A stretch of 64,000 nt of DNA from Octopus sinensis (Eukaryota). Numbering within the stretch: position 1 is the stretch's first letter; each line of letters starts with the position of its first letter. Shown piece by piece: positions 1 through 64,000 of this stretch. A model generated the notes under the pieces. The model was not told the DNA's origin. It did not search any database and saw only the letters and a list, made by a program, of their open reading frames with translations. Location: contig NC_043000.1 in assembly GCF_006345805.1 (NCBI RefSeq), positions 93,558,001 to 93,622,000 on the forward strand, written 5' to 3'. The position numbers and the translations under genes were made by a program.

Positions 1-175
1 ACATAGGTATTAAGTCAATTACATCGACCCCAGTGCGTAACTGGTACTTAATTTATCGACCCCGAAAGGATGAAAGGCAAAGTCGACCTCGGCGAAATTT
101 GAACTCAGAACGCAGCGGCGGACGAAATACCGCAAAGCATTTCGCCCGGCGTGCTAACGTTTCTGCCAGCTCGCG
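1..175 (-). mobile_element. tRNA-derived SINE family A (Nin/Deu-like central domain), truncated by window edge
   Basis: Reverse complement matches copies at 53744-53975 and 12323-12555, including the B-box-like GAGTTCAAAT and central GCCTTTCATCCTTTCGGGGTCGATAAATTAAGTACC. Confidence 0.85.
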
Positions 176-621
176 CGCACATATGCCTGTTCACATACGG
201 TCATCATCCACGGGATATGCGTGGGTATAACTGGACCTTCGTCGGCCCCGACTTTGATCGATCATTCCGTTACTGGACCGGCTCAGTTACCTGTTCAAGG
301 AATTGACGTGTAACTGGTAGAATATATCACAAGCTCTCGTCTTCTCTTGACGTAATTCTCCAGTGAAATCTGTGTGACACGGCATATAACAAAAGTGGCC
401 CTTTAAATTTCGGGTGCAGTCTGTCGGACGTGGGGGGGGGGAGCAATGTGGATCAGTTTTCGTCTAACATTGGCAGGGGTCGACCCGAAGCTATAATAAA
501 AGGTGCCACGCGTTGGGATCGAACTTCAACCTCCTATGTTAGTATGCAAAGTTTACACTCACACACACACACACACACACTCTCTCTCTCTCTCTCTCTT
601 TCTCTTTCTCTCTCTCCACGC

Positions 622-670
<49 letters not shown>

Positions 671-823
671 CAAAATGGGACAAGAACGCAAAACATCCAG
701 ACAGTTACATGATACAAAAAAGGGACAAGAAAACATCCAGATAGACGATACAAAGAAAACAAGGACGGGTCATTCGGAGTCTTTCCTCAGTCGAGTTCCA
801 GATTATCTTTTTAATTTTGGCTG

Positions 824-854
<31 letters not shown>

Positions 855-1203
855 TACCATATACCCTTGGTTGAAGAGTTTGTCCCGGTGTCTTGTTTGG
901 CGGTTAGATTTGATTCGTTTGGCACTGAAATGCCCCGGAGTGTCCTGCTTATAAATCAAAGACTTAAATTCTAAGAAGGAACAAAAACTAAACTAAAAAC
1001 GTTGAAAACAGGAATGCGGCCTCAACCAGCCGTGTATTAATAACTCAGATGCAAACGAACGAATCTACTCATTTCATAGCTCGCTCTAAGCCTAGCGCTA
1101 TATGCCTTTGCTAGAAGCCGAGCAGGTTCGCCAAAAGAGAGACCGATAGAATAAGAAACCAGCTTTATAAAAGTAAGTGCTGGGGTTGATTTGTAAGACT
1201 AAA

Positions 1204-1562
1204 GGATCTATTCCTTTTGAACGGCAGTTTTCAACACAATTTCTAGTTAACTAAACACTTTTTAACTTCATATACTGGTAGAATGTGTCAAAAGAAAACA
1301 TTTTTTTCTCTTGGCTTTCTTGAGAAAATTATAATTTGTAAGTTTAACGTAGTTTAATTTTTCGAATTTTAACCAATCAATGGCCTCTATTGAGCTAAAA
1401 TCACTTGCTGCGTCTACGTTAAACTTACAAATTACAATTTTCTCAAGAAAGCCAAGAGAAAAAAATGTTTTATTTTGACACATTCTACCAGTATACGAAG
1501 TTTAAAAGTGTTTAGTTAACTAGAAATTGTGTTGAAAACTGCCGTTCAAAAGGAAAAGATCC
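1204..1562. mobile_element. Foldback MITE with ~145-bp TIRs and 8-bp TSD (Merlin- or Mutator-like), nested in a SINE B tail
   Basis: Ends GGATCTATTCCTTTTGAACGGCAG... and ...CTGCCGTTCAAAAGGAAAAGATCC. Flanks AGACTAAA (1196-1203) and AGATTAAA (1563-1570). SINE B tail sequence resumes on both sides. Confidence 0.85.
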
Positions 1563-2040
1563 AGATTAAATCCTTCCAGGCGGTGCTCCAGCCTGGCCGC
1601 AGTCGTATGTCTGAAGCAAATAAAAGAAATGAAAGGTAGATACGCGTGTGTGTGTGTTGAAATATTGAAGATAAAGTGGAGATCTAAAAGTTTCTGTAAA
1701 ATGAATACCCCACAGCTGCGCTCAAGTTGTGTAGATTTTCGTTCGATTTGAACACTTTTACATCGAAAGTCCAAATGACGCCGCGCCGCCCTAAAAAAAT
1801 GGCGTGATCAAGAGGGAAATGCTTTTCATCATATATCTTCTCAACCAGGGCTTGACTTGAAAATAAATAACGATGTGTGTGTATGTATGTACACACGTTT
1901 CTGTATGTATAATAGTACGCGCGGGCGTGTATGTGTGTTAATAGCAACTCACGGGAAAATAGCGATTCGATCCCGCCCTTTCCTTCCCCCAGCTCCAATT
2001 TTTTTCCAGATAACTTGATAGACAAGTAAGGCAGACGACA

Positions 2041-2078
<38 letters not shown>

Positions 2079-2184
2079 CACGTACATACACACACACACA
2101 CACAGCCTGAGAATATTCACTCAGAGTGAGGTTTATATAATAGACAATATTTACTTTATGTACATGGACCTATTTATGTCAGTA

Positions 2185-2500
2185 TATACACATATATGCA
2201 TATGTATATATATATATATGCATATGTATATATATATACACATATATATACATATATATATATACACACATATACATATATATATGTATATATATATATA
2301 CACGCACACACACATATATATATACATATATACATATATAAAAACTTACTTGGAGAAAAGAAAAGAAACATATATATATATATATATATACATATATATA
2401 CATATATATTCATATACATATATGTTAATAAAATAGAATATATGCATATATATAAACATATATGTACGTACCTACCTCTACATGTACATATACACGCATA
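2185..2500. repeat. (TA)n/(TACA)n compound microsatellite, representative of dozens of similar tracts
   Basis: Directly visible. Similar tracts at 2966-3250, 18280-18430, 38305-38572, 44890-45360, 48140-50190 and 55910-56230. Confidence 0.95.
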
Positions 2501-2524
2501 TACACCAAAAAGACGTCGAACACA

Positions 2525-2965
2525 TAGAGAGACGAAACACATAGACACAAACCAAGGAACAAGACAAGCAAAAAAAAGGAGAGATACAGGACAATAAGCA
2601 CAACGAAAAATCCCCTTCTTCAGTCGCTAAGATTTCATCTACTAAACGTTTCGAAGGATAAAAGCGAGACGTATACTTCGAAGAAAAATTCCTTCCCGCG
2701 AAAAGCAAATCAATTAAAATTCTGAGATCTTTTCGCAGAGGGGTAAAAAAAAAGCAAGACGGTAACGACAGTACAAACATATAAACAGTAAAAAATATAT
2801 ATATAAACAGTGGAAAAATAAATATATAACAGTGAGAGACAGGACAAGGAGAACAAGATAAGAAGGGCTGTTAACGCCAGACGAAAAAAGTATTGCAAAC
2901 GCTGGATTATCGTGGAAGACGAGAGAGGGAAAATTTGTCGACCAGAAGCCTTACAAGGCGGGCGA
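2525..2965 (-). mobile_element. Degenerate Penelope-like retroelement 3' fragment between TA tracts
   Basis: Minus-strand reading of about 2865-2910 gives, with frameshifts, IIQRL-NTF-SGVN. This resembles the LxTLxPxGLN C-terminus of Penelope GIY-YIG domains. Hammerhead-core-like words lie downstream (2610-2659). Confidence 0.45.
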
Positions 2966-3061
2966 TATATATATATATATTCATATACATATATACATAT
3001 ATATATATATATTCATATACATATATATACATATATATATATTATATATATATTCATATAC

Positions 3062-3104
<43 letters not shown>

Positions 3105-3109
3105 TATAC

Positions 3110-3143
<34 letters not shown>

Positions 3144-3209
3144 TCATATACATATATACATATACATATATATACATATATATATATATATATATTCATA
3201 TACATATAT

Positions 3210-3253
<44 letters not shown>

Positions 3254-3431
3254 AGAGAGATAGAGAGAGTCACTTAATTTTTGCCCCATCGACATCTTGA
3301 CTTTAATTAGCTTTACATAATAGACATTGAATAATTGTCTGAGAGTCTGGTAGGTTAATTATTCACCAGCAGATTTTTGTTTTCTTCTAACCTGCTCCGG
3401 CTTTCCAATATAACAATTCCGATTGTGTGTA

Positions 3432-3466
<35 letters not shown>

Positions 3467-3666
3467 GCGCGCGCGCTTGTGGGTTGTTGACTTGGCCTTT
3501 CTCATTTATTGGTCATCGATGCGTGTTTGTATTTGTGTCTGTTCGACTAAGTTCTTTCTCCCTCATTCCGTTAATGGTGGTTAGAGATAGTGACGGGAGA
3601 CAGGCGTTCGGATGGACGGCTTTGCTCTTTGCTATGATATACATATATATATATATATATATATAT

Positions 3667-3817
3667 GTAAGTAGCTTGCTTACCAAGCACATGGTCCCGG
3701 ATTCAGTCCCATTGCGTGGCTCCTTGGGCAAGTGTCTTCTACTATATAGCCTCGGGCCGACCAAAGCCTTGTGAGTGGATTTGGTAGACGGTAACTGGAA
3801 GAAGCCCGTTGTATATG

Positions 3818-3850
<33 letters not shown>

Positions 3851-4019
3851 ATATGTTTGTGTGGTTACGTCCCCGTAACTTAGCGGTTCCGTAAAAGAGA
3901 ACGATAGAATAAGTACTAGGCTTACAAAGAATAAGTCCTGGGGCCGATTTGCTCGACTAAAGGCGGTGCTCCAGCATGGCCGCAGTCAAATGACTGAAGC
4001 AAAAGAGTAAAGAGAGAGT
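3667..4019 (+). mobile_element. SINE family B (tRNA head, CORE-like domain, internal TA/TG microsatellite, AAAGAGT-type tail)
   Basis: TTCAGTCCCA..GCGTGGC.CCTTGGGCAAGTGTCTTCT and tail GGCGGTGCTCCAGCATGGCCGCAGTCAAATGACTGAA. Matches full copies at 23630-24043 and 57122-57533. Confidence 0.85.
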
Positions 4020-4596
4020 ATACACATACACACACATATATATAGTGTACCTGAATGGTAAGAAGCTTGCTTCCCAACTACATAGTTTCGGGTTCAGTCC
4101 CACTGCTTGACACGATAGAATAAGTACGAAGCTTAAAAGTAAGCACTAGGGTTGTTGTTGTTTTTTTTTTTCGCCGACAAAGCGGTTCACGGTGGTGCTA
4201 CAGCATGGCCACAGTCCAATGTCTGAAACCCGTAAAAGATAACATACATTTTTGAAGGCTTGTATAGGAGTTTGTGATTATTAAACCCTGAAGTCTGCGT
4301 TGATACAGAAAGACCTATGCAATGTACCTTTGCCTTCTTTTGTTTTTAAAACGGTTAGATTTTGAGGGAGAATTAACAACTATTTCTTGCAGAGAATGGT
4401 TGTTGTCTAGTTCCCCAAGTCAGTCCTGATACAACAGACCTCTATATTCACATGAATTTCAGGCCTTCGGCTACTGGAACTTACAGTATATACAATGCGC
4501 TCGTCTTCTATTTCTTTAAGACTGTAAGATTTTGCTTGAATGCTATTTCTAGCAGATAACTGTTGTCGCTTAGCCCTCAACTCAGCCTTAATACAG

Positions 4597-4905
4597 TTTT
4601 TTTTATGCGCCCTTTTCAAGCCTCGCCAGGCTCATGGGCCCCGTTTCCCGGTTTCTGTGGCGTATGTGTTTCCCCCAGTTGGACGGGATGCCAGTCCATC
4701 GCAGCGTTACTCAAGAAACAGGAAGAGTGAGAGAAAGTTGAGGCGAAAGAATATAACAGGGGTCGCCACCCCCACCCCTGTCGGAACCTCGTGGGGCTTT
4801 AGGCGTTTTCGCTCAATAAACACACACAACGCTCGGTCTGGGAATCGAAACCGCGATCCTCCGACCGCGAGTCCGCTGCCCTAACCACTGGGCCATTGCG
4901 CCTCC
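4597..4905 (-). mobile_element. tRNA-derived SINE family C, tail type 1
   Basis: Head GGAGGCGCAATGGCCCAGTGGTTAGGGCAGCGGACTCGCGGTC...GGTTTCGATTCC with A and B boxes. Related copies at 13504, 18768 and 63251. Confidence 0.88.
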
Positions 4906-6166
4906 CTCTTACTACTGTAGAACTCTATATTCAAAGAAATTCGGGGCTTGAGCTTCTTGTACTACATTATGTAGTGTGTCTAACCATTCTTTAAAAGACA
5001 GGTTTGATTTAAGGGAAACTTGTCTATTACCTTTAACGGAGAATTATTATTGTTTAACCCCGTATCGTGTTCTAACTAAAATCAAAAGCCTTTCATTCTA
5101 TCGCCCCACTTTTTTTCTCTCTTATGAAACATTGTGTACCTAGAACTATATTATCTGATGTGTTCGTTTCTAAGATGAGAGATTAAGATTTGGCTATTTT
5201 TTCTAGCAAGTTAAGCAGCTACGTAGATATCTCCCCATGTTAACTAGTGCCCTCAGTACAGATAGTGGAGCAAGCTGTGTCGCCTGCATATGTGGGTTCG
5301 ATTCCAAACTGAGTCGTTTTCACACGACTTCCTCTTCGTTCGTGCGGATTTCTATATGTGGGTCGGGACTTCGCCTAGTTTCTCTTGCATTTAATGTTCC
5401 ACACGAGGAAGACAATGTTAGACGCACATCGCACACATGCATTCGCTCACGCATTCATATACAGACCGACACACATGCGCTTCCGCACGTTCACATTTAT
5501 CCATGAAGTCACAAACGTTTGGTCCCGTACAAGACAAGTGTGTTTCGATTATCGCTCACAACGTTTGAATGTTCTTTTTCTTTTCGTATTTTTGTTAAAC
5601 GATCTCCAGCAAGTATTCACAAACTAGTTAGTGTCACTCGTTACATGTACATGTTGGGTGACTTAGGAAATAAACTTTTGCCACCATGAGTAAGTAATAC
5701 TAAGAAATAGTATTGTAATTCAACTTATACAAAAAGAGAAAATGATTACTAAATTTATAAAACAAAAATATTTACTTTAAAATAAAATTCAATACAATAT
5801 TCCTGTTGTTATTTCTAAATTTTATCAACGTAATCGCAGTTTCCACAATCGGAAACTTACCTCTGAAAAATTTAAATTTATTTTATATGTATTTTAATTT
5901 TGTTCACCTTCGAGCTGTGCAGATAATACCGGACTAACTTGGTTCTTCTACTTAAGTACCTAATTCAACTGAATTTCAATTATTTCTTACCTCGGCAACT
6001 TTCTTAGAAAAAGAAAAAAAACAAACAAAAACAATGAAATGTGTATTTTTCAAACTGTTACGAAGTTGAGGCATTCATCCTGCACTTCTTATGTTAACTT
6101 TCTGTATATCTCTTGTACATTTTCTGTCTGTTTCTAGTGGAAATGTTTATTAATAATTTTTTTTTA

Positions 6167-6500
6167 AAGCAGCACAACACCCATGACTTTCGGAAACATC
6201 TTTTCTTTTACGTTTAGAATTGTCGAGACGTGGAATAAACTAATTGCGCCCGTAGTTAATTGTCAGGATACTGCATCCTTCAAAACTTCCATACTTCCTG
6301 AAATTCACCAAGGCTACTCCTGACGTGGCTACATGCGCATTTCCTTCTATAGGACTCCTTTAATGTTCACTTCTCTCAGTCTTTATGTTTTTATTCTATG
6401 TACTTCTCGCCTTCGTTGTCTTTCTTTATTTGACTAATTGTCTATTCATTTACTACTTCTTTTCACCTTTATCCATCACCTGTCGGACACCTGACCGCTG
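6167..6500 (+). mobile_element. 5'-truncated CR1-clade LINE 3' end
   Basis: Frameshifted translation KQHNTHDFRKH / FTFRIVETWNKLIAPVVNCQDTASFKTSILPEI matches the RVVxxWNxLPxxVV...FK C-terminal motif of CR1 ORF2. Confidence 0.7.
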
Positions 6501-6519
6501 TTAAGCAATGAACTGGCAG

Positions 6520-6720
6520 AATTCATGCTGCACCGGACTAAATGCCTGGCGGCATTCTAGCTCTTTTCTTTTTCTGTGTTCAGGTGTCACCGTTTGCCTT
6601 TCATCTTTTGGGAGTCGGTAAAATAAGTACCAGTTGAATACTGAGGTCGATATACGAGACTGTTTCCCCACCACCACCACAACAACAACAAAAAGTTGCT
6701 GCCTTGGCAAAAATTTGAAA
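6520..6720 (+). mobile_element. Diverged SINE family A copy
   Basis: CTGGCAGAA head and TTTGCCTTTCATCTTTTGGGAGTCGGTAAAATAAGTACCAG domain. Confidence 0.7.
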
Positions 6721-6758
6721 TAATAATAATAATAGTAATTATTATTATTATTATTATA

Positions 6759-7059
6759 GGTGCAGGCATGACTATGTGACAAGAAATTTGCTTCCCAACC
6801 GCATGTTTTCTGGTTCGGTCTCATTACATGACACCTAAGCCGAATGTCTTCTCCTTTAGCCCTGGGCCAACCAAAGCCTCATAAGTAGATTTGGATGACA
6901 GGCGCAGGAATGGCTGTGTGGTAAGAAGCTTGCTTCCCTACAACATAGCTCCAGTTTCAGTCCCATTGCGTGGCACCTTGGGCAAGTGTCTTCTACTCTA
7001 CCCTCGGGTATACCAAAACCTTGTGAGTGGATTTAGTAGACAGAAACTGAAAGAAGCCT
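6759..7059 (+). mobile_element. Two tandem SINE B 5' halves
   Basis: GGYGCAGGMATGRCTRTGTG.. heads at 6759 and 6901, each followed by the CORE-like segment. Confidence 0.8.
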
Positions 7060-7061
7060 AA

Positions 7062-7121
<60 letters not shown>

Positions 7122-7126
7122 TTGAT

Positions 7127-7325
7127 TGACGTGGTAAGAAATAATTGACATTCAGTTGAATTAGGTACTTAAGTTGAAGCACCAAGTCAGTCCGGTATTT
7201 TCTGCACAGCTCAAAGTGAGGTGAATAAAATCAAGATAAGCAACAGGATATCTACTGGTAATGCAGTACGACCGGTTCAAGTGGTGAAACTGCATTACCA
7301 ATTGATATCCGGTTGCTTATTTTTA
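7127..7325. mobile_element. Partial foldback element with central 32-bp hairpin; inverted partner arm at 5897-5998
   Basis: 7236-7267 pairs with 7289-7320 with 3 mismatches. 7127-7231 is a close reverse complement of 5897-5998. Confidence 0.65.
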
Positions 7326-7332
7326 ATATATA

Positions 7333-7765
7333 TCATCATCATCATCATCGTCTGCTTTCCATGCTGGCATGGGTTGGATGGTTTGACTGAGGACTGGTGA
7401 GCCAGATGGCTGCACCAGGCTCCAATCTGATCTGACAGAGTTTCTACAGCTGGATGCCCTTCCTAACGCCAACCACTCTGAGAGTGTAGTGGGTGCTTTT
7501 ACAGGCCACCGCCACAAGGGCAAGTCAGGCGGTACTGGCGACAGCCACGCTCAAATGGTGTTTTTTATGTGCCACCTACACAATAGCCAGTCCAGCGGCA
7601 CTGGCAACGACCTCGCTTGAATGTTGTTTTTCCTGTCCCACCGGCACAAGTGCCTGTAAAGAGATGCTAGTAACGATCATGCTCGAATGGTGCTTTTTAT
7701 GTGCAACCGGCATGGGGGCCAGTCAGCGGCCTTGGCAATGATCACGCTTGGATGGTGCTTTTAAT
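7333..7765 (-). mobile_element. Repeat family D: non-LTR (RTE-type) 3' end with (GAT)n tail and internal GTGCCA-rich subrepeats
   Basis: CATCATCG..TTCCATGCTGGCATGGGTTGGATGG...CTACAGCTGGATGCCCTTCCTAACGCCAACC. Recurs at about 13920, 17230, 19340, 30805, 31750, 32005, 40195, 51515 and 57577. The clade call is an inference. Confidence 0.7.
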
Positions 7766-8860
7766 GTTGGTGTGTTTACATCCCGGTAACTTGGCAGTTA
7801 GGTAAAAGAGACCAATAGAATAAGTGCTAGGCTTAGAAAGAATAAGTCCCGGGGGCAGTTTGATGGACTAAAGGTAGTGCTCCAGCATGGCCACAGTCAA
7901 ATGACTGAAACAAGTTAAAAGAATAAAAGAATAAAAACCATTGTGTGTGTATGTGTGTCTGTATTTGCGCTTGTCTGTTCCTCTACCACTTGACAACTGG
8001 TATTGGTTTGTTTATGTCCCCAGAGCTTGGTGGTCTGCCAAAAGAGGCCAATAGAATAAATAACAGACTTTAAAACAAAGCAAGAAAATAAAAAGAATGT
8101 CTTGGGGTTGATTTGTTTTGTTAAAACTGTTCAAGGCAGTGCCCCAGCATGGCTGCAGTCAAACAGATACGAATTAAAAAAAAATATATATAATTACAAG
8201 CCAAAATGAAACTGTCATCGGCTATTATTAAATTGAGATAGATACTCATTGCACACACACAGATAGGCCAGACCATACTGCTACCCTGCAACAAAAAGAA
8301 AAAAAAGAACGGAAAAGAAAATTACCTGCACCTTCAATTAATTGATACAGGGTTACTCACCAACTCAGTTTGACATCTGGTCCCCAGACTTACTGTCTCC
8401 TCAGTTGCCCTTTCTATGGCTACTACAATCTGATCTTTGATCCTCAGAGCTGGCTAATCTAGTCACACCTCTGTTTTTGGCTCCACCAGACCCTTGCTCC
8501 TCATATGCTTTACTGCACTTATCAACCTGGGACCCCATCCTTTATCATTTTAACCACTTTTCTTGGTTTTACTTCTCACAGAACATTGATCCTCTAGAAT
8601 TGCCTCCTGTGCAAAGAGTTTTTTTTTTTTTCATTCTACAGTTGTGTCCAAGAATAATATTACATGGGTTGGTGGAGAGAGAAAGAAAGATAACGGTTGA
8701 AACAACAGAGAGAAAAAGATGAATAAATGCATACACATACACCCTCATACACACAGATATGTGTGTGTATGTATATATATATATATATATATATATAGCT
8801 ATGCATTTATGTATATTTTTTATATCTATCTGAGCTCCCTGCCTCATATATACGTTATAT

Positions 8861-8907
<47 letters not shown>

Positions 8908-9088
8908 TATTAGGTGGCTGTCTGCAGTTTAAAAACTCAAAAGGCACAAGTTCAAACGTCACTAAAGTGACTAAGGGGGCAAAACAGCACCAATATTGCT
9001 AGAAATAAGAGTCAAAACAACTCTTAGCCGTGAGGAAGAACATACGTATTGACTGACAAAGGAGACCAGCCTCCCAACGGCAAGCAAG

Positions 9089-9142
9089 AAGTGTCAAATC
9101 ATAGATGATTTTGGATTTAGTCAATCCTCATCAGTGACACTT
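9089..9142 (-). ncRNA. Type I hammerhead ribozyme relic (G12>A)
   Basis: Minus strand: AAGTGTCA CTGATGA GGATT-gacta-AATCC AAAA TCATCTATGA TT TGACACTT. Stem I is 8 bp, stem II 5 bp, stem III 4-5 bp. Confidence 0.75.
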
Positions 9143-9411
9143 ACTCCATTGCCTAGTGTTGAATGGAACACGCCTTGTCATATATATATATATATATATA
9201 TGTATATATTTATATACATATAGTGAGTGTGTGTATGTATGAGAGTGACAGAGAGAGGTATACACAACAGACTTATGAGGGAATGTATGAATGCATACAT
9301 GCTTTTATTTTTGTACTTGTGCATTTATGAATTTAAATATATACATGCATATATGTCTGCACTATATATGTATGTGTCAAATTGTTTTCTTATACACATG
9401 CACATACACAG

Positions 9412-9469
<58 letters not shown>

Positions 9470-9512
9470 CAGCTGATAAAATAAACACATACAGTCACAC
9501 ACACATACGTAC

Positions 9513-9566
<54 letters not shown>

Positions 9567-10104
9567 AACATCACAAGCATCTCCTTCATGTCTGAAAGTT
9601 ATTTCTGTTATGAAAACAATTTGCTCTAGATTTCATTGCTTTATGAGTTTTTCAGTATTTTCTTTTTTTTTCCCCTTTTCTCTTATTTTTCTATTTATTT
9701 TAAAATATTTTTAACTCCCCCGATCCACCCCGTTGTTTTGTTAACTTTGGAACATTGTAAACAAATTTAGCATATATTCTGTCACTGAGATTTTGTAAAC
9801 ATATATACGACTACACACACACGCACATACATACACTTACGCATACACACACATTACTAGTTATTTTGGATATTGTACTGTAGCCATACTGGAGCACCAC
9901 TTTGAAGGTTTTCATGCAATGCAATCATTTATGCTACTATACATAATTTTGAGTCTACAACTCAGTACTTTCTGTTTGTCAAGATACTAAGTTGACAAAT
10001 ATACATACATACATAAATACATACATACATACATACATGTATTTATATGTATGTATAAATATGTATATATATGATTGTGTGCAAATGGCTCTGTGCATAT
10101 ATAC

Positions 10105-10142
<38 letters not shown>

Positions 10143-10254
10143 TTATACTGGTGTATGTATGAATGTATATACGTGTGTGCGTGTGTGTATCTATATGTAC
10201 TTGTAAACAAGCATTCCTATCACATTGGAGGTATCCGTCATTACTTGTCTTTTG

Positions 10255-10447
10255 TGAAGTGCCTAGAGGATGTAGTGCTGCTCTGGGTCAAGACAGTGGT
10301 TGCTGGAAGACCTTATGTCTAGCAACAGAACTCTGCACCATGCCAAAGAAGCAGAAGATCCCAGTCATGGCTGTCAGACAATTCCTGTGGCCACATCACC
10401 CCTAATATCTGGCCACCTAACTCCCCAGACAGTAACCCCTTTGATCA
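10255..10447 (+). mobile_element. Fragment of the same DD37D transposase family as 15628-16508
   Basis: KCLEDVVLLWVKTVVAGRPYV*QQNSAPC...IWPPNSPDSNPFD. Collinear with about 16017-16207. Confidence 0.85.
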
Positions 10448-11389
10448 TGCAGAAATAATGTCTCACATGGAAACAGGTGATGGTTGGCAACAGGGAAAGC
10501 ATCTGGCTGTACAAAATCTTCTGCAAATTCCATGTGTCCCAAGAATGCATGGAAAACCAAACATTAAAAATTATAACAATGATGGTGATTGATGATGATG
10601 ATGATGATGATGAGATGCACACACACACACATTAGTTTGTTGATACTTCTTGCAGTATCTGTTTTTTTTTTTTTCGAAATGTCCTAAATATAAATAAACG
10701 AAAGCGATCAAGTTTTATGTCTATTATTCCTAAGTACAATTAATCCTCTTAATTAATGTCTAATGGAAACAGTCTGCTTCAGATATTTCTGTAAATTTTA
10801 GAATTATTTAAGAATTATTGTTGCGTTTGGTGAAATATGTATGTTTTTAATTTATTTCTTACTCAAGCCGGTGTTCAGAACTGAACTCTGCAAATGGTTC
10901 TGACTTTTGGTCGTTGGGCTAAAAACAACAACAGTCCCCATAACTGCCAAGGCTGGGCTTTGACTTTCACCCTGTCCTTGGGTCAATGAAATAAAGACCC
11001 AGCCTGGTGCTTGGGGGGTCAATTTAATCAGCAAACCTCTGCCCACCACCATCAAATTTGTTCCTTGTACCTATGTGAGAGAAACAATTATTATTTTCAT
11101 TATCAATCATTATCATTTTCACCTTTATTATTAACAGAATTCACATTTCAATAACAATGTTCATCATCACTGTCGGCAACAGCAGCAGCTGCGTTGCTGC
11201 TTTCATATTCACGTTCATTTCCATCGTTGTCCTCGCCACCATCTTCATCCTCAAAGTACTCCTCTTCCACCTCTGTTCCTCTCCATCATCAAAAAAACAA
11301 TAGCTATTACAATTAACATCACCGTCGCCGCCGCCACAACCACCTCCGTCCCCACCATCAGCGCAACAACAACAACAACTGCATGCACC

Positions 11390-11403
11390 GTCACCATCGC
11401 CAT

Positions 11404-11434
<31 letters not shown>

Positions 11435-11541
11435 AGCAACAGCAACAGCGGTTGCATCAGCTGCAGTACAGGCATTGGCTAATGGTATTGCGAACAGATA
11501 TTACGTCTTTTGTCGCTCTCATCCACCACCATCACCATCAC

Positions 11542-11572
<31 letters not shown>

Positions 11573-11590
11573 GTCATCAGTAACAACAGC

Positions 11591-11620
<30 letters not shown>
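11390..11620. repeat. (CAT)n/(CAG)n/(CAA)n trinucleotide tracts
   Basis: Directly visible. No splice or domain support for coding. Confidence 0.9.
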
Positions 11621-11621
<1 letters not shown>

Positions 11622-12322
11622 TTTGCTAGAACTGATTGTGAGAACAACTGAAACAATCACGGTGTATTGATTGATGTCTCTCCGAACACGCATCACTCCT
11701 CCCTTTCCGATTATTGCTTTGTTATCTCCAGCCTCCTCCTTTATCTATTGTTTGTGCTCGTGTGTGTGCCTTTTAATGCATTTGTATATGCGTACATACA
11801 CACAAACACATACATACATACATGCATATATATATATATAATATATATATTATATATATATATTATATATATATATCTATGTGCATATGCATGCATGCAT
11901 GTTTTTGCATGCATGTGTTCTTGAATGATAAGTTTTGTGTCACAAATGCCACTCACTCCTTACAGGCATATTGCCTGGCGCGGGTCAGATTTGATAAGAG
12001 ACTGGTTTATAATTAGCAATTCAGTCTATAAATAACTTATATATATATATATATAGACAGATATAGATAAAATGTATACAAGGACAAATTATAAATTATA
12101 TATGTTTCATACAAATCATTTCAGGCACTTATCTAGAACAGGGAAATAACAAACAAAAAACAAAAGGAACTTTTATCAGAACTAGAAGTACATGCTTATT
12201 GAATTCTGGTGTACGTTTCCAAATTTTCAGGCATAAAAGTCACCGTAATATATTGTATAAACATATAGCATTGAAACAGCATAACTATTTTTCTGAACCC
12301 TGTTGCATTTCACATAGGTTTT

Positions 12323-12555
12323 AAAAAAAATTTTTTTTACTACCCACAAGGGGTTAAACACTGGGAGGACAAACAAGGACAGACAAACAGATTAAATCGA
12401 CCCCAGTGCGTAACTGGTACTTATTTTATCGATCCCGAAAGGATGAAAGGTAAAGTCGACCTCGGTGGAATTTGAACTCAGAACGTACTGGCAGACGAAA
12501 TATGGCTACGCATTTCGCCTGGCGTGCTAACGTTTCTGCCAGCTCGCTGCCTTCG
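12323..12555 (-). mobile_element. SINE family A with 15-bp TSD
   Basis: TTTCACATAGGTTTT at 12308-12322 and 12556-12570 flanks a near-full copy. Confidence 0.9.
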
Positions 12556-12810
12556 TTTCACATAGGTTTTTATGTCCTCCAAAGTTGTCAGTGTATAGAA
12601 AGCAGTCAATCAACCTTTTTGTTTGTTGGCTGTAAATTTCAGACCTGAAAAATTTGAATATTATTGTAAAACTGAAAGATTCTGTTATTTTAACAGTTAA
12701 ATTTATAATTCATATTATTTATATCACTTACAATCATTTTTATGGTAAACATTGAATTTCATGTCATATTTAACTTTATTATTATGCATTATAGGACAGC
12801 TTTTTCTTAA

Positions 12811-13033
12811 CCCTTTAGCATTTAGACTGGCTATATCCGGCCAAAAGTATTCTGCCTGTTTTATGTTCAAACTGTCCAGGTCTGGTCTCTCACACCAACC
12901 CTACAATATTGTTTGAAAAATTAACAGCTACCTCATCAAAATCTCATAGCTACAAGATAATGCATGATTAGTTCAAAACAATATGTAGATGAAAAGGCAT
13001 TAATTTTGGCAGAATAATGCGAACACTAAAGGG
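12811..13033. mobile_element. piggyBac-type MITE (TTAA TSD)
   Basis: TTAA|CCCTTTAGCATTT...GAACACTAAAGGG|TTAA. An inverted relative lies at 61895-62090. Confidence 0.85.
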
Positions 13034-13339
13034 TTAATTTGAGTAAGTAACTATATTATCTGTAATTCTCATTGGGTGTTTGGAAACAATTATCTGAATG
13101 TTTCTAACTTGTTTCAGTCATTGGATTGTGACCATGCTGGGGCACTGCCTTGAAGGGTTTTAGTGAAACAAATCAATCTAAGTGCTTGTTTTTAAGTGTA
13201 GCCCATATTCTACCGGTCTCTTTTGCAAAACTGCTAAGTTATGGGAACACAAACAAGCCAACACCAGTTGGCAAGCAATGATGTGGGACAAAAACTAGCA
13301 CACTCTTATATGCACTTCCTCACATATATAAACACACAT

Positions 13340-13389
<50 letters not shown>

Positions 13390-13503
13390 TTATATATACT
13401 CACATACATACATATATTTATACAAGATATTTCCACAGTTTCCATCTACCAGATTCACTCACAAGACATTGGCTGGCTCAAGACTATGCCTCACAGTGGT
13501 AGT

Positions 13504-13800
13504 GGAGGCACATGGCCTAGTGGCTAGAGCAGCGGACTCGCGGTCGAGGGATCGTGGGTTTGAATCTCAGACCAGGCGATGTGTATGTTTATGAGCGAAA
13601 ACACCTAAGCTCCACGCAGCTCCGGCAGAAGGTAATGGCGAACTCCTGCTGACTCCCTTGCCACAACTTTCTCTCACTCTTTCCTCCTGCATCTTGCAGT
13701 TCACCTGCGACAGACGGGTGTCCCGTCCAGGTGGGGAACATATACGCCAAGGAAACCGGGTAACCGGCCATTATGCGCCAGGCATGGCTCAAAAAGGAAC
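13504..13800 (+). mobile_element. SINE family C (tail type 1) nested in a minus-strand SINE B (about 13107-13870)
   Basis: tRNA-like head GGAGGCACATGGCCTAGTGG. CTCACAGT is repeated on both flanks, and SINE B resumes at about 13804. Confidence 0.8.
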
Positions 13801-14786
13801 AAACTCACAGTAGGACAGAACCCAAAACCACATGGTTGCAAAGCAAGCTGCATAACCACACAGCCACACATAAGCCAATGAAGATTATACATTTAGGTGT
13901 TAGGAAGGGCATCCTGGTGTTAGGAAGGGCATCTGGTGTTAGGAAGAGCATCAAGCTGTAGAAACTCTGCCAGATCAAGATTGGAGCCTGGTGCAGCCCT
14001 TTGGTTCGCCAGCCCTCAGTCAAAATCGTCCAACCCATGCTAGCATGGAAAGCGGACGTTAAACGATGATGATGATGATCAGCATATTTGATAGGAAGAA
14101 AGGACTAGTACTCTGTAGTATAACAATTAGTAAGGTGGTTGCTACAGATACAAAGCATCAATCCTGTTGGAAAATATTCTTTTTCATTTTTATTGCAAAT
14201 TTTTTTTTTCCCATCGTTGTAAATAAGTACTTGTGTATATCATCAGGTTCCTAATGATTAAATTATTTTTAATCACTGTGCACTCATTAAGTTTATTTAT
14301 GATCAGGTAGCTTTTTCATTTAGAAGGCATAATTAGGTTGAATCATGTCCGGAAAAGCCTACATAGCTACCTCAGATTACACCAACTCAGTCTTGCATGT
14401 CACAATTAAATTTTTAGGCAGTCATCATTTTTGAGTTCTCTGCCCTGCTATTTTTGAAATAAGTTTTCGTTAACACTTAAGACTTTCTTGCAAATTTTGA
14501 ATATAATTTCACTGGATTAAAAATATTTTTGGTGTTCTTCATTAAGTTAGCCAGCACTTATCTATCTTTCTAGCCATCTCTATATCTGTGTTTTTATTTG
14601 TTACCCCTCTCTCTCTCTTTCTCTGTATATATAGATATATGTGTGTGTGTTACATATTTACATATATAGTGTGTGTGTGTGTTATATATATATATATATT
14701 TATATATATGTATATTACATATTTACATATGTAGTGTATATATATATATATTACATATTTACATATATATATGCGTGGGTGTGTGC

Positions 14787-14829
<43 letters not shown>

Positions 14830-14985
14830 TTACATATTTACATGTATGTATGTTTGTATACATATATGCATGAATGTATATGTATGTATATGCATATGTA
14901 TGTACATGCATTGTTAGATCTGCGCATAAAGATATGGATATGAATACACACTTACATGCATACACATACACATACACACATGCAA

Positions 14986-15032
<47 letters not shown>

Positions 15033-15627
15033 CACACCACACATACAAACGTACACATACATACAAACATACACACACACACGCATATATATATATATAT
15101 ATACGAAATATACATACAAACATACACACATTGCATACACGTTCTGCTTGATTACACACCACTATTTTGCTCACTTTGTCCCAGTCTTGGAACGGTTTCT
15201 CGGTCAACAACTGCTGCCTGTTGAGGTCAGGCCAACACTACCACCTACTGTGATTCTCCCACACGCTTTTGGTTACAGAAAAGAAAACTAAAAACCGAAC
15301 GGTTACTAGGATATGAAGTGAATGTGTTGCATGTGTGTTGCTATGGTTACTGATGCAGAGATTACCAAGCGATAGAATGATTCTCTCTCTTCCTCAGAGT
15401 CTGTCTCTCTTTCTCTCTGCCTGCGTAGTTAATAGATATTGCCTCATCACTTACAGTTGTGCTCAAAAGGTGTGTTGGAGCATGGATACATGGATGTGTT
15501 TGTCTGTCTGTCAATATACGTGTATGTGTGCTTGTATGTACATTTTTTTTATCCATATTTATGTGTGTGTGTTTATTTATCCATACTATACACACACATG
15601 TGTATATATAATATTCATGTATATATA

Positions 15628-16508
15628 CAGGGTGCGATGGGTAAATTGTCACCATTTTATATTTTTAATTTCATGCATGTGCATTCTTTGTTTTTGATTT
15701 TGTTGACTACACAGTATAGTAGGGTCAGTTGGGCACCATCTTTGAGAAGAACAGCACCATGACGCAATACATTCTACCAGAAATTTGGGAACAACATGCT
15801 GTACTGCTTGGCATTTGTACCAGAAGCTCCAACATGAACAGATGGTAAACACATAGAACAATTGTTGGCTTGCCCTGTCCCCAAAACATGTACCAAGAGT
15901 GATAAAAATCAAACATCCAATTAATATCATGGTTTGGAGTGATCAGTAGTGATTGTGACTTCATGCCTCCAGTCATCTTCCCACATGACCTCACACTCAA
16001 CACAGAGGCCTACATCAAGTGCCTAGAGGAGGTAGTGCTGTTCTGGGTCAAGACAGTGGTTGGTGGAAGACCGTATGTCCGGCAACAGGACTCTGCACCA
16101 TGCCAAACAAGCAAAAGAACCCAGTCATGGCTGTCAGACGATTCCTATGACCACATCTTCCTTAATATCAGGCCACCTAACTCCCCAGACAGTAATCCCT
16201 TTGATTATTATGTGTGGGGCAAAGTTGAGTGAGAGACCAACGAAACTCCTTGTAACACCAAAGGTGAATTGAAGGCAAGGATTATGGCAGCATCCACGAA
16301 CTTAAACAAGGAGATCGCCCAGAAGAGTTACAGGAGATTCTGAAGTTGTCTGGAGACCATGGTTGAGGCCAATGGCAATTTTATTGAATCAATTTACTCT
16401 TTAGAATTTCAAGATATATAATTTTGATAAATATATCTGTTAAAATGAGATGTCAGAGTTATATTCATTATTTTGTAATTTAGAAAACAACATATTCACT
16501 GCACCCTG
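15628..16508 (+). mobile_element. Internally deleted Tc1/mariner-superfamily transposon, DD37D (maT) family
   Basis: TA|CAGGGTGC...GCACCCTG|TA termini. The transposase remnant has QQD and SPDxNPxD(YYVW) motifs, with 37 residues between the second and third catalytic D. Confidence 0.9.
15900..16390 (+). pseudogene. Transposase catalytic/C-terminal remnant with in-frame stops
   Basis: ORF 15939-16232 (ISSDCDFMPPVIFP...YIKCLEEVV...QQDSAPC...PPNSPDSNPFDYYVWGKVE*) continues after the TGA as ETNETPCNTKGELKARIMAA...VEANGNFIE. Confidence 0.88.
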
Positions 16509-16750
16509 TATATATAGATATGATACACTTGTATATATATATATATATTTCATCATTTATATATATATCATTATTTATATATATATATTTTATATATACG
16601 TGTATATATATATATATATGTTTTTGAGCAGATGAGCATGTGTGTGTGTGTATGTATTTATATATATTTACACACACACACATACATACACATTTAGGTA
16701 TAATTGATATATACTTACATATGTATGCATATATATATATATATATATAT

Positions 16751-17131
16751 ATTATTTACAGAATTGTAAAACTTGACACCGCTTAACAAAACCATTTACA
16801 TCGAAAGCACATAAAGTTTGTTTACAAAAACAACTATGAACTAATATAGTTCTTAAATTTGACAGAAAGGAGCAGGCTGGTTCACTGGTGTAATTGGTAA
16901 CACACTTAGTCGTGTTAACAGAGGAATGTGGGTTTGAGTCCCATGTGTATAGGAAAGCCTACTTTTTTCTGTCGAGCGCATATATGCCCCATTATTAGAC
17001 TATTTTCCATAGTCATTTGCACGGTGATGACGATAAGCTTTAAGCTTATAAAAAAAAATAACATTATTATTATTTACAGAAGTGTAAAACTTGACACTGC
17101 TTAACAAAACCATTTGCACCAAAAGCATATA
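16751..17131 (+). mobile_element. tRNA-like cassette bounded by ~63-bp direct repeats within TA tracts
   Basis: Direct repeats at 16751-16813 and 17069-17131. tRNA-like core at 16879-16950 with A box TGGTGTAATTGG, B box GGTTTGAGTCC, D stem GTGT/ACAC and T stem GTGGG/CCCAT, then T6. Confidence 0.65.
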
Positions 17132-18069
17132 TAAATATAAATATATATTTCTTTTTAAAAAGCATAGGTGATGGTGCAATGTAAAAAGTACTGGTGCCGG
17201 AGCCATGTAAAAGGCACTGGTGCCTCATAAAAAGTGCTGCTACCATGTGAAAGAATATCCAGTGCCCTCTTTAAAGTGGTTGGCATTAGGAAAGGCATCC
17301 AGCTGTAGAAACCAAGCCAAAACAGACTATGGTATCTAGTGTGGACCCCTGGATTTTCCAGCTCCTGTGAAGCCATCCAAGCATGGAAAACAGACATTAA
17401 ATGTTGATGATGATGATGAGGAGGAGGAGGAAGATGATGATATATGTTGTTATAAATACATTTATACATTATGGCTCAGTTTTCGTTTCCATGTTGTCAG
17501 TTATAGTCCTCCTGGTTGTAACATGCAAAATTAAGACCAAGCACCCCTGGGAACACCATCACTCTGTTCACTTGATTCCTAGAATGCAGAGATCCTCAAA
17601 GTAAATTTTGTATACAGTAAAGGTTTTTAGTAACTAGAAAAGAAGTCAGAACCCTACTGCCGACAGAAAAATGGCCATAGTTGATACAGAGAAAATGAGT
17701 TGGTGGCAAATCTGTACAGTACATCCATTGTTAGCCATGGACACAGAAGAGGTGTAGTGGGTTCATAGGCAGGGTGTGTCTGCTTGTTTGAGTATAGCAG
17801 GTTCTATATATAATTGGTGCTAACAAATGCCTTTTTGTCTCTATCATGTATGCATATATATGAGTACACATATGCATATGAATGCATGAAAATGTATATG
17901 TGTATGCTTATTCATGTGTGTGTGTGTGTACCTGTACCTGTGTGCATGTATATAATATATATATGTATGTATGTTGAGAGAAAAGAGAGAGAGAGAGGTA
18001 GATATATTTATATGTATACATATGTAATATATGTATGTCTGTATATAATAAATAATATATAATATATAT

Positions 18070-18102
<33 letters not shown>

Positions 18103-18295
18103 CATATATACACTTACGCACTCACACTCACACACACATGCATATATGGGTACAGGATATCACTAACGGTGCAAATAACATGAAATACGTATATCTGTAT
18201 ATGCACATGTATATGTGTGTGTATACATGCATATATACATGTGTGTGAATATATATATTTATGTATATATATGCAAGTGTGTGCATATTTTATAT

Positions 18296-18363
<68 letters not shown>

Positions 18364-18767
18364 CATACATACATACATACATACATACATGCACATATGT
18401 ATACACACTCACACACATATGTATATCTATATGTTGCGGATAGTTTGAAAATATTAATTTCACACTCAGCTTATTCCTATCACAAATTATTTTATTATAT
18501 TTCAGCGCATTTTTTATTTATGCGTTTTGGTTTTTAAAATTTCAATTCTACCAATATGTTTTCTGTGATTGTCGCAGCATTCTATTCACCATGCTATGAA
18601 ATTTAATAGAAATTTGAAAAATTATTGATTTCCTGCGGATAGTTTTGTGTATTTGTGGGCTTGTGTTTTCTTTCATGTTTAAAAGAACAGCACAATAAAT
18701 ACATATCTTCGAAGATCTCTCTCTTATCTGTTAATCATGAGTATTTATATATATATATATATATGGT

Positions 18768-19060
18768 GGAGGTGCAATGGCCCAGTGGTTAGGGCAGCCG
18801 ACTCGCGGTCGTAGGATTGCGGTTTCGATTCTCAGACCGGGCGTTGTGAGTGTTTATTGAGCGAAAACACCTAAAGCTCCACGAGGCTCCAGCAGGGGGT
18901 GGTGGCGATCCTTGCTGTACTCTTTCACCACAACTTTCTCTCACTCTTTCTTCTGTTGGCCTGCTCGCTTAGCCAGCGGGGCCAAAACAATGTGAAGCGC
19001 ATTGTGACCAGCCATGTGTAGCAACATCTGATAGCCTGGTCGGTCACTGTGATCATGGTG
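18768..19060 (+). mobile_element. SINE family C, tail type 2
   Basis: Same head as 4905 and 13504. The 3' part AAAACAATGYGAA.GCATTGTGACCAGC.ATGTGTAGCAACATCTGATAGCC is shared with 63251-63504. Confidence 0.85.
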
Positions 19061-20245
19061 ATATATATATATATATATCCATGTAAAGGCTCATGGCCTG
19101 GTGGTCAAAATGTTGCATTCCACTCAGATTGTGGTTTCGATTTCTAGCCAGACGGTGGAATGTATTCTTAAGCAGAACACTTTATCCCACATTGCTCTGC
19201 AGTCACTTTGATGTCAGACACACAGCACACTCTGCATTTGTAGAAGCAATGTCTGTTTGATACAGGGTGTGATCGCAAGCATTTGATCACTACAAACAAA
19301 TAATCTGTGCAGGTTCATGATAATGATGATGATCATGATCATTTAATGTCTGCTTTCGATGCTGGCTTGGGTTTGATAATTTGACATGGAGTTGGCTCGC
19401 AGGAACTGTCCAGACTCCAGCTGTCCATTGAAGCATGGTTTCTATGGTTGGATGCCCTTCCTAATGCCAATCACTTAACAGTGTGCTAGGTGCTTTTACA
19501 TGGCACCAGCAAAAGTTGCCAAACCACATCTATCATCCACCACAAGAGAAGCCATCACTCATACATTTGTGTGTTTTTGTCAGAGAGTCAAAAGTCCTTC
19601 CCAAGCCATAGGCTCGTATGGCCAGTTTCCGGAATTCTGTGAAGTAAATATTACCCTTTCCCCACCTCCCCAGATGGGATGCTGTTCTGATCTGGACCAC
19701 TGTGAAATGAAGAGTGTTTTGCTCATGAACACAACACATTGCCCAGTCAAGGAATTGAAACCACAATCTTACAGTCATGAGTGCAACACTCTAACCACTG
19801 AACCATATGTCTCCGTGTATGTGTGTGCGTGTGTATATAAATACACACACACACACACACATGTACATATATGTATATGTATGTATAATGGTCCTTAGCT
19901 ATGTTATCTCCTCATGATTTTGTCTATGGCTTACTGTAATGGCCTCTGCTCATCAAAGACAGCTGAAGTCATGTCAACACGAGGAAGACATTTCCAGTTC
20001 ACTTATCTCTCCTCCACCTATTACCTTTGTTGTGTCGACCAACCCCTAGGGCCCCCTCTCTCTCTCTCCCTCTTCTCCGAACTAATTACTATGTCCAGTC
20101 TTCCTAACCCAGAGCATCACACTTTGAAATCCCCTCCTGGCTTATGTTCTTCCTGCAGGTGTTGCCTTGCGAATGATTCAAGAGAATCATTGATGATGGC
20201 ACTAAGACTCATGACTCACCAGGCTCAGAACTATAAAATCCAGGG

Positions 20246-20575
20246 GCATTTCCCCTTTCTTCCAAACCCAGCAGGTACAGCAAAAAGAAATAGAATGCAG
20301 AGACTATACACATTCGGCTCAATATTCCCAAGTGAGAACTTGTGGTTCTCATTAATAACCCAACACACATGTACACACACACACACTGTACATTGTACAT
20401 TTATGCAAAGGCCATGAGCACTTCCCCTTTCTTCCAGACCCAACAAGTACAGCAAAAAGAAAGCGAACAAAGGGACTGTATACATTTGGCTCAATATTCC
20501 GAACTGAGAACTTGTGGTTCATATCATAGCCCAACACACATGCAAACACACACACACATGCACTCACTGTACTGT
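20246..20575. repeat. Diverged ~170-bp tandem duplication
   Basis: TTCCCCTTTCTTCCA.ACCCA.CA.GTACAGCAAAAAGAAA...GGCTCAATATTCC..TGAGAACTTGTGGTTC occurs twice, each copy ending in (CA)n. Confidence 0.85.
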
Positions 20576-20749
20576 TATGACAACACACTTTCAGGTGATA
20601 TCTGATCAAATCTGTTGGCTTATATGGATTTCAGTTTTATATTACAGATGTATATATCATGTAAGGACAAAAAAGACATTTTTTTCTTTTATGATCTATC
20701 AATCTGTAAATTATCTGCCCTTAATTATCATAAATAGCAATGGTAATTG

Positions 20750-21170
20750 CTTCAGATTTTGGCCCTAGGCCAGTAATTTTCTGGAGAGGGGTTACTTGAT
20801 TACTTTGCCCCATCCTTTCACAAGACTTGATTGATACTTTATTTTATTGATTCTAAAAGGATGAAAGGCAGAGTCAACCTTTCTGGAATTTGAACTCAGA
20901 ATGTAAACAGCCCAAAGAAACGGCACTAAGCATTTTCTCAAACTTGCTGACAGTTCTGCCAGGCACAAAGCCAATAATTTTGAAGGGAGGTAGGTAGTCG
21001 ATGCCACTGACCCAGCACTTTAGCTGTTACTTTATTTCATCAATCCTGGTGAGGTGCGGGACAAAAGGCAAAGTTTATCTTGCTGAGATTTTGAACTCAG
21101 AAGATTAAGATCTGAAGAGATATTGCAAGGTAAGTTCTCCAATGCCCTAACAATTCTACCAATCTACTAC
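20750..21170 (-). mobile_element. Two tandem diverged SINE A copies
   Basis: AAAGGCA.AGT...TTTGAACTCAGAA motif occurs twice. Confidence 0.7.
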
Positions 21171-21237
21171 TCTGATAGTAATAATAACTAATAATAATAA
21201 TAATTATTATTATTATTATTATAATTATAATTATAAA

Positions 21238-21797
21238 TGCCCTGATGCAGTATCATATAGTGGCTCTCATGGCTTCTGAGCTTAACTAATTGGAAGTGTT
21301 ATCATGTACATTGTTTTGTCTTGGTATCAAAGATGGGCTACAGCAAATATTCTGCTCAATACCACAGATTTGCTTGTCAGTTGTTTGACCGTAACCAGTT
21401 GAGCATGTCCCTTAGTGGCTGACGATATGTGCATCTCTACTCATGAGCAGAAGCAGTAGGGGTGCATCATAGCCATGTGTTGAGAGGAATTCTTTGGGGT
21501 TTGAATAATTGACCTTTGGAAACATGGGTGTTTCGTTCAACATCCTTAAACAATCCTTATTCAGGGACTTTTGAGTGGGATGGGCTACTCAACCTGAAGA
21601 AAATTCTAACTGGGTCCCCACCTGCAAAGCCATGCACTGTTTATATTGATATGAGATCACCATGTCGCGCACATATGGTTGTACTGCATGTGCCTGGTAT
21701 ACCCTTATCAGACGGGTAGTCATGATGGGTATACTGGGCTTCATATGTTTGTACCCCATTGTCATTTTGATGGCATGCACTGCTCTCTCACTCAATA
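21238..21797 (+). mobile_element. ~550-bp interspersed repeat embedded in (TAA)n (Dong/R4-like target preference, inferred)
   Basis: A collinear second copy lies at 40576-41097. Both start at C.CTGATGCAGTA directly after TAA repeats and end CTCTC.CACTCAA followed by TAA repeats. Confidence 0.75.
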
Positions 21798-21876
21798 AAC
21801 AAAAATAAATAAATAATAATAATAATAATAATATCCACTACCCTGATGACAATAATAATAATAATCCACTACCCTG

Positions 21877-21908
<32 letters not shown>

Positions 21909-22941
21909 CCTTTGTACTGGAAGCACAAACGATTCACATATGTCTATATTTGTGTGTGTGTCTGTGTTTATCCCACCACCATTACTTGACAACCGATGCT
22001 GGTGTGTTTATGTCCATGTAACTTAGCAGTTTAGCAAAGGAGACAGATAAAATTAAGTATAGGCCTACAAAGAATAAGTCCTGGGATCGATTTCTTTGAC
22101 TAAGACCTTTTAAGGCAGTGCTCCAGGATGGCTACAGTCAAATGACTGAAACAAATAAAAGAATATGTATGTATGTATGTATGTTTATTATCTGTCGGAT
22201 TGCCAAGTGTGTATTCCGGTCACCGTTTATTTATGTGATCTGTGGCATGAAGATAGTTGATCCAGTTTATTTGACAGCACCCCAGTTATCCAAGATGTAG
22301 AAGGAGATGCCAAAAAATTGTGTGTTATCTGGTCTGTTGCTATATTCTATAAAAGGCTGCAAGTTCTGTGATATTGGTAATTTTGGTTGCAGTGTAAGAG
22401 CAAAACAAAATAATCTGGGGCTTGTTGAATTCCATTTAGTATCATATGTTCAATTTCTTACGTAAACAGGTGCATGTATATGTGTGTGTACATGCGTGTG
22501 CTTTCTTTGCAGCTGGTTCCTATTTTTAAATGAGCCATTGCTGTAGCCTATAACAAGAGTGAATGTTACCTATTTTTTTTTCCCATTCCAGTTTCACTGA
22601 CCCATAAAAAGAAATATAAACACACAGGTATGCACTCACATACATCCATATATCTGTGTGTGTATGTGTGTTTCTCCATTTCTTATCAAAAAAAAGTCTT
22701 GAATATCTCACTCAATTTCAGACTTAGTTATGTTTAATAAATGAGAGACAAATAACCTCAGGTCTATTTATCCGGCTATTTGTCCAGTTATCTTTCAGAG
22801 AGCCCTTGCTCCCTTCTTCATCCACTAGGTTACCTGAAATAATTTGTTTTATATTTTACTTGATTCAGTCATTAGGCTGTGGCCATGCTAGGGCACCGCC
22901 TTGAAGAAATTTAGTTTGTAAATATACATACATACATATAT

Positions 22942-22983
<42 letters not shown>

Positions 22984-23016
22984 ATGTGTGTGTATATATA
23001 TATATATATATATGTG

Positions 23017-23048
<32 letters not shown>

Positions 23049-23629
23049 TATTTACAAGGGGCTTCTTTCAGTTTCTGTCTACCAAATCCACCCACAAGAC
23101 TTTGGTTAGCCTGAGGCTATAGTGGAAGACACTTGCTTAAGTTGTCACACTGTGGGACTGAACCCAGAACCATGTGGTTGGGAAGCAGGCTTCTTACCAC
23201 ATAGCTGTGTCTATGTCTAGCTGTTATGCTTGTTCTCACCATTGTTATTCCTGTTTAGCTTTAGATTAATCCTGATCAAGTGGACTTATGATCAAAGGTG
23301 AATTTATTAGGGGTTTTTACGACTAAGTTATCTAATACAATTTTCTACATTTTAATATTGTCGGATAATTCCAGGGAACTTTCGCTGCTGTTTCTAGCAG
23401 TTTAAGTTATGCTGTAATCTGATTGGTTTGAATATGTTGAAGTATTACATATTGATTTTATGCCCATGTCAGCCCTGATTAAGTTGATTAATGATTTATG
23501 ACTACATTATCTGATGTAGTCACCCATGTATAAAAAATGACAAGCTGTGATTTGATGGAGATTTAGCTGCTATTTCAAGCAGGCCATATGAAGGTGTAAT
23601 TCTATTGGCATAAATATACCAATAAATTA

Positions 23630-24043
23630 CTCTTTTACTCTTTTATTTGTTTCAGTCATGTGACTGTGGCCATGCTGGAGCACCGCCTTTGGTCGAGCAA
23701 ATCGACCCCAGGACTTATTCTTTGTAAGCCTAGTACTTATTCTATCGATCTCTTTTGCTGAACCGCTAAGTTATGGGGACATCAACACACCAGCATCGGT
23801 TGTCAAGCAATGTTGGGGGGAACAAACACAGTCACACAAACATACACACAAACACACACACACACATATATATATATATCGCCACATATATACAACAGGC
23901 TTCTTTCAGTTTCCGTCTACCAAATCCACTCACAAGGCGAGGCTATAGTAGAAGACACTTGCCCAAGGTGCCATGCAGTGGGACTGAAACCGGAACCATG
24001 TAGTTGGTAAACAAGCTATTTACCACACAGCCACTCCTGCGCC
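23630..24043 (-). mobile_element. Full-length SINE B with 17-bp TSD
   Basis: Identical AATATACCAATAAATTA at 23613-23629 and 24113-24129. Confidence 0.9.
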
Positions 24044-24744
24044 TATATAAAAGAGCTGGATAAAAGTTTAGAAACAGAAAAAAGAAAAGCAACTTGTTTT
24101 ATCAACCCCTCCAATATACCAATAAATTATTTAACCCTTCTGATACCAGCTTACCAAAAACTACTTTGGATCTATGATGCTAGCTTATTGTTTAAACATG
24201 ATCCAAGTTAAAACCTTCAAGCAAAATTTCATGTTAAATTATTGCAAACACCAGCTTAACGAGAACAGCAGCTATCAAACATCATTTTCAGCATTATCAT
24301 CATACTAATAGTCATCCGAGTCATCATCATCATTGAAGTCTTTGTCATCATCATCATCATCATCATCATCATTCCTTTCATCAATTGCTTAGAATACAAT
24401 TGGCCTTTTATTTTAATGAAATAATTATTTTGTCAACATTAATTATATTCTAATAAAATTTCAAATTTATTTGCAAACTTATAAAATGAAAAAACAAAAT
24501 CCCATAAAAAAACGACAAGACAAATCTTTCAATAAAACTACAACAACAACACAAACACTAACAAACCAACACCTCAAACATCACTTCCTAAGTACCTGTT
24601 CCTCTTCATCTTATTCTCTTCATAGAAAATTAAAAATTAAAAAAAATTTTTTAAGTCAATGTAAGTCCTATATATTTAGTGCTTACCCTTTGTTTTGTAT
24701 TTGTTGTTGTTGTTGTTGCTCTACTTAGAAGTAAAACATATTTG

Positions 24745-25025
24745 CAAGGGGGAAGAGTTCCTGGAAATTAACACAAGAATGCAGTCATTGGTACTTAGAC
24801 ACATTCCTGTTAATAAAGAGGATTAGTTTCGGCGTTACGTGGGTGGTTGCTTAGCATGCCTGCACTTGATCAAAGTTTCCGCTATCTACCCCCACCCCCG
24901 CTACACACACACACTCATACACACACTTGTCCATGTATTTCAGTGGAAATGAATTTCTTTGAAAATTGAGTAAAATTCTACAGCTGTCTATCCTTTTGAC
25001 CTTTTGATAATCATTACGTAACTCG
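24745..25025. promoter_or_regulatory. Candidate enhancer (motif cluster in non-repetitive island)
   Basis: TTCCTGGAA (STAT, 24758-24766), ACATTCCT (TEAD/M-CAT, 24801-24808), GGATTA, CAGCTG (24981-24986) and TTACGTAA (25014-25021). Motif evidence only. Confidence 0.3.
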
Positions 25026-25063
25026 GTATATCTATCTATCTATCACTGTTTTTCACTCTCCCT

Positions 25064-25139
<76 letters not shown>

Positions 25140-25147
<8 letters not shown>

Positions 25148-25206
25148 CTGAAGGGATGCTATAAAGCGAAGTGCTTTATGGATGTGAAACCTTGGGTAAC
25201 CCTATA
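25140..25206 (+). ncRNA. Degenerate hammerhead-like motif between TA tracts
   Basis: CTGAAGG, hairpin CTATAAAGC/GCTTTATGG, GAAAC-CTTGG-GTA, then ACCCTATA pairing imperfectly with the upstream TATATGTT. Confidence 0.45.
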
Positions 25207-25989
25207 GACCAGCCATAACTATCTTTATCTAATTATATATATATATATTTGTATATATGTATATATGTTTGTATATGTTATTTATATACATGTATAAACA
25301 ACTTTGTGCTTTTGTGTGTGGTTGTGCGTACATGTATGTTTATTTGTGGAATGAAATGGTGAGCTGTTTTGGAAAATTTTTGATAGTTTTCAAAAAGTAT
25401 GAAGTGGATTCTAAGTATTTATAAGTATTTGTTAGTATTTATCAAGAAATTAGCTACTCTCTCTCCCTCTTACTTCCACTCTCACCTATTGTTCTTCTCT
25501 CTCTCTTTTTCTCTCTCTCCCCTCCCGTGTTTTTCTCTCCCTCTCCTGTTTTTATCTCTCCTCTCAGACAAACTACTCCCCACACAACTATTCTGGCTGT
25601 TCCCATTTGAAATTCAAATTCCACTTCTGATCACTAACCCTCTTCTGGTAGAATGCGAAACTTTTCAGACCTTGACTAACAGTGATTGGCCTCAGCTATC
25701 AGATACAGGAATTATTCAAATAAAGTCTAAGTTGCAATGACAGAATGAGCAGGTGCTGCACAGAGCTGGATAAAAGTTTAAAAACAGAAAAAAGAAAAGC
25801 AACTTGTTTTATCAGACCCTCCACCTTTATTGAAAGCCTAGATATAGATATAGAATTGGTAGAGTACCATAATACTGCTGGCTATCTGGTAATTCTAAGG
25901 GTGAATGAGCTCTATTTTGTACTCTAATGCATTTTTAATGGAATACACCTCAAATATATCTATATATATATACATATAGATATTTTATT

Positions 25990-26148
25990 AACTATAAATA
26001 AGGGTATCTGAGAGACACTACCATGCCAAAATAGCAGTCAAACCCTGATCCTAAAAACCACCTAAAATGTTTTTAGGTGGTTTTTAGAGTCAGGGTTTGA
26101 CTGCTATTTCGGCATGGTGGTGTCTCTCAGATACGCTTATTTATAATT
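25990..26148. repeat. ~75-bp-arm inverted repeat (long hairpin)
   Basis: TATAAATAAGGGTATCTGAGAGACAC...AACCACCTAAAA / TTTTAGGTGGTT...GTGTCTCTCAGATACGCTTATTTATA with a 3-nt loop. Confidence 0.9.
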
Positions 26149-28072
26149 GTGAAAAATTATTACCTTTGTATGGTATTTATTCCCATGCTGGCCACTTGAT
26201 AATATCAATATTTAAATATTGATATTATCCTTATTATAAAGATATTTTATTAATAAATTTTTCCCTTATGAGGTTTTTCATGCTAACTACTTGATAATTT
26301 CTTATAAAGATTTTATCCTATTTTAAAATTATATAGATAGATAGATAGATAGATATAGGTATGTATGTGTGTATAAATCATCCTTTCAGTTTGTGTCTTC
26401 GATAATGTATGAAATAAATGACTACGTACTTGAAACAAGCAAGGCACTTGCTTGTTTCAAGTGGTTGATAGAAACCCATTGTGTCGCATGTGTGTGTGTG
26501 TATACACACATGCATGTAACTTCCAATAAATGCATTGAGTGCCCTTCTTTCGTTTGTCCACTTACTCATATATATGTTTGTGTGTGTGTGTGTATATGAT
26601 ATGCTTTTCATATGTATACATTTGTGTGTCCTTGTCTTAACAGTGAATAATAATTGTATATAAGTGTTATTCTCATATGAGCAATGTCTCTGAAATCATG
26701 TCCATCCATGAGGATGTATTACTTTGCTTGGGAGCAGCTGCAGTTGGTATCATGAAGGGCATCTTGGTGTAGAAAATATATATATATATATATATATACA
26801 TACACGCACACACATGCACACACACACACATACATATATAGGTTGATTATCTTTTTTATTCTCTCAGGATTTTAGGATCAATTTTGGTTAGATTTTTTTA
26901 ATTGAAATGTGTTAAATTATATAATTATTTTGTTTTCATCTGTCATCATTCCAAAATCATTACGACCCACCACCATAACCACCACTACCACCACCACCAC
27001 CACCACCAACACAACAACAACAACAACAACACTACCACTGCTCCAACCAAAAACATTCTCGAAGTATCATTTTTGTCTCTAGCATAAAATAAGGTTCACT
27101 TTTTTAAATTTGCCCTATAGTCTGTTCCCTTTCTTTCCTTCCTTTATTCAATTTATATTTTTGAAAGCATTCAGACTTGATCTCAACAAAAACAAAAAAA
27201 TAAAAAAAAATAGCATAAACCAGAATTAAAAAAAAAAACAGAAAAAGAAATAACACTTGCCTGCCCCTACCCATATTATAATAAACAACATTACTATACA
27301 GACACATGGCTCAATGCTGCAGCCACTGTTGCTGTTGGTGCATTGCTTTACTGCATCACTTGCTCATTCTGCTATTGCTTATTGCATGGTCAGTGCACAG
27401 TATATGTTGTGGGTATTTCTATATTTTCTATGAATTGCACTTGGCATCACCGATGTATACAGCAATTTGCACTCATTGCTATAGCTACTTGCATTATTTT
27501 TCTCATTCTATCCCACTTCCTCACCTTCATCACTCCTATTGCTACCACCACCATATACATATGCAAACACAAGTATGCACACACACACACACACACACAC
27601 ATATACATGCATATGCACAAACACATACACATACACACTTGTCCTGCTTCTTGTTGAAAACAGCGCATTATTTTTTTCTTCTCTATCTTGCAGTAAAAGA
27701 GAATTTAACCAATAATGCATGTTTAAGCGAAAGAGTAAAGCAAATTTAGTCCTAATATACAGTACATATGTGTGTGTGTGTGTATTTATAATTATATATT
27801 GATAGAGAGACAGCGTGAAAAAACTATTAAGATGGGATAGGCTCACAATCAAGATTATTTATTCGATGCTTAAAGAGGTGAATAGTGTTCTTCAGCATAT
27901 GTTTAGAAGAAAAAGAGAGAAGGAAAATACACATGCACTCACGCACGTGCACACACACACACACACAATATATATATATATATATATTATAATATATATA
28001 TATATATATATATACTTATATGTAAATACTAATATATATATCTGGAAATGTAATATGTGACAATTATTCGGT

Positions 28073-28144
28073 AGCCAAGATAAAACTCCGAGTTTCGGAT
28101 GCCGAAGTGGAAATCCACGCCACCATCTCTTCAGTTATCTGGCC
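28073..28144 (-). ncRNA. Type I hammerhead ribozyme (conserved core nucleotides intact)
   Basis: Minus strand: GGCCAGATAA CTGAAGA GATG..GTGGatttCCAC..CATC-C GAAA CTCGGAG TT TTATCT-T-GGCT. Stem I is ~10 bp, stem III is short and near-palindromic, and the cleavage triplet is GUU. Confidence 0.75.
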
Positions 28145-28198
28145 ATCGGAAAAACACTATGAAAAATGACCGTCATATATAAAATATTTTTGTAATGC

Positions 28199-28273
28199 TT
28201 TAACTGAGGACGGTTTACATAACGGATGCATTCTGTGTTATATATCATACAAATCTGAAACATACGTATTAAA
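28199..28273 (+). ncRNA. Minimal type I hammerhead ribozyme (imperfect stem II)
   Basis: TTTAA CTGAGGA C GGTTT...AAATCT GAAAC atac GTA TTAAA. Stem I is 5 bp, stem III is 2 bp, and the cleavage triplet is GUA. Confidence 0.6.
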
Positions 28274-28857
28274 TGACTTTAAAATCTCAGTTTTGCTTGA
28301 CTTTATTATTACTACTGATATGACTCAATGTCAATACAATCTAGACAGTCTTGATGCCACTTGCACAGATACTCAGATATTAACATCCATTATCAAGCGG
28401 GAGTGGGGGAACAAACGTATATAAATGGCAGGCTTCTTTCAGTTTCCAACTACCAAATCCACTCATAAGGCTGTGGTCGGTCCAAGGCTATATCAGAAGA
28501 CACTTGTCCAAAACACTTGCTACTTACCTCATAGCCACTCCTGCGCCTAACAGGTTTTTCAGTGAGTTTGGTCGCTTGTTTGAGTATTTTAGCTCTTATT
28601 TCTAGCAAGCTGGTACTTCATGTATCCTCTATTTTAATTATTTATTAATTAGAAAATTTTATTGGTTAGCCAATTAATGGCATTATTGCTTGCTGGCCAC
28701 TAATATTATTGTTGTTATTATTATTGTTTATTATTTATATATTTACTGCTAATGATAATAATATATTATTGAATATTCATTCAAATATTTACTCATATAT
28801 ATCTATGTATGTCTATACGTATGTATAGATAGGTAGGTAGATAGATAGATAGATCTG

Positions 28858-28917
<60 letters not shown>

Positions 28918-29191
28918 TACATTATTCAAACTCGCACTCATGTAGTGTATGTGTATGTCACCTTATGTACTGTACACAAAGTGCTTGTGGACTTCGTTAC
29001 TGTTTATGTCCATGCTTGTGTGTATACTCTGTATGTATATGTAGCTGTATTCATGTGATCAGTCTAAGAATCTTGAAGGGAGAATCCCTGGAATGTTTTT
29101 ACAAATTTTCACTGTACTTCTGATTGACTGTATTTGGAGAATGTGAATCACTCTGCTTTGTTCTTTTCTGGAAAACATTAGAATTTTTAGG

Positions 29192-29234
<43 letters not shown>

Positions 29235-30087
29235 ACCTACACACACACAACACACACACACACACACACACACACATATGTAGATAGATAGATAAAAGTA
29301 TTTTTGCAGTATTGTTTTTATATCTTTATTTTTGCGTTTTTGTTTTAAATTTTATTTTACGGGAGAAAGTTAAGTGATGAGTAAAAATTCCATCAATTTT
29401 CCAAGTCCATTTTCATCTTTGCGGCGTGTCTGGCACTGGTGGAGGATGGAAAAAATAGTGTATTGTTGCACTTTGACCTTCATTGATCTCTCACCTTTTA
29501 AATTGTTTCTGGATTTCTTCATTAGGCTTAAATAAATAGATATACTAAATATTCATTCACAAACTCAAGCATAAGTACATATACATATATATAAATATGT
29601 ACTTATATATATATATATATATAAACATGTACTTTGAGAGAGAAGTACATATGCACATTGTGTTACAGACCGTTAAAGATATTGTTTCAAATTATAAAAC
29701 TTAAATTGCCACAAAAACTTGCAGACACTTATTGAAAAATATGTACCATGAAATGTATTTGTTTCATTTGTACTGTTATTAATGTTACATACGTATATGA
29801 GTGTGTGTGTGTGTAAGAAGCTTGCTTCCTAACCACATAGTTTCAGGTTGGTGTGTTTATGTTCTCGTAACTTAGCAGTTCAGCAAAAAGTATCAATGAA
29901 GTACTGTTAATTCATTTCACTAAAAATTTGGTGACATAGTTTGGCCACAGTCTAGCAACTGAAACATTTAAACGATAATATATATATATTTATATATATA
30001 TATATATATCCTGAGCAGCCAATAACACTATACTTGTTCCACGTCCTTGTGTTGTTGTGTTTTCTCTTTGTGTTTTCATGTTTGAAT

Positions 30088-30125
<38 letters not shown>

Positions 30126-30573
30126 TCATCATCATTTTAGTGTCTATTTGTCCATGCTTGCAAGGGTTAGGCAGGACTATATTGGGGCAGAGCTGTCTAT
30201 GGCCAGATGCCCTTCCTGACATCGGCTCTCATCAGTTTTCAAACAAGGGAATAAATCCTTATTGTATTAGGACAAAGAGCGCAGGCATGGTTATGTGGTG
30301 AACTGGAAACAAGTGACACCATCAGAAACAAAAACCTTTTGTTTACAATCAGCAAACACATGCAATGATGAGAAAAAATACGAGCTTACTCATGCATATG
30401 CAAGGTTCCTTTATTTCTTGTTTATTTATTTCACTTGAAACGTAGTGATTGATTTGCAACTTTAGGACAGGACACCAGTTGACAGCATCTACAAGCTGAA
30501 AAGAATCCTAGCCACATGCTTCAGGTAGAATTTCATAACTACACTGCCATATACACACATATACATGTATGTA

Positions 30574-30791
30574 TGAGGGGGCACTGAAAGGTTTAGGCTT
30601 TGGGTTAAAAAAAAAAAGCAGGTGGATCAGTAAATTACGATTTTATTGAACATATTCCCCTCTCAGTTTACACACTTATTGCAGTGGTCCCTCAGGTTTT
30701 TGTAAGCCTAGTAAAAGAACGTGGAAGGCTGGGCCTCCAGCCAGGCGTTTTCTGATACCCTTAAAGCCAGAAACTTTTCAGCACCTCCTTA
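30574..30791. mobile_element. Mariner-type MITE (TA TSD)
   Basis: TA|TGAGGGGGCACTGAAAGGTTTAGGCTTT...AAAGCCAGAAACTTTTCAGCACCTCCTTA|TA with imperfect TIRs. Confidence 0.7.
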
Positions 30792-31957
30792 TATATGTAT
30801 GTGTCATCATCATTTTACGTCTGCTTTCCATGCTGGCATAAGTTGGATGATTTTACAGGAGCTGACCAGACCAGCTGAAGGGCTGTTCAGGCTCCGTGTC
30901 TGTTTTAGCATAGTCTCTACGGCTGGATGCCCTTCCTATATATATATATATATATATATAGTTATGTGTCTATGTGTATATATATATTAGCTATAAGCAA
31001 GGCTTTAAGCTTAAAGAGTTTAACTTCATAACCATGTGGCTTCAGTGCATGATTGATGGATGCGATGCTTTCTGAATGAAATTTGGTAGATGGAAACTGC
31101 CCATTGCATATGTGTGTTTGTGGGAAAAATCATACAGAAATGTCATCAATGTTAAAATGTTAATGGATTTTGAATCCCAGGAATTCAAAGGTCTAAAGCT
31201 TATCTATCTGCACAGTTTCTAGTCTATCAAATCAAATCAAATGAAACCAATGAGATATCTAGAAGGTTAATTGGTTGCAGGTAATTTTTTCACAAGCATA
31301 ACAAATCTCTGAGTTGTGTTGAATTAGATCCTTTCGAGAAAGAACACAAATCTACAGGAGAAAAATAAGAATTAAAACAAAAACAAAAAATGCTGTAATT
31401 GATACAGGAATTAGTTATCAAAATACTTTCTTCATTCAACCATTTCATGGAATTTTATTCTAATCAGAAATAAGACCACCACTGCCACGACAACAACAAT
31501 AACAACAACAACTACTACTACTACTACTACTGCTGCTGCTTATACTATCATCATAAGAACTACTACAATTATCATCATCATCATCAAACAAATAAAATTG
31601 TTCCAATGCCACCATCAACAGCTGAGCAGTCACCAGTGACCACTGAGGGTTATAAAATACTTTTCATTGCTGTTCTGTGCCATCCTTGTTTAGAAAGATA
31701 TATATATACATATATATGTATGTGTGTGTGTGTATTTATATATATATGGGCATCCTGCTGTTGAAACTAAGTTAAATCAGACTGAAGTCTGGTGCAGCTC
31801 TCCAGCTTACTAGTTCCAGCCTGACCGACTAACTCATGCCAGCATGGAAAACAGACATTAAATGATGATTATGATGATATATATACACTTGTATATGCGT
31901 GTGCATATATATATATACACACATATGTGTATGTCTATCTATCTATCTATCTATATT

Positions 31958-31998
<41 letters not shown>

Positions 31999-32307
31999 CT
32001 AAATCATCACCATGATCACTATTTGACATCCATTTTCCATGCTGCATACGTTAGATGGTCCAACAGGATCTAATGGGCTAGAGAGCTGTGTTAGGTTCCA
32101 ACATAGAAACCAGCATTGATATGGTTTCTACAGCTGGATGCTTTTACTAATGCTGACCATGGATCATCCTCCTTCTCATCATCATCATCATCATCATATT
32201 TTAATGTACCTTCTTCTATACTGGCATGGTTTGAATGGTTCAACACGAACATATGTGCCAGAGGGCTTCACTGAAATCTAATCTCTACTTAGGCATGAGG
32301 TTTCTAC

Positions 32308-32501
32308 CAGGGGCGTATATTCAAGGTGTTCTAGGTATGTACTGCACACCCATCAAAAATGGCAAATTCATTATAAATATTAACCTTACTCATTAATTAA
32401 ATCACAAATCTTAATGGAAAACTTTTGTTATACCCCTGCTTGAAATTTGGTGGCATTGGGTGTGGCAGCACACTGAATACAACAACCACCATGCACCACT
32501 G
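32308..32501. mobile_element. hAT-type MITE with perfect 8-bp TSD, nested in a family D repeat
   Basis: GTTTCTAC|CAGGGGCGTA...TGCACCACTG|GTTTCTAC. Confidence 0.85.
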
Positions 32502-33066
32502 GTTTCTACAGCTGTAAGCCCTTTCTAATATTAATCGCTTCATAGCATGTACTGGATGCTTTTTTCATAGCACCAACACCAATGAGGTCGCCAAGAACCT
32601 GCAAGACAAAACCTTGCAACTGAGTATCTGGAAGTAAGAAAGAGGGACATGAGCAGGTGTTGTCTTGCTGATGGCTTGCTCATCGCATATGTTAAATGAT
32701 GATGATGATGATGATGTGAGTTTGCTATGATACGTCAACAGAGATCATAAAGCTTAAACGTTTGTAGCGAGCTGGAGTGCTTTAGGTTGGCTGATGTGTT
32801 GTTGATATGCAAGGTGGGGTGGGCGTAGTAAGCGCAAGAGCATATTCTTGATATGTGAAGCGACCGGCCATGTCTGTGTGTTGTTGTTGTTGTTTTTGTT
32901 GTTAAAAGAGAACTTTCTTGTGTCACCTCACCATTAGGAAGATATTTTTTTTGTCTTTAATTCTAGAGATTCAACAGTTGGTACAGACAGTTCCTTTCTT
33001 TGTTGTTGACAAAGGAAGGTGAACATTAAATCATAAAAGAAAAATTATGATAACAATAGTGATAAC

Positions 33067-33113
<47 letters not shown>

Positions 33114-33792
33114 TGATGATGATGATAATACTATAAAATAAAAATGACAATAAAATAAACAGCTTAAATCTTAGATATTTTCTTTTTCTGATTGTTTTCC
33201 ATATCAGAATACAATTTGTTATTAGTTCTTTTTTTCTTTTGTTTTCATCCATTTATTATTTATTTATTTATTTATAAAAGTTGTAAATTTGTCTTAAGTA
33301 CAATAAAGAAGGGAAAAAAAGAGACAAAAGGAGAAAGAGAGAGAAAGATGAAAATACAGAGATTGATGAAGAAAGAGAGGAGGAGAGAAAAAATCAATAT
33401 GCTGGAAATGAAAAAGGGAAAAACTAAATGTATAATTTAGAAAAACAATTGATAAGAAAAAACAGATTTTAAAAATAAAGTCTGTGTGTGTGTTTGTCAG
33501 TCTATGTGTATATACATACATACATACATATATATATATATACAATATATATGTATGAAGAATTTTAACTTAAAATTAAGAAATTCATTTCAAGGAAGGG
33601 GAGGTGAGAAAAGAGGGTGAGGGGAAGGAAGGCAAGAAGGAACAAAATGAAAAACAAATATAAAAAAAACCCAAAAAACAAATGAAATAAAATATAAAAT
33701 CCTAGCTGACAGACAGAAAGGAAAAACCAAGATGTTGACATAAGAGGAGAAGTCTGTTTACAAGTTGATCTATACAGACAGAGAAGCTTTGC

Positions 33793-33823
<31 letters not shown>

Positions 33824-34010
33824 CGTGTGCACGCATGTGTGTGTGTGTGTGCATGTATATTTATAATGTCTGTATTGTTTTGAGCCCTTTGATTTAATGC
33901 ATTTATCAGTCAATATATCCTGTCTACATTTGAGTGAAATATATGCATACACATACACATATATACATATATATATATACATATACATATATATATCATA
34001 TATGTATATG

Positions 34011-34052
<42 letters not shown>

Positions 34053-34296
34053 TATATATGTATGTATGTATATCCAAATATCCTCACACATACACATGCA
34101 TGTGTGCCATGCACACACACCTTCACGCACAAACGTGTATGTATACTCAGATAGATGAAAAGTAAAACTACGTTTTCAGTGTTCACACATACGCATGCAT
34201 TCACATATACACACCACATACTTCCAATATACTGTTCACTGCAAAGGCTTGCTGATATGTGCATCTATGATCTCTCTCTCGCTCTCTCTCTCTCAT

Positions 34297-34327
<31 letters not shown>

Positions 34328-35162
34328 TAGATATGCATGTCCTTATTTCTTTTTGTTTGCATTTTTCTCAATGAATGATCATAGGAATGGTAATGATGAT
34401 AGTGACAAAATGTCAATTGCTTAATCATTCTTTAAAAGATACAAGGAAAACAACAATATAAATATTACAACACAATAAATACACTGTTTTTTTTTTGTTT
34501 TTTTTTTACAATACAGAACATAGCATGAAGACTCAGCTACGAGGATAGAAGGATTGAGTCATTCATTTATAGTTAACCTCCTCCTCATCATCATCTCCAT
34601 TATCATCATCATCTGCATTTTAGCAGCTCCTTCTCCATGCTTGTAAGAATCAGACATGGATATGTTCAGTGTCAGGGCTTTCTATTGCTAAGTGTCTGTC
34701 CTTTCTCTAATCCTCACCTATTCCTAAGCAAGATAAAGTAATAATAATAGCAACAAAAAATACAAACCTAGTAAAATTCCTTGTGTCTTAGAGCGGTGTT
34801 ATGGTCCTGGCACTGTTGTGGTTCTGGCACTGTCATGGTGATATTTAGTATAATTTCATACATCCAGATTTTATCTGTCATCTCTCTCTGTTTTTGTCTA
34901 CTCCTCCACAAGGAATAGTTAAGAGAGGTTTGGTTACTGTTTCTAGTAAATTGTCTGGTTCCGTAGTGGTCCTCATGTTTGCCAATATCCAATATTAGGA
35001 TTGAATGCACACCAGAATTATCTCATACCTCTCTTTGTCTTTTTCTTTCTCTTCTTAACAATGAGAGGCATCTCTATTGTGTGGATCTCAATTTGACAAA
35101 GAATAGACCTCCATCTAATAATTTGAGGAAAGTCTTTAGTTCCCCTAACCATCCTCATCATT

Positions 35163-35740
35163 AATCCATTCATTCATCCATCTTCTCCACTACTATTCCT
35201 GTGAGGATCATGGTGGGTAGAGTCCTCTGGCACCCCTGTGATAGGGTCCTTTCAAGAACAATCATCATTAAACTTATTGGTGGATTATCAAGCATGACCA
35301 ACTAAGTCTATGGATATCATCCAACCGTCTTGGTCTACTATTAGGTCTCCTCTCAATTGTCTTGGCTTGAAGAAGCCTTAAAGCCATAAAGCTACCTGTT
35401 TACTGTGATGTTCTAATCATATCTGTAGTACTGGAGCTGTGACTCCTCAACAAGGAGAAGTAGCAGCTCACTCTAGGGAGACTCCCTCATCTCCAAGATA
35501 TGCTTGCTGCCAAATAATGTTCCTCCAGAGATTCTTCAGAGTAACCCTATTTTGGTCACTTGTATTCAAAATACAGTCGTTACACTATATTCATGACCAT
35601 AAGTGAAGATAGGCACAAAACCAAGCAGAAGATAGCAAGTTTGGTTTTTTTACCAATCCCTCCTCTTATGAGGGCCAAATGCTGGAGCTAGTGCCTAGCA
35701 TCCAATTCTAACACCTCTTCATTAATGGTAAGACAAAATA
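35163..35740 (-). mobile_element. Degenerate RTE-clade LINE (Expander/Rex3-like) 3' fragment
   Basis: Minus-strand reading with stops and frameshifts: KTKLAIF..VPIFTYGHEY..IQVTKIGLL*RISG..ELLLLLVEESQL..RRPNSRPR..LSWSCL. Ends in a GAAGATGGATGAATGAATGG tail. Confidence 0.8.
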
Positions 35741-37216
35741 AGAGTTTGCATCATTCATACAGATGCTTCTTTCTACCATTCTCCTCATTATCCGCATCAC
35801 TATCATTAACATTACTATAAATTTGCCTACCCCTCCTCCTTCTCCTCCTAATTATCATCATCATGATCACCATCCTTCTCTTCCTCATCTTTATACCCTC
35901 CACTTCATCATTGCCATCATCATCATCATCATTGTTGTTCTCTTCTACTTCTTCCTCCTACTCATCATCATCATCATCATGAATATCCTCTTCTCCATCC
36001 TTCTCTTCCACCTCCTCCTCCCACTCATCATCATCATCATCATCAATCATCATCATTATCAAGATCCACTTCATCATCATCATCATCATTATCATCCTCC
36101 TTATCATCATCATTACCATCTTCTGCATCATAATATTCCTTTTTCCAAATCATTTGTTTTTCATTTCATGAAAGCTACAAAACAAAAAAAAAGAAGAAAA
36201 ATGTTTCTTTAGTTTCGTACCTTATATATGAAAAAAAATAAATAAATAAACAACAACAGACAAGCTACATGTGTTCAGCAAGCAAACAAACAAAACACAC
36301 TATGCAAAGAATAAAAAAAAAAAAAATTCTCCCCCAAATTAACTTATAAATCAATTATATCTAACTGTTTACAATCAAATTAACGATTGAACATAATTGG
36401 TATTGCACTCACTCAATATCTTTCTGCTGATTGCTTTGAGCAGTCAAGCTACTGGACCTCCAAACGATATTAGCCAGTTCTTCGCAATTTTGTTATTGTA
36501 GTTTTTCTTGAAAAATTGGCAGTAATTCAAAAGATAGGTGGTTGATTTTTCTGTCTAGCTAGCTGCCTTGCTCATTTTATTCTTCCCTTTCAGTGTTTGA
36601 AGATATATATATATATATATATATATATCAGTACACACACAAACACATTCATACATACATTCATATATATATATATATATGCATAGGTATGTGTGTGTGT
36701 GTATATGTATATATATATATATACACATACATATATATATATATATATATGCACACACATACATATATATGTATCTATGTATATACAATGTTTGTATAAC
36801 CATTTGTTTTTTCATTCATTTTCATTTTTTTCCCAATTATGTGTGGTTACATAAATATATTAAGGCATGTATTTTCATAGAGCTGTAAGACCCTTTGTAT
36901 TACTAACCCTTATAAATTTTTACAAGCTGGAGGTTAAGGGATCTAATATTTCACACACCTTCAAAGACACAAAGCTAACAAACTATTTATTGACTGAGGA
37001 AAATGACCACAATGTCACTGCTTGTACCTAGCAATTTTTTGAGAAGTGCAAGAGTAAATACTCACACACACATGTACACACATGCACATATACATACACA
37101 TAGAGGCTTCTTTCAGCTTCTGTCTACCAGTTCTATTCATGAGGTTTCAGTTGGCCCAGGTCTATAGCAAAGAAACTTGTATATATATATATATATGTAT
37201 GCATATATATATATAC

Positions 37217-37247
<31 letters not shown>

Positions 37248-37290
37248 ATATACATATATACATATATATATATTATATATATATACATAT

Positions 37291-37349
<59 letters not shown>

Positions 37350-37565
37350 ATGCGGATGTCTTTAAAGTAGGACTGATCTCTTCCTGTCAGGTGTCCCGAA
37401 TGAACCAACTTCACGGCAGGAAGTGCAGATGAGGGCAGCTGCATTGAACTCTCTCATGCACCAAATGGCAGTTGCTAAAAAGCATTCGTGAAGTAAAATC
37501 ATATAGCATCACCAAATGGCGGTGCCCCAGCATGGCCACAGCTCGTGAGCTGAAACTAGATAAGA
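37350..37565 (+). mobile_element. Probable LINE 3' end sharing its terminus with SINE B
   Basis: Ends GGCGGTGCCCCAGCATGGCCACAGCTCGTGAGCTGAAACTAG but has non-SINE upstream sequence. Weak E(W)NQL-like motif near 37400. Confidence 0.5.
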
Positions 37566-37619
37566 TTTTTAAAAAAAAATATACATATATGTATATATAC
37601 AGAAACATATATTTATACA

Positions 37620-37663
<44 letters not shown>

Positions 37664-37835
37664 TGAAGTAAACACAAGTGGCATTTAAAATTTACAACAG
37701 CTGTTTCGACAGTGTTTTACTTATTTAATGCAGCCATAAAATGATTACATCATAATAAATAATCCACCATCATCAGATAAAATTTTAAGCATGTAAGATT
37801 TTAAACAGTGACCCGAACATAACCGACTATGTCTT

Positions 37836-37866
<31 letters not shown>

Positions 37867-38329
37867 TGTGTGTGCATGTTTACATATAAAAATATATCTA
37901 TATATTAATGTTTGTTTTTATGCTGAGTTACAATAAAAAACAATTTTACTTTAAACTGAAAGATTACCCAATGCTTTTTAAAGAGTACATATTTATTGTC
38001 ATTTTTGCAAGAAGAGTGGTGACAGTGACTTTGTTTGTATATTTGGGTTTATTCCTATATTTTTGCCTTCCCCCAAAGACCCCGAAGATGTCCTTCTTCA
38101 CATCTGGGTCAGAATGCGCTATTGATGTACAAGTGTTTAAGGTAATATAAAACATGAGGCCCTAATATCTAAGTGTGTGTGTATGTATTTATATATATAT
38201 ATATAATATATATATATATATATCCATATCCATTGTTGGAAATTCTTTGATTTCATTTTGCTGTTTCAGACAACTGCTGTATTTGTTTCATACAAACAAT
38301 TGGAATATATATATATGCACACACATATG

Positions 38330-38397
<68 letters not shown>

Positions 38398-38538
38398 TAT
38401 TTATATATATATATATATACACACACACATATTTATATATATATATATATACACACACACATATTTATATATATATATATATACACACACGCATATTTAT
38501 ATATATATATATATACACACACACATATTTATATATGT

Positions 38539-38575
<37 letters not shown>

Positions 38576-39012
38576 GTCAACATTTAAAGATATGTTTGGA
38601 CATGTTACTGTGGACATGTCATACTGATGTAGTGTGTGTCTGTGTGTTTACATGTAGAGAATGAGAGATGTTTTGTTGTGTTTTGTTTCTGTAATAATTC
38701 TGTTGTTGAAAGCTGGTTTTGTAGGGTGGAGTGGGGTGGGGTGGAGATGGAGGTGGAGAGGCAACCAAACTTTTGCTCTAGTAATTACTGTTACATGATA
38801 TTTACTTCTCTCCAAACCATTCTCAACATGATACATGGGAGTATGAAGATTTTCACTTTCTGTTATTTAACCTAAGGTCAAACTTGATTCAGTTAGACCC
38901 ATGATGCAGGGCTTTCAAGCTTTATTCATCTATCATCTATACCTCATAAAGCTTTTGTCTTTTCAAGAAGATTGAGTCTAGGAGTACATTATTCAATGTG
39001 TCTTATTTTATA

Positions 39013-39425
39013 CTAGCTCAAAAGTCCACACATAGTGTGACTTTTAAGCTAGTTCCTGTGAAGGGCTAATAGGGCCGCCTGCAGTCCAAAACTATGGAGG
39101 GCAATAATAATAAAGCATTTATTGGTATCCTACCAATATTGTATTACTTTAAATTCACTTTAAATGAAAAACTTGTTAGTTCACAAATTTTCTGAGTTCT
39201 TTTAAAATTTGAATTTTTCAACTGTTAGTATATATAGCAGATCAGCAGTTAGACCTGATCCCAAAACTGGAAGTTCAAGAACAAAATGAAGGGCAAATTT
39301 TCAATCCCCTGGATCATCCTGATTCCAAAATGGTATAATATGTCTATGTAGAGCAAATATAGACTGAAATACTGGTGTCCTGGACAGATGGACAAGCAGA
39401 ATTCTGCATTTATTAATATAGAAGA
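39013..39425 (-). mobile_element. Non-autonomous Helitron
   Basis: Minus strand A|TC...CTAG|T with terminal hairpin AAAAGTCCACACATAGTGTGACTTTT (39020-39045) and no TSD. Confidence 0.65.
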
Positions 39426-40575
39426 TAGTAAGATTCATGTGAGGAAAAATTTCTTTATTATGTATAGAAGGTCATGTTACTCTGTTGAAGCTCTCCCACC
39501 TCTCTCTCTATCTATCTTCCCCTCTCTCTCCCTCTTTCTCTCCCTTTCTGTCTCCCTCTCTCTCCCTCTCCCTCTCACTCTCACTCTCTCCTCTTCTCAT
39601 TGACTTTGAGATTCATTTAGTTTAGACTGACGATAGAATTGGTGATAGAAAGACAGAGAGTAGCAAAGTAAAGAGAGTGTGATAGAGAAAAAGAAAGAGT
39701 ATGAGAGATGGGGAGTGAGGGAGAGAGAGAGAAAGAAAGAGATGAGTGTAAAACAGAAAGTAAAGAGAGATAAAACTAATTAAAAAGGCATTTGGTGATC
39801 AACAGGTGCTAAAACTAGCATTATGTTTTTTTATACCGGAATTTCACCTCATCTTTTATGTTTCAAATAAACCATATCAAATTAGGTTTACATTGAATTT
39901 TCAAACGAAATTAAATAATATCCAAACATTTCAAAACTCCAGCTGAGGCTTTTGAATGTTTTCCAACATACAACCGGGGAAAAACAGTTTATGTCAGCAT
40001 TAGAGTGGGATGTGTTTTTTTGTTTTGTTTTGTTTCAGTTTGTTTTTTTTTCAGGGGGGAAGATCAGCTGTTTGTTCATCTCCCTGAGGGGCATTCACAA
40101 TAAAATAAAGCGGATCTGACTGAGAAGTTATAATTGCTCTTGCAGTTTTGTCTCGCTAGAAACTTATTCGTATTCCATGGAATAATAGTAATAATCATCA
40201 TCATCATCATTTAATGTCTGGTTTCCATGCTGGCATGGGTTGGATGCTTGAAAGCAACTGACAAGGCCAGGAGCCACACGAGTTTCCATAGTCTGTTTTC
40301 ACTTGATTTCTACAGCTGGATGCCCTTCCTAATGCCAACCACTTTACAGAGTGTACAAGCTGCTATTTATGTGGCACCATCATCAGTGCTTTTTTTTTTG
40401 TGGCACCAGCACTAAATAATAATAATAATAATAATAATATGATGATAATGATAATAATAATATGATAATAATAATAATAATAATAATAATATGATAATAA
40501 TAATATGATAATGATAATAATATGATAATATGATAATACTAATAATAATAATAATAATAATAATAACAGTAAATT

Positions 40576-41097
40576 CACTGATGCAGTACTAGGTACTGAC
40601 TTTCATGGTTTCTCACCTTAACTGATTGGAAGTATTGTCATGTACATGTTTTGTCTTGGTATAAAAGATGGTATGCAACAAATATTCTGCTCAATACCAC
40701 AGATTTGCTTGTGACCTTACCCAGATGAGCATGTCCCTTAGTAGCTGACGATATGTGCATTTCTGATCATGATCAGATGTAGTGGGGGAGCATCATAGCC
40801 ATGTGTTGAGAGAAATTCTTTGAGGTTTGAATAATTTTTTTCTGGAAACGAAAAACGACCCTTATTCAGGGACCTTTAGAACAGAATGGGCTGCTTGACC
40901 TGAAGAAAATTCTAACTGGGCTCCACCTGCAAGGTCGTGCACTGTTTATCTTGATATGAGATCACCACGTTGTGCACATATGGTTGTGATGCATGTGCCT
41001 CATGTACCCTTCTCAGATGGGTTGTCATGCTGGCTATACAGGGCTTTGCATATTTTACCTCAGTGTGACTTTGATGGCATGCACTGCTCTCTACTCA
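40576..41097 (+). mobile_element. Second copy of the (TAA)n-embedded ~550-bp element
   Basis: Collinear with 21238-21797 and preceded by about 150 bp of (TAA/TGA)n. Confidence 0.75.
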
Positions 41098-41109
41098 ACA
41101 ATAATTATA

Positions 41110-41505
41110 ATAATCCTTTCTACTAAAGGCACAAGGCCTGAAATTTTGCAGGGAGGGGACAAATCAATTACATTGAACCCCAGTGTTTCACTGGTACTTA
41201 AATTATCGACTTAAAAAGGATGGAAGGCAAATTTGACCTTGGTGGAATTTGAACACAGACCATGCAGATGGATGGAATGCTGTGAAACATTTTTCCAGAT
41301 TTGCTAATGATTCTGTCAGCTTGTACCTTAATATTATAATGATGATGATAATAATTTGTGGGGAGGAGTCTGGTCGATTATATCAACCTCAGTGTTCAAC
41401 TGGTACTTATCTCATCGACCCTGAAAGGATGAAAGGCAAAGTCAACCTCAGTGGAATTTGAACTCAGAAATGCCGCTAAGGCAGACGAAATACCGCTAAG
41501 CATGA
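41110..41505 (-). mobile_element. Two tandem SINE A copies
   Basis: CTGGTACTTA..ATCGAC...GGATG.AAGGCAAA...GGAATTTGAAC occurs twice. Confidence 0.75.
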
Positions 41506-41871
41506 TTATTATCATCATCATTATTATTATTACTATTATTATTATTATTATTAGTGTCAACTATAGACAAGTTAAATGTATGTAGGCGGGAAGAAAAAAA
41601 AATGAGATATTCATATGCAAATATTTCTCATGGAGTATATTACTGTAAGGGAGAAAGAAATGACATCAACCTTTTACTGAAACAAGTTTGTGAATGAACT
41701 TATTTCAGCAAAAGGTTATCATTGGCTGTAATGTATTAGCAGCAATAATAACATTAACAATGGGAGCAAAGATTATCATTCAAACGCTATGTTTGCATCC
41801 CACTGGGCTCGTACATGCTAGTGACATTTCGAAATAATGACCACCATATACATATATATACACATACATAC

Positions 41872-41922
<51 letters not shown>

Positions 41923-41974
41923 ATATATATCTGTGTGTATGTATATATATATATTATAGGACACATGTATAAAC

Positions 41975-42037
<63 letters not shown>

Positions 42038-43643
42038 TATATACTTATGCATATCTATCTATCTATTTGCCTATATATATATATAAACATACACACGCAC
42101 ACACACACACACACACACATGTATGGATATATATATATGTATGTATGTAGAGAGAGAGAGATGTACAGATATCTATGCATATCCATGTATAGACATACAC
42201 ATATATATACTCAGAAATATGCAAACAAGTGCATGCATACACACACACACACAAGATTTCATATATACTGGAAGAATGAGTTCCCAATATGTTTGCTACC
42301 ATAGGTTTTATGCAAATATTCACAGTTATTCTGCTGGAGTTTGGACAGTGAGTGATGACTCTATCATTTTCACTGGAAAGATTGTGGCATGAGATATAGA
42401 ACTTTGGATAATGTGAGATATACTTGTGCCAAGGTAAAAAAAAAATAAATGTAAAGGGAGGTAATTACTCAATGACTAGTATTGATTGTTTGCTTTGCAA
42501 CAAGAATTAAGATATATCTTTGTATTGTCAGAATTGATACAGCATCTGAGTATATATATAATAAATACATGCAAAATTATGCTCATGCATAACAAGCAAA
42601 TATAAAGTGTATTCAGGAGAAATATTGAAGCTGAAAATGCCATCTGCATATATCACTTTCTCATTCATTCATTCATTCATTCATTCTACATCTGTTTTTC
42701 CATGCTAACATAGGTTCAACAAATTCATAACATTGAGGCATCATTTTACAGTAGGCTGTGCTACCGTCTGCTAATTCAATTCACTTCATTTCTCCCTTTC
42801 TATTTACATGACTATATTCTCTTAACTGAAACCGGTAGCATCTTATGCCTTAAATGTGAACACCTTTTTTGATGATTAAGTTCTCGAACAATCTTCACGT
42901 TTTGCTTTGTGTGTGTGTGCGCATATGTGTATGTATGTGTGTGTGTATGTGTGTGTGTGTGTGCACAAGCACAGATGGACACAAAATTACACTCCAGGAG
43001 AAACTCCACTTTCAACACAATAAGTGAGCTAGGAAAATGCAAAATGAAGAAAGAAACTGGTTTGTTTAGGCTTTCAAAATGTGTTCAAACTACTTAGGAA
43101 TTCCTCTGCTTCAAAATATCTTAAATCAAAGTTATATTTTGTAAAATAGTTTTTTAATATACATTCTATGAATCAGTAAAAACATATACATATAAATGTA
43201 TATGCACATACATATATATGAACATATGTACATATTCAAAGTATCTGCTTTCTTATATGGTAGTATGTTCTTTACAATTACTTCAGTGATTGGTATATTG
43301 GTATATTCAAGACACTTGGACTCTGTTTTAGATTTCTACAGCCCTATTTCTTTAAGATTGTTCCTTGTTCATCAAGGGACACAGTAACGTAAAATGCTCA
43401 TCAAATGATTTCATTTTTAATTTTGTTTAAATTCTTGAGTTATTTTGAAATAAAAAGGTAATACATTGGACTAAAATACTTTTAAAAATTAATATTTTTT
43501 TCCCCCCATTTTAACAAAGTTATACAACTTCGCTATTCTACAAATTTCAATTTTGATCTTTGGCAAATATTGTTATCAGTCGCCTGAGACGAAGGCTTTA
43601 AATTGAGTGTAAGTCCTCTCCAGAATGCACAATGGAGTTTTAA

Positions 43644-43866
43644 CCCTCTTCAAACCGAACCGCCTGAGACTGGCCTTGGTTCTAAGGTACAGGCTTCTTG
43701 TTTGAAAACTGATGTGAATTAAAACTTGCCACTAAAAATTTCATGTTAATTTATGTTTTAAACATCAACTTCATTACAACCAAATTTATTTTACTATCGT
43801 TTTCTTTATTTTCAAAATGAACTGCAAGGAAAGTAGTGTTTCAATTGAAATGCATCAACAAAAGGA
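43644..43866. mobile_element. piggyBac-type MITE family 2 (TTAA TSD)
   Basis: TTAA|CCCT...AAAGGA|TTAA. Relatives at 24136-24265 (partial) and about 59509-59716. Confidence 0.7.
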
Positions 43867-44361
43867 TTAAATTAAATAAAGGGTGCGCACTAGTAGAATG
43901 TGAAATGTTAAGACACTTGGTCTAACGGTTAGAGTGTTAGGCTTGCAGTCATTAATTCTCGGTTTGATTCTGGGCAGTGCATTGCATTCTTCAGCGAAAA
44001 ACTTTGCACAAGCGGATGGTAAAGAAACACGTGGAAAAAAAACACACAAGACGTGAACATGCTTTCTCACCCACCATCAGTTATCAGCCAAAACTCATTA
44101 ACCATATATATATATATACAAACACATGCATATATATGAATATGTATATATAAGTGAGCATGTGTATGTATACATTTACTCAAGTAATTGCTGTAGGAAT
44201 TCATAAAATCAGTGAAGTTAAAGGATTTTTCGAGATGAATTTAATGAGCATGAGTTAAAATCAGAAATCCACAGGTTTTTTTAGGGGAAAAGTTCTCAAA
44301 TGTCCTTGTGTCATTAGTTAATGGTATATATAAAGCCATGATGTTAATAATGATAATAATG

Positions 44362-44392
<31 letters not shown>

Positions 44393-44677
44393 TAATAATG
44401 ATAATAATGATAATGATCATAATAATAATAATAATACTAGCAGTAGCAGTAACATGACATAGGAAATTTAAAAAGTCACAAAACATTAGTTTGTGCAGCT
44501 TGCTGTAAAGATTGCATGATAGACAGACTCGCTGCTTTGAACATGCAGATATTCTCAGTGTCTACTCTTTTTTTCTTCTTGTCGTAGTAATCAGTGCAAC
44601 CTTCTTCGGAATATTTGACGTCTGTAAGTATGATTTTACATATATAAAAATAAATAAATATAGAGCTATGGATATAT

Positions 44678-44721
<44 letters not shown>

Positions 44722-44884
44722 TAATATCCATAGTTTTTCATGATTTAATTTTGTTATATATCATTTTACTTTTGCCAAATAGATTTTTGGGGATTTTTGT
44801 TTCTCTTCCTTTTTTTTTTTAAACTGTGATATATTAAGTTCAACCACTTTATATATATTCTCATCATCATGATCATTGTTATAG

Positions 44885-44934
<50 letters not shown>

Positions 44935-44957
44935 CCTATCTATCATTTATCTATCTT

Positions 44958-45020
<63 letters not shown>

Positions 45021-45067
45021 TATACATATATATGTATATATATATATATATATTATACATATATATG

Positions 45068-45098
<31 letters not shown>

Positions 45099-45257
45099 AT
45101 ATATACATATATATGTGTATATATATATATTATACATGTATATATATACATGTATATATATATACATGTATATATATATACATATATGTGTGTATATATA
45201 TATTATATATACATGTCATATATACATGTATATATATATACACATATATATATATAC

Positions 45258-45288
<31 letters not shown>

Positions 45289-45927
45289 CCTGTATATATA
45301 TATATATATATATGATATATATGTGTGCATATATATATATGCACACATGCACATACATATAGCCAGTCATCACCACCACCACTGTCACTGCCATCATTGT
45401 TGTTGTGATTATTATCGTTGTTGTCATCGTCATCATTGTTGTCATCACCTATACCTGCACTGCCTTCATTGTTGTCACTGTCATCCTTGTCCCCACTACC
45501 ACCACCACCACCACCATTAACTCTCTACCACTGCTGCCACCTTTTCCTCCTCTTCATCATCATTACCATCATCATCTGCCTCTTAATCCTTGTTGTTCTC
45601 ATCATCATGATCATTATAATTAAAAGAAAAATTTAAATAAATCATCATCATCATCATCATCATTATTTTAATTTTTTTTTTTATTCATCTCATTCATCAA
45701 CCCCTGCTGATTGCCTCTGCACTGCTCTCCACTTCACTTTTGTTTCACCTGCTCCCATCTACTAATGAGATTCACTTTTTATTTCCTTTTTCTGGTGACA
45801 TCCAAAGTGCCCTTAACATAGAAAATTTATATGTGTTCATTAATATTATCTACAAAAGATATATATAATGTGTATGTGTGTGTATGTGTAGAAATTTAGT
45901 ATATACAACTGAGGCTATATTAAATTA

Positions 45928-46302
45928 AAACAAGAGCACTCAGAGAGCACAAACCTCTGCCAAGGCAATACCAATATCCTCTCAGCGATTAGCTAGAGAT
46001 GATTTTTAAAATGAGAATATCTGAAATAAACTTGACTGCTCTCACAAATGAAAAGGCAGAAAATTAACCCGACCACTCTCAAAAATTAAGTAAGAAAAAC
46101 AGAAAAAGTAATCCAGAATCCTTGTTTGGTATCAGATCGATCCAAAAATCTAATCAGTTTGTGCCAGTCACGACGTCAAACATCCCTGAACGTTTCATCA
46201 GAATCCATCCTGTGATTCTTGAGATATCTTGTCCACAATCAAACAAACAAACAGACATTACAGGAAAACAATAGCACCGCCTTAGCTAATGTGGATGTAA
46301 TA
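45928..46302. mobile_element. Helentron-associated (HINE/DINE-like) element
   Basis: AACAAGAGCACTCAGAGAGCACAAACCTCTGCCAAGG start, AAAATCTAATCAGTT and TTTCATCAGAATCC motifs, (CAAA)n microsatellite near the end. Family recognised from memory. Confidence 0.6.
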
Positions 46303-48329
46303 ACCATCTTTCAAGAAAGTGCCCCAGCATGGCCACAGTCTATTGACTGAAACTAGTAAATGATAAAAAAATATGTATCATAGTTAACGTATACACATGA
46401 TTGATAAGGTAATTGCTGTTGTATTTGTCCAGAGATAACATCTGTTATGGATGTCTTGTGTTTAAAACAATAAATATCATCAAATGATAATTCATCCCCA
46501 CAATAGCTAACAATTAAACACTGCTTCAATTGATTATACTATTTTTTCATTCAGTTTGGCAGCGGTTTGCAACATCAGTGAATAATTTATTCACTTTTCC
46601 CTATGACAAAGGCAATGACTGGCTGTAAGTGCATGCCATTGAAAATGCCCAAAAAGATGTTCTTGCTGAATACTACTTAGACAAATTTTCACCTCTCTCT
46701 CTCTCTCTCTCTCTCTCTCACTTGTTTATTTTGTTTTTTGTGCCACACATCCATAACATGTGTTATCTCTGGACAAATACCACAGTAACTGACCTATCAA
46801 CCATGTATATACATAATGTATTGTTCATTTTTGTGTTGTGATTGGTGTGGTTTACATGTTATTAAACTGATCTCTTAAAATCTAAGTTATGTTTGTACAT
46901 AGTAAAATCGTTGTGTGTATGATGCTTGCCTCTAAATCACAAGTCAAAATGTTTCACCAAAGGCCCTCTTTTCACAATGTCTGGGGGATCAGTAACCAGT
47001 GGCAAAACATAGATACTTTTTTTTTGCATAATCATCAATGTCATTCTCCATTTCATCTTCATATCCACCACCTCCCACATCATCATCATCATCTTCATCA
47101 TAATCATCATCATAATCATGCTGGCTTTGTGCCAAAATTTGAAAGGAATATTATTATTTGTACATATTTGAAATGGTTTTCATTGCTACCCATGTAGTAC
47201 CAAAACTTAGGGCCATTAGGTTTGAAGTTACTTGCCGACAAAATTAAACGAAGTTTAATGTTGTTGTATTTGGAAGTGGTGATGCCATTCAAGATGGTAG
47301 TGGTGGCACTGGTGGTAGTGCTGGTGGTACTGGTAGCTTGTAGTAGCACAGATGGTGTGGAGTAACCAAACGTGCTTTAACTTTTCAAACACAGCAGTCT
47401 TAGATTGCTGCCCCGATTAATCAAACTATGTTTTAATTATTTTTCATGGTAACAAGTACTTTCTGTATGTGCATATATGTGTGCATGTGTGTGTGTGTGT
47501 GTATGTGTGTGTGTCTCTGTGTGTGTTCTGTGATATTGTGTTACATTATACTACTGGAAAAATTAAAAAATTCACGGTTAGTTGTCTCAGTTTTTTTAGT
47601 CTCAGTGTATTTGTTTTAAAAAAATATATATATATATAAAAACAAACAAATAAAATCCCCGTTATCAAAATACTCCCCCACAGTATGTGTGAGTGTGAGT
47701 AATAGATTGTGTGTGTGTGTGTGTGTGTGTGAATTTTATGCACATGTATACAGATTATCTTAATATGTTACTTGTGACAGCCTGGTAATTCCAGGGGGAA
47801 ATTTATCTCATCTCCGTTTCCTCCACCTCCACCTACAGATCCACCATCAACAACAACAACAACATTACCAATAGTGTCAATATCACCAGCAGCACGAAAT
47901 ACCACCACCACCACCAGCATCATCATTGTCATCAACATTACTAACAGCACTTCCAACTTCGTTGTCAATAATACTACCAACAGCACCACAAATACTATCC
48001 ATGCGACCTCCACTCCAGCCTTTACTACCATTAACTCCTCCATCTCTGACTACACCAGGAGAATTACCAATACCACCTACATTACAACTGCCAGTGCTAT
48101 TATCACTGCTACCACCCCAGCCAATACCCACAAAAATGTGTGTGTACACACACGCACACAAACATACATATATATATGTGTATATGTGTGTGTGTATGTA
48201 TATATATGTGTATATGTGCATATATATATGAGTGTGTGTATGTATATATATGCATATATATGTGTATGTATATATGTATGTATATATATGTGTATGTATA
48301 TATGTATATATATATATGTATATATATAT

Positions 48330-48538
48330 ATATACATATATGAATATAGAGATATATATGTATATATGTGTGTATATATATATATATATATACATGTGTG
48401 TGTGTATATATATATATGTACATATATATATATATTCATATATATATAATATATATTCATATATATTATATATATATATATAATATATATATATTTATAT
48501 ATTCATATATATATATATTCATATATATATATATATTC

Positions 48539-48573
<35 letters not shown>

Positions 48574-48588
48574 TATATATATATATAT

Positions 48589-48677
<89 letters not shown>

Positions 48678-49028
48678 CTGTGGGGATTTTCTTTCTTTTT
48701 TTTGTGGCATGTTCCATAGTGAATTTAAGAGTGAGGGTGATTATTTTTAGAATGTTTTTGTTTTGTTTATGCGGCTTGGACTTGGCAGTCTGGTTAGAGG
48801 AAATCCACTACCCCACCCCATAAATAAAATTAAACTGAAACAAAAGAATCTTAATTAAATATAAGATATCTCAATTTTTTTCATCAATTAGTTATTTTGT
48901 GAAGGAAGCTCTCCCTCTTATCCTTCGTACCTCTCTTTTTCCCCTCTTGTTTCTTTAATGGCATATCCATATATAGGTGTGTGCAATATATTATATATTA
49001 AATAAATATATCAATATTACATATATAT

Positions 49029-49083
<55 letters not shown>

Positions 49084-49391
49084 TTTTATATATATAGTAT
49101 ATATATATATATAATATATATATATATATATTATATATATAGTATATATATATATATACATATATGAATATAGAGATATATATGTATATATGTGTGTATA
49201 TATATATATAATATATATATATATACATGTGTGTGTGTATATATATATATAATATATATATATATATTTCTTCTATATATATATATCATATATATATATA
49301 TATATATATATTCATATATATTATATATATATATATTATATATATATATATCTATATATATATATATATTCATATATATATATATATATTC

Positions 49392-49426
<35 letters not shown>

Positions 49427-49573
49427 TATATATATATATTACACATATATATATATATATCTACACACAATATATATATATATTACACATATATATATAT
49501 ATATAGATATATATATATATATACACACATATATATATATACACACATATATATATATATTTATATACACACA

Positions 49574-49652
<79 letters not shown>

Positions 49653-50110
49653 CTGTGGGGATTTTCTTTCTTTTTTTTGTGGCATGTTCCATAGTGAATT
49701 TAAGAGTGAGGGTGATTATTTTTAGAATGTTTTTGTTTTGTTTATGCGGCTTGGACTTGGCAGTCTGGTTAGAGGAAATCCACTACCCCACCCCATAAAT
49801 AAAATTAAACTGAAACAAAAGAATCTTAATTAAATATAAGATATCTCAATTTTTTTCATCAATTAGTTATTTTGTGAAGGAAGCTCTCCCTCTTATCCTT
49901 CGTACCTCTCTTTTTCCCCTTCTTGTTTCTTTAATGGCATATCCATATATAGGTGTGTGCAATATATTATATATTAAATAAATATATCAATATTACATAT
50001 ATATTATATATATATATATATTATATATATATAATATATATATATGTATTTTTATATATATAGTATTATATATATATAATATATATATATATTATATATA
50101 TAGTATTATA
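48330..50110. repeat. Near-identical ~1-kb tandem duplication (TA tract plus ~345-bp unique segment)
   Basis: 48678-49022 and 49651-49996 appear identical apart from one T indel. Confidence 0.92.
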
Positions 50111-50137
50111 TATATATATTATATATATATATATATA

Positions 50138-50178
<41 letters not shown>

Positions 50179-51081
50179 ATATATATTTCTTATTTAGTCT
50201 TGGAAAAAAGTATTGGTATGCATATATGTTGCTTCTTTAATTGGTACTCATCACCACATCATAGCATTGCCATACTTTGACTTCAGGCAGGCTTAGAGAC
50301 AGGTAAAAAGAAAAGTGATTTCAAACACACACCTATTTTGATATCATGCTCGTCCATTGGAGTGACAAGGATCAACTACCCATTATAGGATGTAAGGACA
50401 CACACACACACACACATGCATACATACACATACATACTAACCAAAATACTCTGGGATTTTTCAAGTATCTTATAGTAATGGATCTCAAATTACCAAATAT
50501 TTGATACCTTACTTTCTCTTCCCTTCAAAAAGCTAATAGTGTGAAGTTTTTTAGCTCCACTCACACACCACCAATTTTATTAAACAGAACACACAATGGA
50601 GTTTTGATTCTTTACAATTCTTTCTTTGTCAAGATGCTGGACAAATTTAAATGTTTAAAACCATTTTTATTTTTATTCAACATGTTAACATGTGTATCCC
50701 CATTTCTACCTTAACAACCCTTCTCATTTCATTGTTTTTTTGCTGTTGTTTTCAGTTCTACCGCATGCTTTCTCCATGACCTGCAATCTGTCACGCCATG
50801 ATTAATTATTTTAACAAAATTTTAAATTAAAATTATTAAACCAAAAGTACAGATAATAGAAAATATGTTCACTTCATTACTTGATTAATGTGGTTGTTAA
50901 AATAGCTAGCATTTTGTAGGTTGTGTGTCATGTTCTATAGATATTATCCTCTTATCATTTGGTGCAGCAACGTGGGCGTCTATAAGAGCAATCAGACTTT
51001 TATTTATGCATTTCTGTTGTTTTTGTACACGTGTATGACTCTGTGTGTGTATGTATGTATGTATCTATGTATGTATGTTTG

Positions 51082-51112
<31 letters not shown>

Positions 51113-51360
51113 GGAGGCGCGTGGCTTAGTGGTTAGGGTGTCAGCATCATGATTGTAAGATTGTGGTTTCGATTCCTGGACCGGGCAACGTGTTGTGTCC
51201 TTGAGTAAAACACTTCATTTCACGTTGCTCCAGTCTACTCAGCTGGCAAAAATGAGTAACGCTGCAATGGACTGGCGTCCCATCCAACTTGAGAGCACAT
51301 ACACCATGGAAATCAGGAAACCGGACCCATGAGTGTGGCTAGGCTTTAAAAGGGTGCATT
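51113..51360 (+). mobile_element. tRNA-derived SINE with Meta-like domain
   Basis: GGAGGCGCGTGGCTTAGTGG head, GTGTTGTGTCCTTGAGTAAAACACTT, and TGCAATGGACTGGCGTCCCATCCA tail shared with SINE C tail type 1. Confidence 0.75.
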
Positions 51361-51893
51361 CATTTTTATTTATATATACGTATATGTGTGTTTGTACTCT
51401 TGTATTGACATCCTGTCATGGTTGTAAACAAGTGTCACCTTCATTACAAATGATGTTGTTTATTATTTCTAGTCTTCCATAAAACATCTTTGACTATGGA
51501 GCAATATTACCATGCTAATATGGGTTGGATGGTTTGACAGAATCCAGTGAATTGGAGAATCCCATCGTAGTCCAATGTCTTAGTTTTGACATGGTGTCTA
51601 CAGCTGGACAACCTTCATAACACCAACCCTTTCATAGGGTGTACTGGGTGCTTTTTCTCTTGGCACCAGCCCTTGTTGGGTGGCCTGACAATTTGCAAGA
51701 CAAAAATGCTTAAGATAGCTCAAAGATGGAGAGGAGAATGTGAGTGCTGATTTTAAGTGAGGTGATGAGTGGAGAAACGGTATGGATGAGAAGAGGTAGT
51801 TGTGAGTGGTTGTAGTAGTAGAGAAAGAAACAGTGTAGATGTATTAAATGTTTTTTTTTAATCAGTGTATATTTGCCAAAGTTTGTCTCACAG

Positions 51894-52001
51894 GACTATT
51901 TTTGCTATTACAGAATTTGGAAGTGGTGATTTGAATATCAACCACTCTATATTGTGTTCGAGTGGAACCCTAGAACCTCCAAAATTTTGACAACAACGGA
52001 A
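51894..52001 (+). other. Mef2: 5'-UTR part of the Mef2 first coding exon (acceptor candidates ending at 51893 or 51913)
   Basis: TTTGTCTCACAG|G and TTTTTGCTATTACAG|A. No ATG between these acceptors and the start codon. Confidence 0.55.
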
Positions 52002-52055
52002 ATGGGAAGAAAAAAGATCCAAATTTCCAGGATCGGCGATGAAAGGAATCGGCAG
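52002..52055 (+). CDS. Mef2: Myocyte enhancer factor 2, first coding exon (N-terminus of the MADS box); remainder of the gene lies beyond the window
   Basis: Translates to MGRKKIQISRIGDERNRQ (Drosophila Mef2 MGRKKIQISRITDERNRQ, human MEF2A/C MGRKKIQITRIMDERNRQ). Followed by CAG|GTAAGT at the conserved phase-0 intron after Q18. Confidence 0.97.
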
Positions 52056-52314
52056 GTAAGTTGATGTTTTTCTTCTTTTTTTTATTTTATATTTTTGTAT
52101 GAAGGGAAATGGAATGTATGTATGTATTTGTGTGTGTGTATATGTGTGTGCTTGTGTAAGAGGGGTAGAGAAAAGTAACAAAAGGTAACAGAAAGAAGTT
52201 AACATCATCATCATCATCATCATCATACAAATCAACAGTACAGTTAGCGGTCCCTTGAAATTCCTGGCTTTGTACTAAAATTTGAAACCATTAATTTAAC
52301 CGAGGTGCCTTAGT

Positions 52315-52682
52315 TCAAATATTGTTGAGGTCAACTTTGCCATTTGTCCTTGTGGGTTTGATAAAATAAAGTACTTACTAAGGCCGTTGGTATTAAATAA
52401 CACCACCAAGCCTTGCTCAAATTTCTAGCTGCGTACCTAAGTTAGAAATAATTAATACTACTGGAGTGTGATAAGGGGGTGAGCTGGCATAATCATTAGC
52501 ATGCCTTGCAAAATGCATAGCACATTTCATCAGTCCTCATGTTCTGAGTTCAAATTCTGCCAGGACTGAGTTTGCATTTCATTATTTCGGCATTGATAAA
52601 ATTGGTACGAGTTGAGCACTGGGGTCAACATAATTTACCCCCTCCTTCAGAATTGGTGGCTTTTTACCAAAATTTGAAACCA
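52315..52682 (+). mobile_element. Two tandem diverged SINE A copies
   Basis: GTTCAAAT...TTTGC..TT..TC..T..GATAAAAT..GTAC motif occurs twice. Confidence 0.7.
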
Positions 52683-53743
52683 ATATCACTGGAGTGTAAA
52701 TGACCTCACTAATGTCTACATAATTATTTTAATTATTTATTTATTCATTTATGACACTTTCTCTCATTTCACACTGTGCAGACACTGTTGTTAAAATTTA
52801 TTTTATTTTAAAGTATTTAAAAAAAAAAGTATTAAATAGAAAAAGAGAACTCTTTTTCTGCTCTGTCCCCCATCTCCTTACTCACACACAAATATACAGA
52901 TATGAAGAAAAAAGAATATAAAAAACCAGAAACAAAACAAAAAAAAATCAAGTGATGCTAATAAAAGAAACTCTAAAAATAATAACAATAAGAAAAACCA
53001 CCCACCTCCAATGCTCTCCCCCACCATCATTACCACTAATAATAAAACAATAAATTAAAATGTAAATAAACCCAGCTAAATGAATGGAATGCACATTAAC
53101 CAAAGTTCTTGTATGTGGAGTTTTGTTGTCATTATTTTCATAGCTTAACAATTAAGTACCCTTTCATAAACTGATGTACTTTTGAGCAAAGTACTGTTCA
53201 TTGTGCACCCTGTTTTCTGTTGGCTGGAAAGCTTCTGACATTTCCAACTTGCTCCAGTGAAAGAATGGGTGAGATGGAACGCAAAAGAGCAATGGAAAAC
53301 AAATGCAATAATGAAATGGGTAAATAAAGTAGATATAATTTTGATATGTTTTAAATAAAAATAAAAAAATTGAAAAATAAAATGAAAAGAAAGAGAACTT
53401 TGGAATAAATTATTTACTAACATGTCCATCCCATTTCTATTGTCATGAACTTACATATGTGTGGTCGCATATACCTGGAGTATAGTATGTGCAAATCAAA
53501 TAAATGAGCATTAAAAATAATAATAACAAACAACAAGAGGACGTGCACATGGAATTTATTAATTTGATGCTCAGTAAAAAGAGAGTTTTTGTTATTTCGA
53601 GCATAGCACTTTATCGGAAAGGGAAAAGGGAAAAGTCAAAAGAAGGTAGAAAAATCGCCAACAGCACACATGAAGTTACTGTGTGTGTGAGTGTGCGTCT
53701 GTCTGTGTGTGTGTTAGTTGTTACTCGATTCATGGCTCAGTTG

Positions 53744-53975
53744 AAGGCGGCGAGCTGGCAGAACCGTTAGCACGCCGAGCAAAATGCATAGCCGTATTTC
53801 ATCTGCCATTACGTTCTGAGTTCAAATTCCGCCATTGTCGACTTTGCCTTTCATCCTTTCGGGGTCGAATAAATTAAGAACCAGTTATGCACTGGGGTCG
53901 ATGTAATCGACTTAATCCGTTCGTCTGTCCTTGTTTGTCCCCTCTATGTTTAGCCCCTTGTGGGTAATAAAGAAA
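53744..53975 (+). mobile_element. Full-length young SINE A with 17-bp TSD
   Basis: GATTCATGGCTCAGTTG (53727-53743) and GATTCACGGCTCAGTTG (53978-53994). Confidence 0.92.
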
Positions 53976-54877
53976 CGGATTCACGGCTCAGTTGCTAAAG
54001 TATATGACCACCAACCGAAAGGCTGTTGGCTCCAGATCACCTATTATTACTGCTAATCATGACATTTAACTCACAAGATTCTCTATTCACCCAGATGTAA
54101 AGAGATAGATATATTTTTGGAGTAAAGATTCACTGAATGAATAAATTCAACATTTTGTTCCATAATTCTCTTCTGTAATCTTATATCTTAAATGACCATC
54201 TCTGCTGCCATCCACCTCCATATTAACGCTTTTGTGACTATATTTCTAATGAGATGACTGTCTGTGCATTTCAATTAATTATTGCTCACAGTAATCAAGA
54301 TTTTGAAGAGGATTTGTAAAATATCAGTAACTATATATCATCGTCATTATCATCATCGTATTCAATGTTTTAATGTCCACATTGCATGAATCAGACTGAT
54401 TTCATTGAGGCAAATTTTCTGTCTGGATGTCCTTCCTGTCACTAACCCTCACCTGTTTTTCGAGCAAGCTATTACTCTCCCATGGCTGGACATGTTTTCA
54501 TGGTAGATTGCAAATGAAGGACACTAACTATATTTGTATTAGGGTGACGCTCATTGGCAACTATTGTGCAGTGTAAGACGAAGAGACACATATACACACA
54601 TTTATGAACACACACACATATAAATATATATCAATTTTAATAAATTAAAGGTTGACAGCAAAAGTTAATAAATACATAGGCTACCAAAAATATATAGAGA
54701 AATTCTTCAGTTTAATATTAAAATGCTTCCATATATGATTTGACTTGAAAACATAGCTTACACACATACACACTTACATAGATACACACACACACATATA
54801 TCATCGTCATCATCGTTGTTTAATGTCCACTTGTTGAGTGGTAGTGGGGGACAAAGACCTACACATACACACACACC

Positions 54878-55428
54878 TGATCCACTCACAAAGCTTTGGT
54901 TGATGAAAAGCTATAATAAAAGACACTTGTGCAAGGTACCACACAGTGGGACTGAACCTGGAACCATGTGGTTGGGGAAGCAATGTTCTTACCACACAGC
55001 TACATACATGCCTATACACACACACACTCACACACACATACACACACAATCACACACACACAAATAGGGCTTCTTTCAGTTTCCCTCTACCAAATCTATT
55101 CATAAGGTTCTGGTCAACCTGAGGCAAGAGTAGAAGACACTTACTGGAGGTGCCACATAGTGGAACTGAACCCAAAACCATGTGGTTCGGAAGCAAGCTT
55201 CTTACCACAGAGCCACACCCATGCACACACACACACACACAAACACACAAACACACACAAACACACACACACACAAAGGGCTTCTTTCAGTTTCTGTCTA
55301 TCAAATCCACTCACAAAGCTTTGGTTGACCTGATGCTATAGAAGAAGACACTTTCCCAAGGTGCCAAGCAGTGAGACTGAACTCGGAACCATGTGGTTGG
55401 GAAGCAAACTTCCTACCATATAGCCACA
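54878..55428 (-). mobile_element. Three head-to-tail SINE B 5' halves separated by (CA)n
   Basis: AGACACTT...GACTGAAC..AACCATGTGGTT.GGAAGCAA..TTC.TACCAC occurs three times. Confidence 0.85.
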
Positions 55429-55910
55429 ATAAGTGATCCATTAGTCACAACTGGTATACATTTTGTCTGTGCAATTCTGGCCGACCCTGGGTTAATTAAT
55501 TACTGACACTCTAATGTCTAAAAACAAAACCCATAAAAATATCTATGATACATTGACCAAGGTAGTCCTAGATATACATACACGCTAAAAGATTGTATGC
55601 CTTTGATCATAGGTCAGTCAAAACAGGACTGACTTGGACTGCTGGGCTATCTAGTCTGGTGTTCTACTCTTCCAGCCATGCCCCTCACCACCACTATCAT
55701 CACCATCCCCACCACTCAATGACTGACATGATTATGGTAATGATTATTAAGAAGCAGAGAGGATGACCTATCACTGCATGATAGATAAGTACCAAGTGCA
55801 GAAGATTTAATACTCACTAAATAACATGTAAGAGTAAATAATAAATAAAATAAAATGAAAAAACAACAAAGCAGAAGTAGATTATGAGATAGTGAAAACG
55901 TATACATGCA

Positions 55911-55969
<59 letters not shown>

Positions 55970-56304
55970 GCATATATATATCATCGTCATTTATCTATAT
56001 ATATATATATACAAATGCAAATATACATATACGTATATACACATTCTAATATATATGTATACATACACATATTATATATATATATATATATATATTTAGT
56101 TATATATAGATATATACACACACATGTATTACACGTGTGTACATATATATGTGTATATATACATATATATTACATAATTATACATATACATATATTACAT
56201 GTATGTATGTATGTATGTGTGTATGTATGTATGACTATTTTCTTGCAAGGTGAGGTTGTGAGGTTAGTCAGAGATTTTGTCATTGTTGTAGATAAGATGT
56301 GCAA

Positions 56305-56318
56305 AGGTCAAAAGGTCA
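56305..56318 (+). promoter_or_regulatory. Perfect nuclear-receptor DR2 element
   Basis: AGGTCA-AA-AGGTCA, with another AGGTCA half site about 55 bp downstream. Motif evidence only. Confidence 0.35.
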
Positions 56319-56534
56319 CTATGAGAAATAAATGAATTAGTAAAACAGTGTGATTGCAAGCAACATAAATGAAGGTCACATGGCTATGACTACAACAACA
56401 ACAACAACAACAGAGTTTGTTATGCTAATGTGTGTGTGTGTTTGTTAGTAAGTTAGTATGCTAAAGTAGTGGAAATTTGCTCATCATACTTATAAACGAC
56501 ACAACACACACGACTGCACACACACACACACTCA

Positions 56535-56579
<45 letters not shown>

Positions 56580-57121
56580 CTACACCTTTGAAGGAAATTT
56601 TTCTGAAATGACTTTTCAAAATATTTGGGGAAGGAAATTCAAAAGTTTTGGTTATTTCATTTTTTTTTTAATGTCAAAATAGCTATCATTTATGAAGACT
56701 CGCTCATTATTTATATTTTTTGTATAACACCAGGTCAAATTTTATCGAGTCCTCCACAATATCATAGCCATTGGGTTATATATCGGAGGTGTGGTTATTG
56801 GTAAATCAGAGAACTATGCAGGCAGATTTAAACTGTTGTGGCAAATAAAAAGAAACAAAAACAGGCCTTATGATAATTCATTTCATTCTAGATTACTTTG
56901 TCAAACATGAAGAATGTATGGCAAATGAGGATTTGAACTCAGGACATATCTCAAGGCATTTGTGCTGCTGTGTGGTGAGAAGTTTGCTTCTTAATCACAT
57001 GGTTCTGGGTTTAGTCCTGTTGGTTGGTACTTTGGATGTCTTGTACTATGGCCTCAGGTTCACCTAAATCTTCTGAGTGGATTTGGTTGATGGAAACTGA
57101 AAGAAGATCGTTTTATATACT

Positions 57122-57533
57122 CTTACTTGCTTTTACTCTTTTACTTGTTTCAGTCATTTGACTGCGGCCATGCTGGAGCACCGCCTTTAATCGAACAACT
57201 CGACCCCAGGACTTATTCTTTTGTAAGCCCAGTACTTATTCTATCGGTCTCTTTTGCCGAACCGCTAAGTAACGGGGACATAAACACACCAGCATCGGTT
57301 TTCAAGCAATGCTAGGGGGACAAACAGACACACAAACACACACCCGCATATATATATATATACATATATACGATGGGCTTCTTTCAGTTTCCGTCTACCA
57401 AATCCACTCACAAGGCATTGGTCAGCCTAAGGCTATAATAGAAGACACTTGCCCAAGGTGCCACGCAGTGGGACTGAACCCGGAATCATGTGGTTGGTAA
57501 ACAAGCTACTTACCACACAGCCACTCCTACGCC
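57122..57533 (-). mobile_element. Full-length young SINE B, adjacent to an inverted older 5' half (56962-57110)
   Basis: Complete head-CORE-microsatellite-tail structure with CpGs largely retained. Confidence 0.9.
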
Positions 57534-57576
57534 TATATGTATGTATATATATATATTAATTATATATATATATATA

Positions 57577-58207
57577 TCATCATCATCATCATCATCGTTT
57601 AACGTCCGTTCTCCATGCTAGCATGGGTTGGATGGTTCGACCGGGGATCTGCGAAGCCAGAAGGCTGCATCAGGCTCCAGTCTTATCTGGCAATGTTTCT
57701 ACAGCTGGATGCTCTTCCTAACACCAACCACTCCGAGAGTGTAGTGGGTGCTTTTTACGTGCCACCTGCACTGGTGCCAGGCGAGGCTGGCAACGGCCAC
57801 GGTCGGATTGGTGCATTTTACGTGCCACTGGCACGGAAGCCAGTCGAGTCGGCACTGGCATCATCATCATCACCATCGTTTAACGTCTGTTTTCCATGCT
57901 AGCATGGGTTGGATGGTTTGACTGAGGACTGGCGAGCCAGATAGCTGCTCCAGGCTCCAATCTGATCTGGCAGAGTTTCTACAGCTAGATGCCCTTCCTA
58001 ATGTCAACCACTCCGAAAGTGTAATGGGTGCTTCTATGTGCCACCAGTACGAGGGCCAGTCAGGCAGTACTAGCAATGGCCACACTCAAATGGTGTTTTT
58101 TATGTGTCATCTGCACAAGCCAGTCCAGCGGCACTGACAACGACCTCGCTCGAATGTTGTTTTTCACGTGCCACTAGCACAAGTGCCAGTAAGGGAATGC
58201 TGGTAAT
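57577..58207 (-). mobile_element. Two tandem family D repeats
   Basis: (CAT)n-CGTTTAACGTC..TTCCATGCTAGCATGGGTTGG at about 57577 and 57860. Confidence 0.8.
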
Positions 58208-58208
58208 G

Positions 58209-58239
<31 letters not shown>

Positions 58240-58287
58240 CTATATATATATATATATATATATAAAATATTATATATATATATATAT

Positions 58288-58487
58288 GTCCGCACTAGTC
58301 GCCATGATAGGTCGTTAGCCACTACACATATTTTTTTCTCTCCTTGTTTTTTCTGGGTTCCTTTCTGGAGAAGAGCATAGGCTCGAAACGTAAAAGACTT
58401 TTTCTATTCCTGAACGTTATACTAATACATCTGTTTGTTTTGTACACCACCTGTCTTCATCTTTTGTTTCTTTCGTAAACTCTCCCT
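58288..58487 (+). mobile_element. Penelope-like pLTR remnant in a TA tract with a minimal hammerhead (58361-58396)
   Basis: CTTT CTGGAGA A GAGC-atag-GCTC GAAAC GTA AAAG. This is the minimal-hammerhead pattern of Penelope-like elements, with A6 substituted. Confidence 0.65.
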
Positions 58488-59069
58488 ATATATATAATAC
58501 TATATAAATATATTTATATAAAATACTATATATATAAAATACTATATATATATATATGTATTATAGATTGAATCTTGCTTGCTTGCAATGTTACTCATCC
58601 AAACTGCTGCATAATGGGATAATACTATGAATTATGTGCTCCCTGAAATGTAACTATGAGCAGAATGAAACAAATTTCTCATAAATCAGAGTTTTCAGGG
58701 CATAATGGGAAAAGTCTCTGAAATTAACCTAATCCTGAAAAGGAAGTAACTGTTGCCTTTCCATTATACACAGTCACTTGACAATGAAAATATATGGGTT
58801 TTTTTTTTCTGTAAATGTTTTTAATTTCGCTTTTGTTAAACAATATTTTATTCATTTAGAAATATTTTTAAGTGAATGTGATCTCAAAAATGTAAGTTGT
58901 TTGTACAATAAGTATTTATATTTTAGCTTTTTATAAACAGACAATATTTTAATGCTGTTTTAAAAATTATATTCAAGTGAATAGCATTAGCAAAATTTTT
59001 TTTGGCATATCTAAAAAATATTTTAAAGACTATTTTAGCCTGATACGGCCAGTTTAAGTACTAAAGGAT

Positions 59070-59440
59070 TAATTGACCCTGAAATGATGAAAGGAAAGGT
59101 CAACCTTGTTGGCATTTGAACTCAGAAGATAAAGCTGGAAGTAATGCTGATAAGCATTTTGTCTGGTGCATTAATGATTCTGCCAGCTTCCCATCATAAT
59201 AAAAAAAAAAAGCCATGATAATGATAATCCTTTCTACTAAAGACACAAGGCCTGAAATTTTGGTGGAGGGTACTATTTGATAATATCGACCCCAGTGTTT
59301 CACTGGTACTTAATTTATCGATCCTGAAAGGATGAAAGGCTAAGTCAATCTTGGCAGAATTTGCACTCAGAATATAAAGACAGACAAATTCGTGCTAAGC
59401 ATTTTGTCTGGTATTCTGACAATTCTACCAACTTGTTGCC
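59070..59440 (-). mobile_element. Two tandem SINE A copies
   Basis: Matches family A domain and head. Confidence 0.75.
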
Positions 59441-59537
59441 TTAACCCTTAACAATTCTACCAACTTGTTGTCTTAACCCTTAACAATTCTACCAACTTGT
59501 TGCCTTAACCCTTAACAATTCTACCAACTTGTTGCCT
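59419..59537. repeat. 32-bp minisatellite, about 3.7 copies
   Basis: Unit ACAATTCTACCAACTTGTTGCCTTAACCCTTA with no spacers. Confidence 0.92.
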
Positions 59538-61894
59538 CTGGATCTCTTGTACAAATGTCTTGTTTTCATAAAATCTTCCACCAAACCTTACTCACAATTT
59601 TATGTTCCTAAAGCTAGCTTAATGATAACTAAGTTATTTTACTAAACTCTTTGTTGTATTTAAGATTAATTGAAAGAAACACAGAGTACCTCAAAATAAA
59701 TGCGATAACAAAAGGGTTAAGAAGAAAAGGAAAAAATTAATAATGAGATTAAACTTGGTTATGTGGTGAAGGATTCTGCTTTACAACTGTATAGTGTTGA
59801 GTTCGGTTCCACTTCAAAATCCCTTTGTATTAGGTCAGACATACACTTGTAAATATTGGTTTCAAATTTTGGCACAGGGACAGCAGGTTTTTATAGAGGG
59901 GCTAAGTCAATCAAATAGACCCCAGTTTTCAACTGGTATTTATTTCATCAACCTCAAAAGGATGAAAGACAGAGTCGATCCTAGTGGCATTTGAACTCAC
60001 AACGTAAAAATGAATGAAATTCTTCTAAGCTTTTCACTCAGTGTGCTAACAATTCTGCCATCTTGCTTGGAAATATTGCCATTCAAAATGCATGTTAAGA
60101 GCAGACCCTTTGGTAAACTAACGAAAAACACTTTTTATTACTAATTGCAATATAAAATAAATAAACAAATAAACAGACAAATGAATAAATAAATAAGTAG
60201 ATGAGTGGTTAAGGTCCACAGATGAAAATTTTTCTCTATTTCAATATTTCTGATAAACATTCTTTCTCATGACTACAGCGGATATTAACCTTTTCTCTCA
60301 CTAACCCTTTCCAAAAACAAACTTGTTTGTGTTTCGTTTACCTTTTTATCTTGAGTATGCTTGATCTGTACGTTATCTAAATAGTATTAACCTGAAACTG
60401 GCCTACATTTAACTCAAATAAAGACTAAGAATGCACACCAATGACTTATAGAGCATAGATGTGTGATTAATCTTTTGCCTGCCATGTGTATCACATGTGA
60501 TACAAAGGACATTTCCCTGCCATCCATACACTATATATGGTACACATTCCTAATGTTTTTTTGTTTTTTCAACTGTAACGTAACCTGGGACATGTGAAAG
60601 AAAGCATTATATTACTTAGAATGTATGAAACAAGGGCTAACTAAAAGTTAGAAAACATGAATGTACAGGACAAATTTATGAAAATGCTTTTGAGAAATGG
60701 AAGATTAAGTCAGTGCACCATCATGGCCACCATCTAATGACTGAAGCAAATGAATGAGTGATATATTTATGACAGGTCAATGAAATAGTTGGTAGAGTTG
60801 TAGGAGAAAATACATCACTATTTCTTTTTTTATACATCCTTTTATGATGTGAACTTAAATCTTGCCCAACCGTGTTGTTTTACAATTGTCTGAGGTTTGC
60901 AAAATGTGTACTTTGGTAAATGCAAATGGGGTCGTTTGTTCGTTTGTCTACTTTCACATTGGGTTTTCCATGCAAGCATGGGCTAGATGGATATACTGTT
61001 AGTTACTGAAGTATCATTTTACAGCTGGATGCTCTCACTGACATTGACCCTTATCTGTTTGTCAAGCAAGTGATATGGGAGCTATTATTGCCCAAACCTT
61101 TGAAGAGGCAAAGCAAATGGATAGTTTGTTGACAAAAGTTACAACAATAAACACTGCTCGTAGCAAACCATTTTTGTACAGAGAAAATATGCCTTCTCTT
61201 TTCCAGGTCTGTTTCAGATCTGGAACAAACAGATCTTGAACAGATGTTGATGATGATGATAATGTTGTTGTTGCTGACGATGATGGTGACGATGATGATT
61301 TATTCTTATCTTTTACAACTGAAATTCCACATTACCATTTGCCAGGCTTATTTAACACAAGAATGGTTTACATTCTGTATTTGCATCATTTTCTGGTTTT
61401 GGAATACCATCTCCAGTTAAATGGGCATTGTCTATTTTATTTTTCTCCATAATCTAAAATAGTATGGCAGTGAGCTCATTTTTGTACTAGTGGCAGGCCT
61501 TCATATGTACTGTTAAGCTCTCTTTGAACTGGGTCCAACATACTTTTTAGCATTTGCAGTTGAAGATTCTTCATATTATATTACAGAAATCATTTTTTTT
61601 GCTTCTTTTTTTTTTTTTTGAATGCTCTGTTTTAGTGGCTTCTAGGATAAGGATAAATATCCATTTTAAATCCATAATCTTAAGGATCCACATGCTCATA
61701 TTTCTACCAATCTTTTAGGTCTGATGACTAATCCAACTAGAGGAATCTATTGGATACCAATGACAAATTTTTTACTCTCTAAAATAGACCAATAGTTTCT
61801 GTAGTCCATTGTCCACTCATGATACCAGCTATTTTTAGGGTTGAAGATTGGGGTTCTCATTGCCATATCCCCTATGTTATACAGCCTTCTTTAA

Positions 61895-62090
61895 CCCTTC
61901 AGCATGTTTGTTTATTCACATAGTTTTGAATTAATCATGCATTATCTTGTAGCTTCAACATTTTGAAGAAGAGATTGTTTATTTTTATAATGACATTGTA
62001 GAGTAGATATGAGAAACTGGATCTGTCCAGTTTCAATGTAAGACAGGTAGAATATTTGAGCCTGATATAACTGGTTGAAATGCTAAAGAG
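61895..62090. mobile_element. piggyBac-type MITE, inverted relative of 12811-13033
   Basis: TTAA|CCCTTCAGCA start. TTTTGAATTAATCATGCATTATCTTGTAGCT is the reverse complement of about 12948-12978. Confidence 0.7.
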
Positions 62091-63211
62091 CGAAGCGGCT
62101 CATCTTCTTTCAGTATTGTTCCTTCCACCCACTGAGCCACACTGGTATTCATTTTCACTAGAATGTCTTTAGACATACCTCTGTTTAGCAAGAGAAGATA
62201 TGTGGGCCAGTCAAAAACAAGAACAACAACCAAGTTTCTGCTGTTCAATCTCAAATCGAAGAGGGAGAATTTGTAGGAACTAAATGAAGACAGCATTTAA
62301 TTGTAGACTTCATATGAGTCAGAATTCTAAGTTCCAACCTTTTTATTGCTTTTTGTCCCTTAGCCAGATATACAAATTGTATTTTTGTCATGTTATTGGC
62401 AAGAAAGATCTTCAAATCCATTTATAAATTATATTTTACATAAATTACTGAAATAGATCTCTTTACTGTCTTTTGCCTATATATCTACATCATAGGTACA
62501 TTTCTTAGTATGTCAAATTTACAATGTGTTTCTTATATATGTGTATGTGTAATGCTGTGTGTATGTATATATATGCATATATATGTATGTGTGTGTATAT
62601 GTGTGTATATATTTATATATATATATATACATACACATATATAAATATGCATGTATATGTATGTATATATGTATGTATATGCACATATGTATGTATATAT
62701 GTACATTTAAGTATGTATGTATATATGTATGTATATGATGGACTCTCCTGTTGAAGATGATGTATGAGCATTCAGCTTTGAACGAAGGACCTGCTCAAAT
62801 GATTTGTTTGTAGTGTCTAAATAGGTGCATGGTGTACCATGTGTCACGTGTCAAAGTGATCTCAGAGCAATGATGTAAGATGAAGTTTTTCTCAAGAACA
62901 CTATGCACTACCTCGTCTAGGAATTGTAAACCATGATTGCTAGATCATGAGTGCTACACTTTAACCACTAAACCACACACACATACACACACACATACAC
63001 ATACACACATACACACACACAAATATATATATCATGTATGGGTTTGAGGAAGAGAGTTGGCCAAAATCCTTCACAGACTCTCAGTGAATACTGAGTCCAA
63101 AACCATGAACAGATGCAAAGCAAATGGCTGCAGGAAAAAAATCATTTACCTGGGAAAGAATTTTGGATGTACAAGATTCTGTACAAGACACACAAACACA
63201 TATGTGTACAC

Positions 63212-63246
<35 letters not shown>

Positions 63247-63250
63247 TATA

Positions 63251-63503
63251 TGGCCCAGTGGTTAGGGCAGTGGACTCACGGTCACAGGATCGCGGTTTCG
63301 ATTCCCAGACCAGGCATTGTGAGTGTTTATTGAGCGAAAACACCTGAAAGCTCCACAAGGCTCTGGCAGGGGGTGGTGATCTCTGCTGTACTCTTTCTCT
63401 CACTCTTTCTTCTGTTGGCCTGCGTCATTCAAAGGCTAAAACAATGCGAACGCATTGTGACCAGCGATGTGTAGCAACATCTGATAGCCTCGTCGGTCAT
63501 GTG

Positions 63504-63504
<1 letters not shown>
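63251..63504 (+). mobile_element. SINE family C, tail type 2
   Basis: Collinear with 18768-19060. Confidence 0.85.
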
Positions 63505-63535
<31 letters not shown>

Positions 63536-63596
63536 ATATGTATGTGTATGTATATATAAACACATTTTGGTTTATGAGAGAAATGTTGAAATTTCT

Positions 63597-63777
63597 TGAG
63601 TGGAGATGGCATGAGAATTGGTAACTTCTTGAAGAAAGAAAACAGAAGCCTCTGTAGTAGTGGCAGTAATTAGACAGTCGGTAGAGGCACCGTCTCTGTG
63701 GGACAGGGTCCGGAGTGTCTTGGTGAAGAATCCTTGCTTATCATTTCAGTTAGTGTTCTTTGAATGTCATCTAACTA
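63597..63777 (-). mobile_element. Degenerate LINE (CR1/L2/Jockey group) ORF2 fragment
   Basis: Minus reading with frameshifts LDDIQRTLTEMISKD..TKTLRTLSHR..CL..HYYRGFC resembles the post-RT LDxIQ..LxxLxHRR..LFYRYY motif. Confidence 0.5.
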
Positions 63778-63852
63778 TAGCACCACCACAGATTTGGATT
63801 TCACAAGTGTGTGTGTGTGTGATAGATGCAAACACATATACTGACATGTTTT

Positions 63853-63892
<40 letters not shown>

Positions 63893-64000
63893 TACATATG
63901 ATACATTTTCTTTGTTTAAAAAAATGTACACTTTTATACAGATTTCATTTTTAGGCCTCTGTATAATAATTCAAGTTCAACACATGTATATATATATACA

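Follow-up and report, generated by a model that had tools for sequence, protein, structure and literature searches.

The window, a stretch of 64,000 nucleotides from Octopus sinensis (contig NC_043000.1, positions 93,558,001 to 93,622,000), contains five sites with hammerhead-type motifs, located in four insert regions, and one short coding exon. The exon is located on the plus strand (52002..52055) and comprises 18 codons of a MADS box followed by a GT donor; from its peptide, we take it to be the first coding exon of Mef2. Pfam gave no match for the 33-amino-acid frame of this Mef2-like exon, and no second-exon motif was found in the window. A likely acceptor near 51913 implies an upstream non-coding exon. 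CpG shows no depletion at 1–6 kb and is for the most part depleted from 7 kb onward, a pattern that would fit a promoter upstream of all sites. For site D alone, a position within a Mef2 intron is demonstrable; the remaining four sites are located 24–43 kb upstream of the first coding exon.

Insert A (8905..9179, minus strand) measures 275 bp between two (TA)n tracts, with the hammerhead (9089..9142) near its 5′ end and approximately 184 nt downstream of it. Site B (25140..25206, plus strand) is located in an insert of approximately 90 bp between TA tracts. At site C, two copies are arranged head to head: C1 (28032..28174, minus strand; hammerhead 28074..28143), whose 3′ end abuts (TA)n at 28032, and C2 (28182..28293, plus strand; hammerhead 28199..28273), which belongs to a second, low-copy family. 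Insert D (58288..58486, plus strand; hammerhead 58361..58396) measures 199 bp, is flanked by TA tracts, and lies in the intron that follows the Mef2 first coding exon. The tracts that flank A, B, and D on both sides are dense in this window, with 36% of its non-simple bases within 200 nt of a (TA)6. A hammerhead-type motif is present in 3 of the 31 segments of 60–480 nt between TA tracts (A, B, and D); site C sits in a longer inter-TA segment, outside this set. A check on the sequence confirmed the coordinates and strands given for these sites in an earlier, sequence-only reading of the window. Its description of the inserts as unrelated to one another also holds when the window is compared with itself, except for one 22-nt match (8996–9017 with 28587–28608). 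Neither a tandem array nor a second copy of any insert, A included, was found in the window.

The core of a type I hammerhead, a ribozyme expected to cleave itself after H17, consists of C3 U4 G5 A6 N7 G8 A9, G12 A13 A14 A15, and U16 H17 (PMC3088659). This core is complete in C1 and C2 and altered in the single copies A (G12 to A), B (A9 to G), and D (A6 to G). In C1, helix I has 9 bp with a bulge, the long helix II carries one extra pyrimidine before G12, and helix III is a 9-nt palindrome (score −22.7, fold z −2.30); alternatively, G10.1 can pair with C or U at 28097, which places the bulge beside this pair. Helix II of C2 is decayed, with 8 of 12 pairs in this copy. Site A has helices I, II, and III of 8, 5, and 5 bp (relaxed-descriptor score −12.5, fold z −2.83), and its core is broken because position 12, at 9112, is A instead of G. 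This change falls at a CpG position. Site B was parsed by hand, after the published Hydra-clade table had been seen, and was missed by both descriptors; helix II has 12 of 12 pairs plus one bulge, and helix I has 6 of 8 (fold z −1.13). Site D is of the minimal type, with G for A6 at 58368 and helices I and II of 4 bp each (score −0.9, fold z +0.33). The three-helix plan with an open helix I is backed by variation in C1 and C2 and by pairing only in A; it is weaker in B and D.

A generic hammerhead descriptor gave three matches in the window, against 3.58 expected from shuffles; A alone stood out, with a score reached in 4 of 60 shuffles. A relaxed descriptor, set up post hoc, gave five matches, four of which are sites of the sequence-only reading. 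Two of the five (A and C1) are at −10 kcal/mol or better; none of 627 shuffles gave two such matches, and in none did an intact core score −12 or better, the comparison that applies to C1. As type I hammerheads, A and C1 exceed what chance would give; C2, B, and D, judged by folding alone, do not. The earlier claim of hammerheads in all four insert regions stands for A, for C1, and, through the variation in its family, for C2; B and D are plausible decayed copies as judged from their sequence, and a chance origin for either one is, in our estimate, improbable rather than far-fetched. For the weaker traces proposed at 2610 and 17024, we found no support, and chance is the likely origin of both. 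The former has its core halves in permuted order (fold z +1.7), and folding gave no support for reading it as a type II hammerhead; the latter lacks helix I and carries three or more changes at core or closing positions. The descriptors recovered neither trace. A minus-strand site at 790 was rejected as it lacks the GAAA half.

A search of the whole window with Rfam (E up to 10) showed no hammerhead among the 150 of 474 matches listed, which are microsatellite-driven and mostly to microRNA models. Searched individually, C and D gave no hammerhead match, and A gave a weak match to the RAGATH-1 hammerhead (14.7 bits, E 5.9, cut-off 56.3). C1 was missed by both Rfam and the generic descriptor. 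Pattern scans of viral contigs for D and C1 gave no matches, and of the 27 loci from a scan of metagenomes for D, not one shows similarity over more than about 27 letters. Three of these (L006, L009, and L012) resemble repeats with minimal hammerheads from other organisms and are not counted as support. A possible relative of D at 53545–53624 was rejected on its weak nhmmer match (E 0.18). No relatives of D were found in the window, the viral contigs, or the metagenome scans.

Other copies of the C region were studied in contigs of four runs (X1, X4, X10, and X7) aligned to 28014–28428 only. Over this whole stretch, X1 gave 7,053 contigs, X4 3,865, X10 2,617, and X7 300, with a depth peak at C1; X7 is only guessed to be RNA, and we do not count its contigs as evidence of expression. 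The alignments separate two repeat families, a very abundant C1 and a low-copy C2. In the three DNA-type or untyped runs, C1 has a summed depth 42,000–88,000 times as great as the depth of the locus contig, a measure that does not equal copy number. C1 is common to runs labelled as organisms A, C, and E. Positions with at least 15% other letters in some run make up 1 of 13 in the core, 5 of 46 in the paired regions, and 9 of 11 among unpaired bases (unpaired versus paired-or-core, 9/11 and 6/59; Fisher p = 3.5e-6), and the pair is kept in four of the five paired changes. Apart from U4 to C (0–28% of depth), the family core is kept. Loose contig ends at 28101, read by eye, reveal a subfamily whose distal helix II differs yet remains complementary. 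Other C1 copies also end in TA at 28032 (loose ends in 79 contigs of X1 and 60 of X4), and some extend approximately 20 nt beyond, giving two classes of 3′ end. At 28154, joints to the opposite strand occur in X1, X4, and X10, with few contigs each and sides of 19–54 letters (likeness threshold 80).

The summed depth of C2 is 4.5 times that of the locus contig in X7 and about 50–140 times in the other three runs; a few longer relatives reach approximately 28385. With the letters found in related contigs, helix II of C2 goes from 8 to 11 of 12 pairs, including one double change from A-U to G-C at 28219/28248. The effect is modest (p = 0.064 against random transitions in the arms and 0.005 against random letters). 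Loss of the cores from the family consensuses, which would have spoken against the sequence-only reading, did not occur in either of these two families.

We conclude that the inserts are probably the 5′-truncated 3′ ends of several endonuclease-bearing Penelope-like families, at least three and probably five, and put the probability of this reading at roughly 0.75. The GIY-YIG endonuclease of an autonomous element would nick a (TA)n tract, and the reverse transcriptase would copy the element RNA from near its 3′ end and mostly halt early; a short remnant would keep the hammerhead because it sits at the 3′ end of the element. The ribozyme would serve the RNA of the element itself, probably in dimeric form, and single genomic copies would afterwards decay. 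Hammerheads with a short palindromic helix III reportedly require a second copy for cleavage, and such hammerheads are mostly described as isolated motifs that probably derive from truncated elements (PMC4209133). A scan of 150 frames of the window (147 of the 187 passing the filter plus three added) revealed neither a reverse transcriptase nor a GIY-YIG frame, so the link to a coding element is one of architecture alone; such a lack is expected for 3′ fragments. What the sequence-only reading had described as non-autonomous, ribozyme-bearing retroelements in (TA)n holds up as several unrelated Penelope-type families, whose members may be non-autonomous elements or 5′-truncated copies of autonomous ones; no coding partner was seen.

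C1, C2, and probably B would follow the plan of the Hydra clade (Craig et al. 2021, PMC8557442), with the hammerhead 20–45 nt from the 3′ end; the distances to the 3′ boundary are 42 nt in C1, 27 nt in B, and approximately 20 nt in C2. The elements of this clade have a single frame for a reverse transcriptase (RWK and DKT motifs) together with a GIY-YIG domain, lacking CCHH, at the C terminus, and 26 of the 27 families in the supplementary table, counted by eye, prefer (TA)n. Both the (TA)n target and a type I hammerhead tens of bases before the 3′ end are shared with the families described here, as are the 9-nt palindromic helix III (19 of 25 tabulated families), extra bases at the foot of helix II, and possibly inverted truncated partners. 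C1 agrees with the clade in (TA)n insertion, and C1, B, and C2 agree, as judged by eye, in hammerhead and helix plan. Helix III of C1 is letter-identical to that tabulated for Hydra-2_aMil, Penelope-16_HM and, in its loop variant, Penelope-3_HM. C2 has at the base of helix II the pyrimidine–pyrimidine apposition counted by eye in 15 of the 25 families, and the idea that its extra pyrimidine before G12 marks a new core variant was dropped. For C1, that idea is weakened, as 1 of 56 published minimal-hammerhead rows has an extra base before GAAA and as G10.1 of C1 can take the base at 28097 as its partner. B resembles, by eye, the row of Hydra-1_oBim, an octopus member of 2,507 bp with its hammerhead approximately 30 nt before the end. 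The longer 3′ ends of C1 are like the optional 30- to 40-bp tail of Penelope-like elements (PMC8557442; PMC11167929), and its opposite-strand joints are like their inverted 5′-truncated partner copy, known along with partial tandems (PMC8557442). Unlike the tabulated elements, those in the window are non-coding ends of only 90–145 bp without an open frame; C1 appears far more abundant, and its extra pyrimidine is on the 3′ side only, an arrangement absent from the 25 families as parsed in that table. Of 11 short words from the window, one of 12 letters occurs in the PMC8557442 supplement, in Hydra-1_Obim and with differing flanks; no insert is therefore assigned to a named family, and the families are taken to be other than Hydra-1_Obim.

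D, and perhaps A, would follow the pLTR plan, with 90–180 nt downstream of the hammerhead. Of the features of minimal pLTR hammerheads of the Poseidon/Neptune type (CUGANGAH, helix II closed by G-C, GAAA, a two-base palindromic helix III, UH, and a short helix I), D has all except A6, with a score within chance. It also shares with the published set (Cervera and De la Pena 2014, PMC4209133) an extra base after A9, G10.1–C11.1, and a U-rich 5′ flank, and the published motifs are likewise mostly single and dispersed over genomes; D differs in its G at A6, and no cephalopod is among the 56 rows. Naiad elements (PMC8557442) share the (TA)n target, and the 2610 trace, with both core halves and no hammerhead fold, recalls their "half-core". 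Cephalopod Naiads are listed there, two of them with half cores; no word matches were found between the window and the listed Naiad consensus sequences. The animal non-LTR retrozymes (Cervera and De la Pena 2020, PMC7229834; Li, Clavereau and Pollet 2026) are also short, non-coding, Penelope-linked, and equipped with a type I hammerhead, and solo monomers exist. Retrozymes are typified by tandem units, each with such a hammerhead, and by circular and linear monomer RNAs in abundance. The inserts described here are instead dispersed and TA-anchored, without tandem hammerhead-bearing units, and no retrozyme layout was found in the window. Among the matches listed in a literature search on hammerheads in Penelope, octopus, and cephalopods, none concerns these families. 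The families would be undescribed or unnamed additions to the known class of (TA)n-targeting hammerhead Penelope-like elements, in which octopus is already included.

For C1, and perhaps others, there is a possible but doubtful alternative: a short non-autonomous element in its own right, of SINE or retrozyme character, whose 5′ end is defined and which is transcribed and then copied in trans by an enzyme of the Hydra clade. Its great summed depth, the tightly conserved pairing, and the presence in runs of three labelled organisms agree with this, and non-autonomous derivatives of Penelope-like elements are reported (PMC8557442; bioRxiv 10.64898/2026.07.22.740005). Depth is lost sharply 5′ of 28154, falling approximately 240-fold in X1 from the helix (28126–28139) to 28168–28181, which fits such an element as well as truncation. 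However, from the loose ends at 28154, 28165, and 28177, sequence of the family can be followed 5′ over 30 nt or more, and the fall therefore partly reflects divergence from this copy. No promoter module was seen in the copy, the window has no tandem units, and no head-to-tail joint of C1 or C2 is among the 15 of 20 joints listed.

The inserts as truncated Penelope-like ends would decay neutrally. According to the sequence-only reading, host selection might instead remove or disable cleavage-competent hammerheads on the sense strand of Mef2 pre-mRNA and so produce a strand bias of intact cores, which we regard as very unlikely. All three plus-strand copies are damaged; C1, the sole copy that is fully intact, lies on the minus strand; the changes that set C2 apart from its relatives break pairs; the CpG pattern would place the promoter upstream of all sites; and Xenopus retrozymes are under-represented in introns. 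Against this, A, on the minus strand, is core-dead too, and the proposed bias, 3 of 3 defective copies in sense and 1 of 2 in antisense, is without significance (Fisher p = 0.4). An intronic position is established for D alone, dimer-type hammerheads present singly did not cleave in vitro as monomers (PMC4209133), and old copies decay regardless. A chance origin of the motifs, in AT-rich DNA dense in repeats and with attention drawn to TA-flanked inserts, is hardly tenable as a general explanation: generic descriptor counts equal to shuffles, nothing above the Rfam cut-off, and the density of TA tracts speak for it, but it has been refuted for C1 and, for the most part, for A and C2, as A and C1 exceed 627 shuffles, variation in other copies of C1 and C2 tracks structure, and C1, C2, and 25140 match a published clade-specific plan.

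There is some prospect, though a doubtful one, that C1 is a non-coding element of approximately 150 bases derived from a Hydra-clade 3′ end, present at tens of thousands of TA microsatellites in several related species and carrying a functional hammerhead in which a bulge on one side adjoins G12. If so, it would rank among the natural ribozyme families that are most abundant in an animal, with copies numerous enough to measure directly whether introns are purged of intact ribozymes on their sense strand. Intact and broken copies of C1 seem plentiful enough to test selection against hammerheads within host transcripts, which would take this question beyond five copies in one window and has a bearing on the role of these ribozymes, which is still unclear.

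Hammerhead-like motifs proposed by the sequence-only reading at A (9089-9142, minus strand), B (25140-25206, plus), C1 (28074-28143, minus), C2 (28199-28273, plus) and D (58361-58396, plus) were all found in place when the sequence was re-read. A generic type I descriptor with at most one core mismatch gave three matches as against 3.58 in 60 block-wise dinucleotide shuffles, and under it A alone is exceptional, its score being reached by 4 of the 60. A relaxed descriptor, which permits one extra base either side of helix II, scores helix energies and is biased towards C1 and C2 because it was composed after both had been seen, returned five matches in 128 kb: C1 (-22.7), A (-12.5), D (-0.9), C2 (+1.3) and a site at 24291 (+7.4). 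Since two matches at -10 or better occurred in none of 627 shuffles, A and C1 exceed chance; the motif count under the generic descriptor does not, and folding alone does not put C2 or D beyond chance. Neither B nor the weaker traces put forward at 2610 and 17024 were recovered by the relaxed descriptor, and Rfam gave no above-cut-off hammerhead among the matches listed for the window.

Contigs of four sequencing runs were aligned on 28014-28428 at 80% likeness; 20 of the 24 runs listed for 28057-28420 contain that stretch or part of it, and one of the four, X1, is a possible source of the assembly. The C1 family (window copy 28032-28174) is very large, judging by the 7,053 (X1), 3,865 (X4) and 2,617 (X10) contigs aligned. 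Summed depth over 28032-28154, which by the tool's own warning is not copy number, reaches 1.5-2.1 million in these three runs, the contig of the C1 locus itself having a depth of 18-44 (family/locus ratio 42,000-88,000). At least 15 of the 70 hammerhead positions are variable, meaning that other letters reach 15% in one or more runs. The variable positions comprise 9 of the 11 that are unpaired, 5 of the 46 that are paired (the pair being kept in four) and 1 of the 13 in the core (p = 3.5e-6), the last being U4 to C (0-28%); helices I and II were folded ahead of the contig alignment, and helix III was assigned by hand. Other copies terminate in (TA)n at 28032, some extending about 20 nt beyond, and opposite-strand joints to 28154 occur in three runs.

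C2 represents a distinct family with lower depth, over 28182-28293. Of the 12 pairs of its helix II, 8 form in the window copy and 11 with the letters of relatives, among which is one double change (p = 0.005 when compared with random letters and 0.064 with random transitions). The C1 and C2 copies stand head-to-head in 28032-28293 with their 5' ends about 8 nt apart over a short TA run, an arrangement due either to later insertion or to a template switch between the two families.

The Hydra-clade table in the supplement of Craig et al. 2021 (PMC8557442), tallied by eye, holds 27 Penelope-like families, of which 26 prefer (TA)n, 25 have a hammerhead given and 19 have a 9-nt palindromic helix III. 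The helix III of C1 is identical to that of two of these families, and its loop variant to that of a third. At the base of helix II, C2 leaves two pyrimidines unpaired, as do 15 of the families, and its helix I and most of its core are the same as in Hydra-1_aMil. B, read in the Hydra-clade register, forms 12 helix II pairs, interrupted by one bulge, and has TA 27 nt away; its A9 is changed to G and its helix I is damaged. In A, helix III is longer and 184 nt follow the hammerhead; D agrees with the minimal consensus given by Cervera and De la Pena 2014 (PMC4209133) except at A6. The octopus element in the supplement, Hydra-1_Obim, is coding, with a length of 2,507 bp, and carries its hammerhead some 30 nt short of the end; by word search its flanks are unlike those of the inserts, which thus appear to belong to other families. 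The 150 window frames scanned included no RT or GIY-YIG frame.

We consider it probable (about 0.75) that each insert arose by target-primed reverse transcription at a (TA)n nick, begun near the RNA 3' end and halted early. A nick within (TA)n would prime reverse transcription of the element RNA; because copying would start near the 3' end and terminate prematurely, the surviving piece would be the hammerhead-bearing end. The main alternative makes C1 a short non-autonomous element in its own right; it agrees with the steep drop in C1 depth 5' of 28154, but loose ends carry family sequence past 28177, against a sharp 5' end, and we regard this alternative as unlikely. In vitro work on an Anolis element showed cleavage of AT-rich DNA as well as internal priming at two sites close together, which explains the optional tail; insertion still took place with ribozyme mutants (PMC11167929). 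Hammerheads with such a short palindromic helix III are thought to act as dimers, and a lone minimal motif gave no cleavage in the account of PMC4209133. For the window inserts, these insertion and dimer-cleavage steps are an inference.

TA adjacency alone is weak evidence, since (TA)6 is no more than 200 nt away for 36% of the window's non-simple bases and a hammerhead-like motif occurs in only 3 of the 31 short segments flanked by TA tracts. The DNA is AT-rich animal sequence, dense in microsatellites (145 tandem-repeat rows) and in SINE-like repeats; its repeats have an octopus-like appearance. It contains one coding exon for the start of a MADS box (52002-52055, plus strand, 18 codons), whose gene we take to be Mef2, with a likely splice acceptor near 51913; D is the sole hammerhead site downstream of its splice donor. 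CpG observed/expected is 0.8-1.3 over 1-6000, possibly an unmethylated promoter region upstream of the exon, and mostly 0.1-0.5 further on. This pattern and the likely acceptor allow A, B, C1 and C2 to lie in a 5' intron. A contrast between defective cores in Mef2 sense and a preserved antisense core had been suggested. The sense cores B, C2 and D are indeed all damaged, but the antisense core A is damaged too, at G12, and a strand bias is not borne out (3/3 plus-strand versus 1/2 minus-strand cores damaged, p = 0.4).

Several further repeats were observed. A 318-bp unit at 16750-17131 (plus strand) has a TA tract at its left and a terminal direct repeat of 64 bp at about 90% identity. Within it, a decayed tRNA-like module (16879-16952), scoring 25.3 bits and E = 0.0037 against the Rfam tRNA model (cut-off 29), precedes the 17024 hairpin. 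ARAGORN found no tRNA in the unit, whose make-up suggests a permuted retroelement in partial tandem that contains a polymerase III module. The TA-flanked insert at 2505-2960 (minus strand) has a U-rich 3' part and permuted hammerhead core halves about 28 nt apart; it could represent a Naiad-type end carrying a half core, and had no word match among the published consensus sequences listed (PMC8557442). A 157-bp insert between TA tracts at 667-823 (minus strand) has the first half of a hammerhead core at 790 and lacks the second; it also contains a direct repeat of 20 nt. Near-identical 288-bp direct copies at 48675-48962 and 49650-49938, each preceded by a long TA-rich tract, reflect either recent local duplication or an assembly artefact. 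A 22-nt inverted match (20/22, E = 0.004) links insert A (8996-9017) to sequence at 28587-28608, on the right of a SINE fragment close to C2. The related fragments 10257-10448 and 16017-16208 had no Pfam match; their translation appears to resemble a piece of Tc1/mariner transposase. Minimal-hammerhead-like repeats in metagenome contigs (L006:602-621, L012:141-160, L009:632-651) resemble the Acropora row of Figure S3 in PMC4209133, with the first core bases changed.

Publications already document hammerheads in Penelope-like elements, the preference of these elements for (TA)n and an octopus example (PMC8557442, PMC4209133), scattered single motifs from truncated copies (PMC4209133), 235 Rfam hammerhead loci in giant squid (PMC6962438) and 31 recently active Penelope-like families in Octopus vulgaris (PMC13282606). 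The window inserts add members to an already known type of element, and the published description of these variants may be fuller; the abundance of C1 is the single point that deserves pursuit.

What the first reader, a model, noticed from the sequence alone, without database searches (positions are those of the whole stretch)
28042..28275. Two different hammerhead ribozymes of opposite polarity in one ~230-bp element
Seen: a minus-strand type I hammerhead (28144-28073) with all core nucleotides, ~10-bp stem I and predicted cleavage between 28084 and 28083. Also seen: a plus-strand minimal hammerhead (28199-28273) with predicted cleavage after 28268. They face outward across a 54-nt spacer, next to a TA tract. 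Their stems are unrelated, so this is not a simple inverted duplication. Established: ribozymes in both polarities characterise viroid-like rolling-circle RNAs, whereas retrozymes and Penelope pLTRs usually carry them on one strand. Inference: this is either a novel ambisense-ribozyme retroelement or integrated viroid-like RNA family, or two Penelope-type ends fused back to back.
Basis: partly seen in the sequence, partly recalled or inferred. Interest (0 to 1): 0.85.

Follow-up and report, generated by a model that had tools for sequence, protein, structure and literature searches.

The report
Two unrelated retroelement ends, back-to-back
The two self-cutting-RNA (hammerhead) motifs are real, but they belong to two separate repeat families of very different abundance, likely leftover ends of Penelope-like jumping genes that landed next to each other at a TA repeat, so this is an ordinary genomic neighbourhood and not a viroid-like element.

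Summary
Both hammerhead motifs are present at the stated coordinates and exceed chance (3 motifs in the window, 0.02 expected). They are not one element. Contigs of four public runs laid on the locus show the minus-strand half (A, about 28032-28174) at summed depth about 20,000-38,000 times the unique flank in the three DNA-like runs. The plus-strand half (B, 28184-about 28294) reaches about 30-70 times. Other A copies continue into different sequence and other B copies lack A. In another organism's run, the likely orthologous contig holds B and its flank but does not extend into A. The '54-nt spacer' is A's 5' part, a 7-nt ATATATA remnant and B's 5' part. A shows Penelope-like traits: (TA)n-adjacent 3' ends, variable tails and inverted joints. 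B is decayed here; variants in other copies restore its stem II. There is no tandem array, rod-like fold or RT ORF, and neither strand carries two ribozymes to cut out a unit. Opposite-strand minimal-hammerhead pairs 100-700 bp apart were already reported (PMC4209133). Verdict: two independent, likely Penelope-type remnants.

The parts
27968..28041 (.). (TA)n microsatellite tract, the likely insertion target; its right-hand ~25 nt may be a decayed 3' tail of family A (inferred)
   Evidence: TRF array, period 2. Loose ends of other A copies before 28032 are TA runs; those before 28039/28051 carry an extension that shares the 9-mer at 28020-28028 with the window (table 7, compared by eye).
28032..28174 (-). 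Copy of very abundant repeat family A, likely a 5'-truncated Penelope-type pseudo-LTR or non-autonomous derivative
   Evidence: Summed contig depth 1.1-2.1 million over 28057-28140 in X1 against 43.6 at 28351-28378. Other copies diverge from the window at 28174-28177 (tables 2, 3, 7).
28073..28144 (-). Type I hammerhead motif A: intact core, 10-bp stem I, extended stem II, 3-bp palindromic stem III, predicted cut 28084/28083 (GUU)
   Evidence: variants at both 28114 and 28111 would turn A-U into G-C in the stem II hairpin (table 3).
28175..28181 (.). ATATATA remnant at the junction of the two families
   Evidence: Sequence; lies between the end of A similarity (28174-28177) and the start of B similarity (28184).
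28184..28294 (+). Copy of low-copy repeat family B, likely a decayed 5'-truncated Penelope-type pseudo-LTR fragment; a few copies match on to about 28350
   Evidence: Summed depth 739-2376 over 28183-28294 in X1; records 8 and 16 match 28184-28285/28284 only (tables 2, 8).
28199..28273 (+). Minimal type I hammerhead motif B: intact core, 5-bp stem I, decayed long stem II, 2-bp stem III, predicted cut after 28268 (GUA)
   Evidence: common variants in other copies repair 3 of the 5 mismatches in the 14 stem II positions examined (table 3).

Best explanation
The locus is two unrelated hammerhead-bearing repeats of very different abundance lying 5' end to 5' end, likely truncated ends (pseudo-LTRs) of Penelope-like retrotransposons or their non-autonomous derivatives that likely arrived one after the other. 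Shown: two motifs, two families, independent occurrence elsewhere, a 7-nt TA remnant at the junction. Inferred: B was copied in first by target-primed reverse transcription that stopped just upstream of its hammerhead, and has since decayed. A, from a family with probably tens of thousands of copies, was later inserted in the opposite orientation into the TA tract at B's 5' edge, also 5'-truncated. In the parent elements each hammerhead would cut the element's own RNA, probably as a dimer through the palindromic stem III. At this locus each strand has only one ribozyme, so no unit-length or circular RNA would be released; it is likely a passive fossil.
For: (1) Mean summed depth A/B = 971 (X1), 292 (X10), 1305 (X7), 180 (X8). 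Relative to the unique flank, A is about 36,000, 20,000 and 38,000 and B about 37, 67 and 29 in X1, X10, X7 (table 2, computed). (2) At 28174, 4188 of 4408 depth units in X1 carry the other letter, and loose ends show A copies continuing into a different sequence; at most about 220 units (about 5 single-copy equivalents) can share this junction. In X10 depth at 28174 is 0 although B depth is 1300-3600 (tables 2, 3, 7). (3) Long contigs hold one half without the other: record 25 (A, 137 unmatched letters on the B side), record 8 (B, at least 127 unmatched letters on the A side); records 16, 20 and 30 add 294-425 letters if minus-strand records are numbered in their own direction, which is my reading of the table (table 8). 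(4) Record 15 (X10, organism E, depth 40.7, the only cover at 28365-28378) spans 28175-28385 with 12 differences and has at least 19 unmatched letters left of 28175: B and flank without A. (5) 7 of 13 joints are opposite-strand (6 within A, 1 within B), none joins A to B and none goes back (table 5); inverted 5'-truncated copies, optional 30-40 bp tails and microsatellite bias are described for PLEs (PMC8557442). (6) Dual minimal hammerheads 100-700 bp apart on opposite strands, and mostly dispersed single motifs, were reported in Schistosoma (PMC4209133). (7) A third unrelated hammerhead lies at 37776, 31 nt upstream of a TA tract; A is 42 nt from one.
Against: No RT or GIY-YIG domain among 262 filtered reading frames of the window, and no full-length element was obtained, so the link to a PLE protein is unproven. 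Summed contig depth is not a copy number (tool's warning). The empty-site evidence is one contig whose unmatched letters I could not see; deletion of A in that lineage is not excluded. Table 8 showed 32 pieces with 12,311 hidden and table 7 hid 479 rows, so a few further A-B junctions could be unseen. B's 3' side is 593 nt from the next (TA)5 run, unlike A and C. A is not a textbook minimal hammerhead: stem I is 10 bp, and its extra nucleotide lies 3' of stem II rather than 5' as in PMC4209133. A rough genome-wide expectation is 1-60 such pairs, under assumed copy numbers and genome size.
Confidence: 0.8

Rival explanations
1. A and B were inserted in one event: a Penelope-like RT/endonuclease cut both strands and primed two different family RNAs, one on each end, giving a back-to-back chimera.
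For: The geometry (5' ends joined, 3' ends outward) is that of the inverted 5'-truncated PLE structure (PMC8557442). A purified PLE protein cleaves and extends both strands and is predicted to be a dimer (PMC11167929). The halves are separated by only about 7-9 nt.
Against: The likely orthologous contig in organism E holds B without A (record 15; depth 0 at 28174). The listed inverted joints are all within one family. B looks more decayed than A against its own structure.
Confidence: 0.1
2. Family A is a non-LTR retrozyme (tandem 150-400 nt units giving circular RNA) and this copy is a truncated monomer; the pairing with B is still accidental.
For: Very high abundance, a 10-bp bulged stem I and a 3-bp stem III resemble canonical type I motifs. 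Retrozymes occur in a mussel (PMC7229834; PMC7761336) and are proposed to derive from PLE pseudo-LTRs (10.64898/2026.07.22.740005).
Against: No head-to-tail joint among 13 joints and no tandem array here. The 3' ends of other copies run into TA tracts or short tails. A unit longer than the 143 bp seen here could hide tandem joints, so this is not excluded.
Confidence: 0.15
3. The 230 bp are one ambisense-ribozyme element or an integrated viroid-like RNA that replicates by a symmetric rolling circle.
For: One hammerhead on each strand within a viroid-sized stretch. Ribozymes in both polarities mark viroids and some HDV-like circles (PMC8781251; PMC7761336).
Against: The halves differ by two to three orders of magnitude in abundance and occur separately. 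Circular MFE z-scores are -0.48 and -0.36 with 59-67% of bases paired, not rod-like. No tandem copies. No match to A or B patterns in viral contigs. The locus is shared, with flank, by related organisms as chromosomal DNA.
Confidence: 0.02

Closest known systems
Minimal type I hammerheads in pseudo-LTRs of Penelope-like elements (Cervera and de la Pena 2014, PMC4209133)
   Same: Type I topology, long stem II, tiny palindromic stem III, dispersed single motifs in several unrelated families per genome, and occasional pairs close together on opposite strands. B and the third motif C fit the pattern of short stem III and an unpaired base after A9.
   Different: No ORF linked here. In the paper the opposite-strand pairs were not said to be of different families in the text I read. 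A has a 10-bp stem I and an unpaired base before G12; B has a C-U mismatch at the base of stem II.
Inverted 5'-truncated PLE insertions (Craig et al. 2021, PMC8557442)
   Same: Back-to-back geometry, optional 30-40 bp tail, insertion bias for microsatellites; such inverted joints are seen within families A and B.
   Different: There the inverted copy is the same element, forming an inverted repeat; here the two arms are unrelated sequences.
Animal non-LTR retrozymes (PMC7229834; 10.64898/2026.07.22.740005)
   Same: Non-coding, type I hammerhead, high copy number, likely PLE-derived.
   Different: Defined by head-to-tail tandem units with one polarity of ribozyme and circular RNA; no tandem seen here and expression not shown.
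Viroids (Avsunviroidae) and viroid-like or HDV-like circles with ribozymes in both polarities
   Same: One hammerhead per strand within about 230 nt.
   Different: These are single replicating RNA units with compact self-pairing, mostly with type III motifs. Here there are two independent genomic repeat families with type I motifs, no rod-like fold and no multimer.

Membership tests
Hammerhead ribozyme, type I | CUGANGA, GAAA and UH core with three helices, helix I open | tested here: met
   Both motifs; B's helices are weak in this copy but supported by variants in other copies.
Hammerhead ribozyme, type I | Match to a curated Rfam hammerhead model | tested here: not met
   0 matches at gathering score; no hammerhead among 6 matches at E<=10.
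Hammerhead ribozyme, type I | Self-cleavage | not testable with these tools
   Needs an in vitro assay; contigs cannot show RNA ends.
Penelope-like element pseudo-LTR | Linked ORF with PLE RT and GIY-YIG endonuclease | tested here: inconclusive
   None among 262 frames in the window, as expected for truncated copies. No host genome held, so full-length copies elsewhere could not be sought.
Penelope-like element pseudo-LTR | Type I hammerhead near the 3' end with small palindromic helix III | tested here: met
   A: cut site 42 nt from the TA tract, stem III palindromic. B: cut site about 25 nt from the end of main family similarity; its loop is one base off a palindrome.
Penelope-like element pseudo-LTR | Inverted 5'-truncated copies joined to the element | tested here: met
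   7 of 13 joints are opposite-strand within a family, one contig each (table 5).
Penelope-like element pseudo-LTR | Optional 30-40 bp tail and microsatellite or AT-rich target | tested here: inconclusive
   A: loose ends show TA runs and alternative 3' extensions, but consensus agreement is only 0.5-0.7 (table 7). B: no TA run at its 3' side.
Non-LTR retrozyme | Head-to-tail tandem units each with a hammerhead | tested here: not met
   No array at this locus and no go-back joint; arrays of a longer unit elsewhere are not excluded.
Non-LTR retrozyme | Abundant circular RNA | not testable with these tools
   No listed run is on record as RNA; contigs only.
Viroid-like ambisense replicon | Both ribozymes belong to one unit that is copied together | tested here: not met
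   Depth ratio 180-1305 and separate occurrence.
Viroid-like ambisense replicon | Compact rod-like or highly paired fold of the unit | tested here: not met
   Circular MFE z -0.48 (plus) and -0.36 (minus) against 60 shuffles each.
Viroid-like ambisense replicon | Circular RNAs of both polarities | not testable with these tools
   Needs stranded RNase R RNA-seq.

The most novel reading that the evidence does not exclude
The back-to-back pair is the trace of a single insertion in which a dimeric Penelope-like reverse transcriptase primed two different family RNAs on the two cut strands, a natural hetero-template version of the two-strand extension seen in vitro. Such pairs would be enriched genome-wide, and family A would be a hitherto undescribed, extremely abundant non-autonomous Penelope parasite with an atypical hammerhead.
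Probability: 0.1. Interest if true: 0.55.

Novelty: new member of a known kind. Interest (0 to 1): 0.15.

Why it matters
As an ambisense element it would have linked genomic retrozymes to viroid-like replicons; the data do not support that. What remains is modest. The genome carries at least three unrelated hammerhead-bearing repeat families, one apparently very abundant. If the host is an octopus (my recalled guess), I found none described in print in two searches or in the main texts checked; supplements were not read. Family A could be a handy natural test of whether hammerhead catalysis matters for Penelope-type spread, because a core-breaking variant (U4 to C) makes up 14-28% of depth in three runs and 0% in the fourth.

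Tried and rejected
Whole-genome search: no genome is held for this window. Self-BLAST found no second copy of A or B in the window (the middle of that output was cut, but the A and B rows were shown). Rfam: nothing relevant. Pattern scans: A patterns gave 0 hits in viral, metagenome and prokaryote genome contigs; a B pattern gave 0 in viral contigs and 2 in metagenomes. Those two, L001 and L002, are near-identical contigs where an 18-20 nt match lies inside a long reading frame with no stem II or stem I complement, so they are chance hits. Pfam: 262 reading frames of at least 55 aa after dropping low-complexity ones gave 5 weak hits, all below curated cut-offs, none RT or GIY-YIG. Expression: no RNA holder listed. 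X8 is only guessed to be RNA; its record 32 runs from A through B into unique flank, which could be DNA or pre-mRNA, so it is no evidence either way. The sharp fall in A depth at 28154 was considered as a true 5' end and rejected: loose ends continue with sequence like 28155-28174, so it is partly alignment breakdown at an A-run. The AUG at the start of A's stem II recalls the PAc ORF start, but the frame closes after 20 codons (read by eye), so it is not diagnostic. In the pair table I used 21 of the 40 variant rows shown (26 more were hidden). I left out loop, flank and junction rows and the minor 28246 C-to-G row, which does not restore a pair. Earlier-finding look-ups by sequence, place and words found nothing on this locus. 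PMC5785218 was not held; I saw only its title in a reference list.

Full report
Context. The window is AT-rich (GC 0.20-0.42 per 2 kb), with 145 tandem-repeat rows, mostly microsatellites, and many dispersed short repeats. It looks like animal non-coding DNA. From the look of its SINEs I take it to be an octopus; this is recalled and comes from no call. No whole genome is held.

Observation. A (minus): CUGAAGA 28134-28128, GAAA 28096-28093, cut 28084/28083 after GUU, 10-bp stem I, 4-bp stem II with a capping hairpin and an unpaired C before G12, 3-bp stem III. B (plus): CUGAGGA 28204-28210, GAAA 28257-28260, cut after 28268 (GUA), 5-bp stem I, 2-bp stem III. My descriptor found 3 motifs in the window against 0.02 expected from 100 random sequences; the third, C, is at 37776 on the minus strand. 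A folds better than shuffles (z -2.25), B does not (z +1.21). A, B and C share no sequence beyond the core. Rfam does not detect them.

Are the halves one element? The stretch 28042-28420 is held by 20 of 24 listed runs, under five organism labels, with half or more of its words in 7. I laid four runs (X1, X7, X10, X8; all contigs) on 28015-28430 at 80% likeness. Summed depth over A averages 1.56 million (X1), 0.80 million (X10) and 0.11 million (X7). Over B it averages 1609, 2740 and 86, and at the unique flank it is 43.6, 40.7 and 3.0. The tool warns that this is no copy number, but a 290- to 1300-fold gap cannot come from one element.

The junction tells the same story. At 28174, 4188 of 4408 depth units in X1 differ from the window, and loose ends at 28154-28177 show A copies continuing into another sequence; in X10 nothing covers 28174. 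The only listed contigs that bridge A and B are records 7 (X1) and 32 (X8), both running on into the unique flank, that is, this locus itself. Record 25 has A followed by 137 unmatched letters; record 8 has B with at least 127 unmatched letters on the A side. Records 16, 20 and 30 add longer examples if minus-strand records are numbered in their own direction, as record 32 suggests. None of 13 joints links A to B. Caveat: 12,311 pieces, 479 loose-end rows and 26 variant rows were not shown. The 54-nt gap resolves into A's 5' part (to 28174), ATATATA (28175-28181) and B's 5' part (from 28184).

Order of events. In organism E, record 15 covers 28175-28385 at single-copy depth with 12 differences and one gap, and is the only cover at 28365-28378, so it is likely the ortholog. 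At least 19 letters left of 28175 do not fit A, although E has plenty of A-family copies elsewhere. The simplest reading is that B is older and A was inserted later into the TA tract beside it. This rests on one contig, and loss of A in E is not excluded.

Are they real ribozyme families? In B, common variants in other copies repair 3 of 5 mismatches in the 14 stem II positions examined (28223, 28246, 28249), change a G-U to G-C (28254), and change both sides of one pair (28219, 28248; the table does not show that both changes lie on one copy). So the family has a stem II of about 12 bp and this copy has decayed. In A, variants keep stem I in the bulged register and turn one hairpin A-U into G-C; two internal positions stay mismatched.

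What kind of families? Seven of 13 joints are opposite-strand joints within a family. Other A copies end in TA runs or in short alternative extensions. The cut sites of A and C lie 42 and 31 nt from a TA run, which holds for 14% of random positions; B's lies 593 nt away. Inverted 5'-truncated copies, optional 30-40 bp tails, microsatellite bias and hammerheads in pseudo-LTRs are described for Penelope-like elements (PMC8557442, passages). Cervera and de la Pena (PMC4209133, parts 1-2 of 4 read) report thousands of dispersed minimal hammerheads per genome in many unrelated families, long stem II, palindromic stem III, low and dimer-dependent cleavage, and dual motifs about 100-700 bp apart on opposite strands. 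Penelope elements are abundant in octopus, with 30 recently active Penelope families listed for O. vulgaris; that main text has no mention of ribozymes (PMC13282606, passages; its supplement was listed but not read; PMC8967140, passages). No RT or GIY-YIG was found in 262 filtered reading frames of the window, so PLE membership is inferred from non-coding traits only.

Mechanism. Inferred: each half is the 3' end of a PLE RNA, or of a non-autonomous derivative, copied in by target-primed reverse transcription at AT-rich DNA and truncated at the 5' side. A purified PLE protein prefers AT-rich targets, extends both strands, and does not need hammerhead cleavage for insertion in vitro (PMC11167929, passages). 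At this locus a plus transcript would be cut at most once and a minus transcript at most once, so no unit RNA or circle would result. The unit is not rod-like when folded as a circle (z -0.48 and -0.36), unlike viroid-like replicons with ribozymes in both polarities (PMC8781251 and PMC7761336, passages). Adjacency is unlikely for one random 64-kb window (P = 0.003). A rough genome-wide expectation is 1-60 such pairs even without shared targeting, assuming 20,000-38,000 A copies, 1,000-50,000 other motifs and 2.5 Gb.

Rivals. A single two-template insertion (0.10) fits the geometry but not the apparent empty site. A as a truncated retrozyme monomer (0.15) is compatible with independence of the halves; retrozymes are defined by tandem units and circles (PMC7229834, passages) and are proposed to derive from PLE pseudo-LTRs (10.64898/2026.07.22.740005, part 1 of 5 and passages). 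An ambisense replicon (0.02) fails the two features I could test.

Novelty and verdict. The arrangement is already described in kind. Searches for octopus with hammerhead ribozyme listed no paper describing such families in octopus, and searches for twin priming with Penelope or for endogenous ambisense viroid-like elements gave nothing on this case (listings only). The library lacks most subscription papers, and I read no supplements or repeat libraries, which may already hold these families as Penelope or unknown repeats. Verdict: new members of a known kind; interest 0.15.

Noticed in passing
window 37788-37685, minus strand: A third, unrelated type I hammerhead motif (CUGAUGA at 37776, GAAA at 37707, palindromic stem III, GUU cut after 37696, about 11-bp AU-rich stem I), 31 nt upstream of a TA tract. 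It fits the minimal PLE type, with an unpaired U after A9.
   Followed up: partly
window 28133 (family A variants, table 3): A core-breaking variant (U4 to C) makes up 20%, 14% and 28% of depth in X1, X7 and X8 but 0% in X10, suggesting a subfamily that spread with a probably inactive hammerhead.
   Followed up: no
window 28078, 28089, 28105-28114 (table 3): Family A has different dominant variants in organism E (X10) than in organism A (X1), and a second stem II hairpin form appears in loose ends behind 28101 in all four runs, pointing to lineage-specific subfamilies.
   Followed up: no
window 28097: Family A has an unpaired base between stem II and G12, the opposite side from the extra base described for minimal PLE hammerheads; no indel row appears there table 4, so it seems a family trait.
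   Followed up: partly
window 28431-28511 (and 28379-28420): Fragment of the SINE-like repeat that recurs many times in the window at 77-86% identity; a low-copy repeat signal precedes it.
   Followed up: no
window 15906-16232, plus strand: A 108-aa frame that by recall resembles a Tc1/mariner transposase fragment; no Pfam hit at E<=0.01.
   Followed up: partly
window 54920-55428 and 57578-58136: Tandem arrays of 211-bp and 280-bp units that match the window's dispersed SINE-like repeats.
   Followed up: no
L001 539-603 and L002 2825-2889: Two near-identical metagenome contigs match the B pattern by chance inside a long reading frame; not hammerheads.
   Followed up: yes
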